Position numbers and translations under genes: made by a program | The notes under the pieces: model-generated | The model's input: the letters and a program-made list of their open reading frames with translations, nothing else | What the model was told of the DNA's origin: nothing | Database searches by the model: none | Shown here: positions 1 to 64,000 of the stretch, in pieces | How the letters are laid out: the number at the start of each line of letters is the position of its first letter | Numbering within the stretch: the first letter of the stretch is position 1 | Assembly: GCA_043814605.1 (NCBI GenBank) | Contig: JBDRJV010000013.1 | Span: 34,471-98,470 of the forward strand | Reading direction: 5' to 3' | Source of the DNA: Candidatus Omnitrophota bacterium | GTDB taxonomy: Bacteria; Omnitrophota; Gorgyraeia; B26-G9 | Length of the DNA: 64,000 nt

Positions 1-411
1 TCCGCAAAAAACAGCATGAAAAAGCCACTCCGCGTATAAAGGCAAATGCCCTCCTGATTCTATATTAATTAGTGCCCAGCCATTAAACCCCATAAACCCA
101 TTGCCTGAGCCAAACATTATTGCGTAACCAAAAAGAAAAAAACCTACACTCGCCATACAGAAATCTAAAAAATTGTTCATAAGCACATTGCAGGTATTTT
201 TTGTACGGATTAGGCCTGCTTCAAGCATGCCAAAACCTGCCTGCATAATGAAAACCATAAATGCGGCAATCATAACCCATAAAGTATCAATCCCTGCATT
301 AGTCGCATAATTTGTTTCTTCTGCAGCATAAGCAACAATCGGTAAAAACACAATTATTACCAAAACAAAAATAATTACCCTTATAAAATACTCAAATATT
401 TTCTTACGCAT
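1..411 (-). CDS. amt: Ammonium transporter (Amt family), N-terminal part; gene runs off window start
   Basis: Minus-strand translation from ATG at 411..409 gives MRKKIFEYFIRVIIFVLVIIVFLPIVAYAAEETNYATNAGIDTLWVMIAAFMVFIMQAGFGMLEAGLIRTKNTCNVLMNNFLDF, the classic Amt/AmtB N-terminal signature. Not in ORF track because truncated by window edge. Confidence 0.7.
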   Translation of the reverse strand, partial: MRKKIFEYFIRVIIFVLVIIVFLPIVAYAAEETNYATNAGIDTLWVMIAAFMVFIMQAGFGMLEAGLIRTKNTCNVLMNNFLDFCMASVGFFLFGYAIMFGSGNGFMGFNGWALINIESGGHLPLYAEWLFHAVFCG

Positions 412-568
412 TTTTACACTCCTTTTTTATTCATTAAAAATAAAAAACGCCTTGAACTATTGTCTTTCATAGATTCAAGACGCCAATGTCTAAAAACTTA
501 TGACTTTAAAACAGTTTTAAATCATACACTTCAATGTGTATCTCCTCACTCTCTTAAAGTAAAAATCA

Positions 569-1144
569 CTACTTTTTGGTAACCTTTTTTTTCCATTTTT
601 TTATTATATTTTTTTTGTATTTTAAAACCATCACATGCGAAATGCCTATTTCTTTGGCAATTTCACGCACGGTTTTTCCCTCAAGCAAGAAAGAAAGCAC
701 TCTTTTTTCTTTAGGGGTAAGGGTTAAATTTTTTATTTCATTAATAGTAATTTTATTAGCTATATCAGAATTAAAATTAACCTTTTCATCTTCCAGAATT
801 TCACCCAGCGTTAACCCTTGAGATGCGATTATCTCATCTAAACTGGAAATAAATCTCTTAGGCCGGCCTTTTCTTAAAAAATTTTGCAGATGAAATTCGC
901 AGGCTTTAACCACATATGCTTCATTTTTGCCTATAGGCAGGCCCGAGGCATAATTCTGCCAAAGAAAAAGACACATTTCCTGAAAAAGGTCTTCTTCGCT
1001 GTAAAAACCTTGCAATACATACTTTCGGGAAATGTATTTAAGCCGGAACGTTATTCTTTCTAATAATATTTTAAAATCCATATTAACCTGCCATTTTAAA
1101 AATAAAAAAGGGTACTTGCTGCCATTTGCTTTGACAGAAAACAC
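569..1144 (-). CDS. RNA polymerase sigma-70 family (ECF-like) sigma factor
   Basis: Region-2-like EDLFQEMCLFLWQNY and C-terminal HTH TVREIAKEIGISHVMVLKYKKNII; ~190 aa size typical of ECF sigma factors. Confidence 0.55.
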   Translation of the reverse strand: MFSVKANGSKYPFLFLKWQVNMDFKILLERITFRLKYISRKYVLQGFYSEEDLFQEMCLFLWQNYASGLPIGKNEAYVVKACEFHLQNFLRKGRPKRFISSLDEIIASQGLTLGEILEDEKVNFNSDIANKITINEIKNLTLTPKEKRVLSFLLEGKTVREIAKEIGISHVMVLKYKKNIIKKWKKKVTKK

Positions 1145-1202
1145 CCTGCTTTGGATTTTTTCTTAAAAAGTTCTTTCTTTTTAAGCTATTTAAAAATAAA
1201 AA

Positions 1203-1240
1203 AAGCGTTCTTGCGAACGCCGCTTTGTTCATAATAAAAA
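1203..1240 (-). terminator. Intrinsic terminator hairpin downstream of the radical SAM gene
   Basis: gcgttcttgcgaacgc hairpin; on minus strand followed by T-run (ttttttt). Confidence 0.45.
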
Positions 1241-1484
1241 CACTAACATTGTGTTTTGCCCCTCAACTTGAGTATACCACAAAACCATTAAATCAACAAA
1301 TTTTTAAGTTTTTTAGTTACTCACAGTTTTTTATTTAGATATTCTAAATTAAATTGAATGATAAATTATGGTTTCTGCTGTTTGTGTTAAGTTGCGGGCA
1401 CAAATCATTATAAAAATTAAAAATTTTTCTGTGATTTTTTCTTCACATCTAGCCTCTTTGTTAAAAAATTACAGAAATTACCGG

Positions 1485-3254
1485 TTATATCGCCTGTTCT
1501 AAAAACAAGGACATCTTCTCCCTTTTTGTTTCTAATAATGAAGTTACATCTTTAATATTTTTTCTTCTCTGTGCTCTTATTTGTTCAGCATTAGCAATAA
1601 ATCCCTCTGCAACCCAATGGTGCAATTTTAAATTACGTAGTTTTGTTATGTATTCTAATGAATAAAAAGACAACATAAATTCCTCTGCCAATTTTTGAAG
1701 CTCACTTGAATCTAAATTATGTGTCTTAATGGGAGGAGCGCTATGCGGGTCATAATTAATCCAATCTTGATTTTGTATTAAACCTGCTTGTTGCATCTGA
1801 GCTGTTAATCTGGTTCCAGGATAAGGAGTTAAGGTAGTTAAATGTAAGATTATCGGCGCGATACTTTTAAGTGAATTAGCATAATCAATACTTTTTTGAA
1901 TAGTCTTTGCATCATCCCCAGGAGCGCCAATCATAAATGCCGCGATAACTGTAATATTTTCTTTATTCAAAAGCTCTACAGCCCTATTAACATTTTCTAA
2001 AACAATATTTTTATCTAAAGACTGAAGTATCCTTTCATCGCCTGATTCAATGCCCATAAATACCGCTCTTATTCCCATTCGCTTTAAATCTTTTACAATA
2101 TTAGGATTCTTGGCGATTATATCTGCCCGAGAATAAATTTCTAATTCTATATCCAACTTCTGTGCTTCGATAATATCTGCAGTTTGAGATACCCATTTTG
2201 CATTACTTGTAAAGTTATCATCTACAACATAAAAATAATTGTATCCACTTTTTTTATTTAAAGCACTCAGCAATTCCGCAAACTGCTCTGGTTTACGTGC
2301 TTTAATTACACGAGAAAAGATTTTTCTTGTTATGCAAAAACTGCATTTACCCGGGCACCCGCGGCTTGCTTCCACGGATATTGCTTTCTTTCCCCTTAAT
2401 CGATATTCTACTGATGATAATAAATCATAAGCTGGTAACGGAAGTCTGGTAAAATCTTCTCTGTCTGCTTCCAGAGTTTTTATAATCTCTATATCTTCTC
2501 CCGTTTGCAATGATTTATTAAAACTTAATCCCGGGATATTTTTTAAATTATTCGCAAATTTATTTCTATTTTTGTGAACATACGCTAAAAGTTTCACGAT
2601 ATTGCACATTGTCCTCTCGCCTTCTCCGTACACAGCAATATCCGCACTCCCTGATTTTAATGCATTTTCAGGCAATACAGTCGCATGTGCTCCGCCCCAA
2701 ACTACAATAGTATCCTTTAATATTTTTTTGATATCATTAGATATTGCAGATGCTATTTTAAAAGATGGGGTAAGAACACTTAATCCTAAAATATCCGGCT
2801 TAAAGTTTTTTATTTTATTTATAACCTCGCTTTTTTTATTTAAATCTGACATGTCTATTACCTGAATTTGCAAATCAATCTTATGCTGCTTTGCCCATTG
2901 CCTAAGTGCACCGGCAATTGAAACTATGCCCAGCGGCAAAAATTTATCTTTATGGTGATGGGTTCCTGCGCCTGCTGTTACAATATCGCTGCGTGGATAC
3001 ACGAGTGATACTTTAATTGTTCCTTTAAAATCTGTAACGCTGATTTCTTTGATATAATTTCTATGCTGATTTTTAAATCCAGAGTTTTTACCAATAATAC
3101 GTTGTAAATTATTTATGTTAAGTTGCGGCGCAAGATATTCTTCCCCCCTGTTTCTTCCCGGAGAAAAATTTTGTGCAAATAAACAATTAGTTAATATAAA
3201 TATTTGCAACATGATAAAAATTGCTGTTTTTTTATATTTAATTTTTTTATACAT
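1485..3254 (-). CDS. B12-binding domain radical SAM protein, with N-terminal hydrophobic leader
   Basis: CPGKCSFC (CxxxCxxC) radical SAM cluster motif, preceding B12-binding-like domain (VSLVYPRSD...GIVSIAGAL); N-terminus LQIFILTNCLFAQNFSPGRNRGEEYLAPQ shared with next gene. Confidence 0.8.
   Translation of the reverse strand: MYKKIKYKKTAIFIMLQIFILTNCLFAQNFSPGRNRGEEYLAPQLNINNLQRIIGKNSGFKNQHRNYIKEISVTDFKGTIKVSLVYPRSDIVTAGAGTHHHKDKFLPLGIVSIAGALRQWAKQHKIDLQIQVIDMSDLNKKSEVINKIKNFKPDILGLSVLTPSFKIASAISNDIKKILKDTIVVWGGAHATVLPENALKSGSADIAVYGEGERTMCNIVKLLAYVHKNRNKFANNLKNIPGLSFNKSLQTGEDIEIIKTLEADREDFTRLPLPAYDLLSSVEYRLRGKKAISVEASRGCPGKCSFCITRKIFSRVIKARKPEQFAELLSALNKKSGYNYFYVVDDNFTSNAKWVSQTADIIEAQKLDIELEIYSRADIIAKNPNIVKDLKRMGIRAVFMGIESGDERILQSLDKNIVLENVNRAVELLNKENITVIAAFMIGAPGDDAKTIQKSIDYANSLKSIAPIILHLTTLTPYPGTRLTAQMQQAGLIQNQDWINYDPHSAPPIKTHNLDSSELQKLAEEFMLSFYSLEYITKLRNLKLHHWVAEGFIANAEQIRAQRRKNIKDVTSLLETKREKMSLFLEQAI
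3121..3230. repeat. ~110-bp direct repeat copy 1 (encodes shared N-terminal leader; second copy 4501..4610)
   Basis: 3121-3200 nearly identical to 4501-4580 (gcggcgcaagatattcttcccccctgtttcttcccggagaaaaattttgtgcaaataaacaattagttaatat). Confidence 0.85.
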
Positions 3255-3274
3255 AATTTTTTTTTAATAAATTT

Positions 3275-4639
3275 TTAAATAGAGCTTGCAATAAATTTAA
3301 AATAATCGACTATATTTTCAGCCAATATTACCGATCCAGAACCAACAGGTTCTTTTAATAATATTTCTCCTTCAAAATTATTAAATATGGAGTCTTTTTT
3401 CGGATTAAGTTGCTTACGTTTATAAATTTTAACCTTACGGCCAATAAGATATTCCGAATAATCAACAATAATATCAGATTTATGTATTTGTGATTCTAAA
3501 ACTAACGGACCTTCTTCTAATTCCGCTAAAGCAAAAACTTCTAGGTTTTCTCTTGGCGTATATCCACGGGTTTGCCGATCGCGTTCTTCCTTTTTAAATA
3601 AACGCGAAAAAGCATCATCAATCACACTAATTTTTAACGCCGCTAATTTTTCCAGTTCTGGCCAAAACCAGGCGTATGCTCCTTCAAGCACAAATGCATC
3701 ATATGCGGCGGCATTAATTGCCAGGGTAAAACTAATTTCTTGTGAAATCTTATCAATTTTTTGCAATCTAACTGGTTCTCCAGCTAATAATTTTTGTACT
3801 TGTTCTAACAAAAATTCTTTATTTAAAGCATCTGCACCTTTGAGGTTTTTCTTCCTACGCATTTGCCTTGAGTGTTTATAATCATCTGTTTCTAGTTTTT
3901 TCCAAAATTTTTGTCTTGTTCTCAATGCTTCTGTAATCAATGCTTTTGTAATCCCGGTTTTTCCGGCAGCTACAATTCCGCAAATCGTAATTAACTTTTT
4001 TATATTATCAGGTTGATCTAATTCATAATACATTTCAATAATCAGCCGTGCAATTTGAGAAGTCACTTGCTTTAGTTCATGATAATAAAATTCAACGCGA
4101 GTCATATTATATAATTCTATCCCCGCTTCTTGCTTAAATATATCTTGCGGCACATCTATTTCTTTGATTAATTTAAATTTATCTTTATTCCACTCTGGCA
4201 CATACATTGGCACCCAAATCCCAGGATAAGATCGACTAATTGACATTTCTGAAATATCTGGAATAAACATAAATCCTTTATCAATCTCTGATAAATTCAC
4301 TTTTCCCTGCTTAAGTGCGAGATTAATTTTATCTGTCATGATATGAAAAATATTTTCTTGAATATTTTTAGCTGAGAGTAAAAGCTGGCGATAATCTTCC
4401 TTGATGCTAGCAACAGCTGCATTAGCAGTATATTGTTTTTCTAAAATTGCACTAATGCGGTCAATCTCAAAATATGCCCGCACATTGTTATTTAGCAGTA
4501 TTATCTGCGGCGCAAGATATTCTTCCCCCCTGTTTCTTCCCGGAGAAAAATTTTGTGCAAATAAACAATTAGTTAATATCAGTATCTGCAAAATAACAAT
4601 AAATAATATTTTTTTTATATAGATTATTTTCATAAACAA
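3275..4639 (-). CDS. P-loop NTPase (kinase-like) protein with the same N-terminal leader
   Basis: Walker A ICGIVAAGKTGITKAL; VIDDAFSRLF...R..R resembles uridine-kinase/zeta-like kinases; N-terminus ILQILILTNCLFAQNFSPGRNRGEEYLAPQ. Confidence 0.45.
   Translation of the reverse strand: MFMKIIYIKKILFIVILQILILTNCLFAQNFSPGRNRGEEYLAPQIILLNNNVRAYFEIDRISAILEKQYTANAAVASIKEDYRQLLLSAKNIQENIFHIMTDKINLALKQGKVNLSEIDKGFMFIPDISEMSISRSYPGIWVPMYVPEWNKDKFKLIKEIDVPQDIFKQEAGIELYNMTRVEFYYHELKQVTSQIARLIIEMYYELDQPDNIKKLITICGIVAAGKTGITKALITEALRTRQKFWKKLETDDYKHSRQMRRKKNLKGADALNKEFLLEQVQKLLAGEPVRLQKIDKISQEISFTLAINAAAYDAFVLEGAYAWFWPELEKLAALKISVIDDAFSRLFKKEERDRQTRGYTPRENLEVFALAELEEGPLVLESQIHKSDIIVDYSEYLIGRKVKIYKRKQLNPKKDSIFNNFEGEILLKEPVGSGSVILAENIVDYFKFIASSI
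4501..4610. repeat. ~110-bp direct repeat copy 2
   Basis: See 3121..3230. Confidence 0.85.
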
Positions 4640-4939
4640 TTACCAAAATAATAATTTTATAATCCCTAGTTAAAAAGTATTAAAGTTTACCATATTTTTA
4701 CTAATAATGCAAAAAAATACTTAAGTTAATATTTTTCTTAATTCATTTAATTACAATAGATTATAAATCAGCTGTAACTTTTTATCTCTTGTTTCTAAAT
4801 AAAAATAACTCTTTTTGTTTCAAAGACTTAAGTAGATTTTCTTGACTTTATGCCTACAAAAGATTTAAAATCAAATCGTAGCCGCGAACTTACCTCGTAA
4901 GTTAAGAAAATTAAAATAAATTCGCAGGTTAAAAAAAAG

Positions 4940-5893
4940 GTGACTCTAATGAAAACAGCATACTGTGAAATCGGTGCTTTTGTTGGTAATCCTAATCATC
5001 GTCCGCCGAATGCAAAGGAAATCCGTGAATATGAACAGTTAATCGCCAGGCATATTCATTCAGTTTTATTTTTTTGGGCCTGGGGTGAGGGGGCTTTTCC
5101 CAAAACTGCTTTAAAGGATATCCGTTACCACGACGGATATGATACAGGGATAAATTTACATGTTACTTGGGAACCCTGGAAACGTAAAGGGTTTAATGAT
5201 AATTCCTACAGCCTTAATAGCATTATTAAGTGTGAACATGACCTATATATTTCAAAGTTTGCTCGTGATTGCCGTGACTGGAGTGATGTTATCCGCCTGC
5301 GCTTTGCGCATGAAATGATCCATTTTAATAATCCATCAACCCAAGGCTGGTACCCCTGGCAAGATAAACCGGAGGAATATGTAAGAGCCTGGAAACATAT
5401 ATACGGTATATTTAAAAATGAAAAAGCAGATAATGTGGAATTTGTCTGGGCACCATTAAATTACCCTGACTGGTTCGATGTCTTAGAGCAATATTATCCG
5501 GGAAAAGAATATGTAGACTGGCTGGGTATTGACGGTTACAACTGGGGCGAAGACGGTAAGCCGGCCTGGCCTTATGATCAAAATTTTAGCGATTTATTTT
5601 ATCCTATGTACCATGCTTTTATTGATCATCCAGAAATTTTCGGACAGAAAAAGATAATGATATCTGAAACAGCCAGCCCTAAAGATAATCAATTTGGGGG
5701 AAATAAATCCACCTGGATTGAGGATATGTTCAAGCGCCTTAAAAACGAATATTCAAAAATTGAAGCATTTTACTGGTTTAATGCAAAAAAGGAAAAAGAT
5801 TGGCGGGTAAACTCATCTCCCCTAAGCCTGGCTGCTTTTAAAAACAGCATCCAAGACCCTTATTTTACTTCTCATATTATTCGCAATCTTTAA
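4940..5893 (+). CDS. Glycoside hydrolase family 26-like (mannanase-like), no signal peptide
   Basis: RFAHEMIHFN matches GH26 acid/base motif (R-x-x-HE-x-N); second glutamate in MISETA; W/Y-rich TIM-barrel motifs WLGIDGYNW. Confidence 0.55.
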   Translation: MTLMKTAYCEIGAFVGNPNHRPPNAKEIREYEQLIARHIHSVLFFWAWGEGAFPKTALKDIRYHDGYDTGINLHVTWEPWKRKGFNDNSYSLNSIIKCEHDLYISKFARDCRDWSDVIRLRFAHEMIHFNNPSTQGWYPWQDKPEEYVRAWKHIYGIFKNEKADNVEFVWAPLNYPDWFDVLEQYYPGKEYVDWLGIDGYNWGEDGKPAWPYDQNFSDLFYPMYHAFIDHPEIFGQKKIMISETASPKDNQFGGNKSTWIEDMFKRLKNEYSKIEAFYWFNAKKEKDWRVNSSPLSLAAFKNSIQDPYFTSHIIRNL

Positions 5894-5960
5894 ATCAGGA
5901 ATCACTGTTTAATTAAAAAGTTTCTCTCTTTGCTTTTAATAAATATTGTTGAAATACTTA

Positions 5961-6671
5961 CTACTGTAAATCCATAATATACTTATTCATCACCCAAAAA
6001 ACACAAAACCCGCCGAGCATCACAAAAACATGCCAGGTTTCATGCGGGCCAAAACCAAAGCCTAAATATAAATTTTTTATACCAAGAATAATCGCCCCTA
6101 AAGTATAAAACAATCCTCCGGCAACCAGCCATCGTATTCCCGGTTTTGGCAATGCTCTGACTAAAGGCCCCCAGGCAATAGTTACCAGCCAACCCATAAT
6201 AATAAAAAAACTGAAAAATATAACGGTTACGGTTTGCGGCGGATGTGATAAAGTCAGTTTCAAACTCATCCCTGCAATTGCCAAAGCCCAATTAACCCCT
6301 AATAAACTCCACCCCCATTTGCCGCGCAGAACGATCAGACAAATTGGCGTATACGTACCCGCGATTAAAAAATAAATCATCGCATGTTCAACCTGGCGTA
6401 ATATTTCAACCGTAGCCAAAGAAACATTCAATGAATGATATATTGCACTCATTGTATATAAAGCAATCTGGCTAACTCCATAAATAATAAATGAGACAAC
6501 ATGCCGTACTTTTCTTTTGGAAACAGCACGCCAGACTAACAGCGCCAAAACCACGATTGATAATGCCGCACCAATAATATGCGTAATGCCATTAACAGGT
6601 TCTCTAAAATTATTTATCCATTCAAACATATTAATAATTATTTGATAAAAAAATGGCCGCAGTAATTTCAA
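5961..6671 (-). CDS. Hemolysin III / PAQR family membrane protein
   Basis: 7-TM profile; conserved IYHSLNVS, HAMIYFLIAGTYTP, HETWHVFVMLG motifs. Confidence 0.8.
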   Translation of the reverse strand: MKLLRPFFYQIIINMFEWINNFREPVNGITHIIGAALSIVVLALLVWRAVSKRKVRHVVSFIIYGVSQIALYTMSAIYHSLNVSLATVEILRQVEHAMIYFLIAGTYTPICLIVLRGKWGWSLLGVNWALAIAGMSLKLTLSHPPQTVTVIFFSFFIIMGWLVTIAWGPLVRALPKPGIRWLVAGGLFYTLGAIILGIKNLYLGFGFGPHETWHVFVMLGGFCVFWVMNKYIMDLQ

Positions 6672-6679
6672 TTACTATT

Positions 6680-7438
6680 TTACGTTTCGATAGATGAGAC
6701 ATTACCTTTAGAGTTTTTCTCTTCGTACATTAACTTATCAGCTTTATCAAGTAATTCTTCAATCGTCTGCGGTTTTTCCGGGTGATAATACATCATGCCC
6801 AGGCTCACAGTAAGCTTATATTTAAAATTAGAATTCCGCATGGCTAATTTAAGATTTTCCTTTACACGCTTACGCAGAATATCTAAACTTTCTGCTTTTA
6901 ACTCTAAGGCTAATATTGCAAACTCATCACCTCCGATTCGCCCAATCACATCTGAGCCGCGGAATGTTTTATGCAGTACTTTGGCTATACACATAAGCGC
7001 TGTATCTCCCTGCTTATGCCCCAATTTATCATTAATATGTTTTAACCCATCTAAGTCTGCATAAATAAGTACCAACCCTCTTTGCATGCGATTGGATAAT
7101 TTTAAAAGATGGTTTGCATATAACAAAAATCCTCTTCGGTTATATAATTTGGTAAGTTCGTCAATAAGCGAAAGTTCTCGTTGGATAACTTCTGCTTTCT
7201 TTAACTTGTCAAACTGTATAGATAATGGTTTATAGAGCAATTGATAGAGCACCGGCGACAATATGATAACCAGCATAATTGACTCTATAAGTATTATATT
7301 GGGAGATTTAGGGATAGGCAGAAGCAAGAATAAATGCCCGATTATTAAATCACATATTAATATCGCAAATATTAATATGAGGAGTAATTTAAGTGGTGAA
7401 TGTTTTCTTTCAAAATCATCCGGCTTTAGTATTTTCAT
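6680..7438 (-). CDS. Membrane-anchored GGDEF diguanylate cyclase
   Basis: N-terminal TM helices; RRGF, DLDGLKHINDKLGH, GRIGGDEFAIL (GGDEF) motifs. Confidence 0.8.
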   Translation of the reverse strand: MKILKPDDFERKHSPLKLLLILIFAILICDLIIGHLFLLLPIPKSPNIILIESIMLVIILSPVLYQLLYKPLSIQFDKLKKAEVIQRELSLIDELTKLYNRRGFLLYANHLLKLSNRMQRGLVLIYADLDGLKHINDKLGHKQGDTALMCIAKVLHKTFRGSDVIGRIGGDEFAILALELKAESLDILRKRVKENLKLAMRNSNFKYKLTVSLGMMYYHPEKPQTIEELLDKADKLMYEEKNSKGNVSSIET

Positions 7439-7564
7439 TATGTTTACATTATACTATTTTTCTTTAAAAACAGTATCCCAGACATTTGTTTTACTTCTCA
7501 TGTTATACTGAAACCGTGAATAAAGTAAAATTCTGTTATTTAAAATTTTAGTTTGTATAGATTC

Positions 7565-8512
7565 TCAAAATCTATAATCTATCCCAAAACTAAAGGAAAG
7601 CTCATCGATAAAACGATACTGGAAATTAAAAGCTGTATAGTTTTTACCCGCATCATTAGTAATAAAAGCTAATCCCGCAACTCCACCGATATTATTCTCT
7701 GCCCTCATTGAACCAAAATCATAATCAATAATCCAGTCTACTGCAAAATAAGGCCATTCCATGCTATTAAATGATGTTCCTTTAGCCGAAGCTTTTACAT
7801 CAGAATATACTGCCCCAGAGAACAGAACTAGCTTTTCTGATTTATTGCTAAACACAAACTCCTTGCTTAAAGCCAAGGCTGTTTGCCACTCTTTATATTC
7901 AGCCTGCGAATTCCACATGGTACTCGTAAGTGTGCCTCCTGAATATAGAGGCGGGTTATTCTCTAAACTTGTTAATTCAAATTTACCAGTGCTGCGAAAA
8001 CGTGTATCGCTAAATATCCGGAATCCGTTTCCCCAGGAAAACGTATTCAGAGTTATGCCTGCACCGTACAAAAAATCCGGTTTGCCTTCAACCGTTGTTT
8101 TTAAGCCAGGTTCAGTTACCTTAAATTTCATATTGTCTGCAATGCCAATTTCTGTGTAAATATCTACATATTCTGCCCAGGAAACAAGCAGCTCAATTGT
8201 ATAAAACTGACTTTCTATTTCCCGTATCAGGCTGTCTCCTTTAACCGCTGTTCCCCGTTCTTCAAGAAAACTAAAAAGAATTTTACTCCCTCCATAAATA
8301 TCCGCAGATTTCTTTGCCTGCGGCCCCCGCAACTGGAAAAATAATTCATATTTTGATGGCTTTTTCTTTTCAGGATTTTCTTTCATAACTGCCGTAGGCA
8401 GGTTTATCGGTGCAGCAACTACTGAATTATTAATTAAGAAACAGCTAGATACAGAGAAAATAATTATTACCGGAAGAATTTTTCTTTTTCTTGTAAAATT
8501 TTTTATGAGCAT
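7565..8512 (-). CDS. Secreted outer-membrane beta-barrel-like protein
   Basis: Signal peptide; alternating beta pattern; C-terminal ...FSFGIDYRF ending in aromatic residue. Confidence 0.4.
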   Translation of the reverse strand: MLIKNFTRKRKILPVIIIFSVSSCFLINNSVVAAPINLPTAVMKENPEKKKPSKYELFFQLRGPQAKKSADIYGGSKILFSFLEERGTAVKGDSLIREIESQFYTIELLVSWAEYVDIYTEIGIADNMKFKVTEPGLKTTVEGKPDFLYGAGITLNTFSWGNGFRIFSDTRFRSTGKFELTSLENNPPLYSGGTLTSTMWNSQAEYKEWQTALALSKEFVFSNKSEKLVLFSGAVYSDVKASAKGTSFNSMEWPYFAVDWIIDYDFGSMRAENNIGGVAGLAFITNDAGKNYTAFNFQYRFIDELSFSFGIDYRF

Positions 8513-8691
8513 GCGATATATTCCATATGCTAATCATAATACTACTGATATTCCCTGTCAGCAAGCAAAAAAACACTTCTCGGAATTGTTCGCCTAAAAA
8601 TAGAAAAATTAGTGGCCGCTATGGTTGATGCAAGCATTATTTATAGTGATTTCTTCTAACTTTCCTTCTTTTAATTAATAAAATACTCATG

Positions 8692-9405
8692 TTATAGTGT
8701 TATTAAATCTCTTACTTTAATATTAATAAATTTATCTTTATAAATTTTTCTAAAAATTTTTTCTGCATGTCTTCCAGAACAATGCGTGGGGCCAACTTTT
8801 TGAACCCCCAGCTCTTTAAACTTGTCCGCAACTGTCTTGATTTCATTTAACGAACTATGCATCAAATGAAAACCGCCTAAAACGGCATAGATTTGTTTGT
8901 TAGGAAATTTTTCTTTTGCATATTCTACAATTTTCATAATTCCCGGATGCGCACATCCAGTGATAATACTTAATCCTTTATTTGTATCAACCATCAAAGC
9001 TTGTTCATAAATTTCTTTATCTTTATAATAACTTTTTATTTCTCCAGTTACATAAATATTTTCAGAGATTTTTTTAAAATCATAACTTTCAATTAAATTA
9101 CCTCTTCGCGCGTTTACATTAGTTTTAAATTGATTACTAAATCCAGGGCAGCTATACACATTTATTCCTGTTTCTTGTGCGAGGATTTCCCATAACCCCC
9201 CGGTATGGTCCCAATGGTCATGCGAAATTACAATGTGTTTTATATTTTTAATATCTATATCCATTTTACGCATATTTGAAAATAATATTTCTGCTTTAGA
9301 AAAAGTATCAAATAATATATTTTCACCGATTAAAAATGCCAGGCCCCAGTTTTTTCTAAATCTTTGCCATGGGGTTGAGCCTTTGGCAATTATTGTTATA
9401 TCCAT
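8692..9405 (-). CDS. MBL-fold metallo-hydrolase
   Basis: HDHWDHTGG (HxHxDH) motif. Confidence 0.8.
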   Translation of the reverse strand: MDITIIAKGSTPWQRFRKNWGLAFLIGENILFDTFSKAEILFSNMRKMDIDIKNIKHIVISHDHWDHTGGLWEILAQETGINVYSCPGFSNQFKTNVNARRGNLIESYDFKKISENIYVTGEIKSYYKDKEIYEQALMVDTNKGLSIITGCAHPGIMKIVEYAKEKFPNKQIYAVLGGFHLMHSSLNEIKTVADKFKELGVQKVGPTHCSGRHAEKIFRKIYKDKFINIKVRDLITL

Positions 9406-9408
9406 TAC

Positions 9409-9792
9409 TTAATCCTTTAATAAATAATTCGCAATTGCTCGATAGAGAGTACTCACAGCTAAAATAAAACAATGCTGATGGTTTTCCGGTAAATCCTTTA
9501 TCATCATTTTTACTTGTTGTGGCGAAATGCTTAATGCCTGATCAACAGTTTTTTTATGCGCTAACCGGGCGGTAGTTTCTGCACAAATAATTGTGGCCAT
9601 ACACCCAAGTTCAGTATAAAATTTTATATCCTCAATAATACCATTCTTAATACATAAATAAAATTCAAGCTCATCTCCGCAAGGGCCTTTTATTATTGCC
9701 GCAGCATCCGGAGCATTCATCCGTCCTGAATATTTTGTATTTTTTGCTATTGCCATTATTGAAGGTGAGTAAATTTGTTGATCTTTTTTCAT
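9409..9792 (-). CDS. NifU/IscU-like Fe-S scaffold domain protein
   Basis: GPCGDELEFYL ... LGCMATIICAE three-Cys pattern of NifU N-terminal domain. Confidence 0.55.
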   Translation of the reverse strand: MKKDQQIYSPSIMAIAKNTKYSGRMNAPDAAAIIKGPCGDELEFYLCIKNGIIEDIKFYTELGCMATIICAETTARLAHKKTVDQALSISPQQVKMMIKDLPENHQHCFILAVSTLYRAIANYLLKD

Positions 9793-9827
9793 TAATTTAT
9801 AATACCTTTATTTTATAAAAAAATTAA

Positions 9828-10445
9828 CTATTTTCTTGCCTGAATAACAATAAATCCCCCCTTACCAAATCCCTTGAGTGGTTTTTGCACTTTGGCTACT
9901 TTTACTGGTAAATCAAATATTGTTTGATAATAATTAAAATTACTAAATCCGTAGTTTTGTAATATTTGTTCTATTCCTGGAATATTAAAAAATTTTGCAT
10001 GTTTATAAAATAGGCTTTGTTTGCCTTGATAAAATTTTCCTAAAAAACTATCTTTATCAATAATACCAACAATAATTTGGCCTTTATTTTTTAATATCCG
10101 GTATACTTCTTCTAATACCCTGCCAGGATTCTGCATAAAACAAAGACTAATAATAATTATCGCATAATCAAAAGTTTTATTTTTAAACGGTAGGCTTTCT
10201 GCTTTAGCTACAGATACCCTTACCCCTTTTTGTGCAGCTTTTTTAAGCATTTTAACTGAAAGATCAATCCCTGTTTTTACATTTAAAGCTGCCGCAAATC
10301 TGCCTGTACCTACACCGATTTCTAATCCCTTGCCCTTTTTGGGCAAAACTCTCATGAGGGCTTCCAATTCAGACAGATAGGCAAATTTATTTCTATCATA
10401 CCAAGAATCATATTTTTTATAATGAGTGTCAAAAATATTTTGCAT
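9828..10445 (-). CDS. Class I SAM-dependent methyltransferase
   Basis: LEIGVGTGRF motif I. Confidence 0.75.
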   Translation of the reverse strand: MQNIFDTHYKKYDSWYDRNKFAYLSELEALMRVLPKKGKGLEIGVGTGRFAAALNVKTGIDLSVKMLKKAAQKGVRVSVAKAESLPFKNKTFDYAIIIISLCFMQNPGRVLEEVYRILKNKGQIIVGIIDKDSFLGKFYQGKQSLFYKHAKFFNIPGIEQILQNYGFSNFNYYQTIFDLPVKVAKVQKPLKGFGKGGFIVIQARK

Positions 10446-10449
10446 GTTT

Positions 10450-10815
10450 TTATTCTGCTTCTGGATTAAATTTCTTTTCTAATTTGGTTAAAAGTTTTAC
10501 TATTTGCTTGTTAATTTTATACAATTGGGACAATCCTGATTCTGCCATAGCGTTATTGTTTTCGTTTTTATCGTGAATGATTTGTTTTACCTGCCAATGC
10601 ATTTGGCAATAAATCTTTTCAAGCTCATTTACCTGAGGTAGATGCGCATATTTTTTCATCCCTTCCTGGTATAACCATTTGCTCAAAATATATTTTTCAC
10701 AGGAAACTGCCTGTTCTTCGCTAATATATTCTCCCCCATCAAGAAAGCATCTTAATCTCACGCTCCAAACTACGTGTTCTGTTAATTGATTCATAAAATT
10801 AATTGTTTTAGCCAT
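10450..10815 (-). CDS. Small His/Cys protein, CZB (chemoreceptor zinc-binding)-like
   Basis: H..W..RL...L.....SCEKYILSKWLYQEG....H resembles CZB H-x3-C-x-L-G-x-W pattern; weak. Confidence 0.3.
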   Translation of the reverse strand: MAKTINFMNQLTEHVVWSVRLRCFLDGGEYISEEQAVSCEKYILSKWLYQEGMKKYAHLPQVNELEKIYCQMHWQVKQIIHDKNENNNAMAESGLSQLYKINKQIVKLLTKLEKKFNPEAE

Positions 10816-10848
10816 ATTCCGAAAAAACCCCTGATCAAGCTTAATAAA

Positions 10849-11208
10849 TTATAAGTCCAAGTTTCCCCACCATCCATCATAGAACCTTTTCAGGTACTCG
10901 TAAAATTCTTCATCCATTGTATTTCTCTTTACATCTTTTTCTTTAAACGAATATTTATAACCAGCGCAATAGCTCATCAGAACATCATTTGCCTGAGCTA
11001 TTTTTTTAAACATTTCCTCGCATTCTTTTTTCTTCTCACCTCTACATTTGTCAGGATGATATTTAATGGCAAGTGTTCGATACGCATCTTTTATTTTATT
11101 CAAAGTTGCATATTCATCTAAGTCCAATATTTTTCTCGATGCATCAATTTGCATAAAATTTGCCATTTTATTTCCTGATTTTATATTTGCATTGCAAAAT
11201 TGAATCAA
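10849..11208 (-). CDS. DnaJ (J-domain) protein
   Basis: YRTLAIKYHPDK (HPD motif). Confidence 0.8.
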   Translation of the reverse strand: MIQFCNANIKSGNKMANFMQIDASRKILDLDEYATLNKIKDAYRTLAIKYHPDKCRGEKKKECEEMFKKIAQANDVLMSYCAGYKYSFKEKDVKRNTMDEEFYEYLKRFYDGWWGNLDL

Positions 11209-11213
11209 TTATT

Positions 11214-12116
11214 TTAATTGTGTTTTCTACTTTTACTATGGTGATATAATAAAACAATATCTCCAATGTTTGAATTAACCTTTTTTGCAATCACCGCACA
11301 TTTAGCTATAAACATAAAAAATACCGGCCTTTTACTGTTTGACAATGCTTCAAAATTCCCCTGCCCCTTACTAATTATCATATCAGCATTATTATAAATT
11401 TTTAAAAACTTTTTTGAACACAATCTAAGGACAGTTCCCGGAGCATCACTGCCGCTGGAAATAACCTCAGCAGTTTTATCAATCCCGCAAACAAGTGCAT
11501 CTTTTATTAAAGCATCATTAATCACTGGTTTTTCTTTTACCGCATATATAATTTCTTTAGTCTCATCCCCTCTCTTTATTTCTTCAATCAAAACACGGTC
11601 AAATACTGTTTCTCCTGCATTATCCGCTAAATAGAGAATAGTTTTTGCACGCTGTAACTGATAAGCAAATTTTCTAAAGCCAAAAATATTCTTGTTCTCT
11701 TTTTTAATAATTTGCTCTTCCTCATAAAGCAATTTATCCAGCTCTTTATCTACTTCTAAATGATTTTTTGCGCCATAGTCTATAATATTACCGATTATAG
11801 CTATCTCAACAGCAGTTAATAGTTTGATTTTCGAACATGCCACCTTTTTTTTTAATTTATCATAAATACGCAGCCCCACATCATTGCTCTTTTGTTTTAT
11901 CTGCGCGTACAAATCTGGGGTTCTAGTATTTTTTTTTAAAATTTTATTAACCATGCGGGCTACTTCCGGAGGAGAAACAGATAAAGACAATTTGGGTAAA
12001 GTCCCGGCTAGGGCATCAATAACTTTTTTCTGTTTTTTTTCGTTAAGGCCTGCCATCCGAGCCATTTCAATCGCTTGTCTAAAAAAACAAGGAATACAAT
12101 CTAAATATATTTTCAT
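11214..12116 (-). CDS. DUF89 (ARMT1-like damage-control phosphatase/methyltransferase family)
   Basis: Size and ISKGQGNFEAL motif typical of DUF89. Confidence 0.55.
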   Translation of the reverse strand: MKIYLDCIPCFFRQAIEMARMAGLNEKKQKKVIDALAGTLPKLSLSVSPPEVARMVNKILKKNTRTPDLYAQIKQKSNDVGLRIYDKLKKKVACSKIKLLTAVEIAIIGNIIDYGAKNHLEVDKELDKLLYEEEQIIKKENKNIFGFRKFAYQLQRAKTILYLADNAGETVFDRVLIEEIKRGDETKEIIYAVKEKPVINDALIKDALVCGIDKTAEVISSGSDAPGTVLRLCSKKFLKIYNNADMIISKGQGNFEALSNSKRPVFFMFIAKCAVIAKKVNSNIGDIVLLYHHSKSRKHN

Positions 12117-12159
12117 TTTTATTTCTCATTATAAAAATTAACATCACTATATGAAAATC

Positions 12160-12768
12160 CTATTCTTTAAAAATTGAAAATAGCCTGCGAGGAATTCCTA
12201 TGGCCAAGCTATCCCTTCTAATATTCGCATACTTACGGGAATCATTACAGCCAAAAGAAATATTAATATCATTCTCTAAATAAGTATTGACAGCAATGCC
12301 TCCGCAAATCGACATCATTGAGGACAAAGAAAAATTTAATCTTTTTCCTGTAAGAATATTATATTTTTTTATCAATTCCATAACATCCTCAGGCGGCAAA
12401 TAAGATATGATCATGTCTGGGAAATCATCTGTGTTTAATCCAATACACTCCACGGATTTTTTTAATGCAGAAATTTGCCGAAACATATCTATAAAAACAA
12501 AATTTTTTGTTTTATGTTTGTTATTACATTTTTTTAAAATATTGTTTTTTAAAGTATTTCCCCATCCAAATACATGTTTTGCACCCAGGCAAGATATACT
12601 TTTTCGATTTAACAACACCGGCTCAAACAATGCTTTATGCGTAGCCTCGCAAAATTTAATATTTTTCAATGGTTTAATTCCATTAAGCTTAGGATTTTTC
12701 TTATAGAATTTAACTTTAATCCAATGATTTCTAAGTCTATCTAAAATATTTTGATTAATTTTTACCAT
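12160..12768 (-). CDS. DUF169-like protein
   Basis: ~200 aa Cys-containing protein; DUF169 is a classical neighbour of MinD/Mrp-ferredoxin ATPases; assignment from memory of family. Confidence 0.35.
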   Translation of the reverse strand: MVKINQNILDRLRNHWIKVKFYKKNPKLNGIKPLKNIKFCEATHKALFEPVLLNRKSISCLGAKHVFGWGNTLKNNILKKCNNKHKTKNFVFIDMFRQISALKKSVECIGLNTDDFPDMIISYLPPEDVMELIKKYNILTGKRLNFSLSSMMSICGGIAVNTYLENDINISFGCNDSRKYANIRRDSLAIGIPRRLFSIFKE

Positions 12769-12783
12769 TATGCTATCCTTCCC

Positions 12784-13665
12784 TTAAGTGTTTATTTCTT
12801 GTTTTAACCTTTCCCAAATATCAATAATTGCTTTTTTTACCGGAGAATTATCATATTCAATGATTGTTTTTCCTTCTACCATTGCCTTAACTACTGATTT
12901 ATCAAAACAAATTTTTCCACTTAGTTTAATGTTATTTTCAAAACAAAATTTTTCAATTTTTTCAGACATATTAATATTTAGATCATATTTATTTATTATC
13001 AACCTTACTGGAACATTAAAGTGCTGTGTAACTTCAATCACACGCATTGCATCATGCAAACCAGAAAGAGTTGGTTCAGTTACTACTAAAGCAAGATCTA
13101 TACCGGATAAAGAAGCAATAACCGGACATCCAATACCTGGAGCTCCATCAATAATAACCCAATTATAATTATTTTCTTCTGCCAATTGCTTTGCTCTATT
13201 CCGTACTAAAGATACAAGCTTTCCTGAATTTTCCTCAGCAATACCCAGCTTCGCATGTACCATGGGACCAAAACGAGTATCCGAAATAAACCAATGCCCG
13301 GAAAGGTTTTCTTGCATAATAATCGCTTTTTTAGGACAGATAAAACTGCAAAACCCGCATCCTTCACAATCAATAGGATCAATCATAAAACTCTTTTCTA
13401 TAGATGCATTATTTTTTACAGCAAAAAAACGACAAACATTAAAACAATTTCCACAATTATTGCATAGGCTTGGGTTAATTCGCGCTGTTTTGCCGCTTCT
13501 AAATTCATACTTTTCTTTTATTTGTGGATGAAGTAAAAGATGCAGATCCGCAGCATCTACATCGCAATCTGCAAAACAAGCGTTTTTAGCTAAAGCTGCT
13601 AATGCTCCGGTAAGAATAGTTTTACCTGTTCCGCCTTTGCCACTAATAATAACTATTTGTTTCAT
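12784..13665 (-). CDS. MinD/Mrp/ParA-type P-loop ATPase with two 4Fe-4S ferredoxin motifs
   Basis: GKGGTGKT deviant Walker A; CNNCGNCFNVC and CEGCGFCSFICP ferredoxin motifs. Confidence 0.8.
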   Translation of the reverse strand: MKQIVIISGKGGTGKTILTGALAALAKNACFADCDVDAADLHLLLHPQIKEKYEFRSGKTARINPSLCNNCGNCFNVCRFFAVKNNASIEKSFMIDPIDCEGCGFCSFICPKKAIIMQENLSGHWFISDTRFGPMVHAKLGIAEENSGKLVSLVRNRAKQLAEENNYNWVIIDGAPGIGCPVIASLSGIDLALVVTEPTLSGLHDAMRVIEVTQHFNVPVRLIINKYDLNINMSEKIEKFCFENNIKLSGKICFDKSVVKAMVEGKTIIEYDNSPVKKAIIDIWERLKQEINT

Positions 13666-14514
13666 TTACTTAGTTCTCAAAATTTTTTGAAACATTGTTA
13701 AAAAACTATTTTTATATTCTGGAAATTTTTCTACTATGGAAATGCCCTGAGAATAGCTTTGAGCAATTTCTTTTTTAAAAGGAATCTGCATCAATACTGG
13801 AATTTTTTCTTTTTCGCAGTATGTTTCTGTTGCCTTATCCCCTAGGTCAGAACGATTGATTAAAACCCCAAATGGTATTTTTAATTTTCTTACAACTTCA
13901 ACTGCTAAAATTAAATCGTTTAAGCCAAAAGGAGTAGGTTCGGTTACCAGTAAACAAAAATCACTCCTTCTTAAAGAAGAAACTACCGGGCATGATGTTC
14001 CCGGGGGGACATCAATAATCACTGTTTTCTCTGGATTAATATATTTTTTAACTTGACGGATTAAAGGCGGAGCCATTGCTTCGCCTACATTAAGTTTTCC
14101 GTGGATAAATTCTATGCCCCGACAAACACCTTTTTCTACAATACCAATTTCCTTATTGACTTCGGTGATTGCTTTTTGAGGGCAAAAAAAACTGCAGGCT
14201 CCGCAACCATGACAGAGATTTGTAAAAACCAGAATACTTCCTTTTCTGTTTTCCTTAGCTGGTAACACAGCGAATGCATTATACGCACATACTTGGCGGC
14301 ACCTGCCGCAGTAAATACATTTTTTTTCATCAATTAGCGGCACTGGAATATATGCTTTTTCCTGCTCTTTTATTTCCGGATTTAAAAAGATATGTGCGTT
14401 AGGCTCTTCTACATCACAATCAAGAAATTGCACATTTTGTATCGACAAAGCTAAATTCACTGCAACTGTAGTTTTTCCGGTTCCGCCTTTGCCACTGGCA
14501 ACAGAAATAATCAT
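13666..14514 (-). CDS. MinD/Mrp/ParA-type ATPase with 4Fe-4S ferredoxin motifs (paralog)
   Basis: GKGGTGKT; CIYCGRCRQVC, CHGCGACSFFCP. Confidence 0.8.
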   Translation of the reverse strand: MIISVASGKGGTGKTTVAVNLALSIQNVQFLDCDVEEPNAHIFLNPEIKEQEKAYIPVPLIDEKKCIYCGRCRQVCAYNAFAVLPAKENRKGSILVFTNLCHGCGACSFFCPQKAITEVNKEIGIVEKGVCRGIEFIHGKLNVGEAMAPPLIRQVKKYINPEKTVIIDVPPGTSCPVVSSLRRSDFCLLVTEPTPFGLNDLILAVEVVRKLKIPFGVLINRSDLGDKATETYCEKEKIPVLMQIPFKKEIAQSYSQGISIVEKFPEYKNSFLTMFQKILRTK

Positions 14515-14525
14515 TTAAATTCCTT

Positions 14526-15131
14526 TTAATGTTTATCCGAAATTATTAAATCCTGATTTTCACCTTTAATTTCTCTTACCCAAAAACCCCTGCGCATTAA
14601 ATAATCCCTTAAATCTTTTAATGTAACAAAACTCTTATTATGATTGCGTCCTTCGGCTTTATGTATCTGGTCTAAAATACTAAATCCATTTTTATTAAAG
14701 TCACTTAAAATAATTTTCCCCCCAGGCAAAACTAAACGTATCATTTCCGCAATTGCTTTGTAAGGATTACTTAAATGGTGAATTGTATTGACCGAAAAAA
14801 TCACATCAAAACTTGAATCATTAAAACCTAAGTTTTCTGCATTAGCAATTTTAAAATTTACTTTTTCTTTAACTTTGAAATATTCTAGATTTAATTTGGC
14901 TAATGCCTGGTCCTCTTTAGATATATCTACACTTGTAAAACTATAGCCCTGTTTTGCTAATGCTAAAGTAAAGTGCCCTTTTCCTGTGCCTATTTCTAAA
15001 ATATTTCCCTTGATCGGTAATGAATTATTTAAAATAAATTCTTTTTCTTTATTTCGGTCTATACCGAATTTTTTAAAAACCTCAATTCTTTCTAAAAATA
15101 TTTGATGATTTTCCAAGACTTTTTTTCGCAT
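14526..15131 (-). CDS. Class I SAM-dependent methyltransferase
   Basis: ILEIGTGKGHFTLALA motif I. Confidence 0.75.
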   Translation of the reverse strand: MRKKVLENHQIFLERIEVFKKFGIDRNKEKEFILNNSLPIKGNILEIGTGKGHFTLALAKQGYSFTSVDISKEDQALAKLNLEYFKVKEKVNFKIANAENLGFNDSSFDVIFSVNTIHHLSNPYKAIAEMIRLVLPGGKIILSDFNKNGFSILDQIHKAEGRNHNKSFVTLKDLRDYLMRRGFWVREIKGENQDLIISDKH

Positions 15132-15135
15132 ATTA

Positions 15136-15372
15136 TTAGCCTCTACTCATGGGGATATTACACTTAGGACAATTCATATGCGTACAGGGCAATCCCGATT
15201 GATGTCCAATTTTCATTCCGCAATTAGCACAAACACAAAATCCTCCCGGGCCTCTACCCTGAATTCCCTTCCTTACAAATCTTCCTTGGCCTGCGCCTAA
15301 ACCTCTTCCTGTTCCAGGGCCTTGTCCCTGAGGGCCTGTTCCATCTCCTCTTGGCATATTGCACCTCCTCAA
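15136..15372 (-). CDS. DUF5320-like small Gly-rich protein with C-terminal Cys/His zinc-ribbon (likely starts at internal Met, MPRGDGTGP)
   Basis: MPRGDGTGPQGQGPGTGRGLG N-terminus; CVCANCG...H...C.H.NCPKC tail. Confidence 0.55.
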   Translation of the reverse strand: MRRCNMPRGDGTGPQGQGPGTGRGLGAGQGRFVRKGIQGRGPGGFCVCANCGMKIGHQSGLPCTHMNCPKCNIPMSRG

Positions 15373-15377
15373 TTATA

Positions 15378-15743
15378 TTAACTCATGCCAAAATGAGACG
15401 TTACGTTAGGTTTATCAATTGTTTTAAACTTATTATTTTTATATTGTTCAATAATTTCTTTTATTTTTCCCGAAGCTCCAGTAATAACTCTTATCCCTCC
15501 AGCTTTTAAAGTGTTAAAAGCATTTGGGCCTACATTCCCGGTAATTACAATTTCTGCTAACTTTTCTGATATTAATTGTCCGGATTGGATTCCTGCCCCG
15601 CCCGAACTATCAATATTAGGATTTTTTATTGCTTCAAATTCCAGAGTATCAGGATTAACAATTATAAAATACTGGCAACGACCAAAATGAGGATCAACCT
15701 GTGATTCTAAATTATCTCCTTGAGACGTAATACATATTTTCAT
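15378..15743 (-). CDS. NifX/NifB-type dinitrogenase FeMo-cofactor domain protein
   Basis: MKICITSQGDNLESQVDPHFGRCQYFIIV typical of Nitro_FeMo-Co family. Confidence 0.8.
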   Translation of the reverse strand: MKICITSQGDNLESQVDPHFGRCQYFIIVNPDTLEFEAIKNPNIDSSGGAGIQSGQLISEKLAEIVITGNVGPNAFNTLKAGGIRVITGASGKIKEIIEQYKNNKFKTIDKPNVTSHFGMS

Positions 15744-15754
15744 TTATTTTCCTC

Positions 15755-16156
15755 CTATTCATGTTCACAATCATCTTCGTGGGGATGATCACAAGCTGTT
15801 TTTTCTACTCCATAACCTTTTCCTGCTCCGGGACTACAAAGGCTTTCTCCTCCTTCAAGCTTTCCATTAATAAAAGCCTCAATCACATTATCAACTTTAC
15901 CGCTAATTCCCATTATGGTTTGGATATTAACTTCGGAAAATAATTCTCTTGCTCTCATTCCCATCCCCCCGGCTACTATTGCCTGCACACCTTTCTCATG
16001 CAAAAAACGCGGTAAAAATCCCGGATGATGTCCCGGATTATTTAAAATTTCTGAGCTTATTATTTTATTCTGCTCTATCTCTACAATTGTAAAAGCTGGA
16101 CAGCGACCAAAATGAGCAGATACTAAATCTCCATCTGTAGAAATTGCAATTTTCAA
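15755..16156 (-). CDS. NifX/NifB-type FeMo-cofactor domain protein with C-terminal CDHPHEDDCEHE tail (TTG start)
   Basis: MKIAISTDGDLVSAHFGRCPAFTIV; His/Cys/acidic C-terminus. Confidence 0.8.
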   Translation of the reverse strand: MKIAISTDGDLVSAHFGRCPAFTIVEIEQNKIISSEILNNPGHHPGFLPRFLHEKGVQAIVAGGMGMRARELFSEVNIQTIMGISGKVDNVIEAFINGKLEGGESLCSPGAGKGYGVEKTACDHPHEDDCEHE

Positions 16157-16204
16157 AATTAACCTCCTTTAATGATCTCGCCTTGGCGGGAGAATTAAAC
16201 CCCG

Positions 16205-16237
16205 AATCGAACTTGTTCTGGTTCGGGGTTAATCCAA
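16205..16237 (-). promoter_or_regulatory. Intercistronic GC stem-loop (aaccccgaa...ttcggggtt)
   Basis: 9-bp perfect stem between DUF5320-like gene and NifX-like gene; no T-run, so probably processing/attenuation rather than terminator. Confidence 0.35.
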
Positions 16238-16246
16238 ATCTCTTCA

Positions 16247-16600
16247 CTATTTAGTTTCTTCCTCTTCTTTTACTGCATTAAGTTCTTTTATCCGCTGATT
16301 TATAGCTTGTATTTCATCTTGCATAAATTTTACCTGTTCTTTTAAAAATTCAGTTTCGGTTCTAGGTGTAATCCCAAAATCATTTACTCCATAAGCATAT
16401 GAAGCCATTCTCCGCCAGCCAAATCCCTGTCCTCTACCATATCCTCTACCAAACCCCCGTCCATAACCAAAACTACCACGTCCAGGCGCTGAATTCATAT
16501 AGCCTGATACAGGATAACCAGCACAATAACCTCTTCCGCCACCTGTAAATGGACCTTGCCCTCTTGGCCCAGTTCCGTCAAAACCTGGCATATCAATCAC
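16247..16600 (-). CDS. DUF5320-like protein (MPGFDGTGPRGQGPFTGGGRGYCAGY...) with C-terminal coiled coil
   Basis: N-terminal motif; Gly/Tyr/Arg-rich middle; EIQAINQRIKELNAVKEEEE. Confidence 0.55.
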   Translation of the reverse strand: MIDMPGFDGTGPRGQGPFTGGGRGYCAGYPVSGYMNSAPGRGSFGYGRGFGRGYGRGQGFGWRRMASYAYGVNDFGITPRTETEFLKEQVKFMQDEIQAINQRIKELNAVKEEEETK

Positions 16601-16624
16601 CTCCTAAATGAGTCCCGCCGTATT

Positions 16625-16662
16625 CTTGCAGAATGCAAGAGTCGGGACGAATTTAGTCTTGC
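16625..16662 (-). promoter_or_regulatory. 5'-UTR hairpin directly upstream of RBS of 16247..16600
   Basis: gtcccg-ccgta-ttcttgca-gaa-tgcaagag-t-cgggac imperfect long hairpin. Confidence 0.35.
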
Positions 16663-16714
16663 CAATGCACACTCCCTTGAATGGACTTGGCAGACAAATA
16701 TTTTAAATCTTTTT

Positions 16715-16741
16715 TATTAATGAAAACCATTTTCATTAATA
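16715..16741. promoter_or_regulatory. Fur-family-box-like perfect palindrome TATTAATGAAAA-cca-TTTTCATTAATA
   Basis: 12-bp inverted repeat, 3-bp spacer, AT-rich (operator-like, not terminator-like), between Fur-family gene and the downstream 14-gene operon. Confidence 0.5.
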
Positions 16742-16753
16742 GGTTAAAAAAAT

Positions 16754-17227
16754 TTAGCTTTTTTTTCTGCATTTATCACATATTCCATAAAATTGAATTA
16801 TGTGACTTGTGATTTCAAAGTTGTATTTATTAGACAATCCCTTCTCAGTTTTTTTCAGTAATTCTATTTCGTCATTTATAAAATCAGTATACTCAATTAT
16901 ACGATTACATTCTTTACATACCAGATGATGGTGATGATGACTTTTCTTTGATCCCTCAACAAGTTCATACCTTGATCTTCCGTCTCCAAAATCAAACTTA
17001 AAAACAAGACTCATGTTAACCAGTATTTCTAGTGTCCTATAAACAGTTGTCAGTCCAACCGCCGGGTAAATTGGATGAATTTTATTATAAATATCTTCTG
17101 CGCTGAGATGTTTATCTGCGATCATTAACGCATCTAAGATAGCCTCTCTGCCTGCTGTAATTCGATAACCGCAGCCTCTGAATCTCCCATGCCACCACAT
17201 TGGGCCTGTTCCATCTCGTCTTGGCAT
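16754..17227 (-). CDS. Fur-family metalloregulator with N-terminal MPRRDGTGP (DUF5320-like) extension
   Basis: ILDALMIADKHLSAEDIYNKI...VGLTTVYRTLEIL wHTH; HHHHH; CKECNRII...CDKCR. Confidence 0.8.
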   Translation of the reverse strand: MPRRDGTGPMWWHGRFRGCGYRITAGREAILDALMIADKHLSAEDIYNKIHPIYPAVGLTTVYRTLEILVNMSLVFKFDFGDGRSRYELVEGSKKSHHHHHLVCKECNRIIEYTDFINDEIELLKKTEKGLSNKYNFEITSHIIQFYGICDKCRKKS

Positions 17228-17393
17228 ATCAAAACTCCTTATTGAAAACTATTCCCATTTATAAATATACCTTATCTTAAAAACTTTGTCAAGTTTTTTT
17301 ACTTATTTTAGTGATATTAGAGGTTAAAAATTATGGATTGTTATAACTTTAAGATATTACTCTTCGCCATCTTAAGTGATATAAAGCGTAATA

Positions 17394-19229
17394 TTATTTT
17401 GATTGCGCACTACGGATAATCCGCTTACGATTTATTTCTGTTAAATGCCATTTCCGAAGCCTGATATGCTTAGGAGTTATCTCCACTAATTCATCATCCT
17501 CGATAAACTCAAGCGCAAACTCCAGGGTCATTTGCCGCGGAGGGATAAGTACAATCGCCTCATCACTTCCGGATGCGCGCATATTCGTTAATTTTTTCCC
17601 CCGTAAAGCATTTACAACCAGATCTGTCCCTTTGTTGTTCACGCCAATGATCATACCCTCATATAATTTTTCTCCTGGTTTAACAAAAATCTCACCCCGT
17701 GCCTGTAAATTATAAAGCGCATAGGCCACTGTATCTCCGCTTCCCTGGGAAATAAGTACGCCGTTTTGCCGTGTCGGCAGAATTCCTTTATAAGTTTGGT
17801 ATTCAAGAAAATTCTGGTACATAATACCACTGCCTCGGGTCATCATCAAGAATTCGCTGCGAAAACCAATTAATGCCCTTGAAGCAATCACAAATTCCAT
17901 GCGAATAGTACCTAAAGATGTTTCTTTTATAACGCGCATTTGAGCCTTGCGAACTCCCAGCGCTTCCATAACAACACCCTGGTACTCATTTTCCACCTCG
18001 ATAATCACCTCTTCAACAGGTTCAAGTGTTTGCTCTCCCATTTTCTTTAAAATAACCTGCGGCCTGGATACTTCCATCTCATACCCTTCACGCCGCATTG
18101 TTTCAATAAGAATAGCCAGATGCAGTTCTCCGCGGCCGGAAACTTTTAACCGCTCAGTTCCTTCAACTGCCTCAACTTTAATACCCACATTGATCATTGC
18201 CTCATGCTCAAGGCGCTCCCGCAAATGTCGTGAAGTTAAAAATCTGCCTCCATCCTTACCGGAAAGAGGGCTTGTATTATGAGAAAAATTCATCGAAATC
18301 GTCGGCTCATCTATTTTAATCGCTGGCAATCCTTTTGGCTCATCAACACATGCAAGTGTCTCACCCACCTCTACGTCTTCTATCCCGGATATTAATATAA
18401 TATCTCCGGCGATTGCTTCATTAACTTCAACTCGGACTAGGCCGCGATACTTCATAATCTTAGTTGCCTTACCTCTGACAATCGTTCCATCCCGTTTAAC
18501 AAGCGCTACAGGATCTCCCACATGCACAGTTCCGTGGAAAACTCTGCCTATCGCAATTCGCCCCACATAAGAATCATAATCAAGCATTGTCACCAGCATT
18601 TGAAAAGGTAAATCAGGGTTAGCTATCGGCGGCAATACTCTATGTAAAATAGTTTCTAAAAGCGGTTTCATTGATTCTTTGGGTTCATCAAGATCAAGAG
18701 TTGCATATCCATCTTTTCCTGATGCATAAACAATCGGAAAATCGAGCTGTTCGTCAGTTGCATTCAGATCACAGAAAAGATCAAATGTCATATCCGCCAC
18801 TTCATCCGGCCGGGAATGGGTACGATCAAGCTTATTGATTACAAGTATGGGTTTTAAATGTAATTCCAGTGACTTTTTCAAAACAAATTTAGTCTGCGGC
18901 ATGGGCCCTTCAAAAGCATCAACAAGCAGAAGCACTCCATCAACCATCTTCAAGATTCGTTCAACCTCACTGCCAAAATCAGCATGACCCGGCGTATCAA
19001 CAATATTGAACTGTACTCCTTTATATTGCAAAGAAGCGTTTTTAGACAGAATAGTTATCCCGCGTTCTTTTTCCAAAGGATTTGAGTCCATTATCGCAGT
19101 TTCGCCTTTTTTAAAATCATAAGCGCCGGTATATTTAAGCAAGGCATCGACAAGCGTAGTTTTCCCATGGTCAACATGCGCGATAATTGCAATGTTCCTT
19201 ACATCTTTTCTTCTTTTTTGATTTAGCAT
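17394..19229 (-). CDS. typA: Translational GTPase TypA/BipA
   Basis: IAIIAHVDHGKTTLVDALL, DTPGHADF, NKLD; EF-G-like domain order; 611 aa. Confidence 0.9.
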   Translation of the reverse strand: MLNQKRRKDVRNIAIIAHVDHGKTTLVDALLKYTGAYDFKKGETAIMDSNPLEKERGITILSKNASLQYKGVQFNIVDTPGHADFGSEVERILKMVDGVLLLVDAFEGPMPQTKFVLKKSLELHLKPILVINKLDRTHSRPDEVADMTFDLFCDLNATDEQLDFPIVYASGKDGYATLDLDEPKESMKPLLETILHRVLPPIANPDLPFQMLVTMLDYDSYVGRIAIGRVFHGTVHVGDPVALVKRDGTIVRGKATKIMKYRGLVRVEVNEAIAGDIILISGIEDVEVGETLACVDEPKGLPAIKIDEPTISMNFSHNTSPLSGKDGGRFLTSRHLRERLEHEAMINVGIKVEAVEGTERLKVSGRGELHLAILIETMRREGYEMEVSRPQVILKKMGEQTLEPVEEVIIEVENEYQGVVMEALGVRKAQMRVIKETSLGTIRMEFVIASRALIGFRSEFLMMTRGSGIMYQNFLEYQTYKGILPTRQNGVLISQGSGDTVAYALYNLQARGEIFVKPGEKLYEGMIIGVNNKGTDLVVNALRGKKLTNMRASGSDEAIVLIPPRQMTLEFALEFIEDDELVEITPKHIRLRKWHLTEINRKRIIRSAQSK

Positions 19230-19319
19230 ATTTTTTCTATTTTTCTTTTTTTTACAGTAAATTAATTGATTTTACTTATAGTAATGTCAAGCAAAGAATA
19301 GTATCGTAAACAGTATTGA

Positions 19320-19380
19320 AAGGTGAATGTTTTTTCAAAATCATCTGGCTTTAATATTTTTATCATGTTTTCATTATGCT
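19320..19380. repeat. Duplicated fragment of the GGDEF gene start (copy of 7390..7450)
   Basis: aggtgaatgttttttcaaaatcatctggctttaatattttt vs 7395-7440; encodes MIKILKPDDFEK.. versus MKILKPDDFERK. Confidence 0.7.
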
Positions 19381-19570
19381 GCTTTTTTTATTTTAAAATA
19401 TTAGCCTTCTTATGCTCCGTGCACATCAGTGCCAGTATTTTTTACTGGCACTAAAGAGAGCAAAATGAGCAACCGCTATCCCTGATAAAAAAGAGCACGC
19501 TGAATCATTTTTCCTTAATCATTTTTCTTAAGAATTTAAAACATTCTGTTCCTTCTGTCTCAACGTTAAC

Positions 19571-20143
19571 TTAAAATTTCATACCGTCTATTTCCGCAAG
19601 CATATTTTCCCGGGCTTCTGGGGAAATTGCCGGCACTGCGTAGAAAAATCTATGCAGGATAACTTTCATCGCGCAAAACTCATATATACCGTTTTTAAAG
19701 ATATTTTCTAGCGCGTCTTTAAAACCGAATTTTAAATAATTCTCTTGTGTCCCGCCGGTGGTATTAATAATCACAACTTTTTTGTCCGATAAAAGCCCTT
19801 TGATGCCTTCCGGCCCAACCTCATAAGCAAACCCATAAGAAAAAACCCGGTCAATATATCCTTTAAGTACCGCCGGCATTCCGAACCACCAGATCGGATG
19901 AATCACAATCAACACCTCGGCTTCTTTGATATATTTTTGTTCGGTCTTGATGTCATCCGGAGTTTTTCCTCCCTGCATTACCTCAAAATCCGCACCGCCT
20001 AAGACCGGATTCCATTCTATTGCATACAATTCACGCACGCTATATTTCTTTTTTTCTTTTTTCAACTTTGCTTCAACGCGATCCTTGATTGCATGATTAA
20101 AACTCTGGGGATTAGGATGCGCATAAATAATTAAATATTTCAT
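19571..20143 (-). CDS. Flavodoxin-like fold NAD(P)H-dependent oxidoreductase (NQO/azoreductase-like)
   Basis: MKYLIIYAHPNPQSFNHAI N-terminus typical of NAD(P)H dehydrogenase (quinone) family. Confidence 0.7.
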   Translation of the reverse strand: MKYLIIYAHPNPQSFNHAIKDRVEAKLKKEKKKYSVRELYAIEWNPVLGGADFEVMQGGKTPDDIKTEQKYIKEAEVLIVIHPIWWFGMPAVLKGYIDRVFSYGFAYEVGPEGIKGLLSDKKVVIINTTGGTQENYLKFGFKDALENIFKNGIYEFCAMKVILHRFFYAVPAISPEARENMLAEIDGMKF

Positions 20144-20295
20144 AAGTCCCTCCTTTTTAAAAATAGTGTGCTTTATCTGCCTACCTTAAAACTCACTTAA
20201 AAACAACTGGAGAATAGATTTTAACTTCCTGGAGATTCTGTGGATTCCTCAGGACAACTGGCTATAAGTAGAATCGGTAAAATGTGCTATTAACT

Positions 20296-20796
20296 TTATT
20301 TATATATATCTAAAATTTGCACTCTCGTTGCTTCAAGCCGCTGAGTGATAACAGTAACAAACCTTTTTAATAAATGATATCCCAAGTCTGTATTTTTTTC
20401 ACATTTATCCCTGAGGCATTTTCCATCTAATGCAATCACGCGGGTATCTTCAAAGGCCCGCGCACTAAACCTATAGCGATGCGGAGGAACAAGCCACGAC
20501 CAGCCCAGGATATCTCCCTCACCAATAGTCTGGATTATAATTGAGGATGGCTTTGCGATATAAATTGCTACTTTACCATGCCGGATAAGATAAAAATTGT
20601 CTGCAGGCTCTCCCTCCTTAAGGATGATCTCTCCCTCTTTAAACCTAACATTAGAAGCACAACCTATTATAATATCAAGGTATTTTTTATCTAAATCTTT
20701 GAAAAAAGAATGCTCCTTCAAAATAGGTTCAAGTGTTTCCATATCTCCTCCTACTTGTTTTTCTTTAATTATACTCTTCTTAGATAACTTCTGCAA
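20296..20796 (-). CDS. Cyclic-nucleotide-binding domain protein (probable true start METLEP at ~20742 with AGGAGG RBS)
   Basis: cNMP-binding beta-barrel motifs FGEGDIL...RSA; strong SD before internal Met. Confidence 0.75.
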   Translation of the reverse strand: MQKLSKKSIIKEKQVGGDMETLEPILKEHSFFKDLDKKYLDIIIGCASNVRFKEGEIILKEGEPADNFYLIRHGKVAIYIAKPSSIIIQTIGEGDILGWSWLVPPHRYRFSARAFEDTRVIALDGKCLRDKCEKNTDLGYHLLKRFVTVITQRLEATRVQILDIYK

Positions 20797-20803
20797 ATAA
20801 AAA

Positions 20804-20830
20804 GGAGAATGCCCGTTCAGGATTTTCTCC
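20804..20830 (-). terminator. Intrinsic terminator (ggagaatgcccgttcaggattttctcc + T-run on minus strand)
   Basis: Hairpin followed by TTTTTATTT on minus strand. Confidence 0.6.
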
Positions 20831-20866
20831 TAATTCTCACGAACCTTTAGTTCGTAAGTACAATAT

Positions 20867-20990
20867 TGGCTCACTGTGTTGGACGAGTTTCACCCTAAGA
20901 AATTGCTAAGCATTTTCAGGGACTAAAGTCCTGGGAATCCAGAGAATTCCACAGGGGCATTTTTTTCAAGAAAAAAAACAATCCTGATTC
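20867..20990 (-). repeat. Repeat unit: TGGCTCAC + three-hairpin module X (copy of 30640..30745)
   Basis: gaaattgctaagcattttcagggactaaagtcctgggaatccagagaattccacagggg ~90% identical to 30648-30706. Confidence 0.8.
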
Positions 20991-20999
20991 CTTTTCTTA

Positions 21000-21713
21000 T
21001 TAACTTGCCCGTCCTAACGTCTTGAACCAGATTCTATTCTTTCCCGTCATCTTAGCTTTATACATCGCCTGATCTGCTTCTTTTACAAATTCTTCAATTG
21101 TCTGCCCTGTTTGATATTCGGCAATGCCAATACTAACTGTTTTGTGCACATAGTATTCTGGGTTTACTTTAGCTTGCGGATAGAATTTCATTGTTTCGAT
21201 TTGTTTACGGATCCTTTCCGCTGGCGTTATAGCAAAATGTACAGCTGTCTCAAGTAATAATATGGTAAATTCTTCTCCGCCGATTCTAAAAGCGTAATCA
21301 GTTTTTCTTAAGTTGCTGGTAAAAATATCTGCCAGTTTTATAAGCACTATATCTCCAGCTCCATGCCCATATTTGTCGTTATAATTCTTAAAATTATCTA
21401 CATCAATATACAAAAGCGACATTGAACGTTCATACCTCTGGCATCGGGGGCATTCCATATTAAGATATTCATAAAAAACGCGGCGGTTATATAATTGGGT
21501 GAGAACATCTGTTCTGCTTAATTTTTCTAATTCTACATTTTTTCTTTCTAATTCCTTATACAGTAATTTAATCCCTTCATTTGTTTTCTTTGTTGCCCAC
21601 ATTTGATCATTAAGTTCCTGCTGGAGCTCATTTATTTGCTGCTGAAGAATTCTATTTTGTCCCATAAGATCAATTTGTTTTTCTTGATCTTTATTGTTTC
21701 CACCTCCAGCCAT
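21000..21713 (-). CDS. GGDEF diguanylate cyclase with N-terminal coiled coil
   Basis: RRVF, DVDNFKNYNDKYGH, RIGGEEFTIL. Confidence 0.8.
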   Translation of the reverse strand: MAGGGNNKDQEKQIDLMGQNRILQQQINELQQELNDQMWATKKTNEGIKLLYKELERKNVELEKLSRTDVLTQLYNRRVFYEYLNMECPRCQRYERSMSLLYIDVDNFKNYNDKYGHGAGDIVLIKLADIFTSNLRKTDYAFRIGGEEFTILLLETAVHFAITPAERIRKQIETMKFYPQAKVNPEYYVHKTVSIGIAEYQTGQTIEEFVKEADQAMYKAKMTGKNRIWFKTLGRAS

Positions 21714-21737
21714 TATATAGATCTCCCTTTTAAAATT

Positions 21738-22097
21738 CTATCCAATAAGCTTTTTTACCGCAAGTACAATCTCTGAACAATCGCTAGTTTTTGCGCAATA
21801 ATCATCTGCTCCGGCTTTTCTTGCCTGTAAAGCATCAAAGGCATCTATTGACCCTGTCATCATAATAACTTTTGGTATTGTTTCTTGTTGCCAGGATTTA
21901 ATTAAACTACAAACTCCAAAACCGTCAATCCCTGGTAATATTGTATCTAAAATAACTACGATCGGTGCTTCAGCCTTAGCTTTTTCTAACGCCTCTTCTC
22001 CTGTTGCCGCAGTTAAAACATCATATTCTTTTTCAAAATTATCTTCTAATATTCTCAAGATTGTGGGGCTATCTTCAACAATAAGAATTTTTTTCAT
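21738..22097 (-). CDS. Response-regulator receiver domain protein (CheY-like)
   Basis: ILIVEDSPTILRIL...ILDTILPGIDGF...K. Confidence 0.85.
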   Translation of the reverse strand: MKKILIVEDSPTILRILEDNFEKEYDVLTAATGEEALEKAKAEAPIVVILDTILPGIDGFGVCSLIKSWQQETIPKVIMMTGSIDAFDALQARKAGADDYCAKTSDCSEIVLAVKKLIG

Positions 22098-22398
22098 ATT
22101 TACCTTTTTCCTATATAAAATGGGTTAGCGCAGCAGGCCTTTGTGCTTATTATTTAAATGATACTATCTAGGTTAGAGTTAGTCAATACTAAATAGCTGC
22201 CTTTCTTCTATTTGTTGCAGTCATGTTTTGCCACAACACCTGGCAAAACAGATGTCCCTTAATAATTGCTGTCCGGACTTCTGCCTAACTTATCCCGTAA
22301 AAGGCGGGAAAAAACCGCGGGACAGGTCATCAACCACATAAGAATCCTCATAACTTTTACTGTGTAGGCTCTTTTGTTTACCCGCTAGTTTTTTTTAA

Positions 22399-22950
22399 CT
22401 ACTGTTTTCTTTTTTCAGCTTTTGCGGATTTTACTGACTTTGATTTTTTTGTAGATTTTGCAGGTTTTACTACCTTTGGCTTTTTTACAGCTTTTACAAT
22501 TTTAACTGATTTTGGCTTTTTAGAAAGCTGAACATTTATTGGTGTTTCTACTTTAGGATTGTCAATTACAAGCGGTTTAAAACTGTTTTTATTTCTGCGT
22601 CTTGCAAAACATTGTTTGCAATATACCTGACGATCGCCCTTTGGCTTGAACGGAACCTCACAGTCCATACCACAATCTGCGCAAACTGCTTTATACATCG
22701 GCCTGTTTTCCCTTGCCGGTTTCGGCCTAGGCAAAGGAATTACCGGCGGTATCGGCGGCTTAAGGACAGCAACAGGTTGCGGCGGGATACGGCTAAGAAC
22801 CGTATCTAACTTTGCTTCAAAAGAAGTGAGCTTCTGTACCAACACCGTAAGCAGGCTAACAATATCCTGTTTAGCAGATGTTGATATTGAAGGTTTTTTC
22901 GGCTTTATACTTTTACTAATAACAGTTTTCTTTTTCGTGCGTTTTTTCAT
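22399..22950 (-). CDS. Lysine-rich (histone H1-like tail) protein with central zinc ribbon
   Basis: CADCGMDCEVPF...YCKQCF; C-terminal KPKSVKIVKAVKKPKVVKPAKSTKKSK. Confidence 0.5.
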   Translation of the reverse strand: MKKRTKKKTVISKSIKPKKPSISTSAKQDIVSLLTVLVQKLTSFEAKLDTVLSRIPPQPVAVLKPPIPPVIPLPRPKPARENRPMYKAVCADCGMDCEVPFKPKGDRQVYCKQCFARRRNKNSFKPLVIDNPKVETPINVQLSKKPKSVKIVKAVKKPKVVKPAKSTKKSKSVKSAKAEKRKQ

Positions 22951-23158
22951 TCTGTCTCCTTTTTTAATTTTTTTTGTTTAAAAAATGAAAAAATTAAATT
23001 TATATTATTATTATAAAATAAAATGGGGCTCACTGCAATCGACTTATAGCGTTTACAGTGAAACTTGTATGGTTAACTGGCTCCTCGCGCAGGCAGATGC
23101 ACATAAATACTATTGTGATTGGGTAAACTTTGTATTTACTTGAGAAAAATGTAACCTC

Positions 23159-24430
23159 TTAGGATTTACTGGGTTTTACTGGTTGAGGGATTATATTCCC
23201 AATGAAAAATTCATCCACTAGATGCCCGAATTTTAGATAAATTTTATCGTTATTTATTTTTAGAATTGTATATTCATTAACTGTTTGTCCGGGGCGATAA
23301 GGCTTACCAGAAATCATCACAAAAGGATCTTCCTGATCGTACATGATACCTTCAATTTTTTCTTGATGAGTAAATGTCAGCAAAGCTGATGATTTATAAT
23401 CTAAAGGGTTTTTTAGCACTTCGTAATAAAACCGTAATCTGGGATATACCGGATTATTTTTATCGCAATATTTTAAAGCCTTTCGTAAAGGCTCTTTTGC
23501 TTGGCTGTACTCACGAATATTCATATAAGCAATCCCTATGTTGACATGGGCTCCCCAGTGTTTTCTTTCAAGTTCTAATGCTTTTTTTGCATAAGCAATT
23601 GATTCTCGAAAATCTCGCACGTCTTTATTACTAACATACACGGGGATACCTTTTTCCATATAACATTCACTCAAGAAGTAATACAAATCCGCCTGCAGCT
23701 TTTTAGTTGGTTCTCGTTCAAGAAGGGATTGAAATACCATAATTGCCTGATCATATCTGCCAATATTATAATATTTTTCTCCCCTATTCACCAAAGCCAT
23801 CTCCTCAGCTGATGTAAAATAGTTTTTAGTATCGTCGCTGTTTTCCTCCTGTGAAAGCCTCTTAACTTCTTCTAAATTAATACTATCTAAAAAAGCATTC
23901 ACCCCTCCATCCCCTTGGAGCTTGGCAAAACTTTCTTTTGTCCCCGCAACATAACATTCAATTAATCGAGGGCTTTTATCTTCCTTGGCCACATATTGTC
24001 TGATTTTAAGGGAAACTTTTTTCCCCTGATAAGAGATGCTATCTTCAGTTTCTAATAGATGCCAATTAAACATTTTTGTCGAGAACGTCATTATCTTTTT
24101 TGTTTCGTATCTCTGCTTCTGTTTAGCCTTTTGTTTATCCCTAAGCCAGGCCATAGCACTTTTTCTCGGAACATAGAGGGTTCTTAAATATATCTCAAAC
24201 AATCCCCCCTGATTTTGAAAACGAAAAGCATAATCATAGGTATAATCATCCTGACTTTCAATCCTTTCCCAATGTACCGGCTTTTTAAAAGTCAGCTTTT
24301 TAAGTGAGGTTATGTCGTACTGTACTGCACAGGAAATCAGGCTGCCAGTAAAAATAATAATTACAAATATGAATAATATTCTTTTCATTGATTTATCCTT
24401 AAAAGAAATTCTTAAAAAAAATTGTAGCAT
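23159..24430 (-). CDS. TPR-repeat protein with N-terminal signal/anchor
   Basis: TPR-like repeats (YNIGRYDQAIMVFQSLLE, ..NIGIAYMNIREYSQAKEPLRKAL). Confidence 0.6.
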   Translation of the reverse strand: MLQFFLRISFKDKSMKRILFIFVIIIFTGSLISCAVQYDITSLKKLTFKKPVHWERIESQDDYTYDYAFRFQNQGGLFEIYLRTLYVPRKSAMAWLRDKQKAKQKQRYETKKIMTFSTKMFNWHLLETEDSISYQGKKVSLKIRQYVAKEDKSPRLIECYVAGTKESFAKLQGDGGVNAFLDSINLEEVKRLSQEENSDDTKNYFTSAEEMALVNRGEKYYNIGRYDQAIMVFQSLLEREPTKKLQADLYYFLSECYMEKGIPVYVSNKDVRDFRESIAYAKKALELERKHWGAHVNIGIAYMNIREYSQAKEPLRKALKYCDKNNPVYPRLRFYYEVLKNPLDYKSSALLTFTHQEKIEGIMYDQEDPFVMISGKPYRPGQTVNEYTILKINNDKIYLKFGHLVDEFFIGNIIPQPVKPSKS

Positions 24431-24491
24431 CTAAGAGCTCTTCTTGTCAATAAAACAAAAGAGTAGGTAGGGAAAATATACAAAGAACTAA

Positions 24492-24701
24492 CTATGTTGC
24501 GCTTGAAATAGCATTGTATTTACATGCTGTTATACAGGCACCGCAATCAATACATTTGTCTGAATAAAAAACCACGGTATTCTTTCTTTCTAAAGCACCA
24601 GCTGGACAGACCTCAACACATCCCTCGCATGTTCCGCTACAACTACAAGTAGTACATTTGCCATCTTTAAAACAACATTTGTCATAGTCAATAACAATCA
24701 T
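24492..24701 (-). CDS. 4Fe-4S ferredoxin
   Basis: CTTCSCSGTCEGCVEVCP and CIDCGACITAC. Confidence 0.8.
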   Translation of the reverse strand: MIVIDYDKCCFKDGKCTTCSCSGTCEGCVEVCPAGALERKNTVVFYSDKCIDCGACITACKYNAISSAT

Positions 24702-24993
24702 TTTAACGTTCCTCTTTACTATATATTATTGCATTCCAAAATAAAACCAGCTATAAGTATTTACTATTTTATCAACATATCCTCATTTTATTGTAGCTAT
24801 TCATCACAGTCAATATAATCTTCTTTTCTTTTTTCTTTTACTATGCTGCTTTATTGTACTGTTTCAGGGAGTTCTACTACGGGAAAATACATAAAAAAAG
24901 CATGGTAACTTTTTATTTAAAAAGCCCAACATCTAAAGACGCTGGGCTTTTTAAAAACTTTCGGAAGATACTTATATCATAAAAATTCTAAAA

Positions 24994-27186
<2,193 letters not shown>

Positions 27187-27196
27187 TTACCCCCAT

Positions 27197-27889
27197 TTAT
27201 TTTAATTTAAGCGGTTTAAAACAAATAAACCAATCCAGGCATTTTATACCTTCTTTTTTTGCGCCATCAACGCGCTCTTTGGCCGAACCGCAGCTCCCCG
27301 GAGGAGGCACAATAACATCATCGCCTGGCTGCCAATCTGCCGGAGTCGCGACATTGTACTTTTCTGCTGTTTGCATCGCAATCAACATGCGCTTGATCTC
27401 CTGAAAATTACGCCCGGTTGATGATGGATAATACATTAATGCACGCACTTTTGCTTGAGGATCAATAAGAAATACCGCTCTTACCGCACTCGAAATACTT
27501 GCCTGCGGCTACACCATACCAAACTTTTTTGCGACATCCATAGTTAAATCGGCAATCACAGGAAAATTGACTTCAATGTTTTTCATTCCTTTATATTCAA
27601 TTTTTTCCTTTATGGTTCTTAGCCAGGCAATATGGCTGTAATGGCTATCGATTGATAGCCCGATAAGTTTACAATTTAATGCTTCAAATTCTTTCTCCAT
27701 CGAAGCAAAGGTCATAAACTCAGTTGTGCAAACAGGCGTAAAATCCGCCGGATGGCTGAAAAGTATTACCCATTTTCCTTTATAATCTTCCGGAAACTTG
27801 ATATGGCCTTGTGTTGTATCTGCCTCAAAAGCAGGGGCAAGCTCACCAATAACCGGCATGTGTGTTCTCTCGCAGCAATTTTGTTCCAT
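27197..27889 (-). pseudogene. Peroxiredoxin (Prx6/1-Cys-like AhpC/TSA) interrupted by in-frame TAG at 27509..27511
   Basis: N-part has FTPVCTTEF; C-part RAVFLIDPQAKVRALMYYPSSTGRNFQEI...ATPADWQPGD; the two ORFs are in the same frame separated only by TAG. Confidence 0.6.
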
Positions 27890-27909
27890 AACTTTCTCCT
27901 TCCTTATTA

Positions 27910-28215
27910 TTATTTTTTCATTTTGGCTATTTCTTCTTCAACTTCTCCGGCGCCTTCATCATAGAACTTCTGCTCATCCGGAGCTAATTCTTTCAATAGT
28001 CTTAAAAATTCTCCGGCATGCACTCTCTCCTCATCTGCAATATCTTGTAATACTTCCTGCGCAAGTTTATTATCAGTTGATTCTGCCAGCTGCATATAAA
28101 GCTGAATCGCTTCATATTCTGCGGCAACCATAAAGCGGATCGCGCGAACCAACTCTGTTTTGCTGATTTTTTTCTCTTTTGCTATCCCTGAAAAAGGTGA
28201 TCCAAATTCCGGCAT
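27910..28215 (-). CDS. Small ferritin-like/rubrerythrin-family diiron protein
   Basis: EYEAIQLY...DEERVHAGEF (E..H motifs). Confidence 0.5.
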   Translation of the reverse strand: MPEFGSPFSGIAKEKKISKTELVRAIRFMVAAEYEAIQLYMQLAESTDNKLAQEVLQDIADEERVHAGEFLRLLKELAPDEQKFYDEGAGEVEEEIAKMKK

Positions 28216-28335
28216 AATTGCCTCCTTTCTTTAAATAAGCGCATGACTTACGGAGCGTTTTAGGATACGTCAAGTCAACCTGCGCGAATTTAGTCCGAAA
28301 TGGCTGCGGCTTAGCAGACATTTTCGTAATCATTA

Positions 28336-28764
28336 TTACCTGCATTTTTCACAGATAAATTCTAATATTACTCGTTTATGCAGTACGTTATATTTCTTTT
28401 CGATACTGCGGGGGATTTTTAAATCATCAAATTCTTTATTATCAAAATCAATAATTTTGCCACATTTTATACAACTTAGATGATGATGATTTTCTATAAA
28501 AGGATCAAATCTTTTTTGTCGGTTATAGCTTTCAGCTATTTTAATAATACCGATATCCGCATAAGACAATAAAGTTCTGTTGACAGTATCAAATGAAATA
28601 TTAGGAAAATTTATTTTTATCTTTTTATAAACATCATCAGCAGAAGGATGCGTTAGATCATCTTTTAATGCTTCATATATCGCTATCCTCTGAGGAGTAA
28701 TGCGTAAATTATTTTCCTTACACCTTAGCTTAAAAACATCAATAGAATTATTTTGCTTATTCAT
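28336..28764 (-). CDS. Fur-family regulator, PerR-like by context (ORF track start 28800 is a TTG inside the -35; ATG at 28764 preferred)
   Basis: QRIAIYEAL...HHHLSCIKCGKI...CEKC; sits upstream of rbr-like/prx/katG. Confidence 0.8.
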   Translation of the reverse strand: MNKQNNSIDVFKLRCKENNLRITPQRIAIYEALKDDLTHPSADDVYKKIKINFPNISFDTVNRTLLSYADIGIIKIAESYNRQKRFDPFIENHHHLSCIKCGKIIDFDNKEFDDLKIPRSIEKKYNVLHKRVILEFICEKCR

Positions 28765-28768
28765 ATTT

Positions 28769-28784
28769 ATTACTATATAGTAAT
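28769..28784. promoter_or_regulatory. Perfect 16-bp palindrome ATTACTATATAGTAAT overlapping -10 of the PerR-like gene promoter (TTGACA-N17-TATAGT)
   Basis: Seen directly; PerR/Fur boxes are AT-rich 7-1-7 palindromes. Confidence 0.5.
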
Positions 28785-28925
28785 TATTCCTATTTGTCAA
28801 GTTGTTTTTACAAATAAAAAACCGTCCGGGTCTCCTCCCTGACGGTCTTAAGTCCTAATTAAATTCTACTCTTCAAAAAGTAACAGGTCAAGAAAAATGA
28901 ATTACCCCCCCCTCCTTTCATAATA

Positions 28926-28959
28926 AAAACCCCCTCACATTTCTGTGAGAGGTTTTTTA
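28926..28959. terminator. Bidirectional intrinsic terminator (aaaaaccccctcacatttctgtgagaggtttttt); identical copies at 33876..33910 and (degraded) 38896..38930
   Basis: 7-bp GC stem flanked by A-run and T-run. Confidence 0.7.
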
Positions 28960-28964
28960 TTATT

Positions 28965-29035
28965 GGCTCCCCGTATTACCTGTCCCCAGCGCTTGATTTG
29001 TAAGCAAATCAGCAGGGGGGACGAGTTTCGCAACT
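28965..29035 (-). repeat. Module Y: TGGCTCCCCGTATTACC + long hairpin (gtcccc-agcgcttgatttg-taa-gcaaatcagc-aggggggac) + gagtttcgcaac; copy at 38935..39010, variant at 30531..30640
   Basis: Near-identical 75-nt sequences at the two loci. Confidence 0.8.
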
Positions 29036-29113
29036 TTTTGGATGAGTTTAGGCAGTGGTGCTTGAGTGAGGAAGCGAGCAGGTTACATAAAGAACTGACT
29101 ATTGCGTAAAATG

Positions 29114-29644
29114 TTATAATTTTATCGCTTTCTTTATCTTATAATTCTTTTTTGTTAAATAATTTCCTAATGCTATCGAAGTTATAATAACCAAAGGCAA
29201 AGATATCAATAGCCTTATTGCTGTAAATTTGAGCCCGACAAAAGACGCTTCAAATACTGTCATCGGTACCCTTGTAATGGCGGATGCTCCGAGAAACGTA
29301 AAAATAACGCTTAACTTTGCGCCTTTGTTGTATAAAGCGTGTGCTATGGGCAAAGCCACATATAAACCGCCGATCATAGTCCCGGCAAGAAGTATAACCC
29401 AAAAATACCCCTTAACGCCTGAATCATCGCCTAAATGCTTTTCAACCGTTTCTTTCTTTACCCACACCTCAAACAACCCAATAAGAACAAACGCAAAAGG
29501 CAATACCTTAAACATATCTATAGCGAAAGATAAAAAATTCCGCCCGATCTCTTTCCCCGGGGCAAAACCAAAAGAAAACGAAATGATTAAAAACAAAAAG
29601 TAAGCACTGATCACAATATTTTTTATGGCATTCTCTTTTTTCAT
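29114..29644 (-). CDS. Membrane permease component (likely starts MKKENAI at 29644)
   Basis: Multi-TM; overlaps upstream gene by ATGA. Confidence 0.45.
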   Translation of the reverse strand: MKKENAIKNIVISAYFLFLIISFSFGFAPGKEIGRNFLSFAIDMFKVLPFAFVLIGLFEVWVKKETVEKHLGDDSGVKGYFWVILLAGTMIGGLYVALPIAHALYNKGAKLSVIFTFLGASAITRVPMTVFEASFVGLKFTAIRLLISLPLVIITSIALGNYLTKKNYKIKKAIKL

Positions 29645-30132
29645 CAGAAAATCTCCCCGAAAAAAATACCGGTCGCCAATGCCACGAGCAATGCGATACC
29701 AAAGCTGATCACATTTCGCATAACAGTCACCTTTAATCCGAAATATTCTTTCTCTATCGGATATGTGAGCACCCCAATCATCATCAAAGTAGTGGTAAAA
29801 GCAGACAAAACCATATAAGAAACTCCTTGTTTCAATAAAATTCCACACAAGGGGAAAACTATGAATCCAGGCACCAGCGTTATAGAGCCAAAAAAAGAGG
29901 CAAAAAGAACACCACGTAATTGGCTACCATCCCCCAGATAACTTAAAAGAACTTTATTAGGAAAAACAAAAAGAACGATTGAGGTAAGAATGAGCATCAT
30001 TAAGAAAGCAGGAAAAATATTTACAAATTTCCTAAAAGCTATTTTAGCCGCTTTAAGCGTTTTCTCGCGACTTGTAATAAAGGAAACCAGCACTATTAAC
30101 CCTGTTATTGCATATAACCCTAATATCCTCAA
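29644..30132 (-). CDS. Membrane permease component (paired with 29114..29644)
   Basis: Multi-TM 162 aa. Confidence 0.45.
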   Translation of the reverse strand: MRILGLYAITGLIVLVSFITSREKTLKAAKIAFRKFVNIFPAFLMMLILTSIVLFVFPNKVLLSYLGDGSQLRGVLFASFFGSITLVPGFIVFPLCGILLKQGVSYMVLSAFTTTLMMIGVLTYPIEKEYFGLKVTVMRNVISFGIALLVALATGIFFGEIF

Positions 30133-30449
30133 AATGTCACAACCTTATCGCTCTCCTTAACAATATAATACATATCTTTCATTGTAGAAATAGGACACAT
30201 TTCAGAACTTTCCTGCTCTCTTGATTTAATACAACTACCGCAGGCATATATTTTCCCGCCAGATTCTATCAGTTTCTCTGCCTGTTCAACTGTGTTAAAC
30301 TTCTCCGTGCCTATTTTTTGATATTCAACCCCCTTACCCATAAAGAAAACCTTAACGTCATCTTTTTGGGACAAGCAAAAATTAGCATATCGCAAAGCAT
30401 TCCAACAAGTCTCAACATCATTGCTTGAAATTATAACACCTATTTTCAT
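30129..30449 (-). CDS. DsrE/DsrF-like (sulfur-relay-like) small protein
   Basis: ~106 aa, MKIGVIISS...KVFFMGKGV...YACGSC. Confidence 0.5.
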   Translation of the reverse strand: MKIGVIISSNDVETCWNALRYANFCLSQKDDVKVFFMGKGVEYQKIGTEKFNTVEQAEKLIESGGKIYACGSCIKSREQESSEMCPISTMKDMYYIVKESDKVVTF

Positions 30450-30485
30450 TGTTCGCCCCTCCTTTTAATGCATTATATCCCAAAC

Positions 30486-30527
30486 AAAAACCCCTTGCAA
30501 CTGAATAAGCCACAAGGGGTTCAAAAA
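30486..30527. terminator. Intrinsic terminator (aaaaaccccttgcaactgaataagccacaaggggttcaaaaa)
   Basis: ccccttg...caagggg stem with flanking A/T runs. Confidence 0.6.
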
Positions 30528-30530
30528 TAC

Positions 30531-30745
30531 TGGCTCCCTGTATTATCTGTCCCCAGCGCTTGATTTGCCTTCCTTTTCCTGTATTAAATTTTATTTATGC
30601 AAAATTTGCAGGAGTCAATCAGCCGGGGAGACTAGTTTCGCCCCTTGAAATTGCTAAGCAATTTCAGGGACTAACGTCCTGGGAATCCAGAGGATTCCAC
30701 AGGGTCAGTTTTTCAAGAAAAAAATAATCCTGACTTTTTATTGTA
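30531..30745 (-). repeat. Composite repeat: Y-module variant (loop insertion) fused to X-module
   Basis: tggctccctgtattatctgtccccagcgcttgatttg...aatcagccggggagactagtttcgcc + gaaattgctaagcaatttcagggactaacgtcctgggaatccagaggattccacaggg. Confidence 0.8.
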
Positions 30746-30816
30746 TCTACCAACAGAAACCATGCAGAAAAGCAGGGTAACTTGATCCAAAACTAAAAAT
30801 TAACAACTAATTCATA

Positions 30817-32778
30817 TTAAATAGCCTGTTCAAAAAACTGGTTTGATTGGAAATTGACAACCTTCGAAAAACTATTCAGTGGAATTTTATTATCCACAAA
30901 TAATTTTTCTAGATACTGCTGTGTATACTTAAGCATCTTTTCGGGGAATTTTTTTCTTCTTAATATCTGCAGAGTATTTGTCTCTTCCCATTTTAAAGAA
31001 CCTGGACGTAATTTATAATCGCGTATTGCTTCTCCATCTTGGGTTGATCCTTCCTTAAAGTGCATATTTTTAATATTTTTAATTTCATCAACTAAAGTTA
31101 TAATACTCAAATCCTGCGTAGCTACCAGTCCCAACACATTCTGTTCAGCAAGAAGCTTTATTGCTGCTTTCTGGGTAACTGTTCTGTTTGTCGGTTCTGT
31201 CCCTTCAAACATCTCATCCCCCACAAAAGCAAAAATTGTCTTTTTCCCCTGCATTGCAGCCATAATATGATCAAGCATACGGTCAGATTCAACATCAAAT
31301 TTACTCATATCCTCAGCCAAAGAATCTTCGGTATTAATATGAGTACGGATATATACAGGAGTAAAATCCATGTTTTCTGCTGTGACAGGACTTCCAATCT
31401 GAGCCATAACTAAAAGCAATGCATACATTTTTAAAATAGTTGTCTTCCCGTTCATGTTCGGACCAGTAATGGTTAAAAAACTAGTTTCATCAGGATCAAG
31501 AACAATAGAGTTTGGCTCGATTAATTGCCTTAAAACATGTAGGGGGTGTATCGCATTTTGAATATTAACGTAAGGATTATCCTGTTCTAGAACTTTAGGA
31601 AATATATTAATTTGATGGTCTACTGCATTCTGCGCTATTGCTGTATAAGCATCTAATTCTGCTACTGCCCCAAAAATTCGTTTAAATTCATCCTCTTTTT
31701 TATTAAGCAACCGGCTTAATCCCTCATAACTTCTATTCTTAATACAATCTACCAAGCTAAAAGCATGTTTTTTATCTCTTAAAGCACTTAAAGTTTCTAC
31801 AATCTCTTCTAACAAAGGTAATCCCTCTATTTGAGGATATTCTTTTAAAACTTTCTTAAGTAAATATGCTTTATCTGTAAAATTAAGTAGGGCTGATTTT
31901 GCGTCCTTCATCTCCATAAGCATAGGGAAAAAAACAAATATCGCAAACATGGATATTGCAAAAATAAATATGTTGATATGTAAAGATACTGCTAATATGC
32001 CTAAATAAACATACATTATTTTAACAAAACTCTTGATTGACGGCTTTTTCTTTAAAATATTAAAAGCATACTTATCATCTGTATTTTTTAAAATTTCATT
32101 TAATGATTGCCGCAGTTCTTCATTTTTTATCAAAAAAGCCACTACTTTTTGACGCTGTTTTATATGTTCTGTATCTAAAAAAGGATTGCATAATAACCGC
32201 TTAAACCGCAGATCTCCAAGATAAGTCTTTGTCCGGTTAAAATAATTATACAAAGAAAATTCTCCTTTACTGATTATCTCTAAATCTAAAATATCACGTA
32301 TACTTAAGGGATCATGTAAAAATTCTTTTCGGTAAACAATTCCGCCATTTTCAAGCGCAGGATAATCTTCTACTTGTGGTTTTTTGTACAAGGCGGTTTT
32401 TCCTTTTCCTTTATCAATCTTTAGAGGAGCTGGCATATGTTTCTCTAATTCGTTCTGTAAATCAATTTCTCCTTCTTTTTTGCGAAATTTATACCAAGTT
32501 GTACCCACCATAAACGCAAATATAAAAATAGATATATTAATCAATCCGAAAGTCATTATTTGCATAACTAATAATGCTATCGTGCCAGACGAAATAAAAG
32601 CAAATTTCAAATATAAAAATGATACAGAAACCATCATTAACCCAGGAATCAAAAAAAACCATTTCTTTTTCTTTTTTGTCTGAGTAATATGATCTTTTAA
32701 CTTTTTCTCAGCTCGAGCAATATCATTCATTTTTAATTCTGTAACTTCTTCAGCAGTTAACGCAAGTAATTTGTCCAT
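30817..32778 (-). CDS. MutS-related protein (MutS domain V ATPase) with N-terminal TM segments
   Basis: ITGPNMNGKTTILKMYALLLVMAQIGSPV Walker A; DE...Walker B. Confidence 0.75.
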   Translation of the reverse strand: MDKLLALTAEEVTELKMNDIARAEKKLKDHITQTKKKKKWFFLIPGLMMVSVSFLYLKFAFISSGTIALLVMQIMTFGLINISIFIFAFMVGTTWYKFRKKEGEIDLQNELEKHMPAPLKIDKGKGKTALYKKPQVEDYPALENGGIVYRKEFLHDPLSIRDILDLEIISKGEFSLYNYFNRTKTYLGDLRFKRLLCNPFLDTEHIKQRQKVVAFLIKNEELRQSLNEILKNTDDKYAFNILKKKPSIKSFVKIMYVYLGILAVSLHINIFIFAISMFAIFVFFPMLMEMKDAKSALLNFTDKAYLLKKVLKEYPQIEGLPLLEEIVETLSALRDKKHAFSLVDCIKNRSYEGLSRLLNKKEDEFKRIFGAVAELDAYTAIAQNAVDHQINIFPKVLEQDNPYVNIQNAIHPLHVLRQLIEPNSIVLDPDETSFLTITGPNMNGKTTILKMYALLLVMAQIGSPVTAENMDFTPVYIRTHINTEDSLAEDMSKFDVESDRMLDHIMAAMQGKKTIFAFVGDEMFEGTEPTNRTVTQKAAIKLLAEQNVLGLVATQDLSIITLVDEIKNIKNMHFKEGSTQDGEAIRDYKLRPGSLKWEETNTLQILRRKKFPEKMLKYTQQYLEKLFVDNKIPLNSFSKVVNFQSNQFFEQAI

Positions 32779-33313
32779 ACTGGGATTAATTGCTGGCTTA
32801 TTTTTTCTTGAAGAAAAACTATCTCAATGGTTTGCTAAGAATTATTCTTTGGTTAATATCTATTACTACGGGGGAATCCATTCTGAAAAATCATTCTTTG
32901 ATTCTCACTCCGAATATAAAAACAATACCAGCTCTGTAAACCATTTTCTCCTCAAACAATACAGAAAAGATAAAGAAAGATTTTTCAAAAAATTAAAAAG
33001 CTATAATATTATTGTGAGACAAAAAGAAATCTGGAGTGTTTATGATAATACAAAAGGAACTTATAACCTAAAATGTAATTGTGATGTTGAACTAACAGTT
33101 GATGCTCTCGACAGAATTCAAGATTATCAACAAATAATTCTTTGTAGTGGAGACGGAGATTTTGCGAGATTAATACGCTACTTAAAAAATAAAGGTAAGA
33201 TTACAACCGTTTTATCAATAAAGCAAAGAACTTCTGGAATACTCAAAAAGGCTACAAATAACTTGATTTATCTTCATACGCTAAAACACTTAATCGAGTT
33301 TACCCGTCCTTAA
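32771..33313 (+). CDS. NYN-domain (LabA-like PIN-fold) protein, possibly N-terminally degenerate
   Basis: CDVELTVDALDRIQDYQQIILCSGDGDFARLIRYLKNKGKITTVLS matches NYN C-terminal half. Confidence 0.5.
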   Translation: MSILGLIAGLFFLEEKLSQWFAKNYSLVNIYYYGGIHSEKSFFDSHSEYKNNTSSVNHFLLKQYRKDKERFFKKLKSYNIIVRQKEIWSVYDNTKGTYNLKCNCDVELTVDALDRIQDYQQIILCSGDGDFARLIRYLKNKGKITTVLSIKQRTSGILKKATNNLIYLHTLKHLIEFTRP

Positions 33314-33711
33314 ACACAGAAAGCTCTACTTTCGTAGAGCCTCCGCATTCGCCATCACAAGATGGCTTTAGTCCTGTAATATAAGTATATCATAGTATAC
33401 TATTTAATTCAATTATGTCAATTAATTTTTTACTATGCTAACGACAATTATTATTTTACACTTGATTACAAATAGTTAATCCCCAAAAAGACAAGTTTCT
33501 CAACTAGTTGATAGCTATCAAATAAGATAATTTTGTGAAAACATTTAATTCTTCTGTTTATCTATAAATCCTTTCAGCAATTTTACTGAAGTAGCATAGA
33601 ATAGGACGAAATAGGGGACGTAGTTAGATAATTAGATATTAATTTCCCCGCCCCAATTTTCTTAACTTAATATATCTTAATAATACTCCTGAGATGGAGA
33701 GATTTCAAGAT

Positions 33712-33860
33712 TATTCTGATTCCCACTCGGACTCGGCGCCTCCGCCTACGCAGAAGCTCCGGCTCCGGTCGGCCAGTCAACCGCTGACAGCCGGTCTTCG
33801 ACTTACGGCCTTTTCCTCCCTTAGGTCGGCGCGGTCTCAATTCGAGTCCTCACAGCAGTG
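33712..33860. repeat. GC-rich ~145-bp repeat Z (copy of 42215..42357), ends with tRNA-Asn T-arm-like ttcgagtcctc
   Basis: cgctcggactcggcgcctccgcctacgcag...ggtcggcgcggtctcaattcgagtcctcacagca ~93% identical between copies. Confidence 0.8.
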
Positions 33861-34128
33861 AAAACCAAACAATAATAAAAAACCCCTCACATTTCTGTGA
33901 GAGGTTTTTTATTATTGGCTCCCCGTGCCCCCTAAAAGACCGAACTTTTCTGTGATTTTTTACGCAGGACTTACACTTTCACGACAAGGAAATAGGTTTA
34001 AGGTAGTCTTTCCAACCGAATAAGATTATGATTAAATGTAAATTTTTAAAAGGTTTTTATTGAAATTGCTTTCAGTAAGGTAGACATCCTTTCTGATGTC
34101 CTTTTATTTTTATACATAGATACGTCAT

Positions 34129-36999
34129 CTAACTCTGCTTATGCATGTCTATACCTTGCATAAGTTCATACGCTATATTTCCACTCACCAAACGCATAAT
34201 ACTTTCTTCCGAACTGCCAAAACTTAGTAAATTAATACTGCCATACCAAACAATCTTTTGATCTATAACCGCAAATTTCTGATGTATCTTCGGCCGGAAC
34301 ATGATAGTAATCCCGACAGCTTGAAGTACTTTGCATGCCTGTTGTGACGCTAATCTATTGTCTTCTTTTAACTCCTCGGCTGGTCTCGTTATTATTGTAA
34401 TTCCAACCTGTCTGGTTAAGGGATCAGAGAGATTTTGCATAATTTGATTAACCCGTCGCTGAGTAATAAAAGGACTCACAATTACAATTTCTTTTTTTGC
34501 ACTTATTAAGTCATTGCAATAAACAGGGAAAAATGAGCTCTTATCAAAAATAATATCAGTAGTTTGCCCAATACTTTCCCCTTGAGACTTATACCCGATA
34601 GCAGCATAACCAGTTAATCTTTTAGCATACATTTTCTCAAGCATTCTAACTCTGACATCAACATAATCGTAAATTTGAACATGTTTTTTAGTCTCATATA
34701 TTCTATGCAGTCTTCCCGCGTATTGATGCAAAGTTCCTTTCCATGAAATAGGCATAGCAAGAAACAATGTATCCAATCGAGGAGCATCAAACCCTTCTCC
34801 AATAAACGTACCTGTTGCAACTATGGTTAACTGCTTTTCCTGAGACATTGCGGCTATCCGCCTCAATAAGTCATTTGTTTCTTTAGCCCCTAAGCCCCCT
34901 CTCAATACGACAACATCAGGAATTTTCATTGCCAATTTTTTTGCCAGCAGTTCCACATGTGCTGTCCGTCCTGTAAGTACCACGCAATTCCGGCCATTTT
35001 CATAACTATTAATCACATCATCAACAATCAATTGATTGCGCATTTCATCAACTGTCATCTCAGCGTATAATTCTTGAATAGATACTGTTGTATCATCAGA
35101 GGCCGCGATCCTGAAACCGGTGAATCGTGGGATAACGTAATGCTCGAAAGGCCTTTGTTCCGCTTGTTTTTTTGCGTCAACTTTATAACGGATCGGCCCG
35201 CAATGCATAAATAGTATAGGCTGGTGACCATCCTGTCTTGTAGGAGTTGCCGTTAAGCCATACACATATTTAGCGTTCACCTTTTTAAGTATCTGCTCAA
35301 AACTGAATGCCGGAATATGATGGCACTCATCAACAATGACCATTCCGTAGTTTTTGACAGTTTCCTTTACCTCTCCAGCATCATTTAGTGACTGCATTAT
35401 GGCAATATCAATAATACCCGACAGAGCATCTCTTCCTCCGCCCAATTGGCCAATAACACTTTGTTTTTTCTTTCTCCCTCTCTTTTTTTCTGGAACAGGT
35501 AATTTTTCATCAATGATTAAGAACTCCAGCAACCGGACAATCCATTGTAATAATAACTGATGGCGATGAACTAAAATAAGCGTGTTTACTTTTCGCTCGG
35601 CAATCAGCTTAGCGGCAATAACTGTTTTACCAAACGCTGTCGTTGCGGAAAGAATCCCGTTATTGAATTTCAGGAGCTCATCAACTGCTTGCTGTTGCTC
35701 TTCCTTTAAGACTCCTTTGAATTTAACCTTAATATCCTTTCCGCGATTAGTCTGATCATCCCAACACATTTCCACAGCATACTCATTAAGTAAAACATTA
35801 ATATCCTCCTCGCAACCTCTCGGCAAACACAAATAATTATTCTTATCTTCAAAACATGAGATTACTCGCGGTTTATTATAGGTAGGCATTCTCATTGCTT
35901 GAGCTTTGTAAAATTCCGGATTTCTAAAAGCAGATAACCTTTTCAAAGCATTTAAGGCGCGCGAAGAAAATCCCTCTTTATTAATATACAGCATGTCTGC
36001 TTTTACAATAACCGTCTGCTTAGGATGGCCTGCTTTGGTCAATCTGATCCTGTTTTTCAACCACGGCTTTTCTTCATCTTCAGCTTCTCTAAGCACGCCC
36101 AATTCATTACCCGCGCAAAGTTTACTTATGAATGATTCTACGGTATCTCCTGAGAGCTTCTTTATCAAGGACAAAAATCCCCATTGATCTTCATAGGGGT
36201 TAAATTTCTCATCAATAAAAATACTGTGACCGGCTTTCCTGGCATCCAGTTGAAGTGGAAGTGCGATTAAATTTCCCATACCGCCTTTCGGCATTGTATC
36301 TTGATTTGGGAAAAACCTGTCATATGATGCAAAGGCTATTTCATGGCGTTTATTCATCGCATAGGTGATCACTGCGCTGCCAAATTTTCTGGCCAGTGCT
36401 GCAGGCAGGCACTCTTCAAAAAGAAACCACACATGCGCGCCATTTCCTGATCGTGAACGTTCTACCGCCATGGGAATATTGAATTCTCGACAAACTTCTC
36501 TTACTACCGAAACATCCTTCTCCCATCCGGTATCATCAAAATCAATCACCAGAAAATAACAATTTTCATCTGGAAGCAGCGGATAAATGCCGATAACCAG
36601 ACCGCCTCGCAAATGATTTTCAATGGCCTGCGCATCTAATTGTGCGTACAATTTATATTCACAATCTGCACACCTGGTCTTTGGTTTACCACATATTACT
36701 CTTTGCCATTCATTCAAACAGACCGGAGAATATCCTGACCTTCCCGCTTTATTCTGCCAGCGCTTAGCATATACATCATCACGGCCTCTAAATAAACTGC
36801 GAAATAACTGTATTTTTTCATTATTTGATAGCTGTTGAGAAATCAAAGGATTTTTTACAATAGTTGGCGAAGTAGGGGGCAGGCTTGATAGCTTTTTAAT
36901 AAGCTTATGTTTCTTTTCTTTTAACGATGAAATCTGAGTATCAATATCATTTATTTCATTTACAATATTCTTCTTGATATCGTCATAACTATAATTCAT
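34129..36999 (-). CDS. Three-domain fusion: N-terminal AEP primase-polymerase (PrimPol)-like domain + SF2 helicase (ResIII/DEAH) + C-terminal PLD-family nuclease
   Basis: AEP motif I LVIDFDD, motif II SGNGAHVWFLF, Zn-finger C..C...C..C; helicase Walker A ATTAFGKTV and VIVDECHH; PLD HxK motif KIHQKFAVID..GSINL. Confidence 0.65.
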   Translation of the reverse strand: MNYSYDDIKKNIVNEINDIDTQISSLKEKKHKLIKKLSSLPPTSPTIVKNPLISQQLSNNEKIQLFRSLFRGRDDVYAKRWQNKAGRSGYSPVCLNEWQRVICGKPKTRCADCEYKLYAQLDAQAIENHLRGGLVIGIYPLLPDENCYFLVIDFDDTGWEKDVSVVREVCREFNIPMAVERSRSGNGAHVWFLFEECLPAALARKFGSAVITYAMNKRHEIAFASYDRFFPNQDTMPKGGMGNLIALPLQLDARKAGHSIFIDEKFNPYEDQWGFLSLIKKLSGDTVESFISKLCAGNELGVLREAEDEEKPWLKNRIRLTKAGHPKQTVIVKADMLYINKEGFSSRALNALKRLSAFRNPEFYKAQAMRMPTYNKPRVISCFEDKNNYLCLPRGCEEDINVLLNEYAVEMCWDDQTNRGKDIKVKFKGVLKEEQQQAVDELLKFNNGILSATTAFGKTVIAAKLIAERKVNTLILVHRHQLLLQWIVRLLEFLIIDEKLPVPEKKRGRKKKQSVIGQLGGGRDALSGIIDIAIMQSLNDAGEVKETVKNYGMVIVDECHHIPAFSFEQILKKVNAKYVYGLTATPTRQDGHQPILFMHCGPIRYKVDAKKQAEQRPFEHYVIPRFTGFRIAASDDTTVSIQELYAEMTVDEMRNQLIVDDVINSYENGRNCVVLTGRTAHVELLAKKLAMKIPDVVVLRGGLGAKETNDLLRRIAAMSQEKQLTIVATGTFIGEGFDAPRLDTLFLAMPISWKGTLHQYAGRLHRIYETKKHVQIYDYVDVRVRMLEKMYAKRLTGYAAIGYKSQGESIGQTTDIIFDKSSFFPVYCNDLISAKKEIVIVSPFITQRRVNQIMQNLSDPLTRQVGITIITRPAEELKEDNRLASQQACKVLQAVGITIMFRPKIHQKFAVIDQKIVWYGSINLLSFGSSEESIMRLVSGNIAYELMQGIDMHKQS

Positions 37000-37008
37000 A
37001 ATTTAAAG

Positions 37009-38454
37009 TTAAAGGACTTCCCAATACCCGCCTTTTGCCGGGCCGATGCGCTTTAATAATTTTGCCTTCTTTAGTTTGGCAATAGCATTTTCTACTGTCC
37101 TTTGGGATAAGTTGGTTGCACCAGCTATTTCATGTGTTTTGATGAAATAGTTTTTCTGAATACATCGCAAAACTTTCTCCGCATTTTCTCCGCATTTTCT
37201 CCGTATTTCCACCGTAATTTTTAACTCTTTTCCCGCAACCTTTTTAACAGGCTTATCTTGTGGTTTATCTTTTTTCTCCAAATAAAATGTTATCTTATAA
37301 TAGTCAAAATCTCCTTCGACTTTAGGTTTTCCTTCATAATAAGCAGCCCAGCCCTTAAACATCTTATGAAAGCCTGAGCCGATATTCTCGGAAAGTTTTA
37401 TTGTCCTAAAAATCCTTGCGATGGTATTGTTTCTCGGCATGGAGAATTCTTCTTTTAAGATATACTTTATGTCCTTAGGTAATGAGCCCGGATTGAAAAA
37501 CTCTATCCTGTTGGAAAGAATTCTTATTCTCGGTTTGGCATTTGAAAAATAATCAGTGTGCATAAGAAGATTAACAAGAGCTTCGCGGATAGCTATAAAC
37601 TGCGGCGGATTCTCATCCCGAGACATTCCTTTAAGCTTAAATGGAATATTAATATGTTTTTTTAATTTTTCAAGAATTGAAAAATAATACTCATACAAAT
37701 TCTTTTGAACAGGCATACGATATTCATATCGGTTATCCGCATCAGAAAAAGAAGTGCCCGACACCTCAAGATATTCCACCCTGAAATCTGAAGCTGCCGC
37801 ATTTACGATTTCTTCTGTGCCAAAAACAAGCGCTCCTCCCACAGTTACTTTGCCCTTTATAATGATCCTCATAAGCTCAAGCATTTTCTCTGCCGAAACA
37901 TCATTATATCGGTGCTCGGGGTCAACCGATTCCAAATATGTCCTGTATCGGGAAATAGTTTCTTTATCAAGATCTTTAAATCTATACCCGGTAAGTTCTT
38001 CATCTTTTTTATCAAAAGAAGAATTCCTGTATAATGCATCTATCTCTTCTTTCGTTGCCCGCTGATCGCCGCTGCCTGTACGAACAAACGTGTTTGCAAG
38101 AGAGTTGAAATAAATTGGCTTGTCTTTGGAATACACAGAAGGAATACGAAAAGCCAATATTGTATTCCCTGCAATTGAATATTTCTTGGACTCAACTGTT
38201 ATTTTTTTATTAAATTTATCGCCTCTTAACGTGGTAAGAAAATCCTGCTCTATTTTTTCCGGATTATTAACTCCAACAACAGAATATTCCTTGCCTTTCT
38301 TTGCTATGCCAAAAATCAGCCAGCCTCCGGCTGTATTGCAAAAAGCGCTTACTGTTTCCCATGCGTTTTTAGGAATAGCAGATTTGGCCTCCTTTACCTC
38401 AAAGTCCTGCCATTCAATATCCTGCAACCTCTTAATCAATTCCTGTTTTTTCAT
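37009..38454 (-). CDS. Schlafen/AlbA_2 (divergent AAA-4) DNA-binding domain + HATPase_c_4-like + C-terminal wHTH transcriptional regulator
   Basis: FEVKEAKSAIPKN...NTAGGWLIFGI; C-terminal RTVENAIAKLKKAKLLKRIGPAKGGYWEV. Confidence 0.6.
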   Translation of the reverse strand: MKKQELIKRLQDIEWQDFEVKEAKSAIPKNAWETVSAFCNTAGGWLIFGIAKKGKEYSVVGVNNPEKIEQDFLTTLRGDKFNKKITVESKKYSIAGNTILAFRIPSVYSKDKPIYFNSLANTFVRTGSGDQRATKEEIDALYRNSSFDKKDEELTGYRFKDLDKETISRYRTYLESVDPEHRYNDVSAEKMLELMRIIIKGKVTVGGALVFGTEEIVNAAASDFRVEYLEVSGTSFSDADNRYEYRMPVQKNLYEYYFSILEKLKKHINIPFKLKGMSRDENPPQFIAIREALVNLLMHTDYFSNAKPRIRILSNRIEFFNPGSLPKDIKYILKEEFSMPRNNTIARIFRTIKLSENIGSGFHKMFKGWAAYYEGKPKVEGDFDYYKITFYLEKKDKPQDKPVKKVAGKELKITVEIRRKCGENAEKVLRCIQKNYFIKTHEIAGATNLSQRTVENAIAKLKKAKLLKRIGPAKGGYWEVL

Positions 38455-38606
38455 AATTAATCAATCTTAATCCTATGTATTAATAAACTTTTCTGCGGCT
38501 TTTACCTGTGCCTGAAATGGATATCCATGATAAAATTTTATCATCAACTTAAAAAAGATTCAATTTATTTCATCTAAAAACGCAACAATAGCAAATAGAT
38601 ATGATT

Positions 38607-38825
38607 TTACTCTTCGCTATGCTTTTTATTTTTATTCTTTTCATCTTCGCTTTCTTTTTCCTTTTTGCTTTTAAAATAAAGATATGCCCCTTTGGCGAGC
38701 AGTTCGCCAATTCTATTGATCCGTTCATCTATTGTTAAACAAAAATATTTATTCATCACAACCCCTGTAAAATCATATTTGTTTAAAAAGTTCGAATTTT
38801 CATCGACTCCCTCAATTGCCCTCAA
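38607..38825 (-). CDS. Small hypothetical protein
   Basis: ORF only. Confidence 0.2.
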   Translation of the reverse strand: MRAIEGVDENSNFLNKYDFTGVVMNKYFCLTIDERINRIGELLAKGAYLYFKSKKEKESEDEKNKNKKHSEE

Positions 38826-39161
38826 TATCCGAACTTTTTATATCTCTTCCCAAATGCACATTATAACTCATTATATTACAGCAAGTAAGCATAAATAAAA
38901 AGCCCCTCCCATTTCTGTGAGAGGTTTATTATTTTGGCTCCCCGTATTACCTGTCCCCAGCGCTTGATTTGTAAGCAAATCAGCATGGGGGACGGACGAG
39001 TTTCGCAACTGGATACAACTGAATAAAATACCGCAAGAGATAAACTGCCTCTAGATTATAAGAATGGCAAATGAACTGGAAAAATTAAATATAATTCGAC
39101 TCTGAGCGAAGTGATTAAGCATTATTGTCGACAAAGAATTTTGAAAATGAAAAATGAAAAT

Positions 39162-40217
39162 TTATATAGATTTTTCCGGACTTAATGAATTAATTATTTC
39201 TTTAGATTGTTTCCTGAGCCTAATAGTACTCTCTTGCTCTTTGTCAACCCCTAAAGCTTTGAACAGACTTATATTTTTGTACCAAACAGCCGTTCTCCCT
39301 AAGCCATCATCGAGCGTTATTTGCTGCGCTCCACTCTCGACTGCTGCAAGAAAGTTGCGCCGCAAATTTTCGCTATGCCAATCATTCCACATCTCTTGAT
39401 CCAGCCTCACAAATCCAACGTCAAATAAAGGAGCAAAAACTCCTTCTACTTTTCTCCTACTACCCAAACTATTGCCCTTATCAAAGATTATCTGATTTTT
39501 ATACATTCCCTTTTTCCGATCATAATTTGTCGAATATTCAATATAAACCCTATCTAAAGGATTGTACACATAGTTTCTTCCAGCTAGCAAAAACAAATCC
39601 GGATTTTTTTCCATATCCAGAAAGTCAAAGGCGGACGGTAAATACGAACCACGATTTTTAAATTTATAAGGATGGTTGTGCAGATTAAAAACCCCTCTGC
39701 CTTTAAATTGGTCCAGCACCGACAAAAGGAGCTTTTCTCCTGCCACAAACCCTTCTCTCTCAGATTCGTTTATAGCAAACAAAATATATTTATCCCCATG
39801 TCTTACCATAAAAAAGAAATATTCTTTATCGACTGTATCCATAAAATTTCTTATTTCCTTTTCGAGCGGCAATGCTTTGAATATGTATACAGAATTTGGC
39901 GGGTCTTTTACGTGGTCAAACAGGTCCTTAATGCCTACAAGTTTAACAAAATCGTTCTTGTCGACAATCTTTAACTCATTTTTTTTGAGGTCGCTAATCA
40001 TTTTCTGCAAAGACTCTGAATCTTCTTGAATTTTATCGAAGGATTCTGCAACATCTACTAACGAAATAGCGGGCGCTAAAAAACTTTGATCCGTTCCTTG
40101 CTCCAATGATGCCGCAAACAATCCATTCGTATGCGCAATCGCTTGAATTAACAACCAGATAAATACGCTACGCCATTCTAATCTCTTAATTATAATCCTA
40201 TGCTTGTTCCAATCCAA
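39162..40217 (-). CDS. Hypothetical protein with N-terminal signal/anchor
   Basis: ORF with hydrophobic N-terminus; no recognised motif. Confidence 0.3.
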   Translation of the reverse strand: MDWNKHRIIIKRLEWRSVFIWLLIQAIAHTNGLFAASLEQGTDQSFLAPAISLVDVAESFDKIQEDSESLQKMISDLKKNELKIVDKNDFVKLVGIKDLFDHVKDPPNSVYIFKALPLEKEIRNFMDTVDKEYFFFMVRHGDKYILFAINESEREGFVAGEKLLLSVLDQFKGRGVFNLHNHPYKFKNRGSYLPSAFDFLDMEKNPDLFLLAGRNYVYNPLDRVYIEYSTNYDRKKGMYKNQIIFDKGNSLGSRRKVEGVFAPLFDVGFVRLDQEMWNDWHSENLRRNFLAAVESGAQQITLDDGLGRTAVWYKNISLFKALGVDKEQESTIRLRKQSKEIINSLSPEKSI

Positions 40218-49308: not shown

Positions 49309-50089
49309 TAGTAATGATTTTCCATCGTTTATTGATAGAGCCTTTGCGAGAATCCGATAAAGAAATAAGCGAAGTATTCTTCACGCATTTTTCTATCGGT
49401 TTTAGCATATTGTCTGAAACGCCAGCCAGCTCGAGATTAAAACCAATTGCCTTTTTCGTTTTAACTGCCGAGAATTTAATAGTATATTCAATCAGCTTTT
49501 TTATATCGCATTTCTTTTCTGAGACAAATCGCCTTAAGATTTCACCAGCTGCTTTTATACCGCCAACAGGGCGATTAAAATAAATAAGATCGATCAAAGT
49601 CCTCTCTTTTGAGCTGACAATTATTTCTTTTCCCTTTATGTTTATTTTTTCTAAACCATAAAACCTGTTTGATGGTATTTTTACAAATTTAAATGATACC
49701 CCCGCTATCGTTTTTTTCATACAACGAGTGGTATTAAGAACATAAACTATCTGAAACTGCTGATCAGTAAAACCATAATAATTAAACATAGTTGAATAAC
49801 CGATATAATAATTATCCTTTGGGAAGAATATTGGCGGGATTAAAAATTCACTCACTCTTCGGCCGGTTGGCACAGACTCTAAAGGCACATAGATATAAAC
49901 TCCCCTTTTAACGGGTTTCAAGATTCCCTTCTTTTTCAGATTATAAACCAGCTGCTTTCGATAAGAAAAATCCCCAGGCAAAAAGGAATCCAGCTCTTGC
50001 GCCGTTACAATATCCTTCTCCTCATAAGAGAGCCGGGCAACAATTTCAGCCTCTTTTTGGTTCAAAGCACTTATTGTATTTTTCTTCAT
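49298..50089 (-). CDS. AbiEi-family antitoxin/transcriptional regulator
   Basis: Position, 11-nt overlap with AbiEii, ~260 aa size, N-terminal wHTH-like region. Confidence 0.6.
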   Translation of the reverse strand: MKKNTISALNQKEAEIVARLSYEEKDIVTAQELDSFLPGDFSYRKQLVYNLKKKGILKPVKRGVYIYVPLESVPTGRRVSEFLIPPIFFPKDNYYIGYSTMFNYYGFTDQQFQIVYVLNTTRCMKKTIAGVSFKFVKIPSNRFYGLEKINIKGKEIIVSSKERTLIDLIYFNRPVGGIKAAGEILRRFVSEKKCDIKKLIEYTIKFSAVKTKKAIGFNLELAGVSDNMLKPIEKCVKNTSLISLSDSRKGSINKRWKIITNDT

Positions 50090-50330
50090 AATAAGTAACT
50101 CCTACGGTTACCTTTGTATAACATTTATACATAAGCTAGAATACCATATTTTTGGTTATTGTCAATACTATTATTTAAGCCTGAATTCCATATTTTCATT
50201 TTCGAAAATACCTTCAGAAGGGATTTACAGGAAGGAAAATTACAACAAAACAACTTAAAAGGCCCTAAAAATACAAAGAGCGAACAACGCAATGAAGCAT
50301 TATTCGCTCAGAGTATGAATTGGCTCCCCT

Positions 50331-50555
50331 ACCCATAGTTTTGATTCTCAAAACAGGCATGGGCACAGGCGCGAGGACTCGGCTACTACACTCCCAACAT
50401 CGTGTTGGTCTATTGCGTAGCCTCCCCTACATTCACTAAATTTGCAGTCCACGCCCAGTACCGTCCCGCCTTGGCGGGACTGGTTCTGGGCTGCAAATTT
50501 GAGCTCCCACTTGGTCGCTCCGTTCACTCCGCTTCGATTCCTAGCCCGGGATGAT
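50331..50555 (-). ncRNA. ~235-nt GC-rich structured repeat element, copy G
   Basis: See 40309..40545; lies between AbiEi promoter region and tRNA-Asn terminator. Confidence 0.4.
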
Positions 50556-50557
50556 GC

Positions 50558-50599
50558 AAAAAAAAATCGGGAGTCCGTTTTGGACTCCCGTATTTTTTT
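50558..50599 (-). terminator. Intrinsic terminator immediately after tRNA-Asn CCA
   Basis: aaaaaaaaa-cgggagtcc-gtttt-ggactcccg-tattttttt. Confidence 0.8.
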
Positions 50600-50640
50600 T
50601 GGCTCCCCCGCGAGGACTCGAACCTCGGACAAATTGGTTA

Positions 50641-51212
50641 CAGGTAATCTCTAAGTTTCCTTAAAGCCTGGACTATCTCATCTCCATATTTGCAAAAGCA
50701 AGTTTAGGAGCTGGGCGCTTCGTACCGCTCTCGCGGAACTACTTCCTTCCGGAATAGTCTCTGCACCTTTCCGCCAAAAAACTTGGCGGACTTGGCTCAG
50801 GATTCCCTTATGGTTTTCTAACTTACCACTTAGGCTTTCCTGAGTTCACCCAGTTTTTCATCTTAATGTTTCCATTAAGCGCTGCTATTTTTGGCATGAA
50901 TTTCTCGATGACAATTAGCACAAACTAATTCACATTTTTCAATTTCATCCTTAACTTTTTTCCAAGAACGAGTATACCCTTTTTGGGATATACCAAAATC
51001 CTTGTCTGATTCGTTAATATGATGAAATTCTAATGCTTCAGGACAATTATTGTAACCGCAAATTTTACATTTTCCGCCTTTATATTCAACAGCTTTAATG
51101 CGTAAATTTTTACGGCGTTTGCGCACAGCTTCGATTAAATAATCTCTTCTATCCGCATATTTCCTTTTGTCCTTAATTAGCGCCAAAAGCACCTCCTTTT
51201 CACACCCTGACT
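50641..51212 (-). mobile_element. Group-I-like intron with HNH homing-endonuclease ORF inserted in tRNA-Asn anticodon loop
   Basis: Exon 1 ends in U, intron ends in G; 3' part has P7-like CAGAGACUA...UAGUUCC and GNRA (GGAA) P8-like hairpin; ORF with RBS inside. Confidence 0.5.
50875..51192 (-). CDS. HNH endonuclease (intron-encoded, GTG start)
   Basis: CKICGYNNCPEALEFHHINE...CANCHREIH. Confidence 0.8.
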   Translation of the reverse strand: MLLALIKDKRKYADRRDYLIEAVRKRRKNLRIKAVEYKGGKCKICGYNNCPEALEFHHINESDKDFGISQKGYTRSWKKVKDEIEKCELVCANCHREIHAKNSSA

Positions 51213-51385
51213 ACAGCCAATCGCTCTACCAACTGAGCTACAGGGGAACCGATAAATCAGCTATTAGCTCATGGCTTATAGCTCATAGATAAAAAGAACA
51301 ATACTTCTAAAAATCATGGGGGAACCTAAAAACAGTCTTAAGTTTTAAGACTTGAGTTTTAAGTTATAAAAAGAACAAATTACAA

Positions 51386-52225
51386 CTATTCTAACTTTTC
51401 ATCAATACTGGGAAGATCGGTCTGCTCATTAGCAGCCTGAGGTTCCGCTTGATTAAGAATCGCAAATAATAATGTTAAAATTACACAGCTGGCAAATACA
51501 CTGAAAAAAGCATTGAGAGTTGATGTTAATAAAATATTTATGATTGATAATCCCCAGCCTTTTACGACATTTCCAACCAACACACCCAAAATATTAACAA
51601 CCAAAGAAAGCCCACCCAGACAAAAGCCTAAAATTATAAATACAAGAACTGCTTTGCCAAAATATTTTTTAATAAGCCCAAAACCTTTTTTTAAAGAATC
51701 GATTGCCTTACCATCTTGAGATACAGCTAAATACTGGCTCATTAATAACGGCATTGCTACAAGAAAAGCTATAATTAAAGTGAGGAATAAAATAATACCG
51801 CCAATAATATTAAAAAATATGTTATTCCCTCCGCCTAAAGCAATAAATATTCCGCTTAAAAATGCACCAATAAACCAAATAATAAGAGAAATCATCGCTC
51901 CCATAATGTTTATTGCCACAAGCCGGGTAAAAAATTTAACACAATTTCCCGGAAACTCATTTAAATCAACATTGTTACCCTTTATCCCGGAAGTACAGGC
52001 CGCAATTATACCGCCTTCCATTAAAAACCAAAGTAACATTAATACTACAAATAATATTAATAATATTCCTGTAATACTGGTTATCTTCTCCGGAGTAGGT
52101 TCAACCCCAATAACCATAAGCAGCCCGGTCGCAGTTACAAAATTAAAGGCAAAGACAACAACCATGACTGAAAGCAAATTTTTTGAAGCTTCCCAACTCT
52201 TTTTAACCATTTCAATTACGCCCAT
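51386..52225 (-). CDS. Polytopic membrane protein, unknown function
   Basis: Multiple TM helices; Gly-rich loops. Confidence 0.4.
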   Translation of the reverse strand: MGVIEMVKKSWEASKNLLSVMVVVFAFNFVTATGLLMVIGVEPTPEKITSITGILLILFVVLMLLWFLMEGGIIAACTSGIKGNNVDLNEFPGNCVKFFTRLVAINIMGAMISLIIWFIGAFLSGIFIALGGGNNIFFNIIGGIILFLTLIIAFLVAMPLLMSQYLAVSQDGKAIDSLKKGFGLIKKYFGKAVLVFIILGFCLGGLSLVVNILGVLVGNVVKGWGLSIINILLTSTLNAFFSVFASCVILTLLFAILNQAEPQAANEQTDLPSIDEKLE

Positions 52226-52304
52226 AATTTTTCTCCTTTGTCTGCGGTTTATGCAGATTTGCTTAATTAGTAAAAACGAATTGTAGCAAGAATACAGCCC
52301 CTTG

Positions 52305-52910
52305 TCAAGCTCTAACTTCCCTTCTTCCCTCTAAAGCTTCAGAAATTGTCGCCGAATCAATATGCCCAATATTACTGCCCACCGGAATGCCTTGCGCAAT
52401 CCGGGTAATTTTTACATTTAAAGGAGTTAAGATGTGATTTAAATATTGCGCAGTCGTCTGTCCCTCCCGGCCGGAACTTGTGGCAATAATCACTTCTTTT
52501 ATATTATTTTCTTTGATACGCAATATCAGCTTTTTCAAAGGTAAATCATCCGGCCCTGTACCGTCCAAAGGAGATAATTTACCCCAAAGTACATGATATA
52601 ATCCATTATATCTGCCTGTAGTTTCTATGGCAATAACATCTTGCGGGTCTTCAACCACACAAATTACTTTATCTTTTGTTTGAGCATTCTGACAAATAGG
52701 GCAAAGCTTGCTTTCGGCAAAATAATTACAGTGCGCACAACGCTGGGTATTTTCCCGGGCATTAATAATTGCCTCGGCTAAAGCCTTGGCTCTTAAAGGA
52801 GATGTCTTTAATAAATGTAATGCCATTCTTTCTGCTGATTTCGGCCCGATTGTCGGAAGTTTAGCCAATTCTTCAATAAGTTTTTCTAAAAATTTTGTGT
52901 ATCCGCGCAT
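52305..52910 (-). CDS. recR: Recombination protein RecR
   Basis: CxxC...CxxC zinc finger (CAHCNYF...CPIC) + Toprim; 201 aa. Confidence 0.9.
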   Translation of the reverse strand: MRGYTKFLEKLIEELAKLPTIGPKSAERMALHLLKTSPLRAKALAEAIINARENTQRCAHCNYFAESKLCPICQNAQTKDKVICVVEDPQDVIAIETTGRYNGLYHVLWGKLSPLDGTGPDDLPLKKLILRIKENNIKEVIIATSSGREGQTTAQYLNHILTPLNVKITRIAQGIPVGSNIGHIDSATISEALEGRREVRA

Positions 52911-52927
52911 TTTATTTTCGTTGCTGC

Positions 52928-54727
52928 CTACGTAATTATCTTGCCGTTAAACGTATCCATAGCCGATTGAATAAAGCTGTTTATTTCATCAGCATCTTCG
53001 TTAAAATTTTCTTCCGGATCTAAAATGTAGTTTTCGTCATCAAAAGATTCTGCTTGAGAATCATTAACATTAATATTTTCCGGTATTTCCTTGCAATTAA
53101 TTAAATCAAGCTTTATCCCCTTTCCTAATATATCTTCTGTAGATTCCTCAATTATTTTCAGGTTTTGGCTTGCTACTAAATTCTCCCGGTGGAATTCATA
53201 CTCATCTAAAAACCCCACTTCAATAATTCTTCCCCGGACATTTATCGGTTTTCCTTCGGCTAAATACATGCCTAGGCTGATTTTCTTCTTTTTTATAGAT
53301 TTTATTATTTGCGGCCATACTTTATATATTTGATCTAAAGAAATTGTTACCGGAACCGGATTTTTCGGAACATCTAAAACCGTGGTTTTAGACATGTTAT
53401 CTTCTGCTTGCTTGATCCCCTGGGCTGATTGATCCGGATGGATAATTTTAGGTTCAATAATTTTTATTGCTTTGGATTCTTTTGTTAAGCTTGATGGGTT
53501 CGAGTGGTAAGCAGTCACAGAATTTTTCGTATGATTGATTGTTTCTTTTATTTCCGCTGCGCTTTGAGATAAATTGCTTTGTTTTTTTTCTAACTTTTCT
53601 TCAATCATTTGCAGTTTTTTTAATAATACATCTGCAGGCAATAAACAATCCTGCTTGCATAATTTTATTAACGCCATTTCTGTTAATAACCTCGCTAAGC
53701 CCTGTCGTTTTAGGCGTTCCTGAGTCTGTGATAAAACGCTCAAACAATATAATATGTTTTCAATATCAAATTTCTCACTTTGCTTTTTTAAGCGCTCCTT
53801 ATCTTCTTTCGGCCGAGTCACAAGACTCTCACAGCCAGTTTTAATCAGCATCAGCTCTCTAAAATGCTCAATAAATAGAATAATTAATTGCCCCGGATCT
53901 TTTCCTTCTTTAATTAACGCATCTAAAAAAACCAGGTTTTCAGAGATGTGCTCAGAGTCAAGATTATCAGTTATTTTAAAAACTGTTTCGCTGCTCACTA
54001 ACCCCAAAACAGAATTTACTGTTTCCTGGGTAATCTTACCTTTTGCAAAACTGTTCATTTGATCTAGAATTACTTCAGCATCACGCAAGCTTCCATCGGC
54101 ACTTTTTGCAATCGCATATAATGCATTTTCTTCACATTTTATTTTTTCCAACTGGATTAAATTTTTAAGTTTAGCAATAATTCCTGGGGTTGTTATCTTA
54201 CGAAAATCAAATCTTTGACAACGTGAAAGTATTGTGGGTAATACTTTATGCGGTTCTGTTGTCGCAAAAATAAATTTTACATGTGCCGGCGGCTCCTCTA
54301 GAGTCTTGAGTAACGCATTAAAAGCTTCGGTTGTTAGCATATGCACTTCATCAATGATATAAATTTTAAACCGGCTGGCTGTGGGAGAAAATTTTACATT
54401 TTCCCGTAAGGTGCGGATTTCATCAATACCGCGATTAGAAGCACCGTCAATTTCCAAAACATCCAGACTTCTGCCTTCTGTTATCTCTAAACAAGAAATA
54501 CAGCTATGACAAGGTGTTGCGGTTAATCCCTTTTTGCAATTTAGGGCTTTGGCTAAAATTCGTGCTGTAGATGTTTTGCCAATTCCCCGGGGGCCGGAAA
54601 AAAGATAGGCATGGGCTAAATTATCTTGCGTGATTGCATTTTTAAGGGTGGTGGAAATATGCTCCTGATCAACAATTTCATCAAAATCTTTTGGCCGGTA
54701 TTTCCGGGCGTAAGCTAAATGAGACAT
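52928..54727 (-). CDS. dnaX: DNA polymerase III subunit gamma/tau
   Basis: YRPKDFDEIVDQEH, GPRGIGKTSTARILAKALNC, zinc module CHSCISC. Confidence 0.9.
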   Translation of the reverse strand: MSHLAYARKYRPKDFDEIVDQEHISTTLKNAITQDNLAHAYLFSGPRGIGKTSTARILAKALNCKKGLTATPCHSCISCLEITEGRSLDVLEIDGASNRGIDEIRTLRENVKFSPTASRFKIYIIDEVHMLTTEAFNALLKTLEEPPAHVKFIFATTEPHKVLPTILSRCQRFDFRKITTPGIIAKLKNLIQLEKIKCEENALYAIAKSADGSLRDAEVILDQMNSFAKGKITQETVNSVLGLVSSETVFKITDNLDSEHISENLVFLDALIKEGKDPGQLIILFIEHFRELMLIKTGCESLVTRPKEDKERLKKQSEKFDIENILYCLSVLSQTQERLKRQGLARLLTEMALIKLCKQDCLLPADVLLKKLQMIEEKLEKKQSNLSQSAAEIKETINHTKNSVTAYHSNPSSLTKESKAIKIIEPKIIHPDQSAQGIKQAEDNMSKTTVLDVPKNPVPVTISLDQIYKVWPQIIKSIKKKKISLGMYLAEGKPINVRGRIIEVGFLDEYEFHRENLVASQNLKIIEESTEDILGKGIKLDLINCKEIPENINVNDSQAESFDDENYILDPEENFNEDADEINSFIQSAMDTFNGKIIT

Positions 54728-54796
54728 AACTATCCTTTTTAAGTAGCGAGTAGCAAGTAGAGAGTAGCGAGAAAAATACCTTCCCTAATTACTACC

Positions 54797-55747
54797 TTAT
54801 TTATAGGCGAACTTTACAATGTATAAAATATATCCGCTATATAAAACTAAATACATCAGACCTTCAATCTTACTTAAAACAAGATCTTTGTACGTAAATA
54901 ACAATAAAACCACTGAAAACATTATTACCAGAGGCATAGTAACAATTTTTGTCTGCAGATCAATAGTTACCGGATTAATGATTGATGATGCACCTAAAAC
55001 CCACAGCAGATTTAATATGTTTGCACCGATTATATTGCCGGCAGCTAAGTCACCCATTTTTTTTATGCTGGAAATAACCGCAGTAACCAGCTCCGGCAAA
55101 GATGTCCCAACCGCAATCATCGTAACTCCGATGACAATTTCCGGTACTTTTAAAAATTTTGCAATTGCCATTCCTGAAGGAATGATCGCCAACCGTGCAG
55201 ACAAAACCACTCCCGCCGCTCCTAATAAAAATTTTACACCGCTTAATTTTATATTAATTACCTGCTTTATACCAGGTTTATTTTCTTTTCTCGCGCCAAT
55301 TCCCCGGTGTACGACATAGACAAGAAATCCAGAAAAAACACCGCAAAGAATAACCCCATCCAGAAAACTCAATACTCCGTCATACATCAATAAAAAACAA
55401 AAACCGCTAATCATGATTAAAAAAGGTAATTCTTTTCTTACTGTTAAAGCATCAAAATGCACAGCATTAATTAATGCCGCAACTGCTAAAATCAAGCCAA
55501 TATTTGCCAAGCAAGAACCAGTAGCATTGCCCAATGCAATACCAGGAACTTTCATATAGGATGAAAATGCAGAAACTGCAAATTCAGGCATAGTTGTGGC
55601 AAAACTGACAATGGTTAACCCAATAATTGTACGCGGAATATTAAAAAAAAGAGCAATTGATTCCGCAGCAGTTGTAAATAAATCCGCACTTTTTATAATT
55701 ACGATAATCCCTATTACAAGAATAATAATATCTGTATAAATGGTCAA
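54797..55747 (-). CDS. Na+/Ca2+ antiporter, CaCA family
   Basis: Alpha-repeat motifs GNATGSCLANIGL and GNIIGANILNLLWVLG. Confidence 0.8.
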   Translation of the reverse strand: MTIYTDIIILVIGIIVIIKSADLFTTAAESIALFFNIPRTIIGLTIVSFATTMPEFAVSAFSSYMKVPGIALGNATGSCLANIGLILAVAALINAVHFDALTVRKELPFLIMISGFCFLLMYDGVLSFLDGVILCGVFSGFLVYVVHRGIGARKENKPGIKQVINIKLSGVKFLLGAAGVVLSARLAIIPSGMAIAKFLKVPEIVIGVTMIAVGTSLPELVTAVISSIKKMGDLAAGNIIGANILNLLWVLGASSIINPVTIDLQTKIVTMPLVIMFSVVLLLFTYKDLVLSKIEGLMYLVLYSGYILYIVKFAYK

Positions 55748-55969
55748 TAATTTTCCTTTATTTTCTTTCTGGAATGAAAAAAGTAAAAAATCTAAGGAAT
55801 AGTTAATTATGTGATAATATTAGCTCAAAATTTAAATAAAGTCAACCAGCATCAAAATACTTTTGAGTTTAAGTAAAATCTTTTTTTTATTAATTTTATT
55901 TGCCTTCTTGACATTAATATAAGTAGCCGTTATTATAAAGGCAACAAATAAAAGAAAGGGGGAATTATT

Positions 55970-56545
55970 ATGGGTAAGATTTTTAGAAGTGCGGTGTTAA
56001 TAGCAGTGTTTCTTTCTATTGCATCTTTAGCAATAGCCGGAGAAAACTCCAAACCTTTACAATTGTCTTTATTTAGCCCAGTAGCAATTCTTAGTGAAGA
56101 TCAATCAGTGCACGGATTACGTTTGAATTTTATCTATGGGTCAAACCAGGATGTGGTGGGCCTAGATATTGGTCTGGTAAACCGTGTAAATGGCAACCTT
56201 CATGGATATGAATATGGCGCAATAAACTATGTTGAAGGTGATGTTATTGGCGGTCAAAATGGTATTCTCAACTGGGTAAAAGGAAGCGTTAACGGCGGAC
56301 AAGGCGGTTTCGTAAATATCATTGATGGAGATATTAACGGTATCCAAGGCGGAGCAGTAAACTGGGCCAAAGAAGTTTACGGCGCACAGATTGGCGGCGT
56401 AAATATTGCTGATTCAGTCGAAGGCTTTCAGCTCGGGATTGTTAACTGGACCGGAGATTTAGACGGGCTGCAAATCGGGTTAGTTAACGTAGCTACGAGA
56501 AAAGAAATCTTAAAAGGCATGGTTTTTGTTAATGCTGCCTGGTAA
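55970..56545 (+). CDS. Secreted Gly/Asn-rich repeat protein (predicted beta-solenoid)
   Basis: Signal peptide; ~10-11-residue repeats G.VN..G...G (VNGNLHGYEYG, INYVEGDVIGG, ...). Confidence 0.5.
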   Translation: MGKIFRSAVLIAVFLSIASLAIAGENSKPLQLSLFSPVAILSEDQSVHGLRLNFIYGSNQDVVGLDIGLVNRVNGNLHGYEYGAINYVEGDVIGGQNGILNWVKGSVNGGQGGFVNIIDGDINGIQGGAVNWAKEVYGAQIGGVNIADSVEGFQLGIVNWTGDLDGLQIGLVNVATRKEILKGMVFVNAAW

Positions 56546-56815
56546 TTAATACCGTTAGTTTATTATTATAAAAGGGGCCATTTTTTAATAGAATGGTTCC
56601 TTTTTTATCTAACCATTTTTACATACCTGCACAATTCATAATTATATAGCTAAATAATTTGATGACTAATTATGTCATAACTTCTTTTTTTTCAATAAAA
56701 TATGTATATTTATTCCGTCTTTTAAACTAAAATACATAAAAAATTTATAAAAAAATTGTTGATATTTTTTTTTGTTATGTTAAAATTCTTTTATCTTTAA
56801 AAAAAGGAGGGATAT

Positions 56816-56986
56816 TATGAAAATAAATAATAAAACTAAAAATTCAACAAAGTCATCCAGAACTAAATCTGCTACAGACAATTACAATCAGATTAAAGAC
56901 CGCGCCTATTTTATTTGGCTAGAAAAACAATTACCTGAACTAGATTGCTGGTTACAGGCAGAAGCAGAATTCAGTTCAAAAAAATA
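56816..56986 (+). CDS. Unannotated DUF2934-like small protein (56 aa)
   Basis: AAAGGAGGG RBS; IKDRAYFIWLEKQLPELDCWLQAEAEF matches DUF2934 core (RAY.IWE...G.D..DWL.AE). Confidence 0.5.
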
Positions 56987-57348
56987 AATCTTGATAATTT
57001 AAAGAAAAATTAAATTATCTGTAAAATAGGTTTATCTTAAGTTAATTCTTTTCCCTAACTTTTTCTGAATAAAGCAATTAGAGAAAATGCATAATTAGCT
57101 GAAGCATTTGTATTGCCACAGTTAAAAAGTTTAGTATTGTCTATTTCTCCCCTATGTTCAATAAATAATCATTCAAATTTTCTAATCTAATAACAAATAA
57201 TATACTGTAACTAGATTACAAATAGTATCTCGCCATCCCTCTATTTTGTGGGTAATATATGGTTATGTATTAGCAAAAGTTATATTATTATGATATACTT
57301 TTTTGAATTATTTTATTTAGAATATTAATAAAAAATTAGATATTTAAT

Positions 57349-59409
57349 ATGGCACGCATAACAAATCATAACCTGTTGATAAATAAAAAGATAGCAATAT
57401 TTTTAATCCAGGCTATTTTATTAGGAAATATTGCCTTTGTAAAGCCGTCCAGTACTTTGGCTGCAGAAAACCAGAACTGTCTTTCCCCTCAGATTCTTGT
57501 GGGCTCAGAAATTTTAGCTCCAGCTTTTAATAAGCATAATGCGATTATTGATTATATATTTAACCGGGATATTATTCTGGTTAAAGATGTGCCTGATTTT
57601 GTGAATATTTTACAAAACGCACAAATAACAAATAGAGAAAAAATGCACGGTATTATTCAATATTACACAAAAGAGCTTAACATAATTTCAGAAAAATTAT
57701 TTATTCTATCTGACTATGCTCAAGTAAATAATATTAATCTGCCCGATTTCTTTCATAAAATAGGCGTTATTCAAGGGCAAATATCTATGATCAATGAAGC
57801 TTTGCAACAAGCCAAGCAATATACTGACTCTCGAGAATTAGCCAAACTCTTAACCAATATAACCACTTATTTAAACAATCATAAATATAATTATCAGGAT
57901 TTACCCCGGCTTTTATATGAGCACAATAAACTTTTTACAGAACAGGAACAAACACAAAATTTAATCAAAGAAATTTTTGTACGCATTCTTTCTTTAGAAA
58001 CAGTGGAGTTATTTTATTCTATAAGCAGTGATTCTTGCAATCTTAGTGAAACTATTAAAGCAGTTTTTCCTATCTTGGCGGATTTATCTGCTCAAGACAA
58101 TACTACGGATTGGGTAAAACCTCATCTAGACAAAATTGATAAAACCATTACTTTACCCTCAGAACCTGTAATTATTCCGGGGTTTAAAGAAAACTGGATT
58201 GTTTTTATACTTGAGATCGTAAAGAATAGCCTAATGTCAACATTACATACCCCCAATCCACAAATAGAAATTATTCTTGAGCAGGACGATAAAAAAGTTA
58301 CGCTTTCAATTAAAGATAATGGCGCAGGATTTCAAAACCAGGAAATATATTTTGGTAAAAGCACAAAATCCAATTTAAGCCGGGGAATTTTTCTGGCCAC
58401 AATTAAATCATACCTTGAACAAAACTATAACGGGAGCCTTATGATAACTTCATCAAAGAATACAACAAAAGTAAAAATTGAAATTCCTAAATCAAGCTTA
58501 CTCCAAATAAATGAAAATATTCCCCTAAAACAGCTTTCTAAAATTTCTCTTAATACAGAACTCTCTCGGCAATTTGAATATGATGAATTTGGCCAGCCAA
58601 TTATTTATACAATAAAAGATAAAAACAATGGAAATCATAAAGCAAAAATATCCTTTGATTATGAAATTTTTGCAAAAGAAAATGAAAATTACGAGGTATT
58701 AATAACTGGGTATTTAAGGGAATCTCTTGGTTTTCCCGCATTAGCCAATCAGGCCCAAAGCACATCCCCGGTTCTAATATCATTTTTTACGATAAACAAA
58801 TCCGGTATTATCCAGGATGTTACCGAAATTCGTAACGAAATTTTACAAAAAAACGGCATCGCAAATTTTATTAATCAAAAAATCAAAGATATCGCCAGGG
58901 TTTTTACAAAAGCCCATCGACAATCTTTAAATATTATCAACCTTCCCACAATAGAAGCATTATGCACTGTATTATTAAAATACGGAAGGTATTTTCCGGA
59001 AAATAAAATCATTAAAAATCATTTTAGAATATATGATAAAATCTACAACTTAAAAACCGGTAAAATAAATAAAAAAATGGTCGAAGGATATGTAGGTAAA
59101 AATCTTGTTCCAGCTAATGATTTTGAAGAAAATCTCAGAAGAAGTTTTATCCATCGGTTAGCGCAAAGCTTGGAAGAATTAGAAAAATATGGGATAAACA
59201 TAAGCGCACTGCTAGAAATTCAAAACACTCCGATTATAAAACTTTACAAAAAAATGGGGGCGGAAAACATCCGGGTAATTTTTTCCCAAAAAATTAATAC
59301 AAAATATAATAAAATATTTAATAGCATTGAAATTCACGCACAATTAGTATTTACCAAAATCGAGATTGAAAAAAATGGCTATAACTCATTGATTGATCAA
59401 GCGATATAA
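57349..59409 (+). CDS. Large protein with N-terminal signal/anchor and central GHKL (HATPase_c)-like ATP-binding domain
   Basis: KKVTLSIKDNGAGFQNQE...G.G.GLF-like. Confidence 0.45.
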   Translation: MARITNHNLLINKKIAIFLIQAILLGNIAFVKPSSTLAAENQNCLSPQILVGSEILAPAFNKHNAIIDYIFNRDIILVKDVPDFVNILQNAQITNREKMHGIIQYYTKELNIISEKLFILSDYAQVNNINLPDFFHKIGVIQGQISMINEALQQAKQYTDSRELAKLLTNITTYLNNHKYNYQDLPRLLYEHNKLFTEQEQTQNLIKEIFVRILSLETVELFYSISSDSCNLSETIKAVFPILADLSAQDNTTDWVKPHLDKIDKTITLPSEPVIIPGFKENWIVFILEIVKNSLMSTLHTPNPQIEIILEQDDKKVTLSIKDNGAGFQNQEIYFGKSTKSNLSRGIFLATIKSYLEQNYNGSLMITSSKNTTKVKIEIPKSSLLQINENIPLKQLSKISLNTELSRQFEYDEFGQPIIYTIKDKNNGNHKAKISFDYEIFAKENENYEVLITGYLRESLGFPALANQAQSTSPVLISFFTINKSGIIQDVTEIRNEILQKNGIANFINQKIKDIARVFTKAHRQSLNIINLPTIEALCTVLLKYGRYFPENKIIKNHFRIYDKIYNLKTGKINKKMVEGYVGKNLVPANDFEENLRRSFIHRLAQSLEELEKYGINISALLEIQNTPIIKLYKKMGAENIRVIFSQKINTKYNKIFNSIEIHAQLVFTKIEIEKNGYNSLIDQAI

Positions 59410-59550
59410 TTTTTTGTTTGTTATCGTGCGGAATAAATAATATTCAAAGCTAAAACACGCTTATAATATATTATGTTGGTAAAAAAAATAAACATGCACT
59501 TTATCAGTACATGTTTATTTAAATCACAACACTGTTCTTTGATTAATAAA

Positions 59551-59754
59551 TTAACTTTTTTTGGTCAAAGAAATTTTATAATCGTCATCCCCTGTTAGTA
59601 TTATATGCCCTTCACGAGCCAGCCAGCCAATACTCATCATCATAAGTCTTTCTGGCTTGCCAATATCACGAAGTAAATTCGACAAGGAGACTTCGCCGTG
59701 TTCATCCAAGTAATGCCAAATATCTCCTGCGGTTATTCCGATATCTATTTTCAT
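59551..59754 (-). CDS. Small hypothetical protein (wHTH-like)
   Basis: ORF only. Confidence 0.25.
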   Translation of the reverse strand: MKIDIGITAGDIWHYLDEHGEVSLSNLLRDIGKPERLMMMSIGWLAREGHIILTGDDDYKISLTKKS

Positions 59755-59769
59755 GTTTACTCCTCTGCT

Positions 59770-59970
59770 TTAAGAATGTATATCATCATCGACATCCTCA
59801 CTATCCTTCTCATCATCCTCAACCACTTTAAATTCTCTTAATCTTAATGGATCAGAATCAACAATCTCAAGCTCAATATCACAAGTTGGGCAGTAAACAA
59901 TATCTCCTTCTTCAAAATGATCGCTTTCCTCAAGTACAGCACGGCATTCAGGACACCGTATAACCTTCAT
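59770..59970 (-). CDS. LysW-like zinc-ribbon amino-group carrier-type small protein with acidic C-tail
   Basis: CPECRAVLEE...GDIVYCPTCDIELEIVDSDPLRL + EDDEKDSEDVDDD. Confidence 0.45.
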   Translation of the reverse strand: MKVIRCPECRAVLEESDHFEEGDIVYCPTCDIELEIVDSDPLRLREFKVVEDDEKDSEDVDDDIHS

Positions 59971-60018
59971 TTCTTCCTCCTGATAAAATTAAACTGGGAT
60001 TTAAATAAATTAAAAAAA

Positions 60019-60303
60019 CTACATATAATTGTAATCAACTGCAACCGGGCCATTTTCAGTTTCTTTAATGATTAATTCTACTTCATCCCCTTCTTCTAAA
60101 TCCATACCCTCAATTTCATCAGAGATCATAATTTTTTGACCTTCAATTACTACATAAGCACCATCTTCCGCTACTTCCTGGACAATCCCCTTTAATGTGT
60201 TTTCTTCCTGTGCAAATATCGGACTGCAAACAATTGCCATCAAAAAACACACGCAAACTATACTGCTAATCTTTTTTAACATTTTCCCTCCATTTTTTAC
60301 CAT
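60019..60303 (-). CDS. Small secreted hypothetical protein
   Basis: Signal peptide. Confidence 0.3.
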   Translation of the reverse strand: MVKNGGKMLKKISSIVCVCFLMAIVCSPIFAQEENTLKGIVQEVAEDGAYVVIEGQKIMISDEIEGMDLEEGDEVELIIKETENGPVAVDYNYM

Positions 60304-60677
60304 TAATCACAAAACCCTACATTTTCTAACTACCTACTGACACAACTAATTACAACTATTTATATATCATCCTGCAACTTTAAGCCGCTGCATTATTTTT
60401 CTTAGCTTTTACTTTGCCGCCGGTTTTGCGGCCTTCCCAGCCCCTGTTTCCCACCTCCTTAATTTCAAATTTGAACAATTTAATATGCTTATTTTACCAT
60501 ATTACTAAGTATCTATATACTATAGTTAAAATACTTTGTCAATATAATTTTGATGAAGTTACAAGTTATAAGTGATAAGTTAAAAGTAAAAAACTAATCT
60601 GTGTTCATCAAGAAAAAATCCTTATTTATCCCTATTTCAAATCTGTCCTTTCCCGTTTTCATTTATATCATCTAGGG

Positions 60678-61976
60678 TTAAAACCCTTTTTTAAACTTTA
60701 ACCAGATATTGGTTTCTCCGTCTGCTTCTTTTTTATCATTTTCTGCCTGATTTTCTTTCCCATTAATTTGTATGTTTTTTTCTGCTTCCACAGCAAAAGA
60801 TTCTGTGATTTTTTGCTCAACCGCAATTTTTTGATTAATCACAGCCTTGTCTTTTTCTAATTTTGTCTGTTCAATCCCGTATTTTAACTCTGTTTTTCCG
60901 GAAACTTCTTTGGTTATTTGGGCTTCTTTGGTATTACCATTATATTTTAATAAAACAGAATTTAACCCCAGCCGCTTGGCCAGCCGATTACCCGCGCCGC
61001 CAAAAATAAAATAATCCACTAAATCCGCAGCGATGTCCGGACTCACGCGGCTATTTTCCAAACTGCCAAAAATACTCATCCAGCTTTTTCCTGTTGCCAG
61101 CATTACAGTAAGTTTATCTTCGGATAAAAAAGGCTCAGAACTCAGCTTTACTTCCGGAGTATCTAATTCCCCTTTAACCGTAATATTTATTTTTGTTTTT
61201 TCAACAACCGAAATGCCGTACAAATCAAAATTTGGCTGTTTTGGTTTACCCGAAAATATAATTTTACTCTCCTGCAGTTTAACCAAAGCCGTTTTCTCCC
61301 CAGAAATTTCTCCGCTTTTGAGTACTATTTCTCCGTAAATTTTAATATCTTTTTTAATATCACTAACATTCAAATTCAAAGCAATTGGACACTGCCGCAT
61401 AACAAATTTATGCCACTTTAATTCATTAACAAAAAATTCACCTATGAGATTAGGTTCGGATATTTTCCCTTTAATAATAATATCAAAACCCTCAATTAGT
61501 CCGGAAATGCTTTTGGGGATTTGTATCCCGGGTAATAAATTAAATAAGGAACGTACATGTATGCCCTTGGAATAAACCGACAAATCCAGCGTTTTGTTTT
61601 CATAAGAACCGTAAAAAAGTATTGTATCCATATTGGGTAAAAATAATCTTGCATTCTGAACTTTTACCTGTAGCCCATCAAAATTTAAAGAGTCAAGGTT
61701 TAGGTCAAGCTGTTGAATCTTGACTACGCTTCCTTCCGGAAGGATTTTAATATCATTAAGCTCAAGATTATAATAGGTTATGCCTTTGGCTAAGCTGCCT
61801 TGGGATTTATTTATTTCCACGGTATCTGTCTGAGCATAATTTTTAATCCCAAAACGCGCAATCATGAGAGCGCCTTGTCCGGTAAAAATAAAAAAATAAA
61901 GCAATCCTGCCGTAAGCAGAATGCTTGCCATAAAAATTAAAATTATTGTTTTAGTTTTCACTTTCAGGCTAATCAT
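60678..61976 (-). CDS. AsmA-like/TamB-like outer-membrane-assembly-related protein
   Basis: N-terminal TM anchor then beta-rich periplasmic region. Confidence 0.3.
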   Translation of the reverse strand: MISLKVKTKTIILIFMASILLTAGLLYFFIFTGQGALMIARFGIKNYAQTDTVEINKSQGSLAKGITYYNLELNDIKILPEGSVVKIQQLDLNLDSLNFDGLQVKVQNARLFLPNMDTILFYGSYENKTLDLSVYSKGIHVRSLFNLLPGIQIPKSISGLIEGFDIIIKGKISEPNLIGEFFVNELKWHKFVMRQCPIALNLNVSDIKKDIKIYGEIVLKSGEISGEKTALVKLQESKIIFSGKPKQPNFDLYGISVVEKTKINITVKGELDTPEVKLSSEPFLSEDKLTVMLATGKSWMSIFGSLENSRVSPDIAADLVDYFIFGGAGNRLAKRLGLNSVLLKYNGNTKEAQITKEVSGKTELKYGIEQTKLEKDKAVINQKIAVEQKITESFAVEAEKNIQINGKENQAENDKKEADGETNIWLKFKKGF

Positions 61977-62210
61977 GTTTTACAATTACTATTTGTTATA
62001 TTTTTCTATATTCTATAGTGTTTTTGCCTTTAAACCAGGAACCCAATACAATCGGCAGAAGATAAAATAAGGATAAGCTTATTCTGTAGCCAGTTATATA
62101 ATCTAAAAAACCTATTGTCAAAAGAAGGCATACACTCAGGCAAACCAATGTTTTTTTTGGCAGTTTCCCTATTATTTTTAAAATATTACCTCCGACTACC
62201 TTCCCTCCTT

Positions 62211-62969
62211 TTAAGACAGATCATTACCAGTTGTCTGCACAAAATCATTTTTTAATTTTTTAGCTCTTATACACTGTCCCGTAGATACAATATCTGTCAC
62301 TTTAATTTTTATTATCACTGCATCCTTCATGTTTGAAAACTCAAAAGGACGATGAGCTTTTTCCCGGCGGATTCCTTCAATAATTCTTTTTGTTGAAAAT
62401 TGCAGTTCCCGGGCTGTTAATTGTTCAACCAACTGATCATGCATAATACCTTTATCCAGCAATTCTGCTCTTCCGGAAATTTGATAGTCTATTAAATTTT
62501 CCAGATCAATTATAGGGAAAGCTACCGCGTGATTTTGTTGAATATTTTCCCATGTTTTCTCCTGCATGTAATCAACCAGAAAAATTTCACTTTGTTCGCA
62601 TTTTATTAAAAATTTATTCGCCACATTTGGCCGGCCTTGAGAATCGCTTGTTGCCACAGCAATCCAATCTGCTTCTTCTAAGTATTTTTTTATCTTTAAG
62701 GGAATGATAATATTAGCCTTTTTTTTTATTTTCTTAGCGGCATAAAATACATTAGACTCAGCTAATTTAATTTTTAATCTTCCTGTTAGCTCATCCAAAC
62801 TGATTTTAAAAACATCAGCCAATTTTACCAGTGTTTTTAATGTGGGGTGTTTTGCTTTACCCTGCTCAATTTTCGTTATCGCGTTAAAAGACAACCCGGC
62901 TTCCTGAGCCAGCTTTTGCTGAGACCAGCCTTTTTTCTTGCGAAGTGCTTTAACTTTTTGTAACAACAT
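62211..62969 (-). CDS. XRE-family HTH transcriptional regulator with C-terminal unknown domain
   Basis: LRKKKGWSQQKLAQEAGLSFNAITKIEQGK. Confidence 0.7.
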   Translation of the reverse strand: MLLQKVKALRKKKGWSQQKLAQEAGLSFNAITKIEQGKAKHPTLKTLVKLADVFKISLDELTGRLKIKLAESNVFYAAKKIKKKANIIIPLKIKKYLEEADWIAVATSDSQGRPNVANKFLIKCEQSEIFLVDYMQEKTWENIQQNHAVAFPIIDLENLIDYQISGRAELLDKGIMHDQLVEQLTARELQFSTKRIIEGIRREKAHRPFEFSNMKDAVIIKIKVTDIVSTGQCIRAKKLKNDFVQTTGNDLS

Positions 62970-63240
62970 TTTTGTTAGCCTCTTGCTCTTATTGTAGTAT
63001 TATTCTTGTGGTATCTTTTAGTTATATTGTATCAGTTTGGCCATATTTTTCAAGACAATAATAAACCTAGTGATTTACATTTAAAAACCATATTTCCACC
63101 GCGTAGGTGTTAGATAGGTGTTAGAATGGTTGAGATAAAAATTTTTGGCAAAGATTAAATTATTGTGATATACTTTTACGAATAATTTTATATCTAAGAT
63201 TAATAACTAAATAAGGTTGCATCTAAGAAGTTAAATAAAT

Positions 63241-63999
63241 TTATTTTACAATTTGCCGCACAAATCTATCAATTTCCGGTGAAAAAATATCTTTATTACT
63301 TTTAATATTACAATCAATCAAATATCCATTATTTATCATTATAAAAGGCTCTGCTGAAGCCGGATGATCCACTTCTAAGCATAAGTCACCGCATTCCCGA
63401 GAACAAAATTTATCTGCTGTGTTAATTTCAGGTTCTGGCCTAAAAACACAATTTCTAGTCATTGTTACAACAGCATAAGGATAATATAAAGATATTTTAG
63501 TATATTTTGGCAATATGTAGGCATGAGTATGGGGTAAAGATGATATTTCAAAACGATTAACATCATAATTTTTTTTAAAAAAATCTACTTTGTTCTTATC
63601 TAGTACCTGTATAATTTTTTTTTGCGCTAAAGAATCTTTTTCTGATGAATTTCCATTTCTGTAAGGTAATTTAAATAATAAAGTAAAATGACAAATCATT
63701 CGTCCCATAACCGCCGGAAATTTTCTTTTCTTTTGCCTGTACCACTCAAGCATGCCAAAACTATTTATAACTAATTCAAAATCTTTCTGAATCGAATTAA
63801 GTTCATCTATAATTTTTTCCATTTTTCCAAAATATTGAGGTGTTATTATTGCAGGCAATACGAAACTGATTGGCTTAATTTTAGCAATTTCTTTGTAAAA
63901 CCGTACATCATGTACAAATTTATACTGACAAAATTCATTACCGCAATATATTCTTTTACAGCCTTTATTTGCTTTAATAATATCGGAATACTTTTCCAC
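63241..63999 (-). CDS. Hypothetical protein; start may lie beyond window end
   Basis: ORF abuts window edge. Confidence 0.3.
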   Translation of the reverse strand: MEKYSDIIKANKGCKRIYCGNEFCQYKFVHDVRFYKEIAKIKPISFVLPAIITPQYFGKMEKIIDELNSIQKDFELVINSFGMLEWYRQKKRKFPAVMGRMICHFTLLFKLPYRNGNSSEKDSLAQKKIIQVLDKNKVDFFKKNYDVNRFEISSLPHTHAYILPKYTKISLYYPYAVVTMTRNCVFRPEPEINTADKFCSRECGDLCLEVDHPASAEPFIMINNGYLIDCNIKSNKDIFSPEIDRFVRQIVK

Positions 64000-64000
64000 T

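Follow-up and report, generated by a model that had tools for sequence, protein, structure and literature searches.

A structured RNA built from two modules, X and Y, and a basal stem recurs between genes in a 64-kb stretch of DNA from an Omnitrophota bacterium; this whole stretch is referred to here as the window. The explanation that we prefer, with about an even chance of being correct as a whole, is that X/Y is one modular structured RNA, so far seen only in Omnitrophota and relatives, that would serve as a cis-acting leader or attenuator and whose copies would have been duplicated and reshuffled at a GGAGCCA junction. For the uncultivated Omnitrophota, sequence is the only source of knowledge on gene regulation. 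A structured leader RNA that has no Rfam counterpart and stands before sulfur, redox and regulator genes would therefore provide a handle on this regulation and a candidate for ligand hunting. In the literature, we found no earlier account of an Omnitrophota RNA motif of this kind.

The original prediction was that six units of the window share modules X and Y. All six are present on the minus strand at the predicted sites, but they are heterogeneous, and X or Y occurs in only four of them (at 20.9, 29.0, 30.6 and 39.0 kb). The site at 33876-33924 is a bare copy of the last 55 nt of Y1, and the one at 42368-42403 has only GGAGCCA in common with the others. The features discussed below are as follows.

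20891-20958, minus strand: X domain copy 1 (X1), covariance-model match of 79 bits; two extended hairpins, slightly degenerate, one A-A mismatch
20867-20890, minus strand: basal-stem remnant (Y0) with no Y hairpin, GAAACUCGUCC-AACACAGU-GAGCCA; laid out as in the minimal element L008:52
20794-20866, minus strand: flank F, a hairpin and then an intrinsic-terminator hairpin; homologous to the sequence after tRNA-Asn in the relative L002
23040-23083, minus strand: extra unit of GCGAGGAGCCA plus a hairpin, absent from the original prediction
28964-29034, minus strand: Y1, basal stem CUCGU/ACGGG holding the Y hairpin, CUUA tetraloop, tail ending in UAAUACGGGGAGCCA
28920-28963, minus strand: intrinsic terminator Ta after Y1; z-score of the unit -6.1
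30639-30706, minus strand: X domain copy 2 (X2), covariance-model match of 88 bits
30531-30641, minus strand: Y2, Y hairpin with an apical-loop insertion of ~50 nt, tail ACAGGGAGCCA
30488-30522, minus strand: intrinsic terminator after X-Y2, 38 nt before the DsrE start codon
33870-33924, minus strand: bare duplicate of the Y1 tail and terminator, 54/55 identical; upstream sequence unrelated to X or Y
38935-39009, minus strand: Y3, a further Y copy closed by a tetraloop; 93% identity to Y1
38896-38934, minus strand: terminator after Y3, 39/45 to Ta
41766-41982, minus strand: ancestral tRNA-Asn 3' flank, displaced to 8.6 kb from the tRNA; matches L005 11684-11901 (76% over 219 nt)
42367-42592, minus strand: different module plus terminator, module end GGAAGCGGAGCCA; the terminator resembles that of tRNA-Asn (32/45)
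50568-50640, minus strand: tRNA-Asn(GUU) 3' exon plus terminator, the exon itself being 50600-50640
51213-51247, minus strand: tRNA-Asn 5' exon, separated from the 3' exon by a group I intron with an HNH ORF

The repeats in the window are far above chance. Y1 and Y3 agree at 93% over 70 nt, X1 and X2 at 85% over 95 nt, and the terminator block 28920-28974 matches 33872-33926 at 98% over 55 nt. Three units had been credited with an identical terminator; two of them agree at 43/45, and the third shares 38/45 and 39/45 with these. The insertion predicted in the hairpin loop of one Y copy is that of Y2. Three further units of GGAGCCA plus a hairpin are found at 23083, 40324 and 50326. The GAGCCA hexamer as such is not enriched in the window (31 GRGCCA matches versus 37.8 expected); the feature that stands out is a set of 10 intergenic copies on the minus strand, each followed by a hairpin. 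It is important to note that almost every gene from 1 to 55 kb is encoded on the minus strand, so the common orientation of the units is little informative.

Module X had been described as three hairpins. It is real and structured, and is better described as two extended hairpins of 68 nt in total with the invariant linker CCAGGACUUUAGUCCCUGAAAU. The covariance model recovers exactly two copies in the window, X1 and X2. Module Y is a long irregular hairpin of three helices, namely C3-4/G3-4, a GC helix of 2-4 bp and GAUUUG/CAAAUC, which are closed by a tetraloop in Y1 and Y3; the window holds three copies (Y1, Y2 and Y3) and the stem-less remnant Y0. The strands of the basal stem, GCGAAACUCGU and UAAUACGGGGAG, are conserved, with the consensus UAAUAYGGGGAG for the 3' strand. 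The arrangement of the modules varies. In this genome and its closest relative, X is followed by the basal stem holding Y or other inserts, and in the minimum-free-energy fold the Y2 tail pairs with the 5' flank of X (CCCUGU/ACAGGG). In L008 and L012, the Y stem encloses X (fold z-scores of -6.1 and -6.4, respectively), GAUUUG/CAAAUC being replaced there by GUUUUG/CAAAAC. Y or the basal stem is also found alone. A search for a degenerate X hidden upstream of 33924 gave alignment scores equal to those of shuffled sequences.

The X model finds seven copies in five lineages: the two of the window, three in GCA_004196255.1 (on three contigs), one in GCA_043812175.1 and one on a JGI contig. Outside the window, X is present in three other assemblies and one metagenome contig. 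In the alignment of the five lineages, which was fitted to the model, 97.5% of the cells are paired and five pairs show compensatory changes. The observed covariation score or cell count was reached in 0/500 shuffles and the count of five compensatory pairs in 2/500, and slid controls of the alignment collapse. RNAalifold independently predicts the X hairpins. One U-G pair is invariant and other such pairs are scattered; as strand-specific pairs, they favour an RNA on the minus-strand reading of X. The small-RNA family with tRNA-like CCA ends that had been proposed is therefore supported as an RNA family by its conservation in other genomes, its compensatory changes and its strand-specific G-U pairs, but not in its tRNA-like part.

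Conserved flanks occur in other genera, at L014:683, L014:3780 and L008:52. The X model found no copies in the window and 14 loci beyond those already counted. When the genome collection was scanned with the Y 3' core, the sole match, within a CDS of a Leptonemataceae MAG of high GC content, was attributable to chance; a metagenome scan for a Y 21-mer and two viral scans were empty. Neither X and Y nor the GC-rich repeats of the window have a match in Rfam 15, whether at the gathering score or at E<=10, and loci L010, L012, L013 and L014 have none either. Resemblances to hammerhead, twister and ZTP RNAs noticed by eye were dropped, since no Rfam model scores. An integron attC identity was also rejected, as the ends of Y, on reading, do not conform to the RYYYAAC/GTTRRRY boxes and there is no integrase.

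Within one genome, the copies are 85-95% identical, and near-identical even in their loops, which points to recent duplication rather than independent selection. This similarity, together with the several module orders, the unrelated neighbouring genes and the differing content of the orthologous cNMP locus between close relatives, would also suit a mosaic intergenic repeat family (BOX/REP/Correia-like) that spread by duplication and recombination and has at most incidental effects on expression. We consider such a family quite unlikely. The X core is invariant across genera whose RecR proteins are only 68-77% identical, and its position favours the 5' side of start codons. Copy number is low: one whole MAG has three exact matches to the X core, and the 64 kb here contain two X copies. 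Both terminal inverted repeats and target duplications are absent. The latter absence also led us to drop the MITE-like mobile terminator cassette that had been offered as one possibility: the end-to-end reverse-complement scores of the units equal those of shuffled controls, their flanks carry no duplication, and copy number is again low.

The position of the RNA relative to genes points to a role in cis. Outside the window, each of the five X copies has a start codon on the same strand 10-90 nt beyond its end; downstream lie the genes for PAPS and sulfite reductase, a DUF2582 protein, a cupin and an amidohydrolase, and a spermine-synthase-like gene. At L012, a TTGACA-17-TATACT promoter lies upstream of the element. 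In other genomes, only a few nt separate the RNA from the ribosome-binding site, without a terminator, and in the window an intrinsic terminator lies 3-5 nt after each copy; from these two arrangements we infer a cis leader or attenuator. X-Y2 ends 80 nt before the DsrE start, and Y1 and Y3, which lack X, are roughly 130-450 nt from the next start codon. A tail and terminator unit also lies upstream of the orthologous cNMP gene in L014. The X/Y RNA would act as a leader or attenuator that is either riboswitch-like or bound by a protein, and would set read-through into the next gene (DsrE/permease, cNMP-binding protein or PerR).

The same terminators could belong to a set of independent small-RNA genes acting in trans, each equipped with a promoter and terminator of its own, next to genes that also have their own promoters. 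A strong intrinsic terminator does end every window copy, and near-consensus promoter hexamers lie between terminator and gene at three units (TTGCAA-17-TATAAT, TTGACC-17-TAGAAT and TTTGCA-18-TATAAT). Moreover, the minimal element L008:52 is found 3' of a gene and before a TTGACA promoter. However, promoter-like matches are common in the AT-rich DNA of the window and occur near the chance rate (85 found versus 65 expected), no convincing promoter was found upstream of X1 or X2, and outside this genome the RNA runs into the ribosome-binding site without a terminator. We regard separate small-RNA genes as unlikely, though less so than a repeat family.

How a cis-acting leader might control termination was addressed by searching for antiterminator pairing. 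For X-Y2 against the 5' arm of its terminator, the pairing energy is -14.7 kcal/mol versus -12.2 +/- 2.3 kcal/mol in shuffled sequences, 45/300 shuffles being as good. The CAAGGGG/CCCCUUG complementarity is present in X-Y2 but is not better than in shuffled controls, and for Y1 and Y3 complementarity is likewise at chance level. The antiterminator hypothesis thus gained no support beyond chance.

As in riboswitch-type leaders, the secondary structure is backed by covariation across five lineages and is located in the 5' UTR. The downstream genes are heterogeneous, so no ligand suggests itself. A more far-reaching proposal is that X/Y is a new Omnitrophota class of riboswitch or protein-responsive leader with interchangeable sensor domains, X being nested in or beside Y. 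The targets of such a class would be redox and sulfur genes (PAPS/sulfite reductase, DsrE, PerR and a quinone-reductase operon), and its G-rich tail would also act as a secondary site of recombination for elements targeting tRNA-Asn, so that copies of the regulatory RNA would seed the insertion of defence islands. We put this forward tentatively and think it rather doubtful.

Homologous tails at the L014 and L008 loci (GGGGAGACA, GGGGACAUA and GGGGAGCUCA) have no CCA, so CCA is not a family feature. Judging from these tails, GGAGCCA lies outside the conserved RNA, of which only ACGGGGAG is conserved here, and CCA is apparently a local feature linked to recombination beside tRNA-Asn. It is highly improbable that the RNAs of these units possess a working tRNA-like 3' end and are substrates of CCA-adding or tRNA-processing enzymes. 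Ten RNA-like modules of the window do end in GGAGCCA, and the 42402-type module keeps it in three genera, but no complementary 5' strand of an acceptor stem was found by reading, and in the Y1 folds GGAGCCA is not paired with any such strand. ARAGORN detected no tRNA, tmRNA or cloverleaf in the window; it misses tRNA-Asn because the group I intron splits this gene. A tRNA-like CCA end seen in a single genome can therefore be a local accident, and caution is needed.

The tRNA-Asn(GUU) is obtained by joining 51247-51213 to 50640-50600. It is a real tRNA, ending in CGGGGGAGCCA and followed by a terminator as had been predicted, and is additionally split by the intron. In L005, tRNA-Asn, its flank (11684-11901, directly after the tRNA) and fur follow each other in a span of about 420 nt; the corresponding interval of the window measures 8.6 + 24.4 kb (~33 kb). 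This extra DNA is partly housekeeping DNA (typA and the cNMP gene), so some of it is rearrangement rather than insertion. The cargo of the variable region includes defence genes, and a decayed tRNA copy is found at 42010-41992, beside the ancestral flank. Large serine recombinase genes end antisense over tRNA-Asn in L002, L008 and L009, and the recombinase gene of L005 ends antisense over a 23-nt partial tRNA copy. Among the window ORFs that were scanned for domains or read, no recombinase was found, and tblastn with the recombinases of these four relatives found only a 30-aa C-terminal remnant at 20784-20873.

Junctions in the region show common downstream blocks behind unrelated upstream modules, and vice versa. 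For example, flank F adjoins X1-Y0 here, but in L002 it adjoins tRNA-Asn and another module; it matches L002 11672-11750 and an inverted copy (BLAST, 80% over 79 nt) and the C-terminus of the L002 recombinase (tblastn, E 5e-7). The module at 42367-42592 is 88.5% identical over 200 nt to L002 and 77% to L009, in both cases near tRNA-Asn and a recombinase gene, and in L009 the 42402-type module lies at the far end of the recombinase-bearing segment. The region would accordingly represent a variable stretch beside the intron-split tRNA-Asn, which in relatives would be an integration site of large serine recombinases. GGAGCCA in this genome would mark the junction at which upstream modules and downstream terminators were exchanged, and 33870-33924 and 42367-42402 would be recombination products rather than members of the RNA family. 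Such a tRNA-Asn hot spot of serine recombinases and short G-rich RNA tails would show how a mosaic of terminators, RNA modules and defence islands arises.

These observations also bear on the view that all units are att-site relics of serial, recombinase-borne island integration at the tRNA-Asn 3' end, X/Y being attP-arm DNA without RNA function. The tRNA at the head of the region, which bounds a segment absent from L005, and the recombinase genes that overlap it in L002, L008 and L009, or its partial copy in L005, are consistent with this view. So are the ancestral flank displaced by 8.6 kb, the 42402-type module bounding the L009 segment, the mosaic of partners at GGAGCCA, the tRNA T-arm fragments within repeats of 240 nt and 138 nt, and the defence cargo. 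It fails to account for X/Y: on other contigs and in other genomes, these are found in the 5' UTRs of ordinary genes, away from any tRNA, and they have covarying hairpins, G-U pairs on one strand and, elsewhere, tails without CCA. Moreover, identity to the tRNA is only 9-10 nt (7-11 nt for each unit, and in X/Y units mostly ACGGGGAG, which is part of the RNA family itself), and the window has no recombinase gene beside an att site, as L002, L005, L008 and L009 do. Overall, we judge att relics improbable for the units as a whole. The decayed att-site footprints that had been suggested thus fit 42368-42403 and the region as a whole, but do not explain X and Y, which elsewhere lie in 5' UTRs far from any tRNA.

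Several known systems can be compared with the preferred reading of X/Y as a leader RNA reshuffled at a recombination junction. Pneumococcal BOX (boxA-B-C) and enterobacterial BIME/REP elements are alike in being short stem-loop modules in varying order, intergenic, co-oriented with genes and near-identical within a genome. X/Y differ from them in their low copy number, their core conserved across genera with compensatory changes, and their lack of inverted ends and of an associated transposase in the window or the loci examined. Genomic islands integrated at tRNA genes resemble the region in that tRNA-Asn heads a variable stretch and borders on recombinase genes in relatives, the ancestral flank has been moved away, the last 7-9 nt of the tRNA recur at junctions, and the cargo includes defence genes. 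The differences are that the recombinases of the relatives belong to the large serine type, with an ORF running across the att site, and none is found here, that the repeats comprise only 7-11 nt of the tRNA, and that X/Y are not tRNA-derived and are found elsewhere without a tRNA.

Leaders of the S-box/SAM-I type differ from X/Y in that the latter have no Rfam family and no nameable ligand or binding protein, and show no mutually exclusive antiterminator pairing above chance; in addition, the X domain is missing from some copies, some are found 3' of genes, and the domain order varies by lineage. Like these leaders, X/Y are located in the sense-strand 5' UTR, a few times per genome and before different operons, and fold into several helices with covarying stems and invariant nucleotides between them, followed by a terminator in this genome or by a ribosome-binding site in other genomes.

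The repeated units are real and non-random, and they comprise two things: an RNA family that Rfam 15 lacks, and scars left by recombination at a tRNA-Asn hot spot for integration. The source of the window is a MAG of Candidatus Omnitrophota. The window RecR matches, at 100% identity, an NCBI MAG protein encoded on a 111,642-bp contig; the next relatives reach 77% at most. From 1 to 55 kb almost every gene lies on the minus strand, and all units are read on this strand.

All six intergenic units of the original prediction (module, GGAGCCA and terminator) are present and are recovered by a repeat finder. This tool aligns two copies of the long irregular hairpin Y, Y1 (28964-29034) and Y3 (38935-39009), at 93% identity, the copies X1 and X2 of the 68-nt double hairpin X at 85% over 95 nt, and the 55 nt of tail and terminator at 28920-28974 and 33872-33926 at 98%. 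The predicted Y copy with a loop insertion was also found, namely Y2 (30531-30641), with an insert of ~50 nt in the apical loop; at 20867-20890 (Y0) the Y hairpin is absent and GAAACUCGUCC abuts AACACAGUGAGCCA directly. X or Y had been placed at six or more sites, which holds for four of the six. The other two are without either module: 33870-33924 is a 54/55 copy of the Y1 tail and terminator preceded by unrelated sequence, and 42367-42402 has only GGAGCCA in common, its terminator resembling that of tRNA-Asn (32/45). Additional GGAGCCA and hairpin units, overlooked before, are located at 23083, 40324 and 50326. An intrinsic terminator follows each window copy of X/Y.

BLAST of the window against the relatives' recR loci matched X in GCA_004196255.1. 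When metagenomes were scanned with the X core, three contigs of this genome gave one copy each and a JGI contig one more; a covariance model added one in GCA_043812175.1. The cNMP-binding protein of this assembly shares 87% identity with that of the window, the highest value among the relatives' loci fetched. In these 7 copies, drawn from 5 lineages, pairing holds in 97.5% of cells, with compensatory changes at 5 pairs (for example, GGAAUCC/GGAUUCC, GAAAUAC/GUAUUUC, GAAAUGU/ACAUUUC and GGAAUUC/GAAUUCC). Of 500 shuffles, none attained the covariation score or cell count of the real alignment and 2 attained the count of 5 compensatory pairs; slid-partner controls collapse, and RNAalifold independently predicted the two extended hairpins. 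The linker CCAGGACUUUAGUCCCUGAAAU varies at two positions only, with one G in X2 and a one-base deletion in the related locus L014. Because one U-G pair is invariant in 7/7 copies and others are scattered, an RNA on the strand read here is favoured. As the sequences were aligned by fitting them to the model and stem from five lineages only, support is good rather than overwhelming, and we consider X/Y very probably a genuine conserved RNA.

In two related loci, L008 and L012, X is enclosed by the Y helices (C3-4/G3-4, a short GC helix and GAUUUG/CAAAUC, with a compensatory GUUUUG/CAAAAC in L012), giving a long stem with two hairpins on top (fold z-scores -6.1 and -6.4). In the window, the Y helices are capped by a CUUA tetraloop (Y1, Y3) or the insert (Y2), with X in tandem on the 5' side. 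The strands flanking Y, GCGAAACUCGU and UAAUAYGGGGA, are able to pair (CUCGU/ACGGG), and were found again at three sites:

L014:3720/3780: after X; ends in GGGGACAUAGAGG, which serves a spermine-synthase-like gene as ribosome-binding site
L014:683: ends in GGGGAGACA and a terminator, upstream of the orthologous cNMP gene; the 70 nt ahead of the ATG share 90% identity with the window
L008:52: minimal element without Y; ends in GGGGAGCUCA

Judged from the tails at L014:3780, L014:683 and L008:52, ACGGGGAG is part of the RNA family and 'CCA' is not. The proposed tRNA-like RNA with a CCA 3' end was rejected, since CCA is not conserved across homologous tails and no tRNA-like fold was found. A MITE was likewise rejected, inverted ends and duplications not being found.

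The tRNA-Asn itself is real, as predicted, but a group I intron with an HNH ORF (Rfam match at 50649-50926, 72 bits) interrupts it, which is why ARAGORN reports no tRNA in the window; joining 51247-51213 to 50640-50600 restores tRNA-Asn(GUU). The same intron occurs in the related locus L009 and is absent from L002, L005 and L008. The intron and the repeats of the region are as follows:

50641-51212, minus strand: group I intron interrupting the tRNA-Asn(GUU) anticodon loop; HNH endonuclease ORF at 50875-51192
50315-50553 and 40313-40544, minus strand: 240-nt GC-rich repeat, 96-99% identical
33720-33857 and 42215-42352, minus strand: 138-nt GC-rich repeat, 93%, right after two different terminators
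43562-43616 and 45480-45534, and L002 17814-17866: 55-nt intergenic repeat

The 240-nt repeat has a strong predicted fold (z -5.6) and no Rfam match; a 12-nt piece of a tRNA T-arm (CGAGUCCUCGCG) lies within it, its end is GGGGAGCCA and a terminator, and one copy directly follows the tRNA-Asn terminator. The 138-nt repeat starts with the tRNA-Asn T-arm in reverse complement (GAGGACUCGAA), which gives it the look of an inverted relic of an att site or recombinase end. The 55-nt repeat (43562-43616) is 98% identical between the window genome and a relative with a RecR identity of only 75%.

In L005 the order is NaCa-exchanger, dnaX, recR, membrane protein, tRNA-Asn, a ~420-nt flank, fur and the rest, corresponding to 55.7 to 8.7 kb of the window. 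In the window, 8.6 kb is inserted between tRNA-Asn and the ancestral flank (now 41982-41766), a further 24.4 kb separates this flank from fur, and 42010-41992 is a decayed copy of the tRNA-Asn end. Because some of this extra DNA consists of housekeeping genes, such as typA and the widely conserved cNMP gene, not only insertion but also rearrangement is involved. Defence cargo is dense across 34129-50089:

AbiEi/AbiEii; MNT/HEPN; Schlafen/AlbA_2
Schlafen-type helicase fused to peptidase S24; TOTE primase-helicase-PLD protein
MazG-like protein, named by reading only

Large serine recombinase genes end antisense across the tRNA-Asn 3' half in L002, L008 and L009 and across a 23-nt partial copy in L005, so that the att site or tRNA provides their last codons; it is the tRNA-Asn antisense strand that encodes the C-terminal residues WLPREDS or GSPARTRTS. 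No recombinase is present within the window.

L002 11569-13053, L008 14780-16261, L009 12102-13439 and L005 19221-20606: large serine recombinase ORFs

In the junction table, upstream and downstream partners combine freely at GGAGCCA. The 42402-type module (42367-42592), 88.5% identical to L002 and 77% to L009, closes in L009 a recombinase-bearing segment starting at tRNA-Asn. Flank F (20866-20794, two hairpins) comes after X1-Y0 in the window; in L002 it comes after tRNA-Asn and, in inverted form, after the 42402-type module. A 30-aa match to the C-terminus of the L002 recombinase is still encoded in this flank. L002 also holds a 5.4-kb recombinase/HTH/TIR island; the inverted repeats on its two sides measure at least 230 nt, and each borders on GAGCCA. 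Window 42403-42910 (minus strand) and L002 17083-17700 are ~0.5 kb of non-coding DNA, 55% GC in a 35% GC genome, with only the last 200 nt of the window stretch conserved in L002 (88.5% vs ~69% for flanking core genes) and a fold z-score of only -2.4.

A pure att relic is contradicted for X/Y by the 5'-UTR copies in other genomes, where every X copy outside the window lies directly 5' of a same-strand start codon; in L012, a consensus promoter lies ~45 nt upstream.

Genes downstream of X or Y
Other genomes, X: PAPS reductase and sulfite reductase (downstream of an Rrf2 regulator gene); DUF2582 winged-helix protein; cupin; amidohydrolase; spermine-synthase-like protein
Window, X-Y2: DsrE and a two-part ArsP-type permease
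Window, X1: cNMP-binding protein and flavodoxin-like reductase
Window, Y1: PerR, then rubrerythrin-like, peroxiredoxin and KatG genes
Window, Y3: Schlafen/AlbA_2 regulator-like gene

The peroxiredoxin (27197-27889, minus strand) is apparently split into ORFs of 126 and 83 aa, which appears to be a frameshift, an in-frame stop or an assembly error. Upstream of the orthologous cNMP gene, L015 4530-4745 holds a GC-rich element of a different type in tandem duplicate, and after it come a hairpin and UUCAUUUAAAGGAGG ribosome-binding block like those that follow X in GCA_004196255.1, which suggests a shared 'platform' serving different leaders.

By its position, X/Y would act in cis as a leader or attenuator, to which we give at best an even chance. 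In X-Y2, CAAGGGG is complementary to the terminator arm CCCCUUG; this antiterminator pairing, the classical switch test, was no better than in shuffled controls, and Y1 and Y3 have nothing comparable, so the mechanism continues to be read from position. No Rfam family matches the X/Y loci of the window, L014, L008 or the others searched, and known ribozymes and riboswitches were rejected for want of a model match. X/Y is a family of structured RNAs that Rfam 15 does not contain, with a putative and likely cis-regulatory function.

What the first reader, a model, noticed from the sequence alone, without database searches (positions are those of the whole stretch)
27197..27889. In-frame TAG inside a conserved peroxiredoxin in the PerR regulon
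The two ORFs 27509..27889 and 27197..27448 are one Prx6-like peroxiredoxin (FTPVCTTEF ... RAVFLIDP ... YPSSTGRNF ... ATPADWQPGD) in a single frame. It is interrupted only by TAG at 27509..27511, at a position that is normally Asp/His/Tyr (GM[LIV]-D/H-P). It sits in an operon with a ferritin-like protein and katG under a PerR-like regulator. It may be a recent nonsense mutation (pseudogene), a sequencing or assembly error, or programmed stop-codon readthrough.
Basis: seen in the sequence. Interest (0 to 1): 0.5.

Follow-up and report, generated by a model that had tools for sequence, protein, structure and literature searches.

The report
Amber nonsense mutation in a peroxiredoxin gene
A peroxide-detoxifying enzyme gene in an uncultured Omnitrophota bacterium is cut short by one C-to-T change that turns a conserved glutamine codon into a stop codon. 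This is an ordinary, recently broken gene, not a sign of an unusual genetic code.

Summary
On the minus strand, 27889..27197 is one 230-codon frame for a Prx6-type peroxiredoxin (Pfam AhpC-TSA + 1-cysPrx_C; NCBIfam PRK13189). Its only interruption is TAG at 27511..27509, codon 127.

The residue call was wrong. In 161 non-redundant homologous loci this codon is CAG or CAA (Gln) in all but four (His x3, Met x1), and never TAG. The lesion is therefore a single CAG>TAG transition.

TAG is a normal terminator here. It ends about 17 of 78 ORFs in the window, at least 8 of them with complete C-terminal domain matches. No other gene is split. The window holds no pyl genes and no suppressor tRNA, and there is no RNA structure downstream of the TAG.

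An ENA assembly contig is 100% identical over 5,115 bp, TAG included. The neighbouring KatG and ferritin-like proteins have consecutive NCBI accessions, so no protein was issued for this gene.

The truncated 126-aa product keeps the peroxidatic Cys54 but loses the catalytic Arg137 and the C-terminal domain. The downstream half shows no decay, so the mutation is recent.

Verdict: an ordinary nascent pseudogene or loss-of-function allele. A consensus error cannot be fully excluded without reads. Low interest.

The parts
27197..27889 (-). Complete 230-codon peroxiredoxin reading frame (Prx6/1-Cys-type fold with C-terminal Cys residues), interrupted once: a pseudogene or loss-of-function allele.
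   Evidence: translation; Pfam AhpC-TSA 14-150, 1-cysPrx_C 171-205; NCBIfam PRK13189, 331.9 bits; more than 100 full-length 230-aa homologues at 77-91% identity.
27509..27511 (-). In-frame amber codon TAG at codon 127. It replaces the conserved Gln (CAG/CAA) of homologues. The sequence context is GGTATGGTG-TAG-CCGCAG.
   Evidence: alignment A1 (Q127 nearly invariant); codon tallies (CAG 114, CAA 45, CAC 3, ATG 1, with TAG only in the window and its identical ENA contig).
27512..27889 (-). N-terminal 126-codon ORF, the only part expected to be translated. It contains the PxxxTxxC motif with the peroxidatic Cys54 (TGC, 27728..27730).
   Evidence: The exact 126-aa product was called on ENA contig ERZ928008 k127_260301.
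27197..27508 (-). Untranslated remainder (codons 128-230 plus TAA). It encodes the catalytic Arg137 (VRAVF, 27479..27481) and the 1-cysPrx_C domain with Cys200/217/223. The sequence is still intact, and no Shine-Dalgarno sequence precedes the internal GTG/ATG.
   Evidence: dN/dS of this half is 0.03-0.07 and is no higher than the upstream dN.
27910..28215 (-). Upstream 101-aa ferritin-like gene (Rubrerythrin/EncFtn-like; passes NCBIfam EncB_fam). Intact.
   Evidence: NCBI MFH1459427.1 'ferritin family protein'.
28336..28764 (-). Fur-family, PerR-like regulator (142 aa from ATG 28764). First gene of the cluster.
   Evidence: Pfam FUR; the best NCBIfam hit is PerR at 103 bits, below its 180-bit cut-off. 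The 142-aa gene call is on the ENA contig.
28769..28784 (.). 16-bp perfect palindrome ATTACTATATAGTAAT overlapping the -10 of a TTGACA-17-TATAGT promoter-like site upstream of the regulator. Candidate Fur/PerR-type operator (inference).
   Evidence: Sequence; promoter-like site 28800..28772.
24994..27183 (-). katG (catalase-peroxidase HPI), intact. It starts 13 nt after the peroxiredoxin TAA and has its own GGGGG Shine-Dalgarno sequence.
   Evidence: TIGR00198, 1227.7 bits, profile 8-714/716. NCBI MFH1459426.1.

Best explanation
A real, recent amber nonsense mutation. One C>T transition changed the conserved Gln127 codon CAG to TAG in the peroxiredoxin gene of an uncultured Candidatus Omnitrophota bacterium.

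Translation terminates at codon 127 by the normal release-factor route. The 126-residue fragment keeps the peroxidatic Cys54. It lacks the catalytic Arg137, the last strands of the thioredoxin fold and the whole C-terminal domain, so it should be inactive. That last step is inferred from the established peroxiredoxin active site (Pro/Thr/Cys/Arg).

The gene is therefore a nascent pseudogene or loss-of-function allele. It sits inside an otherwise intact perR / ferritin-like / prx / katG cluster. KatG and the other members can still remove peroxide.
For: Shown:
- The frame is single, and the Pfam domain match runs across the stop.
- Gln is nearly invariant at this column. In 161 non-redundant homologous loci from bacteria and archaea the codon is CAG or CAA in all but four cases (3 CAC, 1 ATG), and never TAG.
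- The closest relatives have a sense codon here: L086 (93% aa identity, CAA), L088 (92%, CAG) and L085 (92%, CAA).
- TAG terminates about 17 of 78 selected ORFs in the window. Complete C-terminal profile coverage before a TAG is seen in HlyIII, DUF169, DUF5320, REC, DnaX and others.
- The only other in-frame TAG junction (REC/GGDEF, 21738) separates two genes. The second has its own AAGGGAG Shine-Dalgarno sequence and ATG.
- The window contains no pyl genes or methylamine methyltransferases. Its only tRNA is an Asn(GUU) gene.
- The RNA downstream of the TAG folds no better than shuffled sequence (z = -0.55).
- An independently produced ENA assembly contig is 100% identical over 5,115 bp, TAG included.
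- KatG and the ferritin-like protein carry consecutive NCBI accessions, MFH1459426.1 and MFH1459427.1. The depositor's annotation therefore issued no protein for this gene.
- Nonsense-bearing copies occur sporadically in other assemblies, at different codons: L085 has TAA at codon 157 and L106 has TAG at codon 66, which is 2 of 161.

Inferred: the mutation is recent. The half downstream of the stop has no further lesions, and its dN (0.043 vs L085) and dN/dS (0.03-0.07) are as low as upstream.
Against: No reads could be inspected, so a consensus or library error, or a mixed population, is not excluded. The two assemblies may derive from the same reads.

Only 64 kb of the genome is visible. A suppressor tRNA or pyl genes elsewhere cannot be ruled out.

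The intact downstream half would also fit continued selection on a read-through product. The nearest relatives are too diverged (dS saturated) to separate 'very recent' from 'still selected'.
Confidence: 0.8

Rival explanations
1. Sequencing, consensus or assembly artefact. The organism really has CAG (Gln), and the T comes from a low-coverage consensus, a deaminated-cytosine library artefact or a minor variant picked by the assembler.
For: C>T is the commonest damage and error class (general knowledge). The gene is otherwise perfect, with no relaxed constraint downstream. No other contig of this species exists in the searched collections to confirm the base independently. Other low-coverage metagenome contigs also show sporadic stops or frameshifts in this gene.
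Against: Two separately produced assemblies, an NCBI MAG contig of 111,642 bp and an ENA MEGAHIT contig, agree at 5,115 of 5,115 positions. The site is not in a homopolymer. No other gene in 64 kb is disrupted, which argues against a generally error-rich assembly. A random consensus error is a priori much rarer than a real loss-of-function allele (inference).
Confidence: 0.12
2. The TAG is real but decoded, so full-length enzyme is still made. Possible routes are near-cognate tRNA-Gln(CUG) misreading, a supE-like tRNA-Gln(CUA) suppressor, pyrrolysine, or a suppressor tRNA from a TAG-recoded phage. Gln insertion would restore the wild-type sequence exactly.
For: The ancestral residue is Gln. 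From my own knowledge, not tested here: Gln is the residue suppressor-free E. coli inserts at UAG at low frequency (Nilsson and Ryden-Aulin 2003), and a C after the stop (UAG-C) is a comparatively weak termination context in E. coli (Poole et al. 1995). The downstream half is fully conserved.
Against: TAG at this site is not conserved in any of 161 homologous loci. TAG is a frequent genuine terminator in the same window. The window has no pyl genes and no CUA-anticodon tRNA. There is no stimulatory RNA structure. Basal near-cognate readthrough is typically well below a few percent (general knowledge), which makes the allele a leaky null rather than a programmed event. The literature search found no report of stop-codon reassignment in Omnitrophota.
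Confidence: 0.05
3. Genome-wide reassignment of TAG to a sense codon (Gln, as in genetic code 15 or TAG-recoded phages) in this lineage.
For: Only that TAG aligns with Gln at this one site.
Against: About 22% of ORFs in the window end in TAG, many with complete C-terminal domain coverage. Across about 78 ORFs there is exactly one in-frame TAG inside a conserved gene. A recoded genome would show many.
Confidence: 0.01

Closest known systems
Prx6-subfamily peroxiredoxins of anaerobes, thermophilic bacteria and archaea (NCBIfam PRK13189). Closest solved structure: PDB 5ovq (from memory, Aquifex aeolicus AhpC2). Next: archaeal enzymes 3w6g, 2cv4 and 1x0r (from memory, Pyrococcus horikoshii and Aeropyrum pernix thiol peroxidases).
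   Same: Same two-domain architecture (AhpC-TSA + 1-cysPrx_C). Same PxxxTxxC motif with a peroxidatic Cys. The conserved Arg in VRAxF is present, as are C-terminal Cys residues. E-value to 5ovq is 2.5e-71 across residues 9-226. The protein is 77-93% identical to hundreds of Omnitrophota and other MAG proteins.
   Different: The reading frame is broken at codon 127, so the gene cannot give the full enzyme by standard decoding. The residue at that column is Gln in this clade and His in 5ovq.
Ordinary bacterial pseudogene with an 'internal stop' (single nonsense substitution), as flagged by genome annotation pipelines.
   Same: A single premature stop in an otherwise intact, highly conserved gene. 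No protein accession lies between the two neighbours. Similar sporadic cases occur at other codons in other assemblies (L085, L106).
   Different: Nothing substantive. It is simply very young, with no secondary lesions.
Pyrrolysine (UAG) decoding in methylamine methyltransferase genes, and selenocysteine peroxiredoxin PrxU (UGA at the catalytic Cys).
   Same: All involve an in-frame stop codon inside an enzyme gene.
   Different: In those systems the stop codon is conserved among orthologues and sits at a functionally special residue. Here the TAG is unique to one genome, replaces an ordinary Gln, and the catalytic Cys is a normal TGC. The PrxU model scores only 114.5 bits against a 270-bit cut-off. 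No pyl genes are in the window.

Membership tests
Prx6-type peroxiredoxin (NCBIfam PRK13189; Pfam AhpC-TSA + 1-cysPrx_C) | AhpC/TSA thioredoxin-fold domain followed by the 1-Cys Prx C-terminal domain, scoring above curated cut-offs | tested here: met
   AhpC-TSA 114.1 bits (cut-off 26) and 1-cysPrx_C 47.5 bits (cut-off 21.1). PRK13189 331.9 bits (cut-off 211). These scores come from the conceptual read-through translation.
Prx6-type peroxiredoxin (NCBIfam PRK13189; Pfam AhpC-TSA + 1-cysPrx_C) | Active-site residues: PxxxTxxC peroxidatic Cys and the conserved Arg | tested here: met
   P47-T51-C54 (HPADFTPVC) and R137 (VRAVF) are invariant columns in alignment A1. R137 lies downstream of the stop.
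Prx6-type peroxiredoxin (NCBIfam PRK13189; Pfam AhpC-TSA + 1-cysPrx_C) | Uninterrupted ORF able to produce the full-length enzyme | tested here: not met
   TAG at codon 127. By descent this is a member of the family but, as encoded, not a functional member.
Pyrrolysine-encoding gene | In-frame UAG conserved at the same position among orthologues | tested here: not met
   0 of 161 homologous loci have TAG at codon 127. They have CAG, CAA, CAC or ATG.
Pyrrolysine-encoding gene | pylT/pylS/pylBCD present in the genome | not testable with these tools
   None among about 55 Pfam-scanned ORFs of the 64-kb window and no tRNA(CUA). The rest of the MAG could not be retrieved.
Genome-wide TAG-to-sense recoding (code 15-like) | TAG rare or absent as terminator and frequent inside conserved genes | tested here: not met
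   TAG ends about 17 of 78 ORFs. At least 8 of these have complete C-terminal domain coverage. Only one conserved gene has an internal TAG.
Selenoprotein peroxiredoxin (PrxU) | In-frame UGA at the peroxidatic Cys position | tested here: not met
   The stop is TAG, at codon 127. The peroxidatic residue is TGC Cys54. PrxU model: 114.5 bits against a 270-bit cut-off.
Programmed stop-codon readthrough | Stimulatory downstream RNA structure or conserved context | tested here: not met
   The 131 nt around and downstream of the TAG fold at -28.3 kcal/mol against a shuffle mean of -26.6 (z = -0.55). The site is not conserved.
PerR-controlled peroxide-stress operon | Fur-family regulator classifiable as PerR, with an operator at the promoter | tested here: inconclusive
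   Pfam FUR 91 bits. The best NCBIfam model is PerR, but at 103 bits against a 180-bit cut-off. A 16-bp perfect palindrome overlaps the -10 of the regulator's promoter-like site. Binding was not tested.

The most novel reading that the evidence does not exclude
The amber allele is maintained and functionally leaky. UAG-C at codon 127 would be read at a useful rate as Gln, by near-cognate tRNA-Gln, an unseen supE-like suppressor, or a suppressor tRNA brought in by a TAG-recoded phage. That would regenerate the exact wild-type peroxiredoxin and make enzyme level depend on translational fidelity or infection state.
Probability: 0.04. Interest if true: 0.5.

Novelty: already known. Interest (0 to 1): 0.08.

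Why it matters
It matters little beyond annotation. This MAG has probably lost one of its peroxide-scavenging enzymes, while katG, the ferritin-like gene and the regulator remain intact. The gene should be labelled a pseudogene (internal stop, Gln127>amber), not split into two ORFs.

The useful negative result is that there is no evidence for pyrrolysine, TAG recoding or programmed readthrough in this Omnitrophota genome. If the premature stop is real, it could also lower katG expression through transcriptional polarity. That is an inference and was not tested.

Tried and rejected
- **Pyrrolysine or suppressor tRNA.** ARAGORN found no tRNA in the window. The one tRNA found by hand, split by a group I intron, splices to Asn(GUU), not CUA. 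No pyl or methylamine-methyltransferase domains appear in about 55 ORFs.
- **Genome-wide TAG recoding.** Rejected from stop-codon usage and complete domain ends before TAG.
- **A second in-frame TAG junction (REC*GGDEF, 21000..22124) as another read-through gene.** Rejected. The GGDEF gene has its own Shine-Dalgarno sequence and ATG 24 nt after the TAG, and the REC domain is complete.
- **Selenoprotein Prx.** Rejected: wrong codon and wrong site.
- **Readthrough-stimulating RNA structure.** None.
- **Same-species contigs with either allele.** Exact-protein look-ups of the N-half and the ferritin-like neighbour returned only one ENA contig, identical to the window. A DNA pattern scan of JGI metagenomes with N at the mutated base returned nothing. 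The species is not among the GTDB representatives scanned. The NCBI contig itself could not be fetched.
- **Split, independently translated halves.** Rejected: there is no Shine-Dalgarno sequence before the internal GTG/ATG, and the break lies inside the thioredoxin fold.
- **Relaxed selection downstream of the stop.** Not detectable. Synonymous sites are saturated against all available relatives, so the test has little power.
- **Literature.** Searches on the project accession PRJEB10519 and on Omnitrophota stop-codon recoding gave nothing relevant.

Full report
**Observation.** On the minus strand, 27889..27197 translates as one frame of 230 codons with a single internal stop, TAG at 27511..27509 (codon 127). 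It ends with TAA at 27199..27197. With X at the stop, the conceptual product matches Pfam AhpC-TSA over residues 14-150, straight across the stop, and 1-cysPrx_C over 171-205. It passes the NCBIfam equivalog PRK13189 'peroxiredoxin' at 331.9 bits against a cut-off of 211. The closest solved structure is 5ovq, with E = 2.5e-71 over residues 9-226.

**Source of the window.** The TypA encoded at 17394..19229 is 100% identical to NCBI MFH1459418.1, 'MAG: Candidatus Omnitrophota bacterium', on a contig of 111,642 bp. The KatG and ferritin-like proteins flanking the peroxiredoxin are MFH1459426.1 and MFH1459427.1. These numbers are consecutive, so the depositor's annotation issued no protein for the gene between them. 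That is what happens when a gene is flagged as a pseudogene or left unannotated (inference). A separately produced ENA assembly contig (ERZ928008, run ERR2191545, k127_260301, 5,115 bp) is 100% identical to window 23783..28897, TAG included. On that contig the gene caller produced the same 126-aa and 79-aa pieces.

**What normally sits at codon 127.** The full-length query found more than 100 intact proteins of about 230 aa at 77-91% identity, mostly from Omnitrophota and also from Auribacterota, Sedimentisphaerales, Elusimicrobiota and others. In the alignment Gln127 is nearly invariant (A1). I then fetched DNA for 80 loci from species-representative genomes and 80 from metagenomes, and read the codon aligned to position 127.
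- Genome set: CAG 55, CAA 27, CAC 1.
- Metagenome set: CAG 59, CAA 18, CAC 2, ATG 1.
- TAG appears only in the window's own ENA contig.
- Closest relatives: L086 (93% aa identity) has CAA, L088 (92%) has CAG and L085 (92%) has CAA.

His occurs in distant relatives such as 5ovq, which reads GMIHP. The lesion is therefore a single C>T transition, CAG>TAG.

**Is TAG a stop in this organism?** Yes, as far as 64 kb can show.
- In a greedy non-overlapping set of 78 ORFs, about 17 end in TAG.
- Several of these show complete profile coverage up to their C-terminus just before the TAG: HlyIII 4-223/224, DUF169 7-203/209, DUF5320 1-99/99, the REC domain 1-110/111, the DnaX C-terminal domain, and the PLD domain of the TOTE-type protein.
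- The only other place where two sizeable ORFs abut in frame across a TAG is 21738. There a complete response-regulator receiver is followed 24 nt later by a GGDEF gene with its own AAGGGAG Shine-Dalgarno sequence and ATG. These are two ordinary genes.
- No other gene in the window is split.
- No pyl biosynthesis gene, pyrrolysyl-tRNA synthetase or methylamine methyltransferase domain turned up in about 55 scanned ORFs.
- ARAGORN finds no tRNA. The one tRNA I found by eye, interrupted by a group I intron, splices to Asn(GUU).
- The 131 nt around and downstream of the TAG fold no better than shuffled sequence (z = -0.55).

**Is the TAG conserved, or part of a pattern?** No. Among 161 non-redundant homologous loci only two carry any in-frame stop, and both are at different codons. 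L085 has TAA at codon 157 (TCA>TAA) and L106 has TAG at codon 66 (AAG>TAG). A few short database entries (P0123, P0132) are frameshifted at the A-run GCAAAAAAG just upstream. Broken copies of this abundant gene thus occur sporadically, at about 1% in public assemblies, without a shared site. That is the signature of accidents, whether biological or technical, not of recoding.

**Age and consequence.** Against the three nearest DNA sequences, synonymous sites are saturated (dS > 1.4) while dN is 0.04-0.11. The half downstream of the stop has dN/dS of 0.03-0.07 and a dN against L085 (0.043) no higher than the upstream half (0.050). There is no second lesion, so the stop arose very recently relative to these divergences. 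The test cannot separate 'very recent' from 'still under selection' because no closer relative exists in the searched collections. The 126-aa product retains Pro47/Thr51/Cys54. It lacks Arg137, an invariant column in A1, and the C-terminal domain. By the established peroxiredoxin mechanism, in which the Arg activates the peroxidatic thiolate, it should be inactive (inference). No Shine-Dalgarno sequence precedes the internal GTG/ATG, so the C-terminal piece is unlikely to be made.

**Context.** perR-like regulator (28336..28764), ferritin-like gene (27910..28215), peroxiredoxin and katG (24994..27183) are co-directional, with gaps of 120, 20 and 13 nt. Upstream of the regulator, a TTGACA-17-TATAGT promoter-like site overlaps a 16-bp perfect palindrome, ATTACTATATAGTAAT (28784..28769). 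This is plausibly the regulator's operator. The regulator's best NCBIfam model is PerR but it scores below the cut-off, so 'PerR regulon' is reasonable but unproven. Relatives keep only part of this arrangement: perR-prx in L003 and L088, prx-ferritin in L085.

**Verdict.**
- Real amber nonsense mutation giving a nascent pseudogene or loss-of-function allele: probability about 0.8.
- Consensus or read-level artefact: about 0.12. The two assemblies agree, the site is not a homopolymer, and the rest of the window is clean. Reads were not available.
- Decoded TAG (near-cognate Gln, a suppressor, or Pyl): about 0.05. Gln insertion would neatly restore the wild type, but nothing positive supports it.
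- Genome-wide recoding: about 0.01.

This is an ordinary finding, and interest is low.

Noticed in passing
window 50600..51247 (minus strand): A tRNA gene is split by a 572-nt group I intron (Rfam RF00028, 72.3 bits, core at 50649..50926). The intron carries a 105-aa HNH-like ORF (50875..51192). ARAGORN misses the gene. Joining 51247..51213 to 50640..50600 gives a 76-nt tRNA-Asn(GUU). This is the only junction with U before the 5' splice site, G at the intron end and a 7-nt anticodon loop. A literature search returned no bacterial tRNA-Asn group I intron.
   Followed up: partly
window 40313..40544 and 50315..50553: A direct repeat of about 240 bp (96-99% identical, copies about 10.0 kb apart). 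The right copy lies immediately 3' of the intron-containing tRNA. The repeats bracket a block of defence/toxin-antitoxin genes: MNT/HEPN pair (40625..41657), Schlafen-group-3 helicase with S24 peptidase (45601..48009), MazG-like (48006..48353) and AbiEii/AbiEi (48433..50089). It looks like a tRNA-adjacent island with att-like repeats, but no integrase was seen.
   Followed up: partly
window 34129..38454 (minus strand): Further conflict-system genes lie just upstream of that island. One is a 956-aa protein with a TOTE-type archaeo-eukaryotic primase domain (336 bits), a ResIII/DEAD helicase and a PLD nuclease domain. The other is a Schlafen AlbA_2 / HATPase_c_4 protein.
   Followed up: no
window 27910..28215 (minus strand): The 101-aa 'ferritin-like' gene of the peroxide cluster passes the NCBIfam EncB_fam model (encapsulin ferritin-like cargo, 95 bits against a cut-off of 90). 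No encapsulin shell gene is adjacent in the window.
   Followed up: no
L085 (JGI Ga0272441_10188372) 56..763; L106: Independent nonsense codons occur in the same peroxiredoxin in other metagenome contigs. L085 has TAA at codon 157 (TCA>TAA) in one of the three closest relatives. L106 has TAG at codon 66 (AAG>TAG). Entries P0123 and P0132 are frameshifted at the A-run GCAAAAAAG just before codon 127.
   Followed up: yes
window 28769..28784: A 16-bp perfect palindrome, ATTACTATATAGTAAT, overlaps the -10 of a near-consensus promoter-like site (TTGACA-17-TATAGT) directly upstream of the Fur-family regulator. It is a candidate autoregulatory operator.
   Followed up: no
window 8692..17227 (minus strand): A long co-directional cluster of Fe-S and metallocluster-related genes. 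It contains a second Fur-family regulator (16754..17227), DUF5320, two Nitro_FeMo-Co (NifX/NifB-like) proteins, two MinD/ParA-type ATPases with 4Fe-4S ferredoxin inserts, DUF169, an ARMT1-like phosphatase, a DnaJ-domain protein and NifU_N. Several neighbours share one frame and are separated only by a TAA, but each has its own start codon.
   Followed up: no

What the first reader, a model, noticed from the sequence alone, without database searches (positions are those of the whole stretch)
34129..38454. PrimPol(AEP) - SF2 helicase - PLD nuclease fusion, paired with a Schlafen/AlbA_2-HATPase-wHTH regulator
The 956-aa protein carries three enzymatic modules in one chain. First, AEP primase-polymerase motifs I (LVIDFDD) and II (SGNGAHVWFLF), preceded by a Cys4 zinc finger. 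Second, an SF2 helicase core (GKT Walker A, DECH box). Third, a C-terminal phospholipase-D-family HxK nuclease motif (KIHQKFAVID...GSINL). Helicase+PLD nucleases occur in defence systems and AEP+helicase occurs in plasmid/phage replicases. I do not recall this three-module combination as a described system. It sits in a defence island bounded by tRNA-derived repeats and is immediately downstream (9-nt gap) of an AlbA_2/Schlafen-type regulator. That regulator class frequently controls defence loci. It could be a novel anti-phage effector or a selfish replicative module.
Basis: partly seen in the sequence, partly recalled or inferred. Interest (0 to 1): 0.8.

Follow-up and report, generated by a model that had tools for sequence, protein, structure and literature searches.

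The report
IEE-type primase-helicase with PLD nuclease
The 956-aa protein is real and apparently intact, but it is a member of a large, already catalogued family (relatives of the E. coli IS-excision enhancer IEE, Pfam "AEP-TOTE") that carries an extra nuclease domain, and its Schlafen-type neighbour is a local companion rather than a conserved partner.

Summary
ORF 34129-36999(-) encodes a 956-aa protein with a Cys4 zinc finger, a PrimPol-type AEP, a UvsW/XPB-like SF2 DEAH helicase and a Nuc-like single-HKD PLD nuclease. A 481-aa AlbA_2/HATPase_c_4/wHTH gene lies 9 nt upstream. Every catalytic motif is invariant in 120 homologs.

The combination is not new. The AEP matches Pfam PF22548 "AEP-TOTE" (E 1.5e-100). 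The protein aligns with E. coli O157 IEE (IS-excision enhancer, a studied MMEJ polymerase/ATPase) at 43% identity over 756 residues. IEE lacks the PLD.

The same three-domain architecture occurs in all 120 listed relatives (8000+ candidates) and in at least 541 species genomes. Of 48 full-length family representatives, 20 carry the PLD.

No neighbour is conserved across 80 loci, and no TPR-OB or TBP gene recurs. The Schlafen gene is adjacent only in two near-identical strains (92-93% AEP protein identity). There the pair forms a ~5-kb cassette with sharp repeat-marked ends.

Most likely it is a stand-alone, horizontally mobile, IEE-like DNA-end and branch processing enzyme with its own nuclease, acting against mobile DNA. 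Verdict: new member of a known kind, with low to moderate interest.

The parts
34129..36999 (-). 956-aa ORF: IEE-family AEP primase-polymerase, SF2 helicase and C-terminal PLD nuclease
   Evidence: BLASTP to E. coli IEE: 43% identity over residues 57-804.
36886..36987 (-). N-terminal long helix (residues 5-38), a coiled-coil and candidate dimerisation element
   Evidence: AF2 model shows helix 5-38. Weak coiled-coil Pfam hits. L12/Y16/L19/N23/L26/L33 are invariant or nearly invariant.
36661..36720 (-). Cys4 zinc finger (C94, C103, C110, C113)
   Evidence: Invariant in 120 homologs and in IEE.
36133..36819 (-). AEP/PrimPol catalytic domain (residues 61-289; D153, D155, H189, D227)
   Evidence: PF22548 E 1.5e-100. 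PADLOC PrimPol profile E 4.7e-93. CAPP Prim-Pol 7NQD E 1.5e-10 by sequence and TM 0.71-0.75 by fold. Catalytic residues invariant.
35725..36027 (-). Beta-rich domain preceding the helicase core (residues ~325-425), shared with IEE. It may correspond to the N-terminal DNA-binding domains of XPB/UvsW.
   Evidence: Aligned with IEE. Conserved 'link' HMM found in PLD+ and PLD- relatives. Foldseek alignments to XPB/UvsW are longer than the RecA core. The equivalence to those domains is inferred.
34585..35724 (-). SF2 DEAH helicase/translocase core (residues 426-805; K458, DECH 557-560, R763/R766)
   Evidence: ResIII, DEAD and Helicase_C. XPBII 2e-17. UvsW and XPB are the top fold hits. Motifs invariant.
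34156..34518 (-). Single-HKD PLD nuclease domain (residues 828-948; H906, K908, D913, G920, S921, N923)
   Evidence: PLDc_2 E 3e-12. MkoC and DrmC PLD profiles. AF2 model pLDDT 83, best fold matches NucT, Nuc and Zucchini. Motif invariant, or 119 of 120 for S921 and N923.
37009..38454 (-). 481-aa AlbA_2 (Schlafen-type) / HATPase_c_4 / wHTH protein, probably co-transcribed with the 956-aa ORF; a lineage-specific companion
   Evidence: Adjacent to the AEP gene only in L001 and L084.
33870..33926 (-). D4 repeat copy 2: a 20-bp-stem terminator hairpin plus ACGGGGAGCCA. It is the 3' boundary of the two-gene cassette.
   Evidence: Synteny with L001 and L084 ends here.
38892..38946 (-). D4 repeat copy 3: the 5' boundary of the cassette
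   Evidence: L084 homology starts at 38894. L001 joins the copy-2 end to this point.
33930..33949 (-). AAAAGTTCGGN6RGGG motif at the 3' end of the cassette
   Evidence: Only two matches in the 64 kb window, both inside the cassette ends; 0.03 expected by chance.
38819..38838 (-). Second copy of the AAAAGTTCGGN6RGGG motif, about 55 nt inside the 5' end of the cassette

Best explanation
Identity. The 956-aa ORF is a member of the IEE / 'Z1568-like' / Pfam AEP-TOTE family. It belongs to the large clade that carries a C-terminal Nuc-like PLD nuclease in addition to the IEE core. That core is a zinc finger, a PrimPol-type AEP, a DNA-binding beta domain and a UvsW/XPB-like SF2 motor.

Proposed mechanism (inferred).
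1. The protein works as a homodimer. One HKD motif per chain gives half of a PLD active site, and the N-terminal coiled coil offers a second dimer contact.
2. The SF2 module binds and holds branched DNA or DNA with 3' tails. IEE shows DNA-dependent ATPase activity and synapsis without detectable unwinding.
3. The AEP extends 3' ends annealed at short microhomologies or after strand dislocation. IEE shows this Mn-dependent MMEJ activity.
4. The PLD dimer cuts or trims the DNA. This would supply in cis the nuclease step that the published IEE model assigns to unidentified cellular nucleases.

Biological role (inferred). It is a stand-alone, horizontally transferred conflict gene that acts on intermediates made by mobile DNA, such as transposition intermediates or replicating invaders. 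The outcome would be abortive processing, excision or destruction of that DNA.

In this genome it is co-transcribed with an AlbA_2/HATPase_c_4/wHTH protein. That protein may regulate or assist it locally but is not part of the conserved unit.
For: Shown here:
- Domain calls and E-values.
- 43% identity, colinear with IEE over 756 residues. IEE itself hits PF22548 at 1.7e-98 and has no PLD, in the protein or in the DNA downstream.
- The residues equivalent to IEE D142/D144/H178/D216 and K451, plus the DECH box, motif VI and the HKD motif, are invariant in 120 homologs.
- The PLD model matches the dimeric single-HKD nucleases NucT, Nuc and Zucchini. The helicase matches UvsW and XPB, and the AEP matches CAPP Prim-Pol.
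- The N-terminal helix 5-38 is conserved.
- The family is large and split into two architectures. 1173 clusters at 50% identity have E<=1e-30. Of 48 full-length representatives, 20 are PLD+ and 28 PLD-. The PLD+ sequences mostly form one clade in a rough NJ tree.
- The gene stands alone. No neighbour family occurs in more than 13 of 80 loci. The 202 flanking proteins are a mix of TA, RM and Abi genes, SNF2, DUF4143 ATPases and housekeeping genes.
- Relatives from several phyla are 54-67% identical, which points to horizontal transfer under strong constraint.
- The window context is rich in defence and TA genes.

From the literature:
- IEE enhances transposase-dependent excision of copy-out-paste-in IS elements (bioRxiv 10.1101/2023.06.07.543989).
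- IEE is a Mn-dependent error-prone polymerase whose MMEJ needs both domains. It has a DNA-dependent ATPase and no detected unwinding. The published model invokes unidentified nucleases (PMC9943667).
- AEP-TOTE is named for the TOTE conflict systems.
Against: - No experiment exists on any PLD-bearing member in the library searched.
- The in vivo substrate of IEE itself is still debated.
- No transposase or integrase was seen next to the 80 PLD+ loci. A dedicated link to IS elements is therefore not visible in gene neighbourhoods.
- Dimerisation, nuclease activity and its coupling to the polymerase are inferred, not shown.
- The full-length model has low inter-domain confidence (pTM 0.42).
- The paper that defines TOTE could not be read.
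Confidence: 0.6

Rival explanations
1. A dedicated two-gene anti-phage system. The Schlafen/AlbA_2-HATPase_c_4-wHTH protein senses infection or regulates the locus, and the AEP-helicase-PLD protein is its effector.
For: - The genes are 9 nt apart on the same strand, and the scan found no terminator between them.
- The pair is kept as a unit in L001 and L084.
- A split AlbA_2/HATPase_c_4 gene lies just downstream of the AEP gene in one Bacillota locus, L047.
- The window setting is a defence island.
Against: - The partner is absent from 77 of 80 AEP loci. In two more (L057, L072) it is 5 kb or further away.
- 22 of the 23 metagenome loci found with the 481-aa protein (relatives 42-81% identical) show no AEP match.
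- The ten genes scanned downstream of those relatives include an IS200-like gene, LigA, a TrxB-like gene, an Mrr-type endonuclease, a type ISP RM enzyme and further Schlafen copies.
- L001 and L084 are near-identical strains (about 90-92% nucleotide identity), so they are not independent evidence.
Confidence: 0.12
2. A host DNA-repair enzyme: an end-joining or fork-processing factor analogous to LigD (polymerase plus nuclease) or XPB-Bax1 (motor plus nuclease), with no special link to mobile DNA.
For: - IEE performs MMEJ in vitro.
- The helicase resembles XPB, RadD and UvsW.
- A polymerase, a nuclease and a motor in one chain make a plausible end-processing kit.
Against: - The distribution is patchy and crosses phyla at about 60% identity.
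- Neighbourhoods are variable and often rich in defence or TA genes.
- The family occurs on 120 plasmid records.
- No Ku or ligase partner recurs among the flanking genes.
- In this window the gene sits in a ~5-kb cassette that is found in different contexts.
Confidence: 0.15
3. A replicative primase-helicase of a plasmid, ICE or other selfish replicon.
For: - AEP-helicase fusions are common replicases of mobile elements (established knowledge; PMC5862659).
- PLD-less relatives occur on 120 plasmid records, 50 of them conjugative.
- E. coli IEE lies in the integrative element SpLE1, two genes downstream of a DUF3987 protein.
Against: - The helicase is an XPB/UvsW-type SF2 enzyme, not a hexameric replicative helicase.
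- IEE shows no unwinding.
- In the window, the flanks beyond the island hold core chromosomal genes (Fur, KatG, RecR, DnaX) and no replication or partition genes were found.
- Complete phage genomes show only helicase-level matches of about 25-27% identity.
- An invariant nuclease motif is hard to explain for a replicase.
Confidence: 0.06
4. The gene, here together with the Schlafen-type gene, is itself a mobile cassette whose movement depends on the AEP-helicase-PLD protein.
For: - The same 4.98-kb unit (window 33919-38894) occurs at 91.9% identity in L084 with unrelated flanks.
- In L001 the end of one unit is joined head-to-tail to the start of a second, degenerate unit.
- The unit carries no recombinase.
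- The motif AAAAGTTCGGN6RGGG occurs only at the two ends.
- In many locus pairs, nucleotide homology is confined to the AEP gene.
Against: - The boundaries coincide with repeated terminator-containing elements (D4), which could simply be recombination hot spots.
- No target-site duplication or terminal inverted repeats were seen.
- Gene-only homology at about 80% identity is expected for any conserved gene in shuffled islands.
- No precedent exists for such a mechanism.
Confidence: 0.06

Closest known systems
E. coli O157:H7 IS-excision enhancer IEE (ECs_1305, NP_309332.1)
   Same: 43% identity and colinear over 756 residues. It shares the Cys4 finger, AEP motifs A, B and C, the linker domain and the SF2 DEAH core. 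Both hit PF22548 at about 1e-100.
   Different: IEE is 786 aa and ends about 10 residues after the helicase. It has no PLD domain and no PLD remnant downstream. IEE sits in the integrative element SpLE1 or on plasmids of Proteobacteria. The window protein belongs to the PLD+ clade found mainly in environmental anaerobes.
TOTE (TPR, OB, TBP, Effector) conflict systems, Aravind, Iyer and Burroughs 2022
   Same: The AEP domain is the Pfam family named for these systems.
   Different: No TPR-OB/CSD gene and no TBP gene was found in the window, and none recurs in 80 related loci. Here the 'effector' stands alone. The defining paper could not be read.
CRISPR-associated Prim-Pol (CAPP, Marinitoga; PDB 7NQD-7NQF, 7P9J)
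   Same: It is the closest solved AEP structure by sequence (E 1.5e-10) and by fold (TM 0.71-0.75). A PADLOC cas-associated PrimPol profile matches at 4.7e-93.
   Different: No cas genes or CRISPR array were found in the window. NCBIfam PrimPol_Msp scores 97 bits against a cut-off of 200. The fused domains differ.
Defence PLD nucleases: Mokosh MkoC/MkoB, DISARM DrmC; and Nuc, NucT and Zucchini as structural models
   Same: The single-HKD PLD domain matches MkoC at 1.3e-14 and DrmC at 1e-6. The best fold matches are NucT, Nuc and Zucchini.
   Different: Only the ~120-residue PLD part matches. The rest of the MkoC and DrmC systems is absent.
Motor-plus-nuclease machines: archaeal XPB-Bax1, and SauUSI (PLD plus SF2 type IV restriction enzyme, PDB 7CLG)
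   Same: It has an XPB-type SF2 core (E 2e-17) and matches the SauUSI helicase region (E 6e-7). In each case a translocase is combined with a nuclease.
   Different: Neither has a polymerase domain. The domain order differs, and there is no Bax1 homolog here.
Bacterial NHEJ LigD
   Same: An AEP polymerase and a nuclease in one chain for end processing. IEE does MMEJ.
   Different: There is no ligase domain and no Ku partner. The AEP clade differs: Prim-Pol/Z1568-like rather than the NHEJ clade (PMC5862659).

Membership tests
Pfam PF22548 AEP-TOTE (= 'Z1568-like' AEP family, IEE family) | Profile match above the curated gathering score | tested here: met
   336 bits against a cut-off of 27, profile positions 1-229 of 230. 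IEE itself scores 329 bits.
Pfam PF22548 AEP-TOTE (= 'Z1568-like' AEP family, IEE family) | AEP catalytic motifs A (DxD), B (sxH) and C (hD), equivalent to IEE D142/D144/H178/D216 | tested here: met
   D153/D155, H189 and D227 are invariant in 120 homologs and aligned to IEE.
IEE (IS-excision enhancer) sensu stricto | AEP fused to a C-terminal SF2 DEAH helicase, colinear over the full length | tested here: met
   43% identity across window residues 57-804 and IEE residues 45-776.
IEE (IS-excision enhancer) sensu stricto | Two-module architecture that ends after the helicase | tested here: not met
   The window protein has an extra PLDc_2 domain at 828-948. IEE has none, and there is no remnant downstream.
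IEE (IS-excision enhancer) sensu stricto | Transposase-dependent enhancement of IS excision in vivo; Mn-dependent polymerase and MMEJ in vitro | not testable with these tools
   These are known for IEE only (PMC9943667; bioRxiv 10.1101/2023.06.07.543989).
TOTE conflict system (TPR, OB, TBP, Effector) | Neighbouring TPR-OB (S1/CSD) gene | tested here: not met
   None was found among the larger ORFs scanned between 21 and 50 kb; the only TPR protein (23159-24430) is 10 kb away and shows no OB domain. None appears among families hit by 2 or more of 202 flanking proteins in 80 loci.
TOTE conflict system (TPR, OB, TBP, Effector) | Neighbouring TBP-domain gene | tested here: not met
   Same scans. 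Caveat: only the 25 commonest families per scan were listed, so a single occurrence could be missed.
TOTE conflict system (TPR, OB, TBP, Effector) | Effector carrying the AEP-TOTE domain | tested here: met
PLD-superfamily (HKD) nuclease, Nuc-like | HxK(x)4D(x)6GSxN motif | tested here: met
   H906, K908, D913 and G920 are invariant in 120 homologs; S921 and N923 are conserved in 119 of 120.
PLD-superfamily (HKD) nuclease, Nuc-like | PLD fold closest to nucleases rather than to lipid enzymes | tested here: met
   Model pLDDT 83. The top hits are NucT 6EHI, Nuc 1BYR (TM 0.68/0.75, rmsd 2.5) and Zucchini.
PLD-superfamily (HKD) nuclease, Nuc-like | Homodimer forming one active site; nuclease activity | not testable with these tools
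   Inferred from one HKD motif per chain and from the N-terminal coiled coil.
CRISPR-associated Prim-Pol (CAPP) | NCBIfam NF040561 score above cut-off, and adjacency to cas genes or a CRISPR array | tested here: not met
   97 bits against a cut-off of 200. No cas genes or array were found.
Mokosh type II (MkoC) / DISARM (DrmC) | Full-length match to the system protein, plus the other system genes | tested here: not met
   Only the PLD part matches (MkoC profile positions 1002-1104 of 1136).
Conserved two-gene system with a Schlafen/AlbA_2-HATPase_c_4-wHTH partner | Partner gene adjacent in independent lineages | tested here: not met
   It is adjacent in L001 and L084 only (near-identical strains), and a split copy occurs in L047. 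It is absent or distant in the other loci.

The most novel reading that the evidence does not exclude
The ~5-kb unit (Schlafen-type gene plus AEP-helicase-PLD) could be an autonomous mobile cassette of a new kind. The primase-polymerase, motor and HKD nuclease would themselves carry out excision, copying and insertion. The IS-excision effect of E. coli IEE would then be a side-effect of that machinery acting on other elements. The evidence does not exclude this. The unit has identical, sharp ends in three different contexts, a head-to-tail junction in L001, no recombinase gene, and a motif found only at its two ends.
Probability: 0.06. Interest if true: 0.8.

Novelty: new member of a known kind. 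Interest (0 to 1): 0.3.

Why it matters
As a discovery claim it matters little: the architecture is common and already catalogued.

Two points are still useful.

1. The IEE papers read here treat IEE as a two-module AEP-helicase enzyme. They invoke unidentified cellular nucleases, and neither mentions a PLD or HKD domain. This analysis shows that a large sister clade (20 of 48 full-length representatives) carries an invariant Nuc-like nuclease in the same chain. That gives a direct handle on what the family does to DNA. It also links the 'IS-excision enhancer' and 'TOTE conflict system' labels to a single family.

2. The window shows the gene travelling with a Schlafen-type gene as a sharply bounded cassette. 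Whether that cassette is mobile can be tested.

Tried and rejected
- tRNA origin of the repeats. ARAGORN found no tRNA. Rfam found only a group I intron. Reading the sequence showed an intron-split tRNA-Asn. The repeats share only about 9-11 nt with its 3' end, so 'tRNA-derived' stays a possibility and not a result.
- A truncated PLD downstream of E. coli IEE: none found. IEE is therefore not simply an IS-truncated PLD+ gene.
- A conserved partner gene. Clustering 1112 ORFs from 80 loci and Pfam scans of 202 flanking proteins found none. The best candidates were a DUF4143-type ATPase (13 loci), an ABC ATPase (12 loci) and a SWIM-SNF2 helicase (11 loci).
- Transposases or integrases near the 80 loci. 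BLASTP with six E. coli and Bacillus queries gave no hits. This is a weak test because BLASTP is insensitive across phyla.
- Phage carriage. The INPHARED phage collection has only helicase-level matches. About two dozen IMG/VR viral contigs carry full-length relatives. The one examined (L116) looks like host DNA beside a prophage.
- The TOTE paper (Annu Rev Biomed Data Sci 2022) and Iyer et al. 2005 are not held in the library. Literature searches for an experimentally tested AEP-helicase-PLD defence gene found none.
- An exact-sequence look-up of the window protein found nothing on record.
- The full-length AF2 model is too uncertain between domains (pTM 0.42) to say how the modules are arranged.

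Full report
WHAT IS THERE. The window holds two co-oriented ORFs on the minus strand. One is 37009-38454 (481 aa) and the other is 34129-36999 (956 aa). They are separated by 9 nt, and the scan found no terminator in the gap. A strong hairpin terminator with a 20-bp stem lies about 210 nt after the second ORF, at 33870-33917. Promoter-like sites lie upstream of the first ORF. The pair therefore reads as one transcription unit.

Pfam assigns four domains to the 956-aa protein:
- AEP-TOTE (PF22548): residues 61-289, E 1.5e-100.
- ResIII/DEAD: residues 431-588, E 3e-23.
- Helicase_C: residues 660-767.
- PLDc_2: residues 828-948, E 3e-12.

The 481-aa protein is SLFN_AlbA_2 plus HATPase_c_4 plus a winged HTH.

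ARE THE MODULES LIKELY ACTIVE? I aligned the protein with the 120 best database relatives (58-92% identical) and with E. coli IEE. These residues are invariant:
- The four zinc-finger cysteines (C94, C103, C110, C113).
- AEP motif A (D153, D155), motif B (H189) and motif C (D227).
- Walker A K458, the DECH box (557-560) and motif VI (R763, R766).
- The HKD-motif residues H906, K908, D913 and G920. S921 and N923 are conserved in 119 of 120.

A structure model of the C-terminal 169 residues (mean pLDDT 83) is most similar to the dimeric single-HKD nucleases NucT, Nuc and Zucchini. The best PLD profile matches are the defence nucleases MkoC, MkoB and DrmC.

The helicase is of the XPB/UvsW type, and the AEP is closest to the CRISPR-associated Prim-Pol structure. 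The full-length model has good domains but an uncertain arrangement between them (pLDDT 74, pTM 0.42). It shows a conserved N-terminal helix at residues 5-38.

WHAT FAMILY IS IT? The Pfam family name refers to the 'TOTE' conflict systems. A 2025 preprint expands the acronym as TPR, OB, TBP, Effector and credits it to Aravind, Iyer and Burroughs 2022. I could not read the original paper.

A literature search led to E. coli IEE, the IS-excision enhancer. IEE is described as an AEP of the 'Z1568-like family' fused to an SF2 helicase. I fetched IEE from the Sakai chromosome (ECs_1305) and compared it directly:
- It is 43% identical and colinear over 756 residues, from the zinc finger to the end of the helicase.
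- IEE hits PF22548 at 1.7e-98 and has no PLD domain.
- The DNA downstream of IEE holds no PLD remnant.

The window protein is therefore IEE plus a C-terminal nuclease.

HOW COMMON IS THE THREE-MODULE FORM?
- All 8000 candidates scored in the 5.8-billion-protein search passed E<=1e-10. The 120 listed are 940-1060 aa, apart from one partial sequence of 814 aa (P0004). All carry PF22548 and PF04851, and all but P0004 carry PF13091. They come from Omnitrophota, anammox Planctomycetota, Bacteroidota, Ignavibacteriota, Desulfobacterota, Bacillota and others.
- NCBI names one listed homolog (P0044) 'TOTE conflict system archaeo-eukaryotic primase domain-containing protein'.
- At least 541 species-representative genomes encode a relative.
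- A search of 1.84 billion cluster representatives with the AEP domain alone found 1173 clusters at E<=1e-30.
- Of 48 full-length representatives, 20 have the PLD and 28 lack it. In a rough neighbour-joining tree of the shared region, the PLD+ sequences, including the window protein, fall mostly in one clade.
- On sequenced plasmids the PLD-less form dominates: 120 records, most covering residues ~45-805. One clear PLD+ example occurs in Bacillus cereus, among IS4, Tn3 and IS231 transposases.
- Complete phage genomes show only distant helicase matches.
- About two dozen IMG/VR viral contigs carry full-length PLD+ relatives. The one I examined appears to be host DNA beside a prophage.

IS THERE A CONSERVED PARTNER OR SYSTEM? 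I fetched 80 genomic loci with up to 10 kb of flank on each side, where the contig allowed. Findings:
- The 481-aa protein has an adjacent homolog only in L001, an Omnitrophota MAG whose AEP protein is 92% identical. Two other loci have distant copies 5 kb or more away. One Bacillota locus (L047) has a split AlbA_2/HATPase_c_4 gene just downstream.
- Clustering all 1112 flanking ORFs gave no family present in more than 13 loci. The most frequent were a DUF4143-type AAA ATPase, an ABC ATPase and a SWIM-SNF2 helicase.
- Pfam scans of the 202 nearest flanking proteins returned a mixture of AbiEii, HepT/MNT, PIN, HipA, Fic, restriction-modification genes, SNF2 helicases and ordinary metabolic genes. 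No recurrent TPR-OB, TBP, cas, transposase or integrase family appeared.

In the reverse direction, 23 metagenome loci encode relatives of the 481-aa protein. Only the 94%-identical one (L084) has the AEP gene. In the other loci the ten downstream genes I scanned include an IS200-like gene, LigA, a thioredoxin-reductase-like gene, an Mrr-type endonuclease, a type ISP RM enzyme and further Schlafen-type copies, sometimes in tandem. The pairing is therefore a feature of one lineage and not a conserved system. As a system, TOTE membership is not met either.

THE LOCAL SETTING. The gene pair lies in a variable region between core genes. Fur, AhpC and KatG lie on one side, and RecR and DnaX on the other. 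The region contains:
- a MutS-like ATPase and a NYN protein;
- an MNT/HEPN pair matching the PADLOC candidate PDC-M05;
- a Schlafen-group-3 (Nhi/AbiO-like) helicase fused to an S24 peptidase;
- a MazG-like protein;
- AbiEii/AbiEi.

'Defence island' is a fair description.

The pair sits exactly between two copies of a 55-nt repeat, D4, which is a terminator hairpin plus ACGGGGAGCCA. The metagenome contig L084 matches window 38894-33919 at 91.9% identity and is unrelated beyond both ends. L001 matches down to 33903 and then continues with the sequence that in the window lies just upstream of the Schlafen-type gene. That is a head-to-tail junction with a second, degenerate unit. A 20-nt motif, AAAAGTTCGGN6RGGG, occurs only twice in the 64 kb window, once at each end of the unit. 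The two genes thus behave as a discrete ~5-kb cassette. How it moves is unknown.

HOW IT MOST LIKELY WORKS. What is shown for IEE:
- It enhances transposase-dependent excision of IS elements that use copy-out-paste-in transposition.
- Its AEP is a Mn-dependent, error-prone polymerase.
- It joins 3' overhangs with at least 4 bp of homology, and this needs both domains.
- Its helicase part is a DNA-dependent ATPase without detectable unwinding.
- The published model needs unidentified nucleases to resect ends.

All the IEE catalytic residues are conserved in the window protein. I therefore infer the same core chemistry, with the PLD supplying the nuclease step in cis. Each chain has one HKD motif, so an active PLD site needs a dimer. 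The conserved N-terminal coiled coil fits that requirement.

Three observations point to a role in conflict with mobile DNA rather than housekeeping repair or replication: the gene stands alone, it is about 60% identical across phyla, and it sits in variable and defence-rich regions. These last steps are inference. No PLD+ member has been tested in the literature I could search.

RIVALS.
- A dedicated two-gene defence system with the Schlafen-type protein is disfavoured by the lack of conserved pairing.
- A host repair role is possible but fits poorly with the distribution.
- A replicase role is unlikely, given the SF2 XPB/UvsW-type motor, the invariant nuclease, the chromosomal setting without replicon genes and the absence from phage genomes.
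- The most novel reading still open is that the cassette is self-mobilising through this enzyme. I give it about 6%.

VERDICT. The sequence observation is right. The novelty claim and the claimed pairing with the Schlafen-type gene are not supported. This is a new member of a known, computationally described family with one biochemically studied relative. Interest is low to moderate. It rests on the uncharacterised PLD-bearing clade and on the sharply bounded cassette.

Noticed in passing
window 50600-51249 (-): An intron-split tRNA-Asn(GUU). The 5' exon (TCCCCTGTAGCTCAGTTGGTAGAGCGATTGGCTGT) lies at about 51247-51213. The group I intron (Rfam RF00028, 72 bits) lies at 50649-50926 and is preceded by an HNH-endonuclease ORF (50875-51192). 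The 3' exon ends in GGTTCGAGTCCTCGCGGGGGAGCCA at about 50600. ARAGORN misses this tRNA.
   Followed up: partly
window 40313-40544 and 50315-50553: Direct repeats of about 240 nt (96-99% identical) lie 10 kb apart. They bracket MNT/HEPN, several proteins of unknown function, the Schlafen-group-3 helicase-S24 gene, MazG and AbiEii/AbiEi. The second copy lies just 3' of the tRNA-Asn. This looks like the two ends of an island integrated beside the tRNA, although no integrase was found inside it.
   Followed up: no
window 33720-33857 and 42215-42352: A 138-nt GC-rich direct repeat (93% identical) in an AT-rich region. It contains a T-loop-like TTCGAGTCCT. One copy abuts the 3' end of the AEP cassette. 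Its nature is unknown, and it has no Rfam match.
   Followed up: no
window 28920-29023, 30521-30590, 33872-33926, 38892-38994: A family of boundary elements: a terminator hairpin plus ACGGGGAGCCA, with a further ~50-nt extension in some copies. They divide the left part of the island into blocks of 1.6, 3.3 and 5.0 kb: the ArsP-like permease; MutS-like plus NYN; and Schlafen-type plus AEP.
   Followed up: partly
L001:3844-4850 and L084:1-121, 5095-5381: The ~5-kb Schlafen+AEP unit occurs head-to-tail with a degenerate second copy in L001. In L084 it occurs in an unrelated flank. Both cases have the same end points as in the window.
   Followed up: partly
L004, L009, L013, L024, L061, L062, L066, L069 and others (cluster c3): A SWIM-zinc-finger SNF2 helicase of about 890 aa is in the neighbourhood in 11 of 80 loci from several phyla. 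It is often directly adjacent, upstream or downstream of the AEP gene. It is the most recurrent functionally suggestive neighbour of the AEP-helicase-PLD gene.
   Followed up: partly
L087, L089, L090, L097: Close relatives of the 481-aa AlbA_2/HATPase_c_4/wHTH protein occur as two to four copies on the same contig. This suggests a multi-copy family that expands locally.
   Followed up: no
window 30817-32778 (-) and 32771-33313 (+): A MutS-like ATPase (domains III and V only, 653 aa) and a NYN-domain protein are divergently oriented, and their start regions overlap by 8 nt. They occupy their own repeat-bounded block and could be another defence-type pair.
   Followed up: no
window 29114-30132 (-): An ArsP_1-type permease is split into two overlapping ORFs (244 and 162 aa). 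This is probably a frameshifted pseudogene.
   Followed up: no
P0127, P0162, P0206, P0234, P0141 (family representatives): Some family members carry extra domains: N-terminal Imm7, FMN_red, GNAT or PNP_UDP_1, and in one case the AEP is followed by a TraG-type P-loop in place of the SF2 helicase. Some of these may be gene-calling fusions.
   Followed up: no
window 37174-37208: An 11-nt tandem repeat (3.2 copies) lies inside the coding region of the 481-aa gene, in the linker before the wHTH. The L001 ortholog has a different repeat there (GSEIGSEIGSEI), so this linker varies by repeat expansion.
   Followed up: no

What the first reader, a model, noticed from the sequence alone, without database searches (positions are those of the whole stretch)
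50600..51247. tRNA-Asn(GUU) split in the anticodon loop by a 572-nt group-I-like intron carrying an HNH endonuclease
Reading the minus strand gives a tRNA 5' half (51247->51213) with a textbook D-arm (GCUCAGUUGGUAGAGC). The 3' half (50640->50600) has a T-arm plus CGGGGGA-G-CCA. Joined, they make a perfect 76-nt tRNA-Asn with anticodon loop CUGUUAA. The intervening 572 nt begin after a U, end with a G, and contain a GTG-initiated, RBS-preceded HNH ORF (CKICGYNNC...CANCHREIH). Its 3' third has P7/P8-like elements (CAGAGACUA...UAGUUCC; UCC-GGAA-GGA). Bacterial tRNA group I introns are known for Leu, fMet, Arg and Ile, but to my knowledge not commonly for Asn, and they rarely carry an ORF. If this is the only tRNA-Asn copy, the cell depends on splicing. 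The CCA end is followed directly by a strong terminator, and the island upstream appears to have accreted at this tRNA.
Basis: partly seen in the sequence, partly recalled or inferred. Interest (0 to 1): 0.8.

Follow-up and report, generated by a model that had tools for sequence, protein, structure and literature searches.

The report
HNH-carrying group I intron in tRNA-Asn
The only asparagine tRNA gene in this stretch of an uncultivated (Omnitrophota-type) bacterium is split in its anticodon by a self-splicing group I intron that carries its own DNA-cutting (HNH) gene. This is a real mobile element, but of a kind first catalogued in 2020 and shown to splice in 2025-26, so it is a new member rather than a new discovery.

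Summary
On the minus strand, 51247-51213 plus 50640-50600 join into a 76-nt tRNA-Asn(GUU). The 572-nt insert lies between anticodon positions 35 and 36, follows a U and ends in G. Rfam's group I model scores it at 72 bits (cut-off 50). An explicit fold (P2-P9, P7 pseudoknot, P9.0) is 97.7% paired across 38 homologues, with compensatory changes in 33 of 48 pairs. The ~103-aa HNH gene sits in the P1 loop, and its last codons overlap the guide sequence and P2.

The novelty claim fails. tRNA-Asn 35/36 introns were catalogued in 2020 (Williams, bioRxiv). Nakagawa et al. (mSystems 2026) showed that they self-splice in vitro, are IA-type and sometimes carry HNH genes.

New here:
- The HNH-bearing form is widespread outside Patescibacteria (at least 565 species genomes). 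All 78 resolvable sequences (77 related loci plus the window) are tRNA-Asn split at 35/36.
- Near-identical intron-less alleles exist.
- Host tRNA similarity and intron type are decoupled.
- Phage relatives of the HNH gene sit free-standing next to tRNA-Asn genes.

Verdict: new member of a known kind, moderate interest.

The parts
51213..51247 (-). tRNA-Asn(GUU) exon 1: acceptor 5' strand, D-arm, anticodon stem 5' strand and C32 U33 G34 U35. It ends in the U that forms the G.U pair in P1.
   Evidence: ARAGORN on the joined and unspliced sequence. It is 97% identical (35 of 36 aligned bases) to the matching part of the intron-less genes L081 and L082.
50641..51212 (-). 572-nt group I intron inserted between anticodon positions 35 and 36. 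It has the IA-type architecture (P7.1/P7.2 present).
   Evidence: Rfam RF00028 at 72.3 bits. Covariation-supported fold. P7.1/P7.2 covary in a 20-member subclass.
51192..51198 (-). Shine-Dalgarno sequence AAGGAGG for the intron ORF.
   Evidence: Read directly from the sequence. It lies 5 nt before TTG 51186.
50875..51186 (-). HNH homing-endonuclease gene in the P1 loop (L1): 103 aa from TTG 51186, or 105 aa if GTG 51192 is used. The stop codon TAA is at 50877..50875, inside P2.
   Evidence: Pfam HNH and phrog_2255 at 1.3e-30. 2,279 homologues at 65-79% identity, with every invariant residue present. AlphaFold2 model pLDDT 86.5.
50881..50885 (-). Internal guide sequence GCAGC. It pairs with the exon 1 end GCUGU (51217..51213) to form P1, with G50885 opposite U51213.
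   Evidence: A GCAGC in the expected position just 5' of P2 was located in all 78 resolved loci. The pairing was read from the sequence.
50862..50879 (-). P2 hairpin CUUAAUG-GAAA-CAUUAAG. The ORF stop codon lies in its 5' strand.
   Evidence: All 6 counted P2 pairs show compensatory changes.
50711..50853 (-). P3 (50853..50847 with 50717..50711). It encloses P4 (50844..50839 / 50801..50796), P5, P6 (50795..50794 / 50767..50766), P6a (50790..50785 / 50775..50770) and the P7 5' strand (50761..50755, bulged A at 50760).
   Evidence: the count of structure pairs on the MAFFT alignment A2: each of these helices is 98-100% paired and has compensatory changes.
50725..50754 (-). P7.1 (UUCC-GGAA-GGAA, 50754..50743), the GUAG linker and P7.2 (CCGC-GAGA-GCGG, 50736..50725). 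This peripheral insert lies between P7 and P3'.
   Evidence: It is the 35-nt insertion relative to the Rfam model. Both stems covary across 20 loci, e.g. UCCC/GGGA, UUCC/GGAA, GAGC/GCUC, GACU/AGUC.
50641..50710 (-). P8 (50710..50707 / 50685..50682), J8/7, P7 3' strand UAGUCC (50675..50670), P9.0 (50669..50667 / 50644..50642), P9 hairpin with GAAA loop (50666..50649) and omega-G at 50641.
   Evidence: P8, P9 and P9.0 all covary, and P7 is invariant in 38 of 38 sequences.
50600..50640 (-). tRNA-Asn exon 2: U36 A37 A38, anticodon stem 3' strand, variable loop, T-arm, acceptor 3' strand, discriminator G and encoded CCA.
   Evidence: ARAGORN. It matches the intron-less genes L081 and L082.
50558..50590 (-). 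Intrinsic terminator (CGGGAGUCC-AAAAC-GGACUCCCG plus a U-run) 8 nt after CCA.
   Evidence: scan_promoters_terminators.

Best explanation
This is a functional, intron-containing tRNA-Asn(GUU) gene. The primary transcript runs to the terminator at 50590..50568. It carries a 572-nt group I intron of IA-type architecture between anticodon nucleotides U35 and U36.

The guide sequence GCAGC (50885..50881) pairs with the exon 1 end GCUGU to form P1, with the U.G wobble at the 5' splice site. An external guanosine attacks there. The terminal G (50641), positioned by P9.0, then occupies the G-site in P7, and the exons are joined into a normal 76-nt tRNA.

The P1 loop holds a ~103-aa HNH endonuclease gene with its own Shine-Dalgarno sequence. 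Its last codons and stop codon overlap the guide sequence and P2, so on any one RNA molecule translation and ribozyme folding should exclude each other. The enzyme most likely cuts intron-less tRNA-Asn genes around GGCTGT|TAACC and so drives homing of the intron.

Shown here: the gene anatomy, the conserved and covarying ribozyme fold, the conserved ORF, the existence of intron-less alleles and the wide cross-phylum spread. Shown by others for homologous Patescibacteria introns: precise in vitro self-splicing at 35/36. Inferred: splicing at this locus, the DNA target and the homing activity.
For: - ARAGORN calls tRNA-Asn i(36,572) and a canonical cloverleaf on the joined exons.
- Rfam Intron_gpI scores 72.3 bits over the full model.
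- An explicit fold (P2-P9, P7 pseudoknot, P9.0) on a structure-blind MAFFT alignment of 38 homologues is 97.7% paired, against 29-44% when partners are slid. 33 of 48 pairs carry double changes, and 0 of 500 shuffles reach the observed values.
- The window has every invariant core nucleotide and every invariant HNH residue.
- After applying the U-1/omega-G rule, the HNH family resolves to a tRNA-Asn gene split at 35/36 in all 78 resolvable sequences (77 related loci plus the window). The ORF lies inside the intron in 76 of them and beside the gene in two.
- Intron-less genes 75/76 identical to the spliced tRNA exist. One has a homologue of the same upstream ORF.
- The window's 12 nearest exon relatives all carry a different ribozyme class.
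- Homologous tRNA-Asn 35/36 introns self-splice precisely in vitro, and an omega-G-to-C mutant blocks exon ligation (PMC13011429).
Against: - No RNA data exist for this organism, so splicing is inferred.
- P1 has only 5 base pairs, and the three exon variants in the family are not compensated in the guide sequence, so P1 is supported by conservation rather than covariation.
- P10 is at best 2 bp.
- No promoter was recognised within 130 nt upstream.
- The HNH match to Pfam is marginal (21.9 against 21.4 bits), and no solved structure matches significantly.
- Nuclease activity and target are untested.
- Whether the genome has a second tRNA-Asn is unknown.
Confidence: 0.9

Rival explanations
1. 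The intron splices, but the HNH protein is no longer (or never was) a homing endonuclease. It could be inactive cargo, a splicing helper (maturase) or a nuclease with another target, in which case the intron is inherited essentially vertically.
For: [quoted passage not shown] The Pfam score is marginal. No solved homologue is available to model DNA binding. L065 carries a copy with an in-frame stop, which shows that decay does occur.
Against: Protein identity is 65-79% across more than 15 phyla, with 34 invariant residues that include the CxxC...HH...N...CxxC-H metal and catalytic set. Host tRNA and intron class are decoupled. Intron-less alleles exist. Free-standing relatives sit immediately next to tRNA-Asn genes in 56 of 79 phage loci (p=1e-21), which points to a DNA-level association with that gene.
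Confidence: 0.1
2. The locus is a disrupted pseudo-tRNA. A mobile intron landed in a redundant tRNA-Asn copy that is no longer needed or spliced.
For: Only 64 kb of the genome can be seen, so another tRNA-Asn cannot be excluded. The tRNA lies at the edge of a variable defence island with an insertion at its 3' end.
Against: The exons are 75/76 identical to intron-less genes and fold into a canonical cloverleaf with the G73 discriminator and CCA. All ribozyme core positions and the ORF are intact. A dedicated terminator follows the gene. None of the 80 related loci has a second tRNA-Asn within 3 kb. The literature reports that intron-plus and intron-less copies with the same anticodon rarely coexist in one genome.
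Confidence: 0.04
3. The gene is really tRNA-Thr(UGU) with the intron two bases further 5' (position 33/34). ARAGORN calls about 30 of the homologous loci this way.
For: Shifting both boundaries by 2 nt also gives a 7-nt loop (CUUGUAA). ARAGORN labelled many homologues Thr(tgt/cgt).
Against: With that boundary the intron would end in C rather than G. The guide sequence GCAGC pairs with GCUGU, not with the shifted exon end. The tRNA body matches intron-less tRNA-Asn genes 75/76. The same miscall is documented, and was corrected experimentally, in PMC13011429.
Confidence: 0.01

Closest known systems
tRNA-Asn(GUU) group I introns at position 35/36 of Patescibacteria (Nakagawa et al., mSystems 2026, PMC13011429; 'Asn.4Ug' class of Williams 2020, bioRxiv 10.1101/2020.01.27.920355)
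   Same: Same host gene, same insertion site (35/36), U-1 and omega-G, IA-type architecture and HNH (PF01844) ORF in some members. Patescibacteria members of the same HNH family are in my locus set (L013, L029, L037, L043, L052, L053, L064, L072, L074, L079).
   Different: The host is an Omnitrophota-type MAG. That paper found endonuclease-bearing 35/36 IA introns only in Patescibacteria among 4,934 complete genomes, and its main text does not mention Omnitrophota. The one Omnitrophota entry in the stored part of its supplement is an fMet 33/34 IC3 intron. Splicing of this particular intron is untested.
Classical bacterial tRNA group I introns, subgroup IC3 (cyanobacterial tRNA-Leu(UAA) 34/35, tRNA-fMet 33/34, Agrobacterium tRNA-Arg(CCU) and Azoarcus tRNA-Ile(CAU) 36/37)
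   Same: A self-splicing group I ribozyme in the anticodon loop of a bacterial tRNA. P1 is formed with the anticodon-stem/loop exon sequence.
   Different: Different tRNA and position. The window's intron has a P7.1/P7.2 insert that IC3 introns lack. It carries an ORF, whereas most IC3 tRNA introns are about 250 nt and ORF-less.
I-Ssp6803I in the Synechocystis tRNA-fMet intron (PD-(D/E)XK homing endonuclease; from my own knowledge, and PF11645 entries in PMC13011429)
   Same: A homing endonuclease gene carried inside a bacterial tRNA group I intron, presumed to target the anticodon region of the intron-less gene.
   Different: A different nuclease superfamily (PD-(D/E)XK against HNH), a different tRNA and site, and a different ribozyme subgroup.
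Phage group I introns with HNH endonucleases (I-HmuI/I-HmuII of SPO1/SP82, I-TevIII of RB3; from my own knowledge) and free-standing phage homing endonucleases in tRNA clusters (T4 SegB, PMC2330249)
   Same: IA-type ribozymes that carry HNH genes. Phage relatives of the window's HNH are free-standing inside tRNA arrays, as SegB is.
   Different: Those introns interrupt protein-coding genes. SegB is GIY-YIG, not HNH. Sequence similarity of the window's protein to solved HNH enzymes is limited to the catalytic motif (McrA 6ghc, E=0.016).

Membership tests
Group I intron (Rfam RF00028) | Covariance-model score at or above the curated gathering score | tested here: met
   72.3 bits against 50, E=2e-16, model positions 1-253 of 253.
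Group I intron (Rfam RF00028) | Conserved core helices P3-P4-P5-P6 and P7-P8-P9, supported by base-pair covariation | tested here: met
   97.7% of 1,822 cells paired, 33 of 48 pairs with double changes, slid controls 29-44%.
Group I intron (Rfam RF00028) | 5' splice site after a U that forms a U.G wobble with the internal guide sequence in P1 | tested here: met
   Exon GCUGU(51213) pairs with GCAGC (50885..50881). A GCAGC was located in the expected position in all 78 loci. The pairs are invariant, so there is no covariation evidence.
Group I intron (Rfam RF00028) | Terminal guanosine (omega-G) at the 3' splice site, positioned by P9.0 | tested here: met
   G at 50641. In 78 of 78 loci the intron ends in G before TAA(C/G)(C/G). 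P9.0 covaries in 3 of 3 pairs.
Group I intron (Rfam RF00028) | Guanosine-dependent self-splicing activity | not testable with these tools
Subgroup IA | Extra helices P7.1/P7.2 between the P7 5' strand and P3' | tested here: met
   A 35-nt insert relative to the Rfam model. Two hairpins separated by GUAS, with both stems covarying across 20 loci.
Subgroup IA | Best score with subgroup-specific covariance models (Nawrocki et al. 2018 set, as used by Nakagawa et al.) | not tested
   Those models are not available here. The paper assigns 25 of 28 introns at 35/36 to IA.
Subgroup IC3 (classical tRNA introns) | P3' follows P7 directly, with no P7.1/P7.2 | tested here: not met
   The window has the P7.1/P7.2 insert. 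A sister class B of 31 loci lacks it.
tRNA-Asn 35/36 intron class (Asn.4Ug) | Host is tRNA-Asn(GUU), with the intron between anticodon nucleotides 35 and 36 | tested here: met
   ARAGORN i(36,572). The joined exons are tRNA-Asn, 75/76 identical to intron-less tRNA-Asn genes.
HNH endonuclease (Pfam PF01844) | Profile match above the cut-off, and presence of the catalytic His, Asn and metal-binding Cys/His residues | tested here: met
   21.9 bits against 21.4, which is marginal. phrog_2255 at 1.3e-30. C45, C50, H57, H58, C91, N93, C94, H95 and H99 are invariant in 40 sequences including the window. The top fold hits are all HNH nucleases, but none is significant (E>=0.28).
Homing endonuclease (functional definition) | Cleaves the intron-less allele at or near the insertion site and promotes intron transfer | not testable with these tools
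   The support is indirect: intron-less alleles exist, host and intron are decoupled, the family spreads across phyla and phage copies are linked to tRNA-Asn genes.

The most novel reading that the evidence does not exclude
This HNH lineage is a dedicated tRNA-Asn-gene homing endonuclease that alternates between two lifestyles. It is free-standing beside tRNA-Asn genes in phage tRNA arrays (and occasionally in bacteria, next to ORF-less introns: L062, L065). It is also intron-borne in the P1 loop of bacterial tRNA-Asn introns. Phages would act as vectors that have spread it across more than 15 bacterial phyla and onto at least three different ribozyme scaffolds. That contradicts the published inference that tRNA introns move rarely, and it would offer a natural series for testing the 'endonuclease invades a protective intron' model of how mobile introns arise.
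Probability: 0.4. Interest if true: 0.6.

Novelty: new member of a known kind. Interest (0 to 1): 0.38.

Why it matters
For this locus, the practical point is annotation. Standard tRNA finders report no tRNA-Asn here, so the genome would look incomplete or appear to lack an essential tRNA. The intron's ORF is also often mis-extended into the ribozyme. If this is the only copy, translation of every Asn codon depends on RNA self-splicing.

More broadly, the comparative data extend the 2026 description. The endonuclease-bearing form is not confined to Patescibacteria and occurs in at least 565 species-level genomes across many phyla. Intron-less alleles are available as targets, and phage-borne relatives are tied to the same tRNA gene. 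This points to much more horizontal movement of tRNA introns than was concluded from complete genomes alone.

Tried and rejected
- ARAGORN's Thr, Tyr and Pro labels for about 37 homologous loci were rejected. Re-deriving the boundaries with the U-1/omega-G rule, anticodon-stem pairing and acceptor pairing makes all 78 resolvable sequences tRNA-Asn(GUU) at 35/36. L011, L023 and L032 are masked or cut by contig ends.
- A covariation test of P1 using the rare exon variants (GCCUGU in L037 and L043, CGCUGU in L072) found no compensating change in the guide sequence, so it is uninformative.
- A search for a tRNA-derived att repeat found no second copy of the 25-nt tRNA 3' end within 3 mismatches, only 12-mers.
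- Rfam permissive scans of 49900-51500 and of four phage loci gave nothing beyond the intron and ordinary tRNAs. The 190-206-nt 'introns' that ARAGORN called in the phage tRNA-Asn genes of L087, L104 and L154 are therefore unconfirmed.
- The look-up of encoding contigs for P0001 found no record, so the source contig could not be retrieved.
- The PDB sequence and fold searches gave no significant relative of the HNH protein.
- The paper's stored supplement is truncated. Whether its tables list an Omnitrophota tRNA-Asn intron could not be settled. The single 'Omnitrophota' hit is an fMet 33/34 IC3 intron.

Full report
**1. The observation**

Reading the minus strand, 51247..51213 is TCCCCTGTAGCTCAGTTGGTAGAGCGATTGGCTGT and 50640..50600 is TAACCAATTTGTCCGAGGTTCGAGTCCTCGCGGGGGAGCCA. 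Joined, they give a 76-nt cloverleaf that ARAGORN calls tRNA-Asn(gtt). Run on the unspliced DNA with introns allowed, ARAGORN returns tRNA-Asn i(36,572).

With default settings ARAGORN finds no tRNA in the whole 64-kb window. Ordinary annotation would therefore miss this gene.

Rfam's Intron_gpI model matches 50926..50649 on the minus strand at 72.3 bits (gathering score 50, E=2e-16) over the full model. It is the only Rfam family found in the window.

**2. Anatomy of the intron**

The guide sequence GCAGC (50885..50881) pairs with the last five exon bases GCUGU, placing G50885 opposite U51213, which is the canonical U.G at the 5' splice site. A GCAGC in the same position, immediately 5' of a GNRA-capped P2, was located in all 78 resolved homologous loci.

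I wrote an explicit structure (P2, P3, P4, P5, P6, P6a, P7 as a pseudoknot, P8, P9.0 and P9) in window numbering. I then counted it on a MAFFT alignment of 38 homologues that was not fitted to any structure:
- 97.7% of 1,822 cells form standard pairs, against 29-44% when 3' partners are slid by 1-3 columns.
- 33 of 48 pairs show changes on both sides.
- 0 of 500 shuffles reach any observed measure.
- P7 is invariant, including the bulged A.

Between the P7 5' strand and P3' the window has a 35-nt insert that the Rfam model lacks. In a 20-member subclass it resolves into two hairpins separated by GUAS. Both stems covary (UCCC/GGGA, UUCC/GGAA, GAGC/GCUC, GACU/AGUC, GGGC/GCCC). This is the P7.1/P7.2 pair typical of subgroup IA, not of the classical IC3 tRNA introns.

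The real P7 3' strand is UAGUCC at 50675..50670, and P8 is at 50710..50682.

**3. The ORF**

The stop-to-stop ORF 50875..51192 matches Pfam HNH marginally (21.9 bits against 21.4) and PHROG HNH families strongly (phrog_2255, 1.3e-30).

The GTG at 51192 overlaps the AAGGAGG Shine-Dalgarno sequence (51198..51192). TTG at 51186, five bases after it, gives MALIKDKRKY..., identical to the NCBI-annotated 103-aa P0001 from a Candidatus Omnitrophota MAG.

The ORF lies in the P1 loop. Its last codons (AAU AGC AGC GCU UAA) run through the guide sequence, and the stop codon is in the 5' strand of P2. By inference, a translating ribosome and P1/P2 folding exclude each other on one RNA molecule.

In many homologues the annotated protein runs on into the ribozyme. 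The shared tails 'LQLPRETVVEKSGEFRE' and 'GNPEPSP' are translations of IGS-P2-P3-P4 and of P5/P4'. They reflect RNA constraint or over-extended gene calls, not protein domains.

The AlphaFold2 model is confident (pLDDT 86.5). Neither sequence nor fold searches of the PDB give a significant relative. The best hits are HNH nucleases only: McrA at E=0.016, and Cap5, Cas9 HNH and T4 endonuclease VII at E>=0.28.

**4. Relatives**

The protein has 2,279 database relatives at 65-79% identity in very different uncultivated phyla.

A scan of one genome per species found at least 565 encoding loci, and 80 were fetched. They come from Omnitrophota, Elusimicrobiota, Nitrospirota, Patescibacteria, Bacteroidota, Acidobacteriota, Clostridia, Melainabacteria, Margulisbacteria, Aerophobetes, Acetothermia, Actinomycetota and others.

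ARAGORN labelled the hosts Asn, Thr, Tyr or Pro. Every 'Thr' call has the form GGCT|gt...nG|(T/C)GTAACC. Applying the U-1/omega-G rule, together with anticodon-stem and acceptor pairing, makes all 78 resolvable sequences (77 related loci plus the window) tRNA-Asn(GUU) split at 35/36. The other three loci are masked or cut by contig ends. This two-base miscall is documented in the literature.

Rfam confirms group I cores in representatives of every class.

The ribozymes fall into three layouts that share the same insertion site, guide sequence and HNH family:
- A1, with the P7.1/P7.2 pair (20 sequences, including the window).
- A2, with a different single long hairpin at that position (26).
- B, with no insert (31).

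**5. Evidence of mobility**

- A metagenome scan for the exact spliced junction found two intron-less tRNA-Asn genes (L081, L082) that are 75/76 identical to the window's spliced tRNA. L082 has a 41%-identical homologue of the window's upstream 279-aa ORF in the same place.
- The window's 12 closest exon relatives (88-94%, Omnitrophota-type) all carry class B ribozymes. Its own A1 ribozyme and HNH are closest to L038, L010 and L014, whose exons are only 81-85% identical.
- Cross-phylum protein identity of 65-79% is itself hard to reconcile with vertical descent.

**6. What is already known**

Williams (bioRxiv 2020) expanded bacterial tRNA group I intron types from 4 to 21. According to Nakagawa et al., that list includes the Asn '4Ug' class.

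Nakagawa et al. (preprint 2025; mSystems 2026) reported the following:
- Precise GTP-dependent self-splicing in vitro, abolished by an omega-G-to-C mutation.
- 25 of 28 introns at 35/36 classified as IA.
- Four tRNA-Asn introns with PF01844 HNH genes.

They state that endonuclease-bearing 35/36 IA introns were found only in Patescibacteria among 4,934 complete genomes, that horizontal transfer is probably infrequent, and that draft genomes might change this.

The window's element is therefore a new member, in a new host phylum, of a described class. My locus set supplies the draft-genome extension they anticipated.

**7. Surroundings**

Upstream on the minus strand lie dnaX, recR and an unknown ORF.

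The terminator after CCA is confirmed. Comparison with L081 shows that the tRNA's native 3' flank and terminator now lie at 50320..50255, behind a pseudo-3' end GGGGAGCCA (50329..50321). About 270 nt (50599..50330) have therefore been inserted at the tRNA 3' end.

Most of that insert is one copy of a ~240-nt direct repeat (50315-50553 and 40313-40544, 96-99% identical). The two copies bracket a 10-kb block of defence genes: MNT/HEPN, a Schlafen-type helicase fused to an S24 peptidase domain, MazG-like and AbiEii/AbiEi. Further conflict-system genes lie beyond it.

No integrase and no full tRNA-derived att repeat were found.

**8. Verdict**

The claim that it is unusual is superseded by recent literature.

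Still untested are splicing at this locus, whether it is the sole tRNA-Asn gene, and the endonuclease's activity and target.

Novelty: new member of a known kind. Interest is moderate. It rests mainly on the breadth of distribution and on the phage-linked free-standing relatives seen in passing.

Noticed in passing
L083-L162 (IMG/VR viral contigs): Free-standing relatives of the HNH protein (48-69% identity, at least 579 matches) sit inside phage tRNA arrays: 70 of 80 loci have three or more tRNAs. An uninterrupted tRNA-Asn is the immediate neighbour in 56 of 79 loci. It accounts for 60 of 143 flanking tRNAs against an 11% background (binomial p=1.4e-21), usually 7-130 nt away. Those phage tRNA-Asn anticodon arms mostly read RACTGTTAATY, whereas intron-bearing bacterial genes read GGCTGT|TAACC.
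   Followed up: partly
L062:2526-3294 and L065:3001-3672: Two bacterial loci have a short ORF-less group I intron (251 and 238 nt; Rfam 74 and 85 bits) at 35/36 of tRNA-Asn. The HNH gene is free-standing beside the tRNA gene, about 150 nt downstream in L062 and directly upstream in L065, where it carries an in-frame TAG. These may be intermediates in endonuclease gain or loss.
   Followed up: partly
window 40313-40544 and 50315-50553: A ~240-nt GC-rich non-coding direct repeat (96-99% identical, about 10,005 bp apart) brackets a 10-kb defence-gene block. It has no Rfam match at E<1, no tRNA or tmRNA call, and is absent from the 80 related loci. It contains fragments that resemble the tRNA-Asn T-arm and acceptor 3' end (CGAGTCCTCGCG ... 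GGGGAGCCAA). Its identity (att region or non-coding RNA) is unknown.
   Followed up: partly
window 50255-50599: Comparison with the intron-less locus L081 shows that the tRNA's native 3' flank and terminator lie at 50320..50255, behind a pseudo-3' end GGGGAGCCA (50329..50321). About 270 nt, comprising a new terminator and repeat copy R1, were therefore inserted at the tRNA 3' end.
   Followed up: partly
window 30817-50089: A dense run of conflict and defence genes lies 3' of the tRNA: AbiEi/AbiEii, MazG-like, Schlafen group-3 helicase fused to an S24 peptidase domain, MNT/HEPN pair, Schlafen AlbA_2 protein, a 956-aa AEP-TOTE primase-helicase-PLD protein and a MutS-like protein. No integrase was detected.
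   Followed up: partly
L001-L080 (ribozyme parts): One HNH family and one insertion site are combined with three ribozyme layouts. A1 has P7.1/P7.2 (20 sequences, counting the window). A2 has a single long hairpin with a conserved UGAGGA...CCAAUAA interior (26). B has no insert (31). This suggests scaffold exchange or repeated gain and loss of the peripheral domain.
   Followed up: partly
P0016, P0022, P0073, P0104 and others in alignment A1: Many database 'proteins' of this family have C-terminal extensions (LQLPRETVVEKSGEFRE..., GNPEPSP...) that are translations of the ribozyme (IGS, P2-P5). These are over-extended gene calls or read-through into conserved RNA, not protein domains.
   Followed up: yes
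L123:3001-3441: In one phage tRNA array the HNH gene is followed directly by a 121-nt Rfam tRNA match (47 bits), which ARAGORN calls tRNA-Asn with a 48-nt insertion. No group I signal was found. ARAGORN also-206-nt inserts in the tRNA-Asn genes of L087, L104 and L154, and these are unconfirmed too.
   Followed up: partly
window 1-64000: Default ARAGORN finds no tRNA or tmRNA gene in 64 kb. The intron-split tRNA-Asn is invisible to standard annotation, which would affect tRNA-based estimates of genome completeness.
   Followed up: yes
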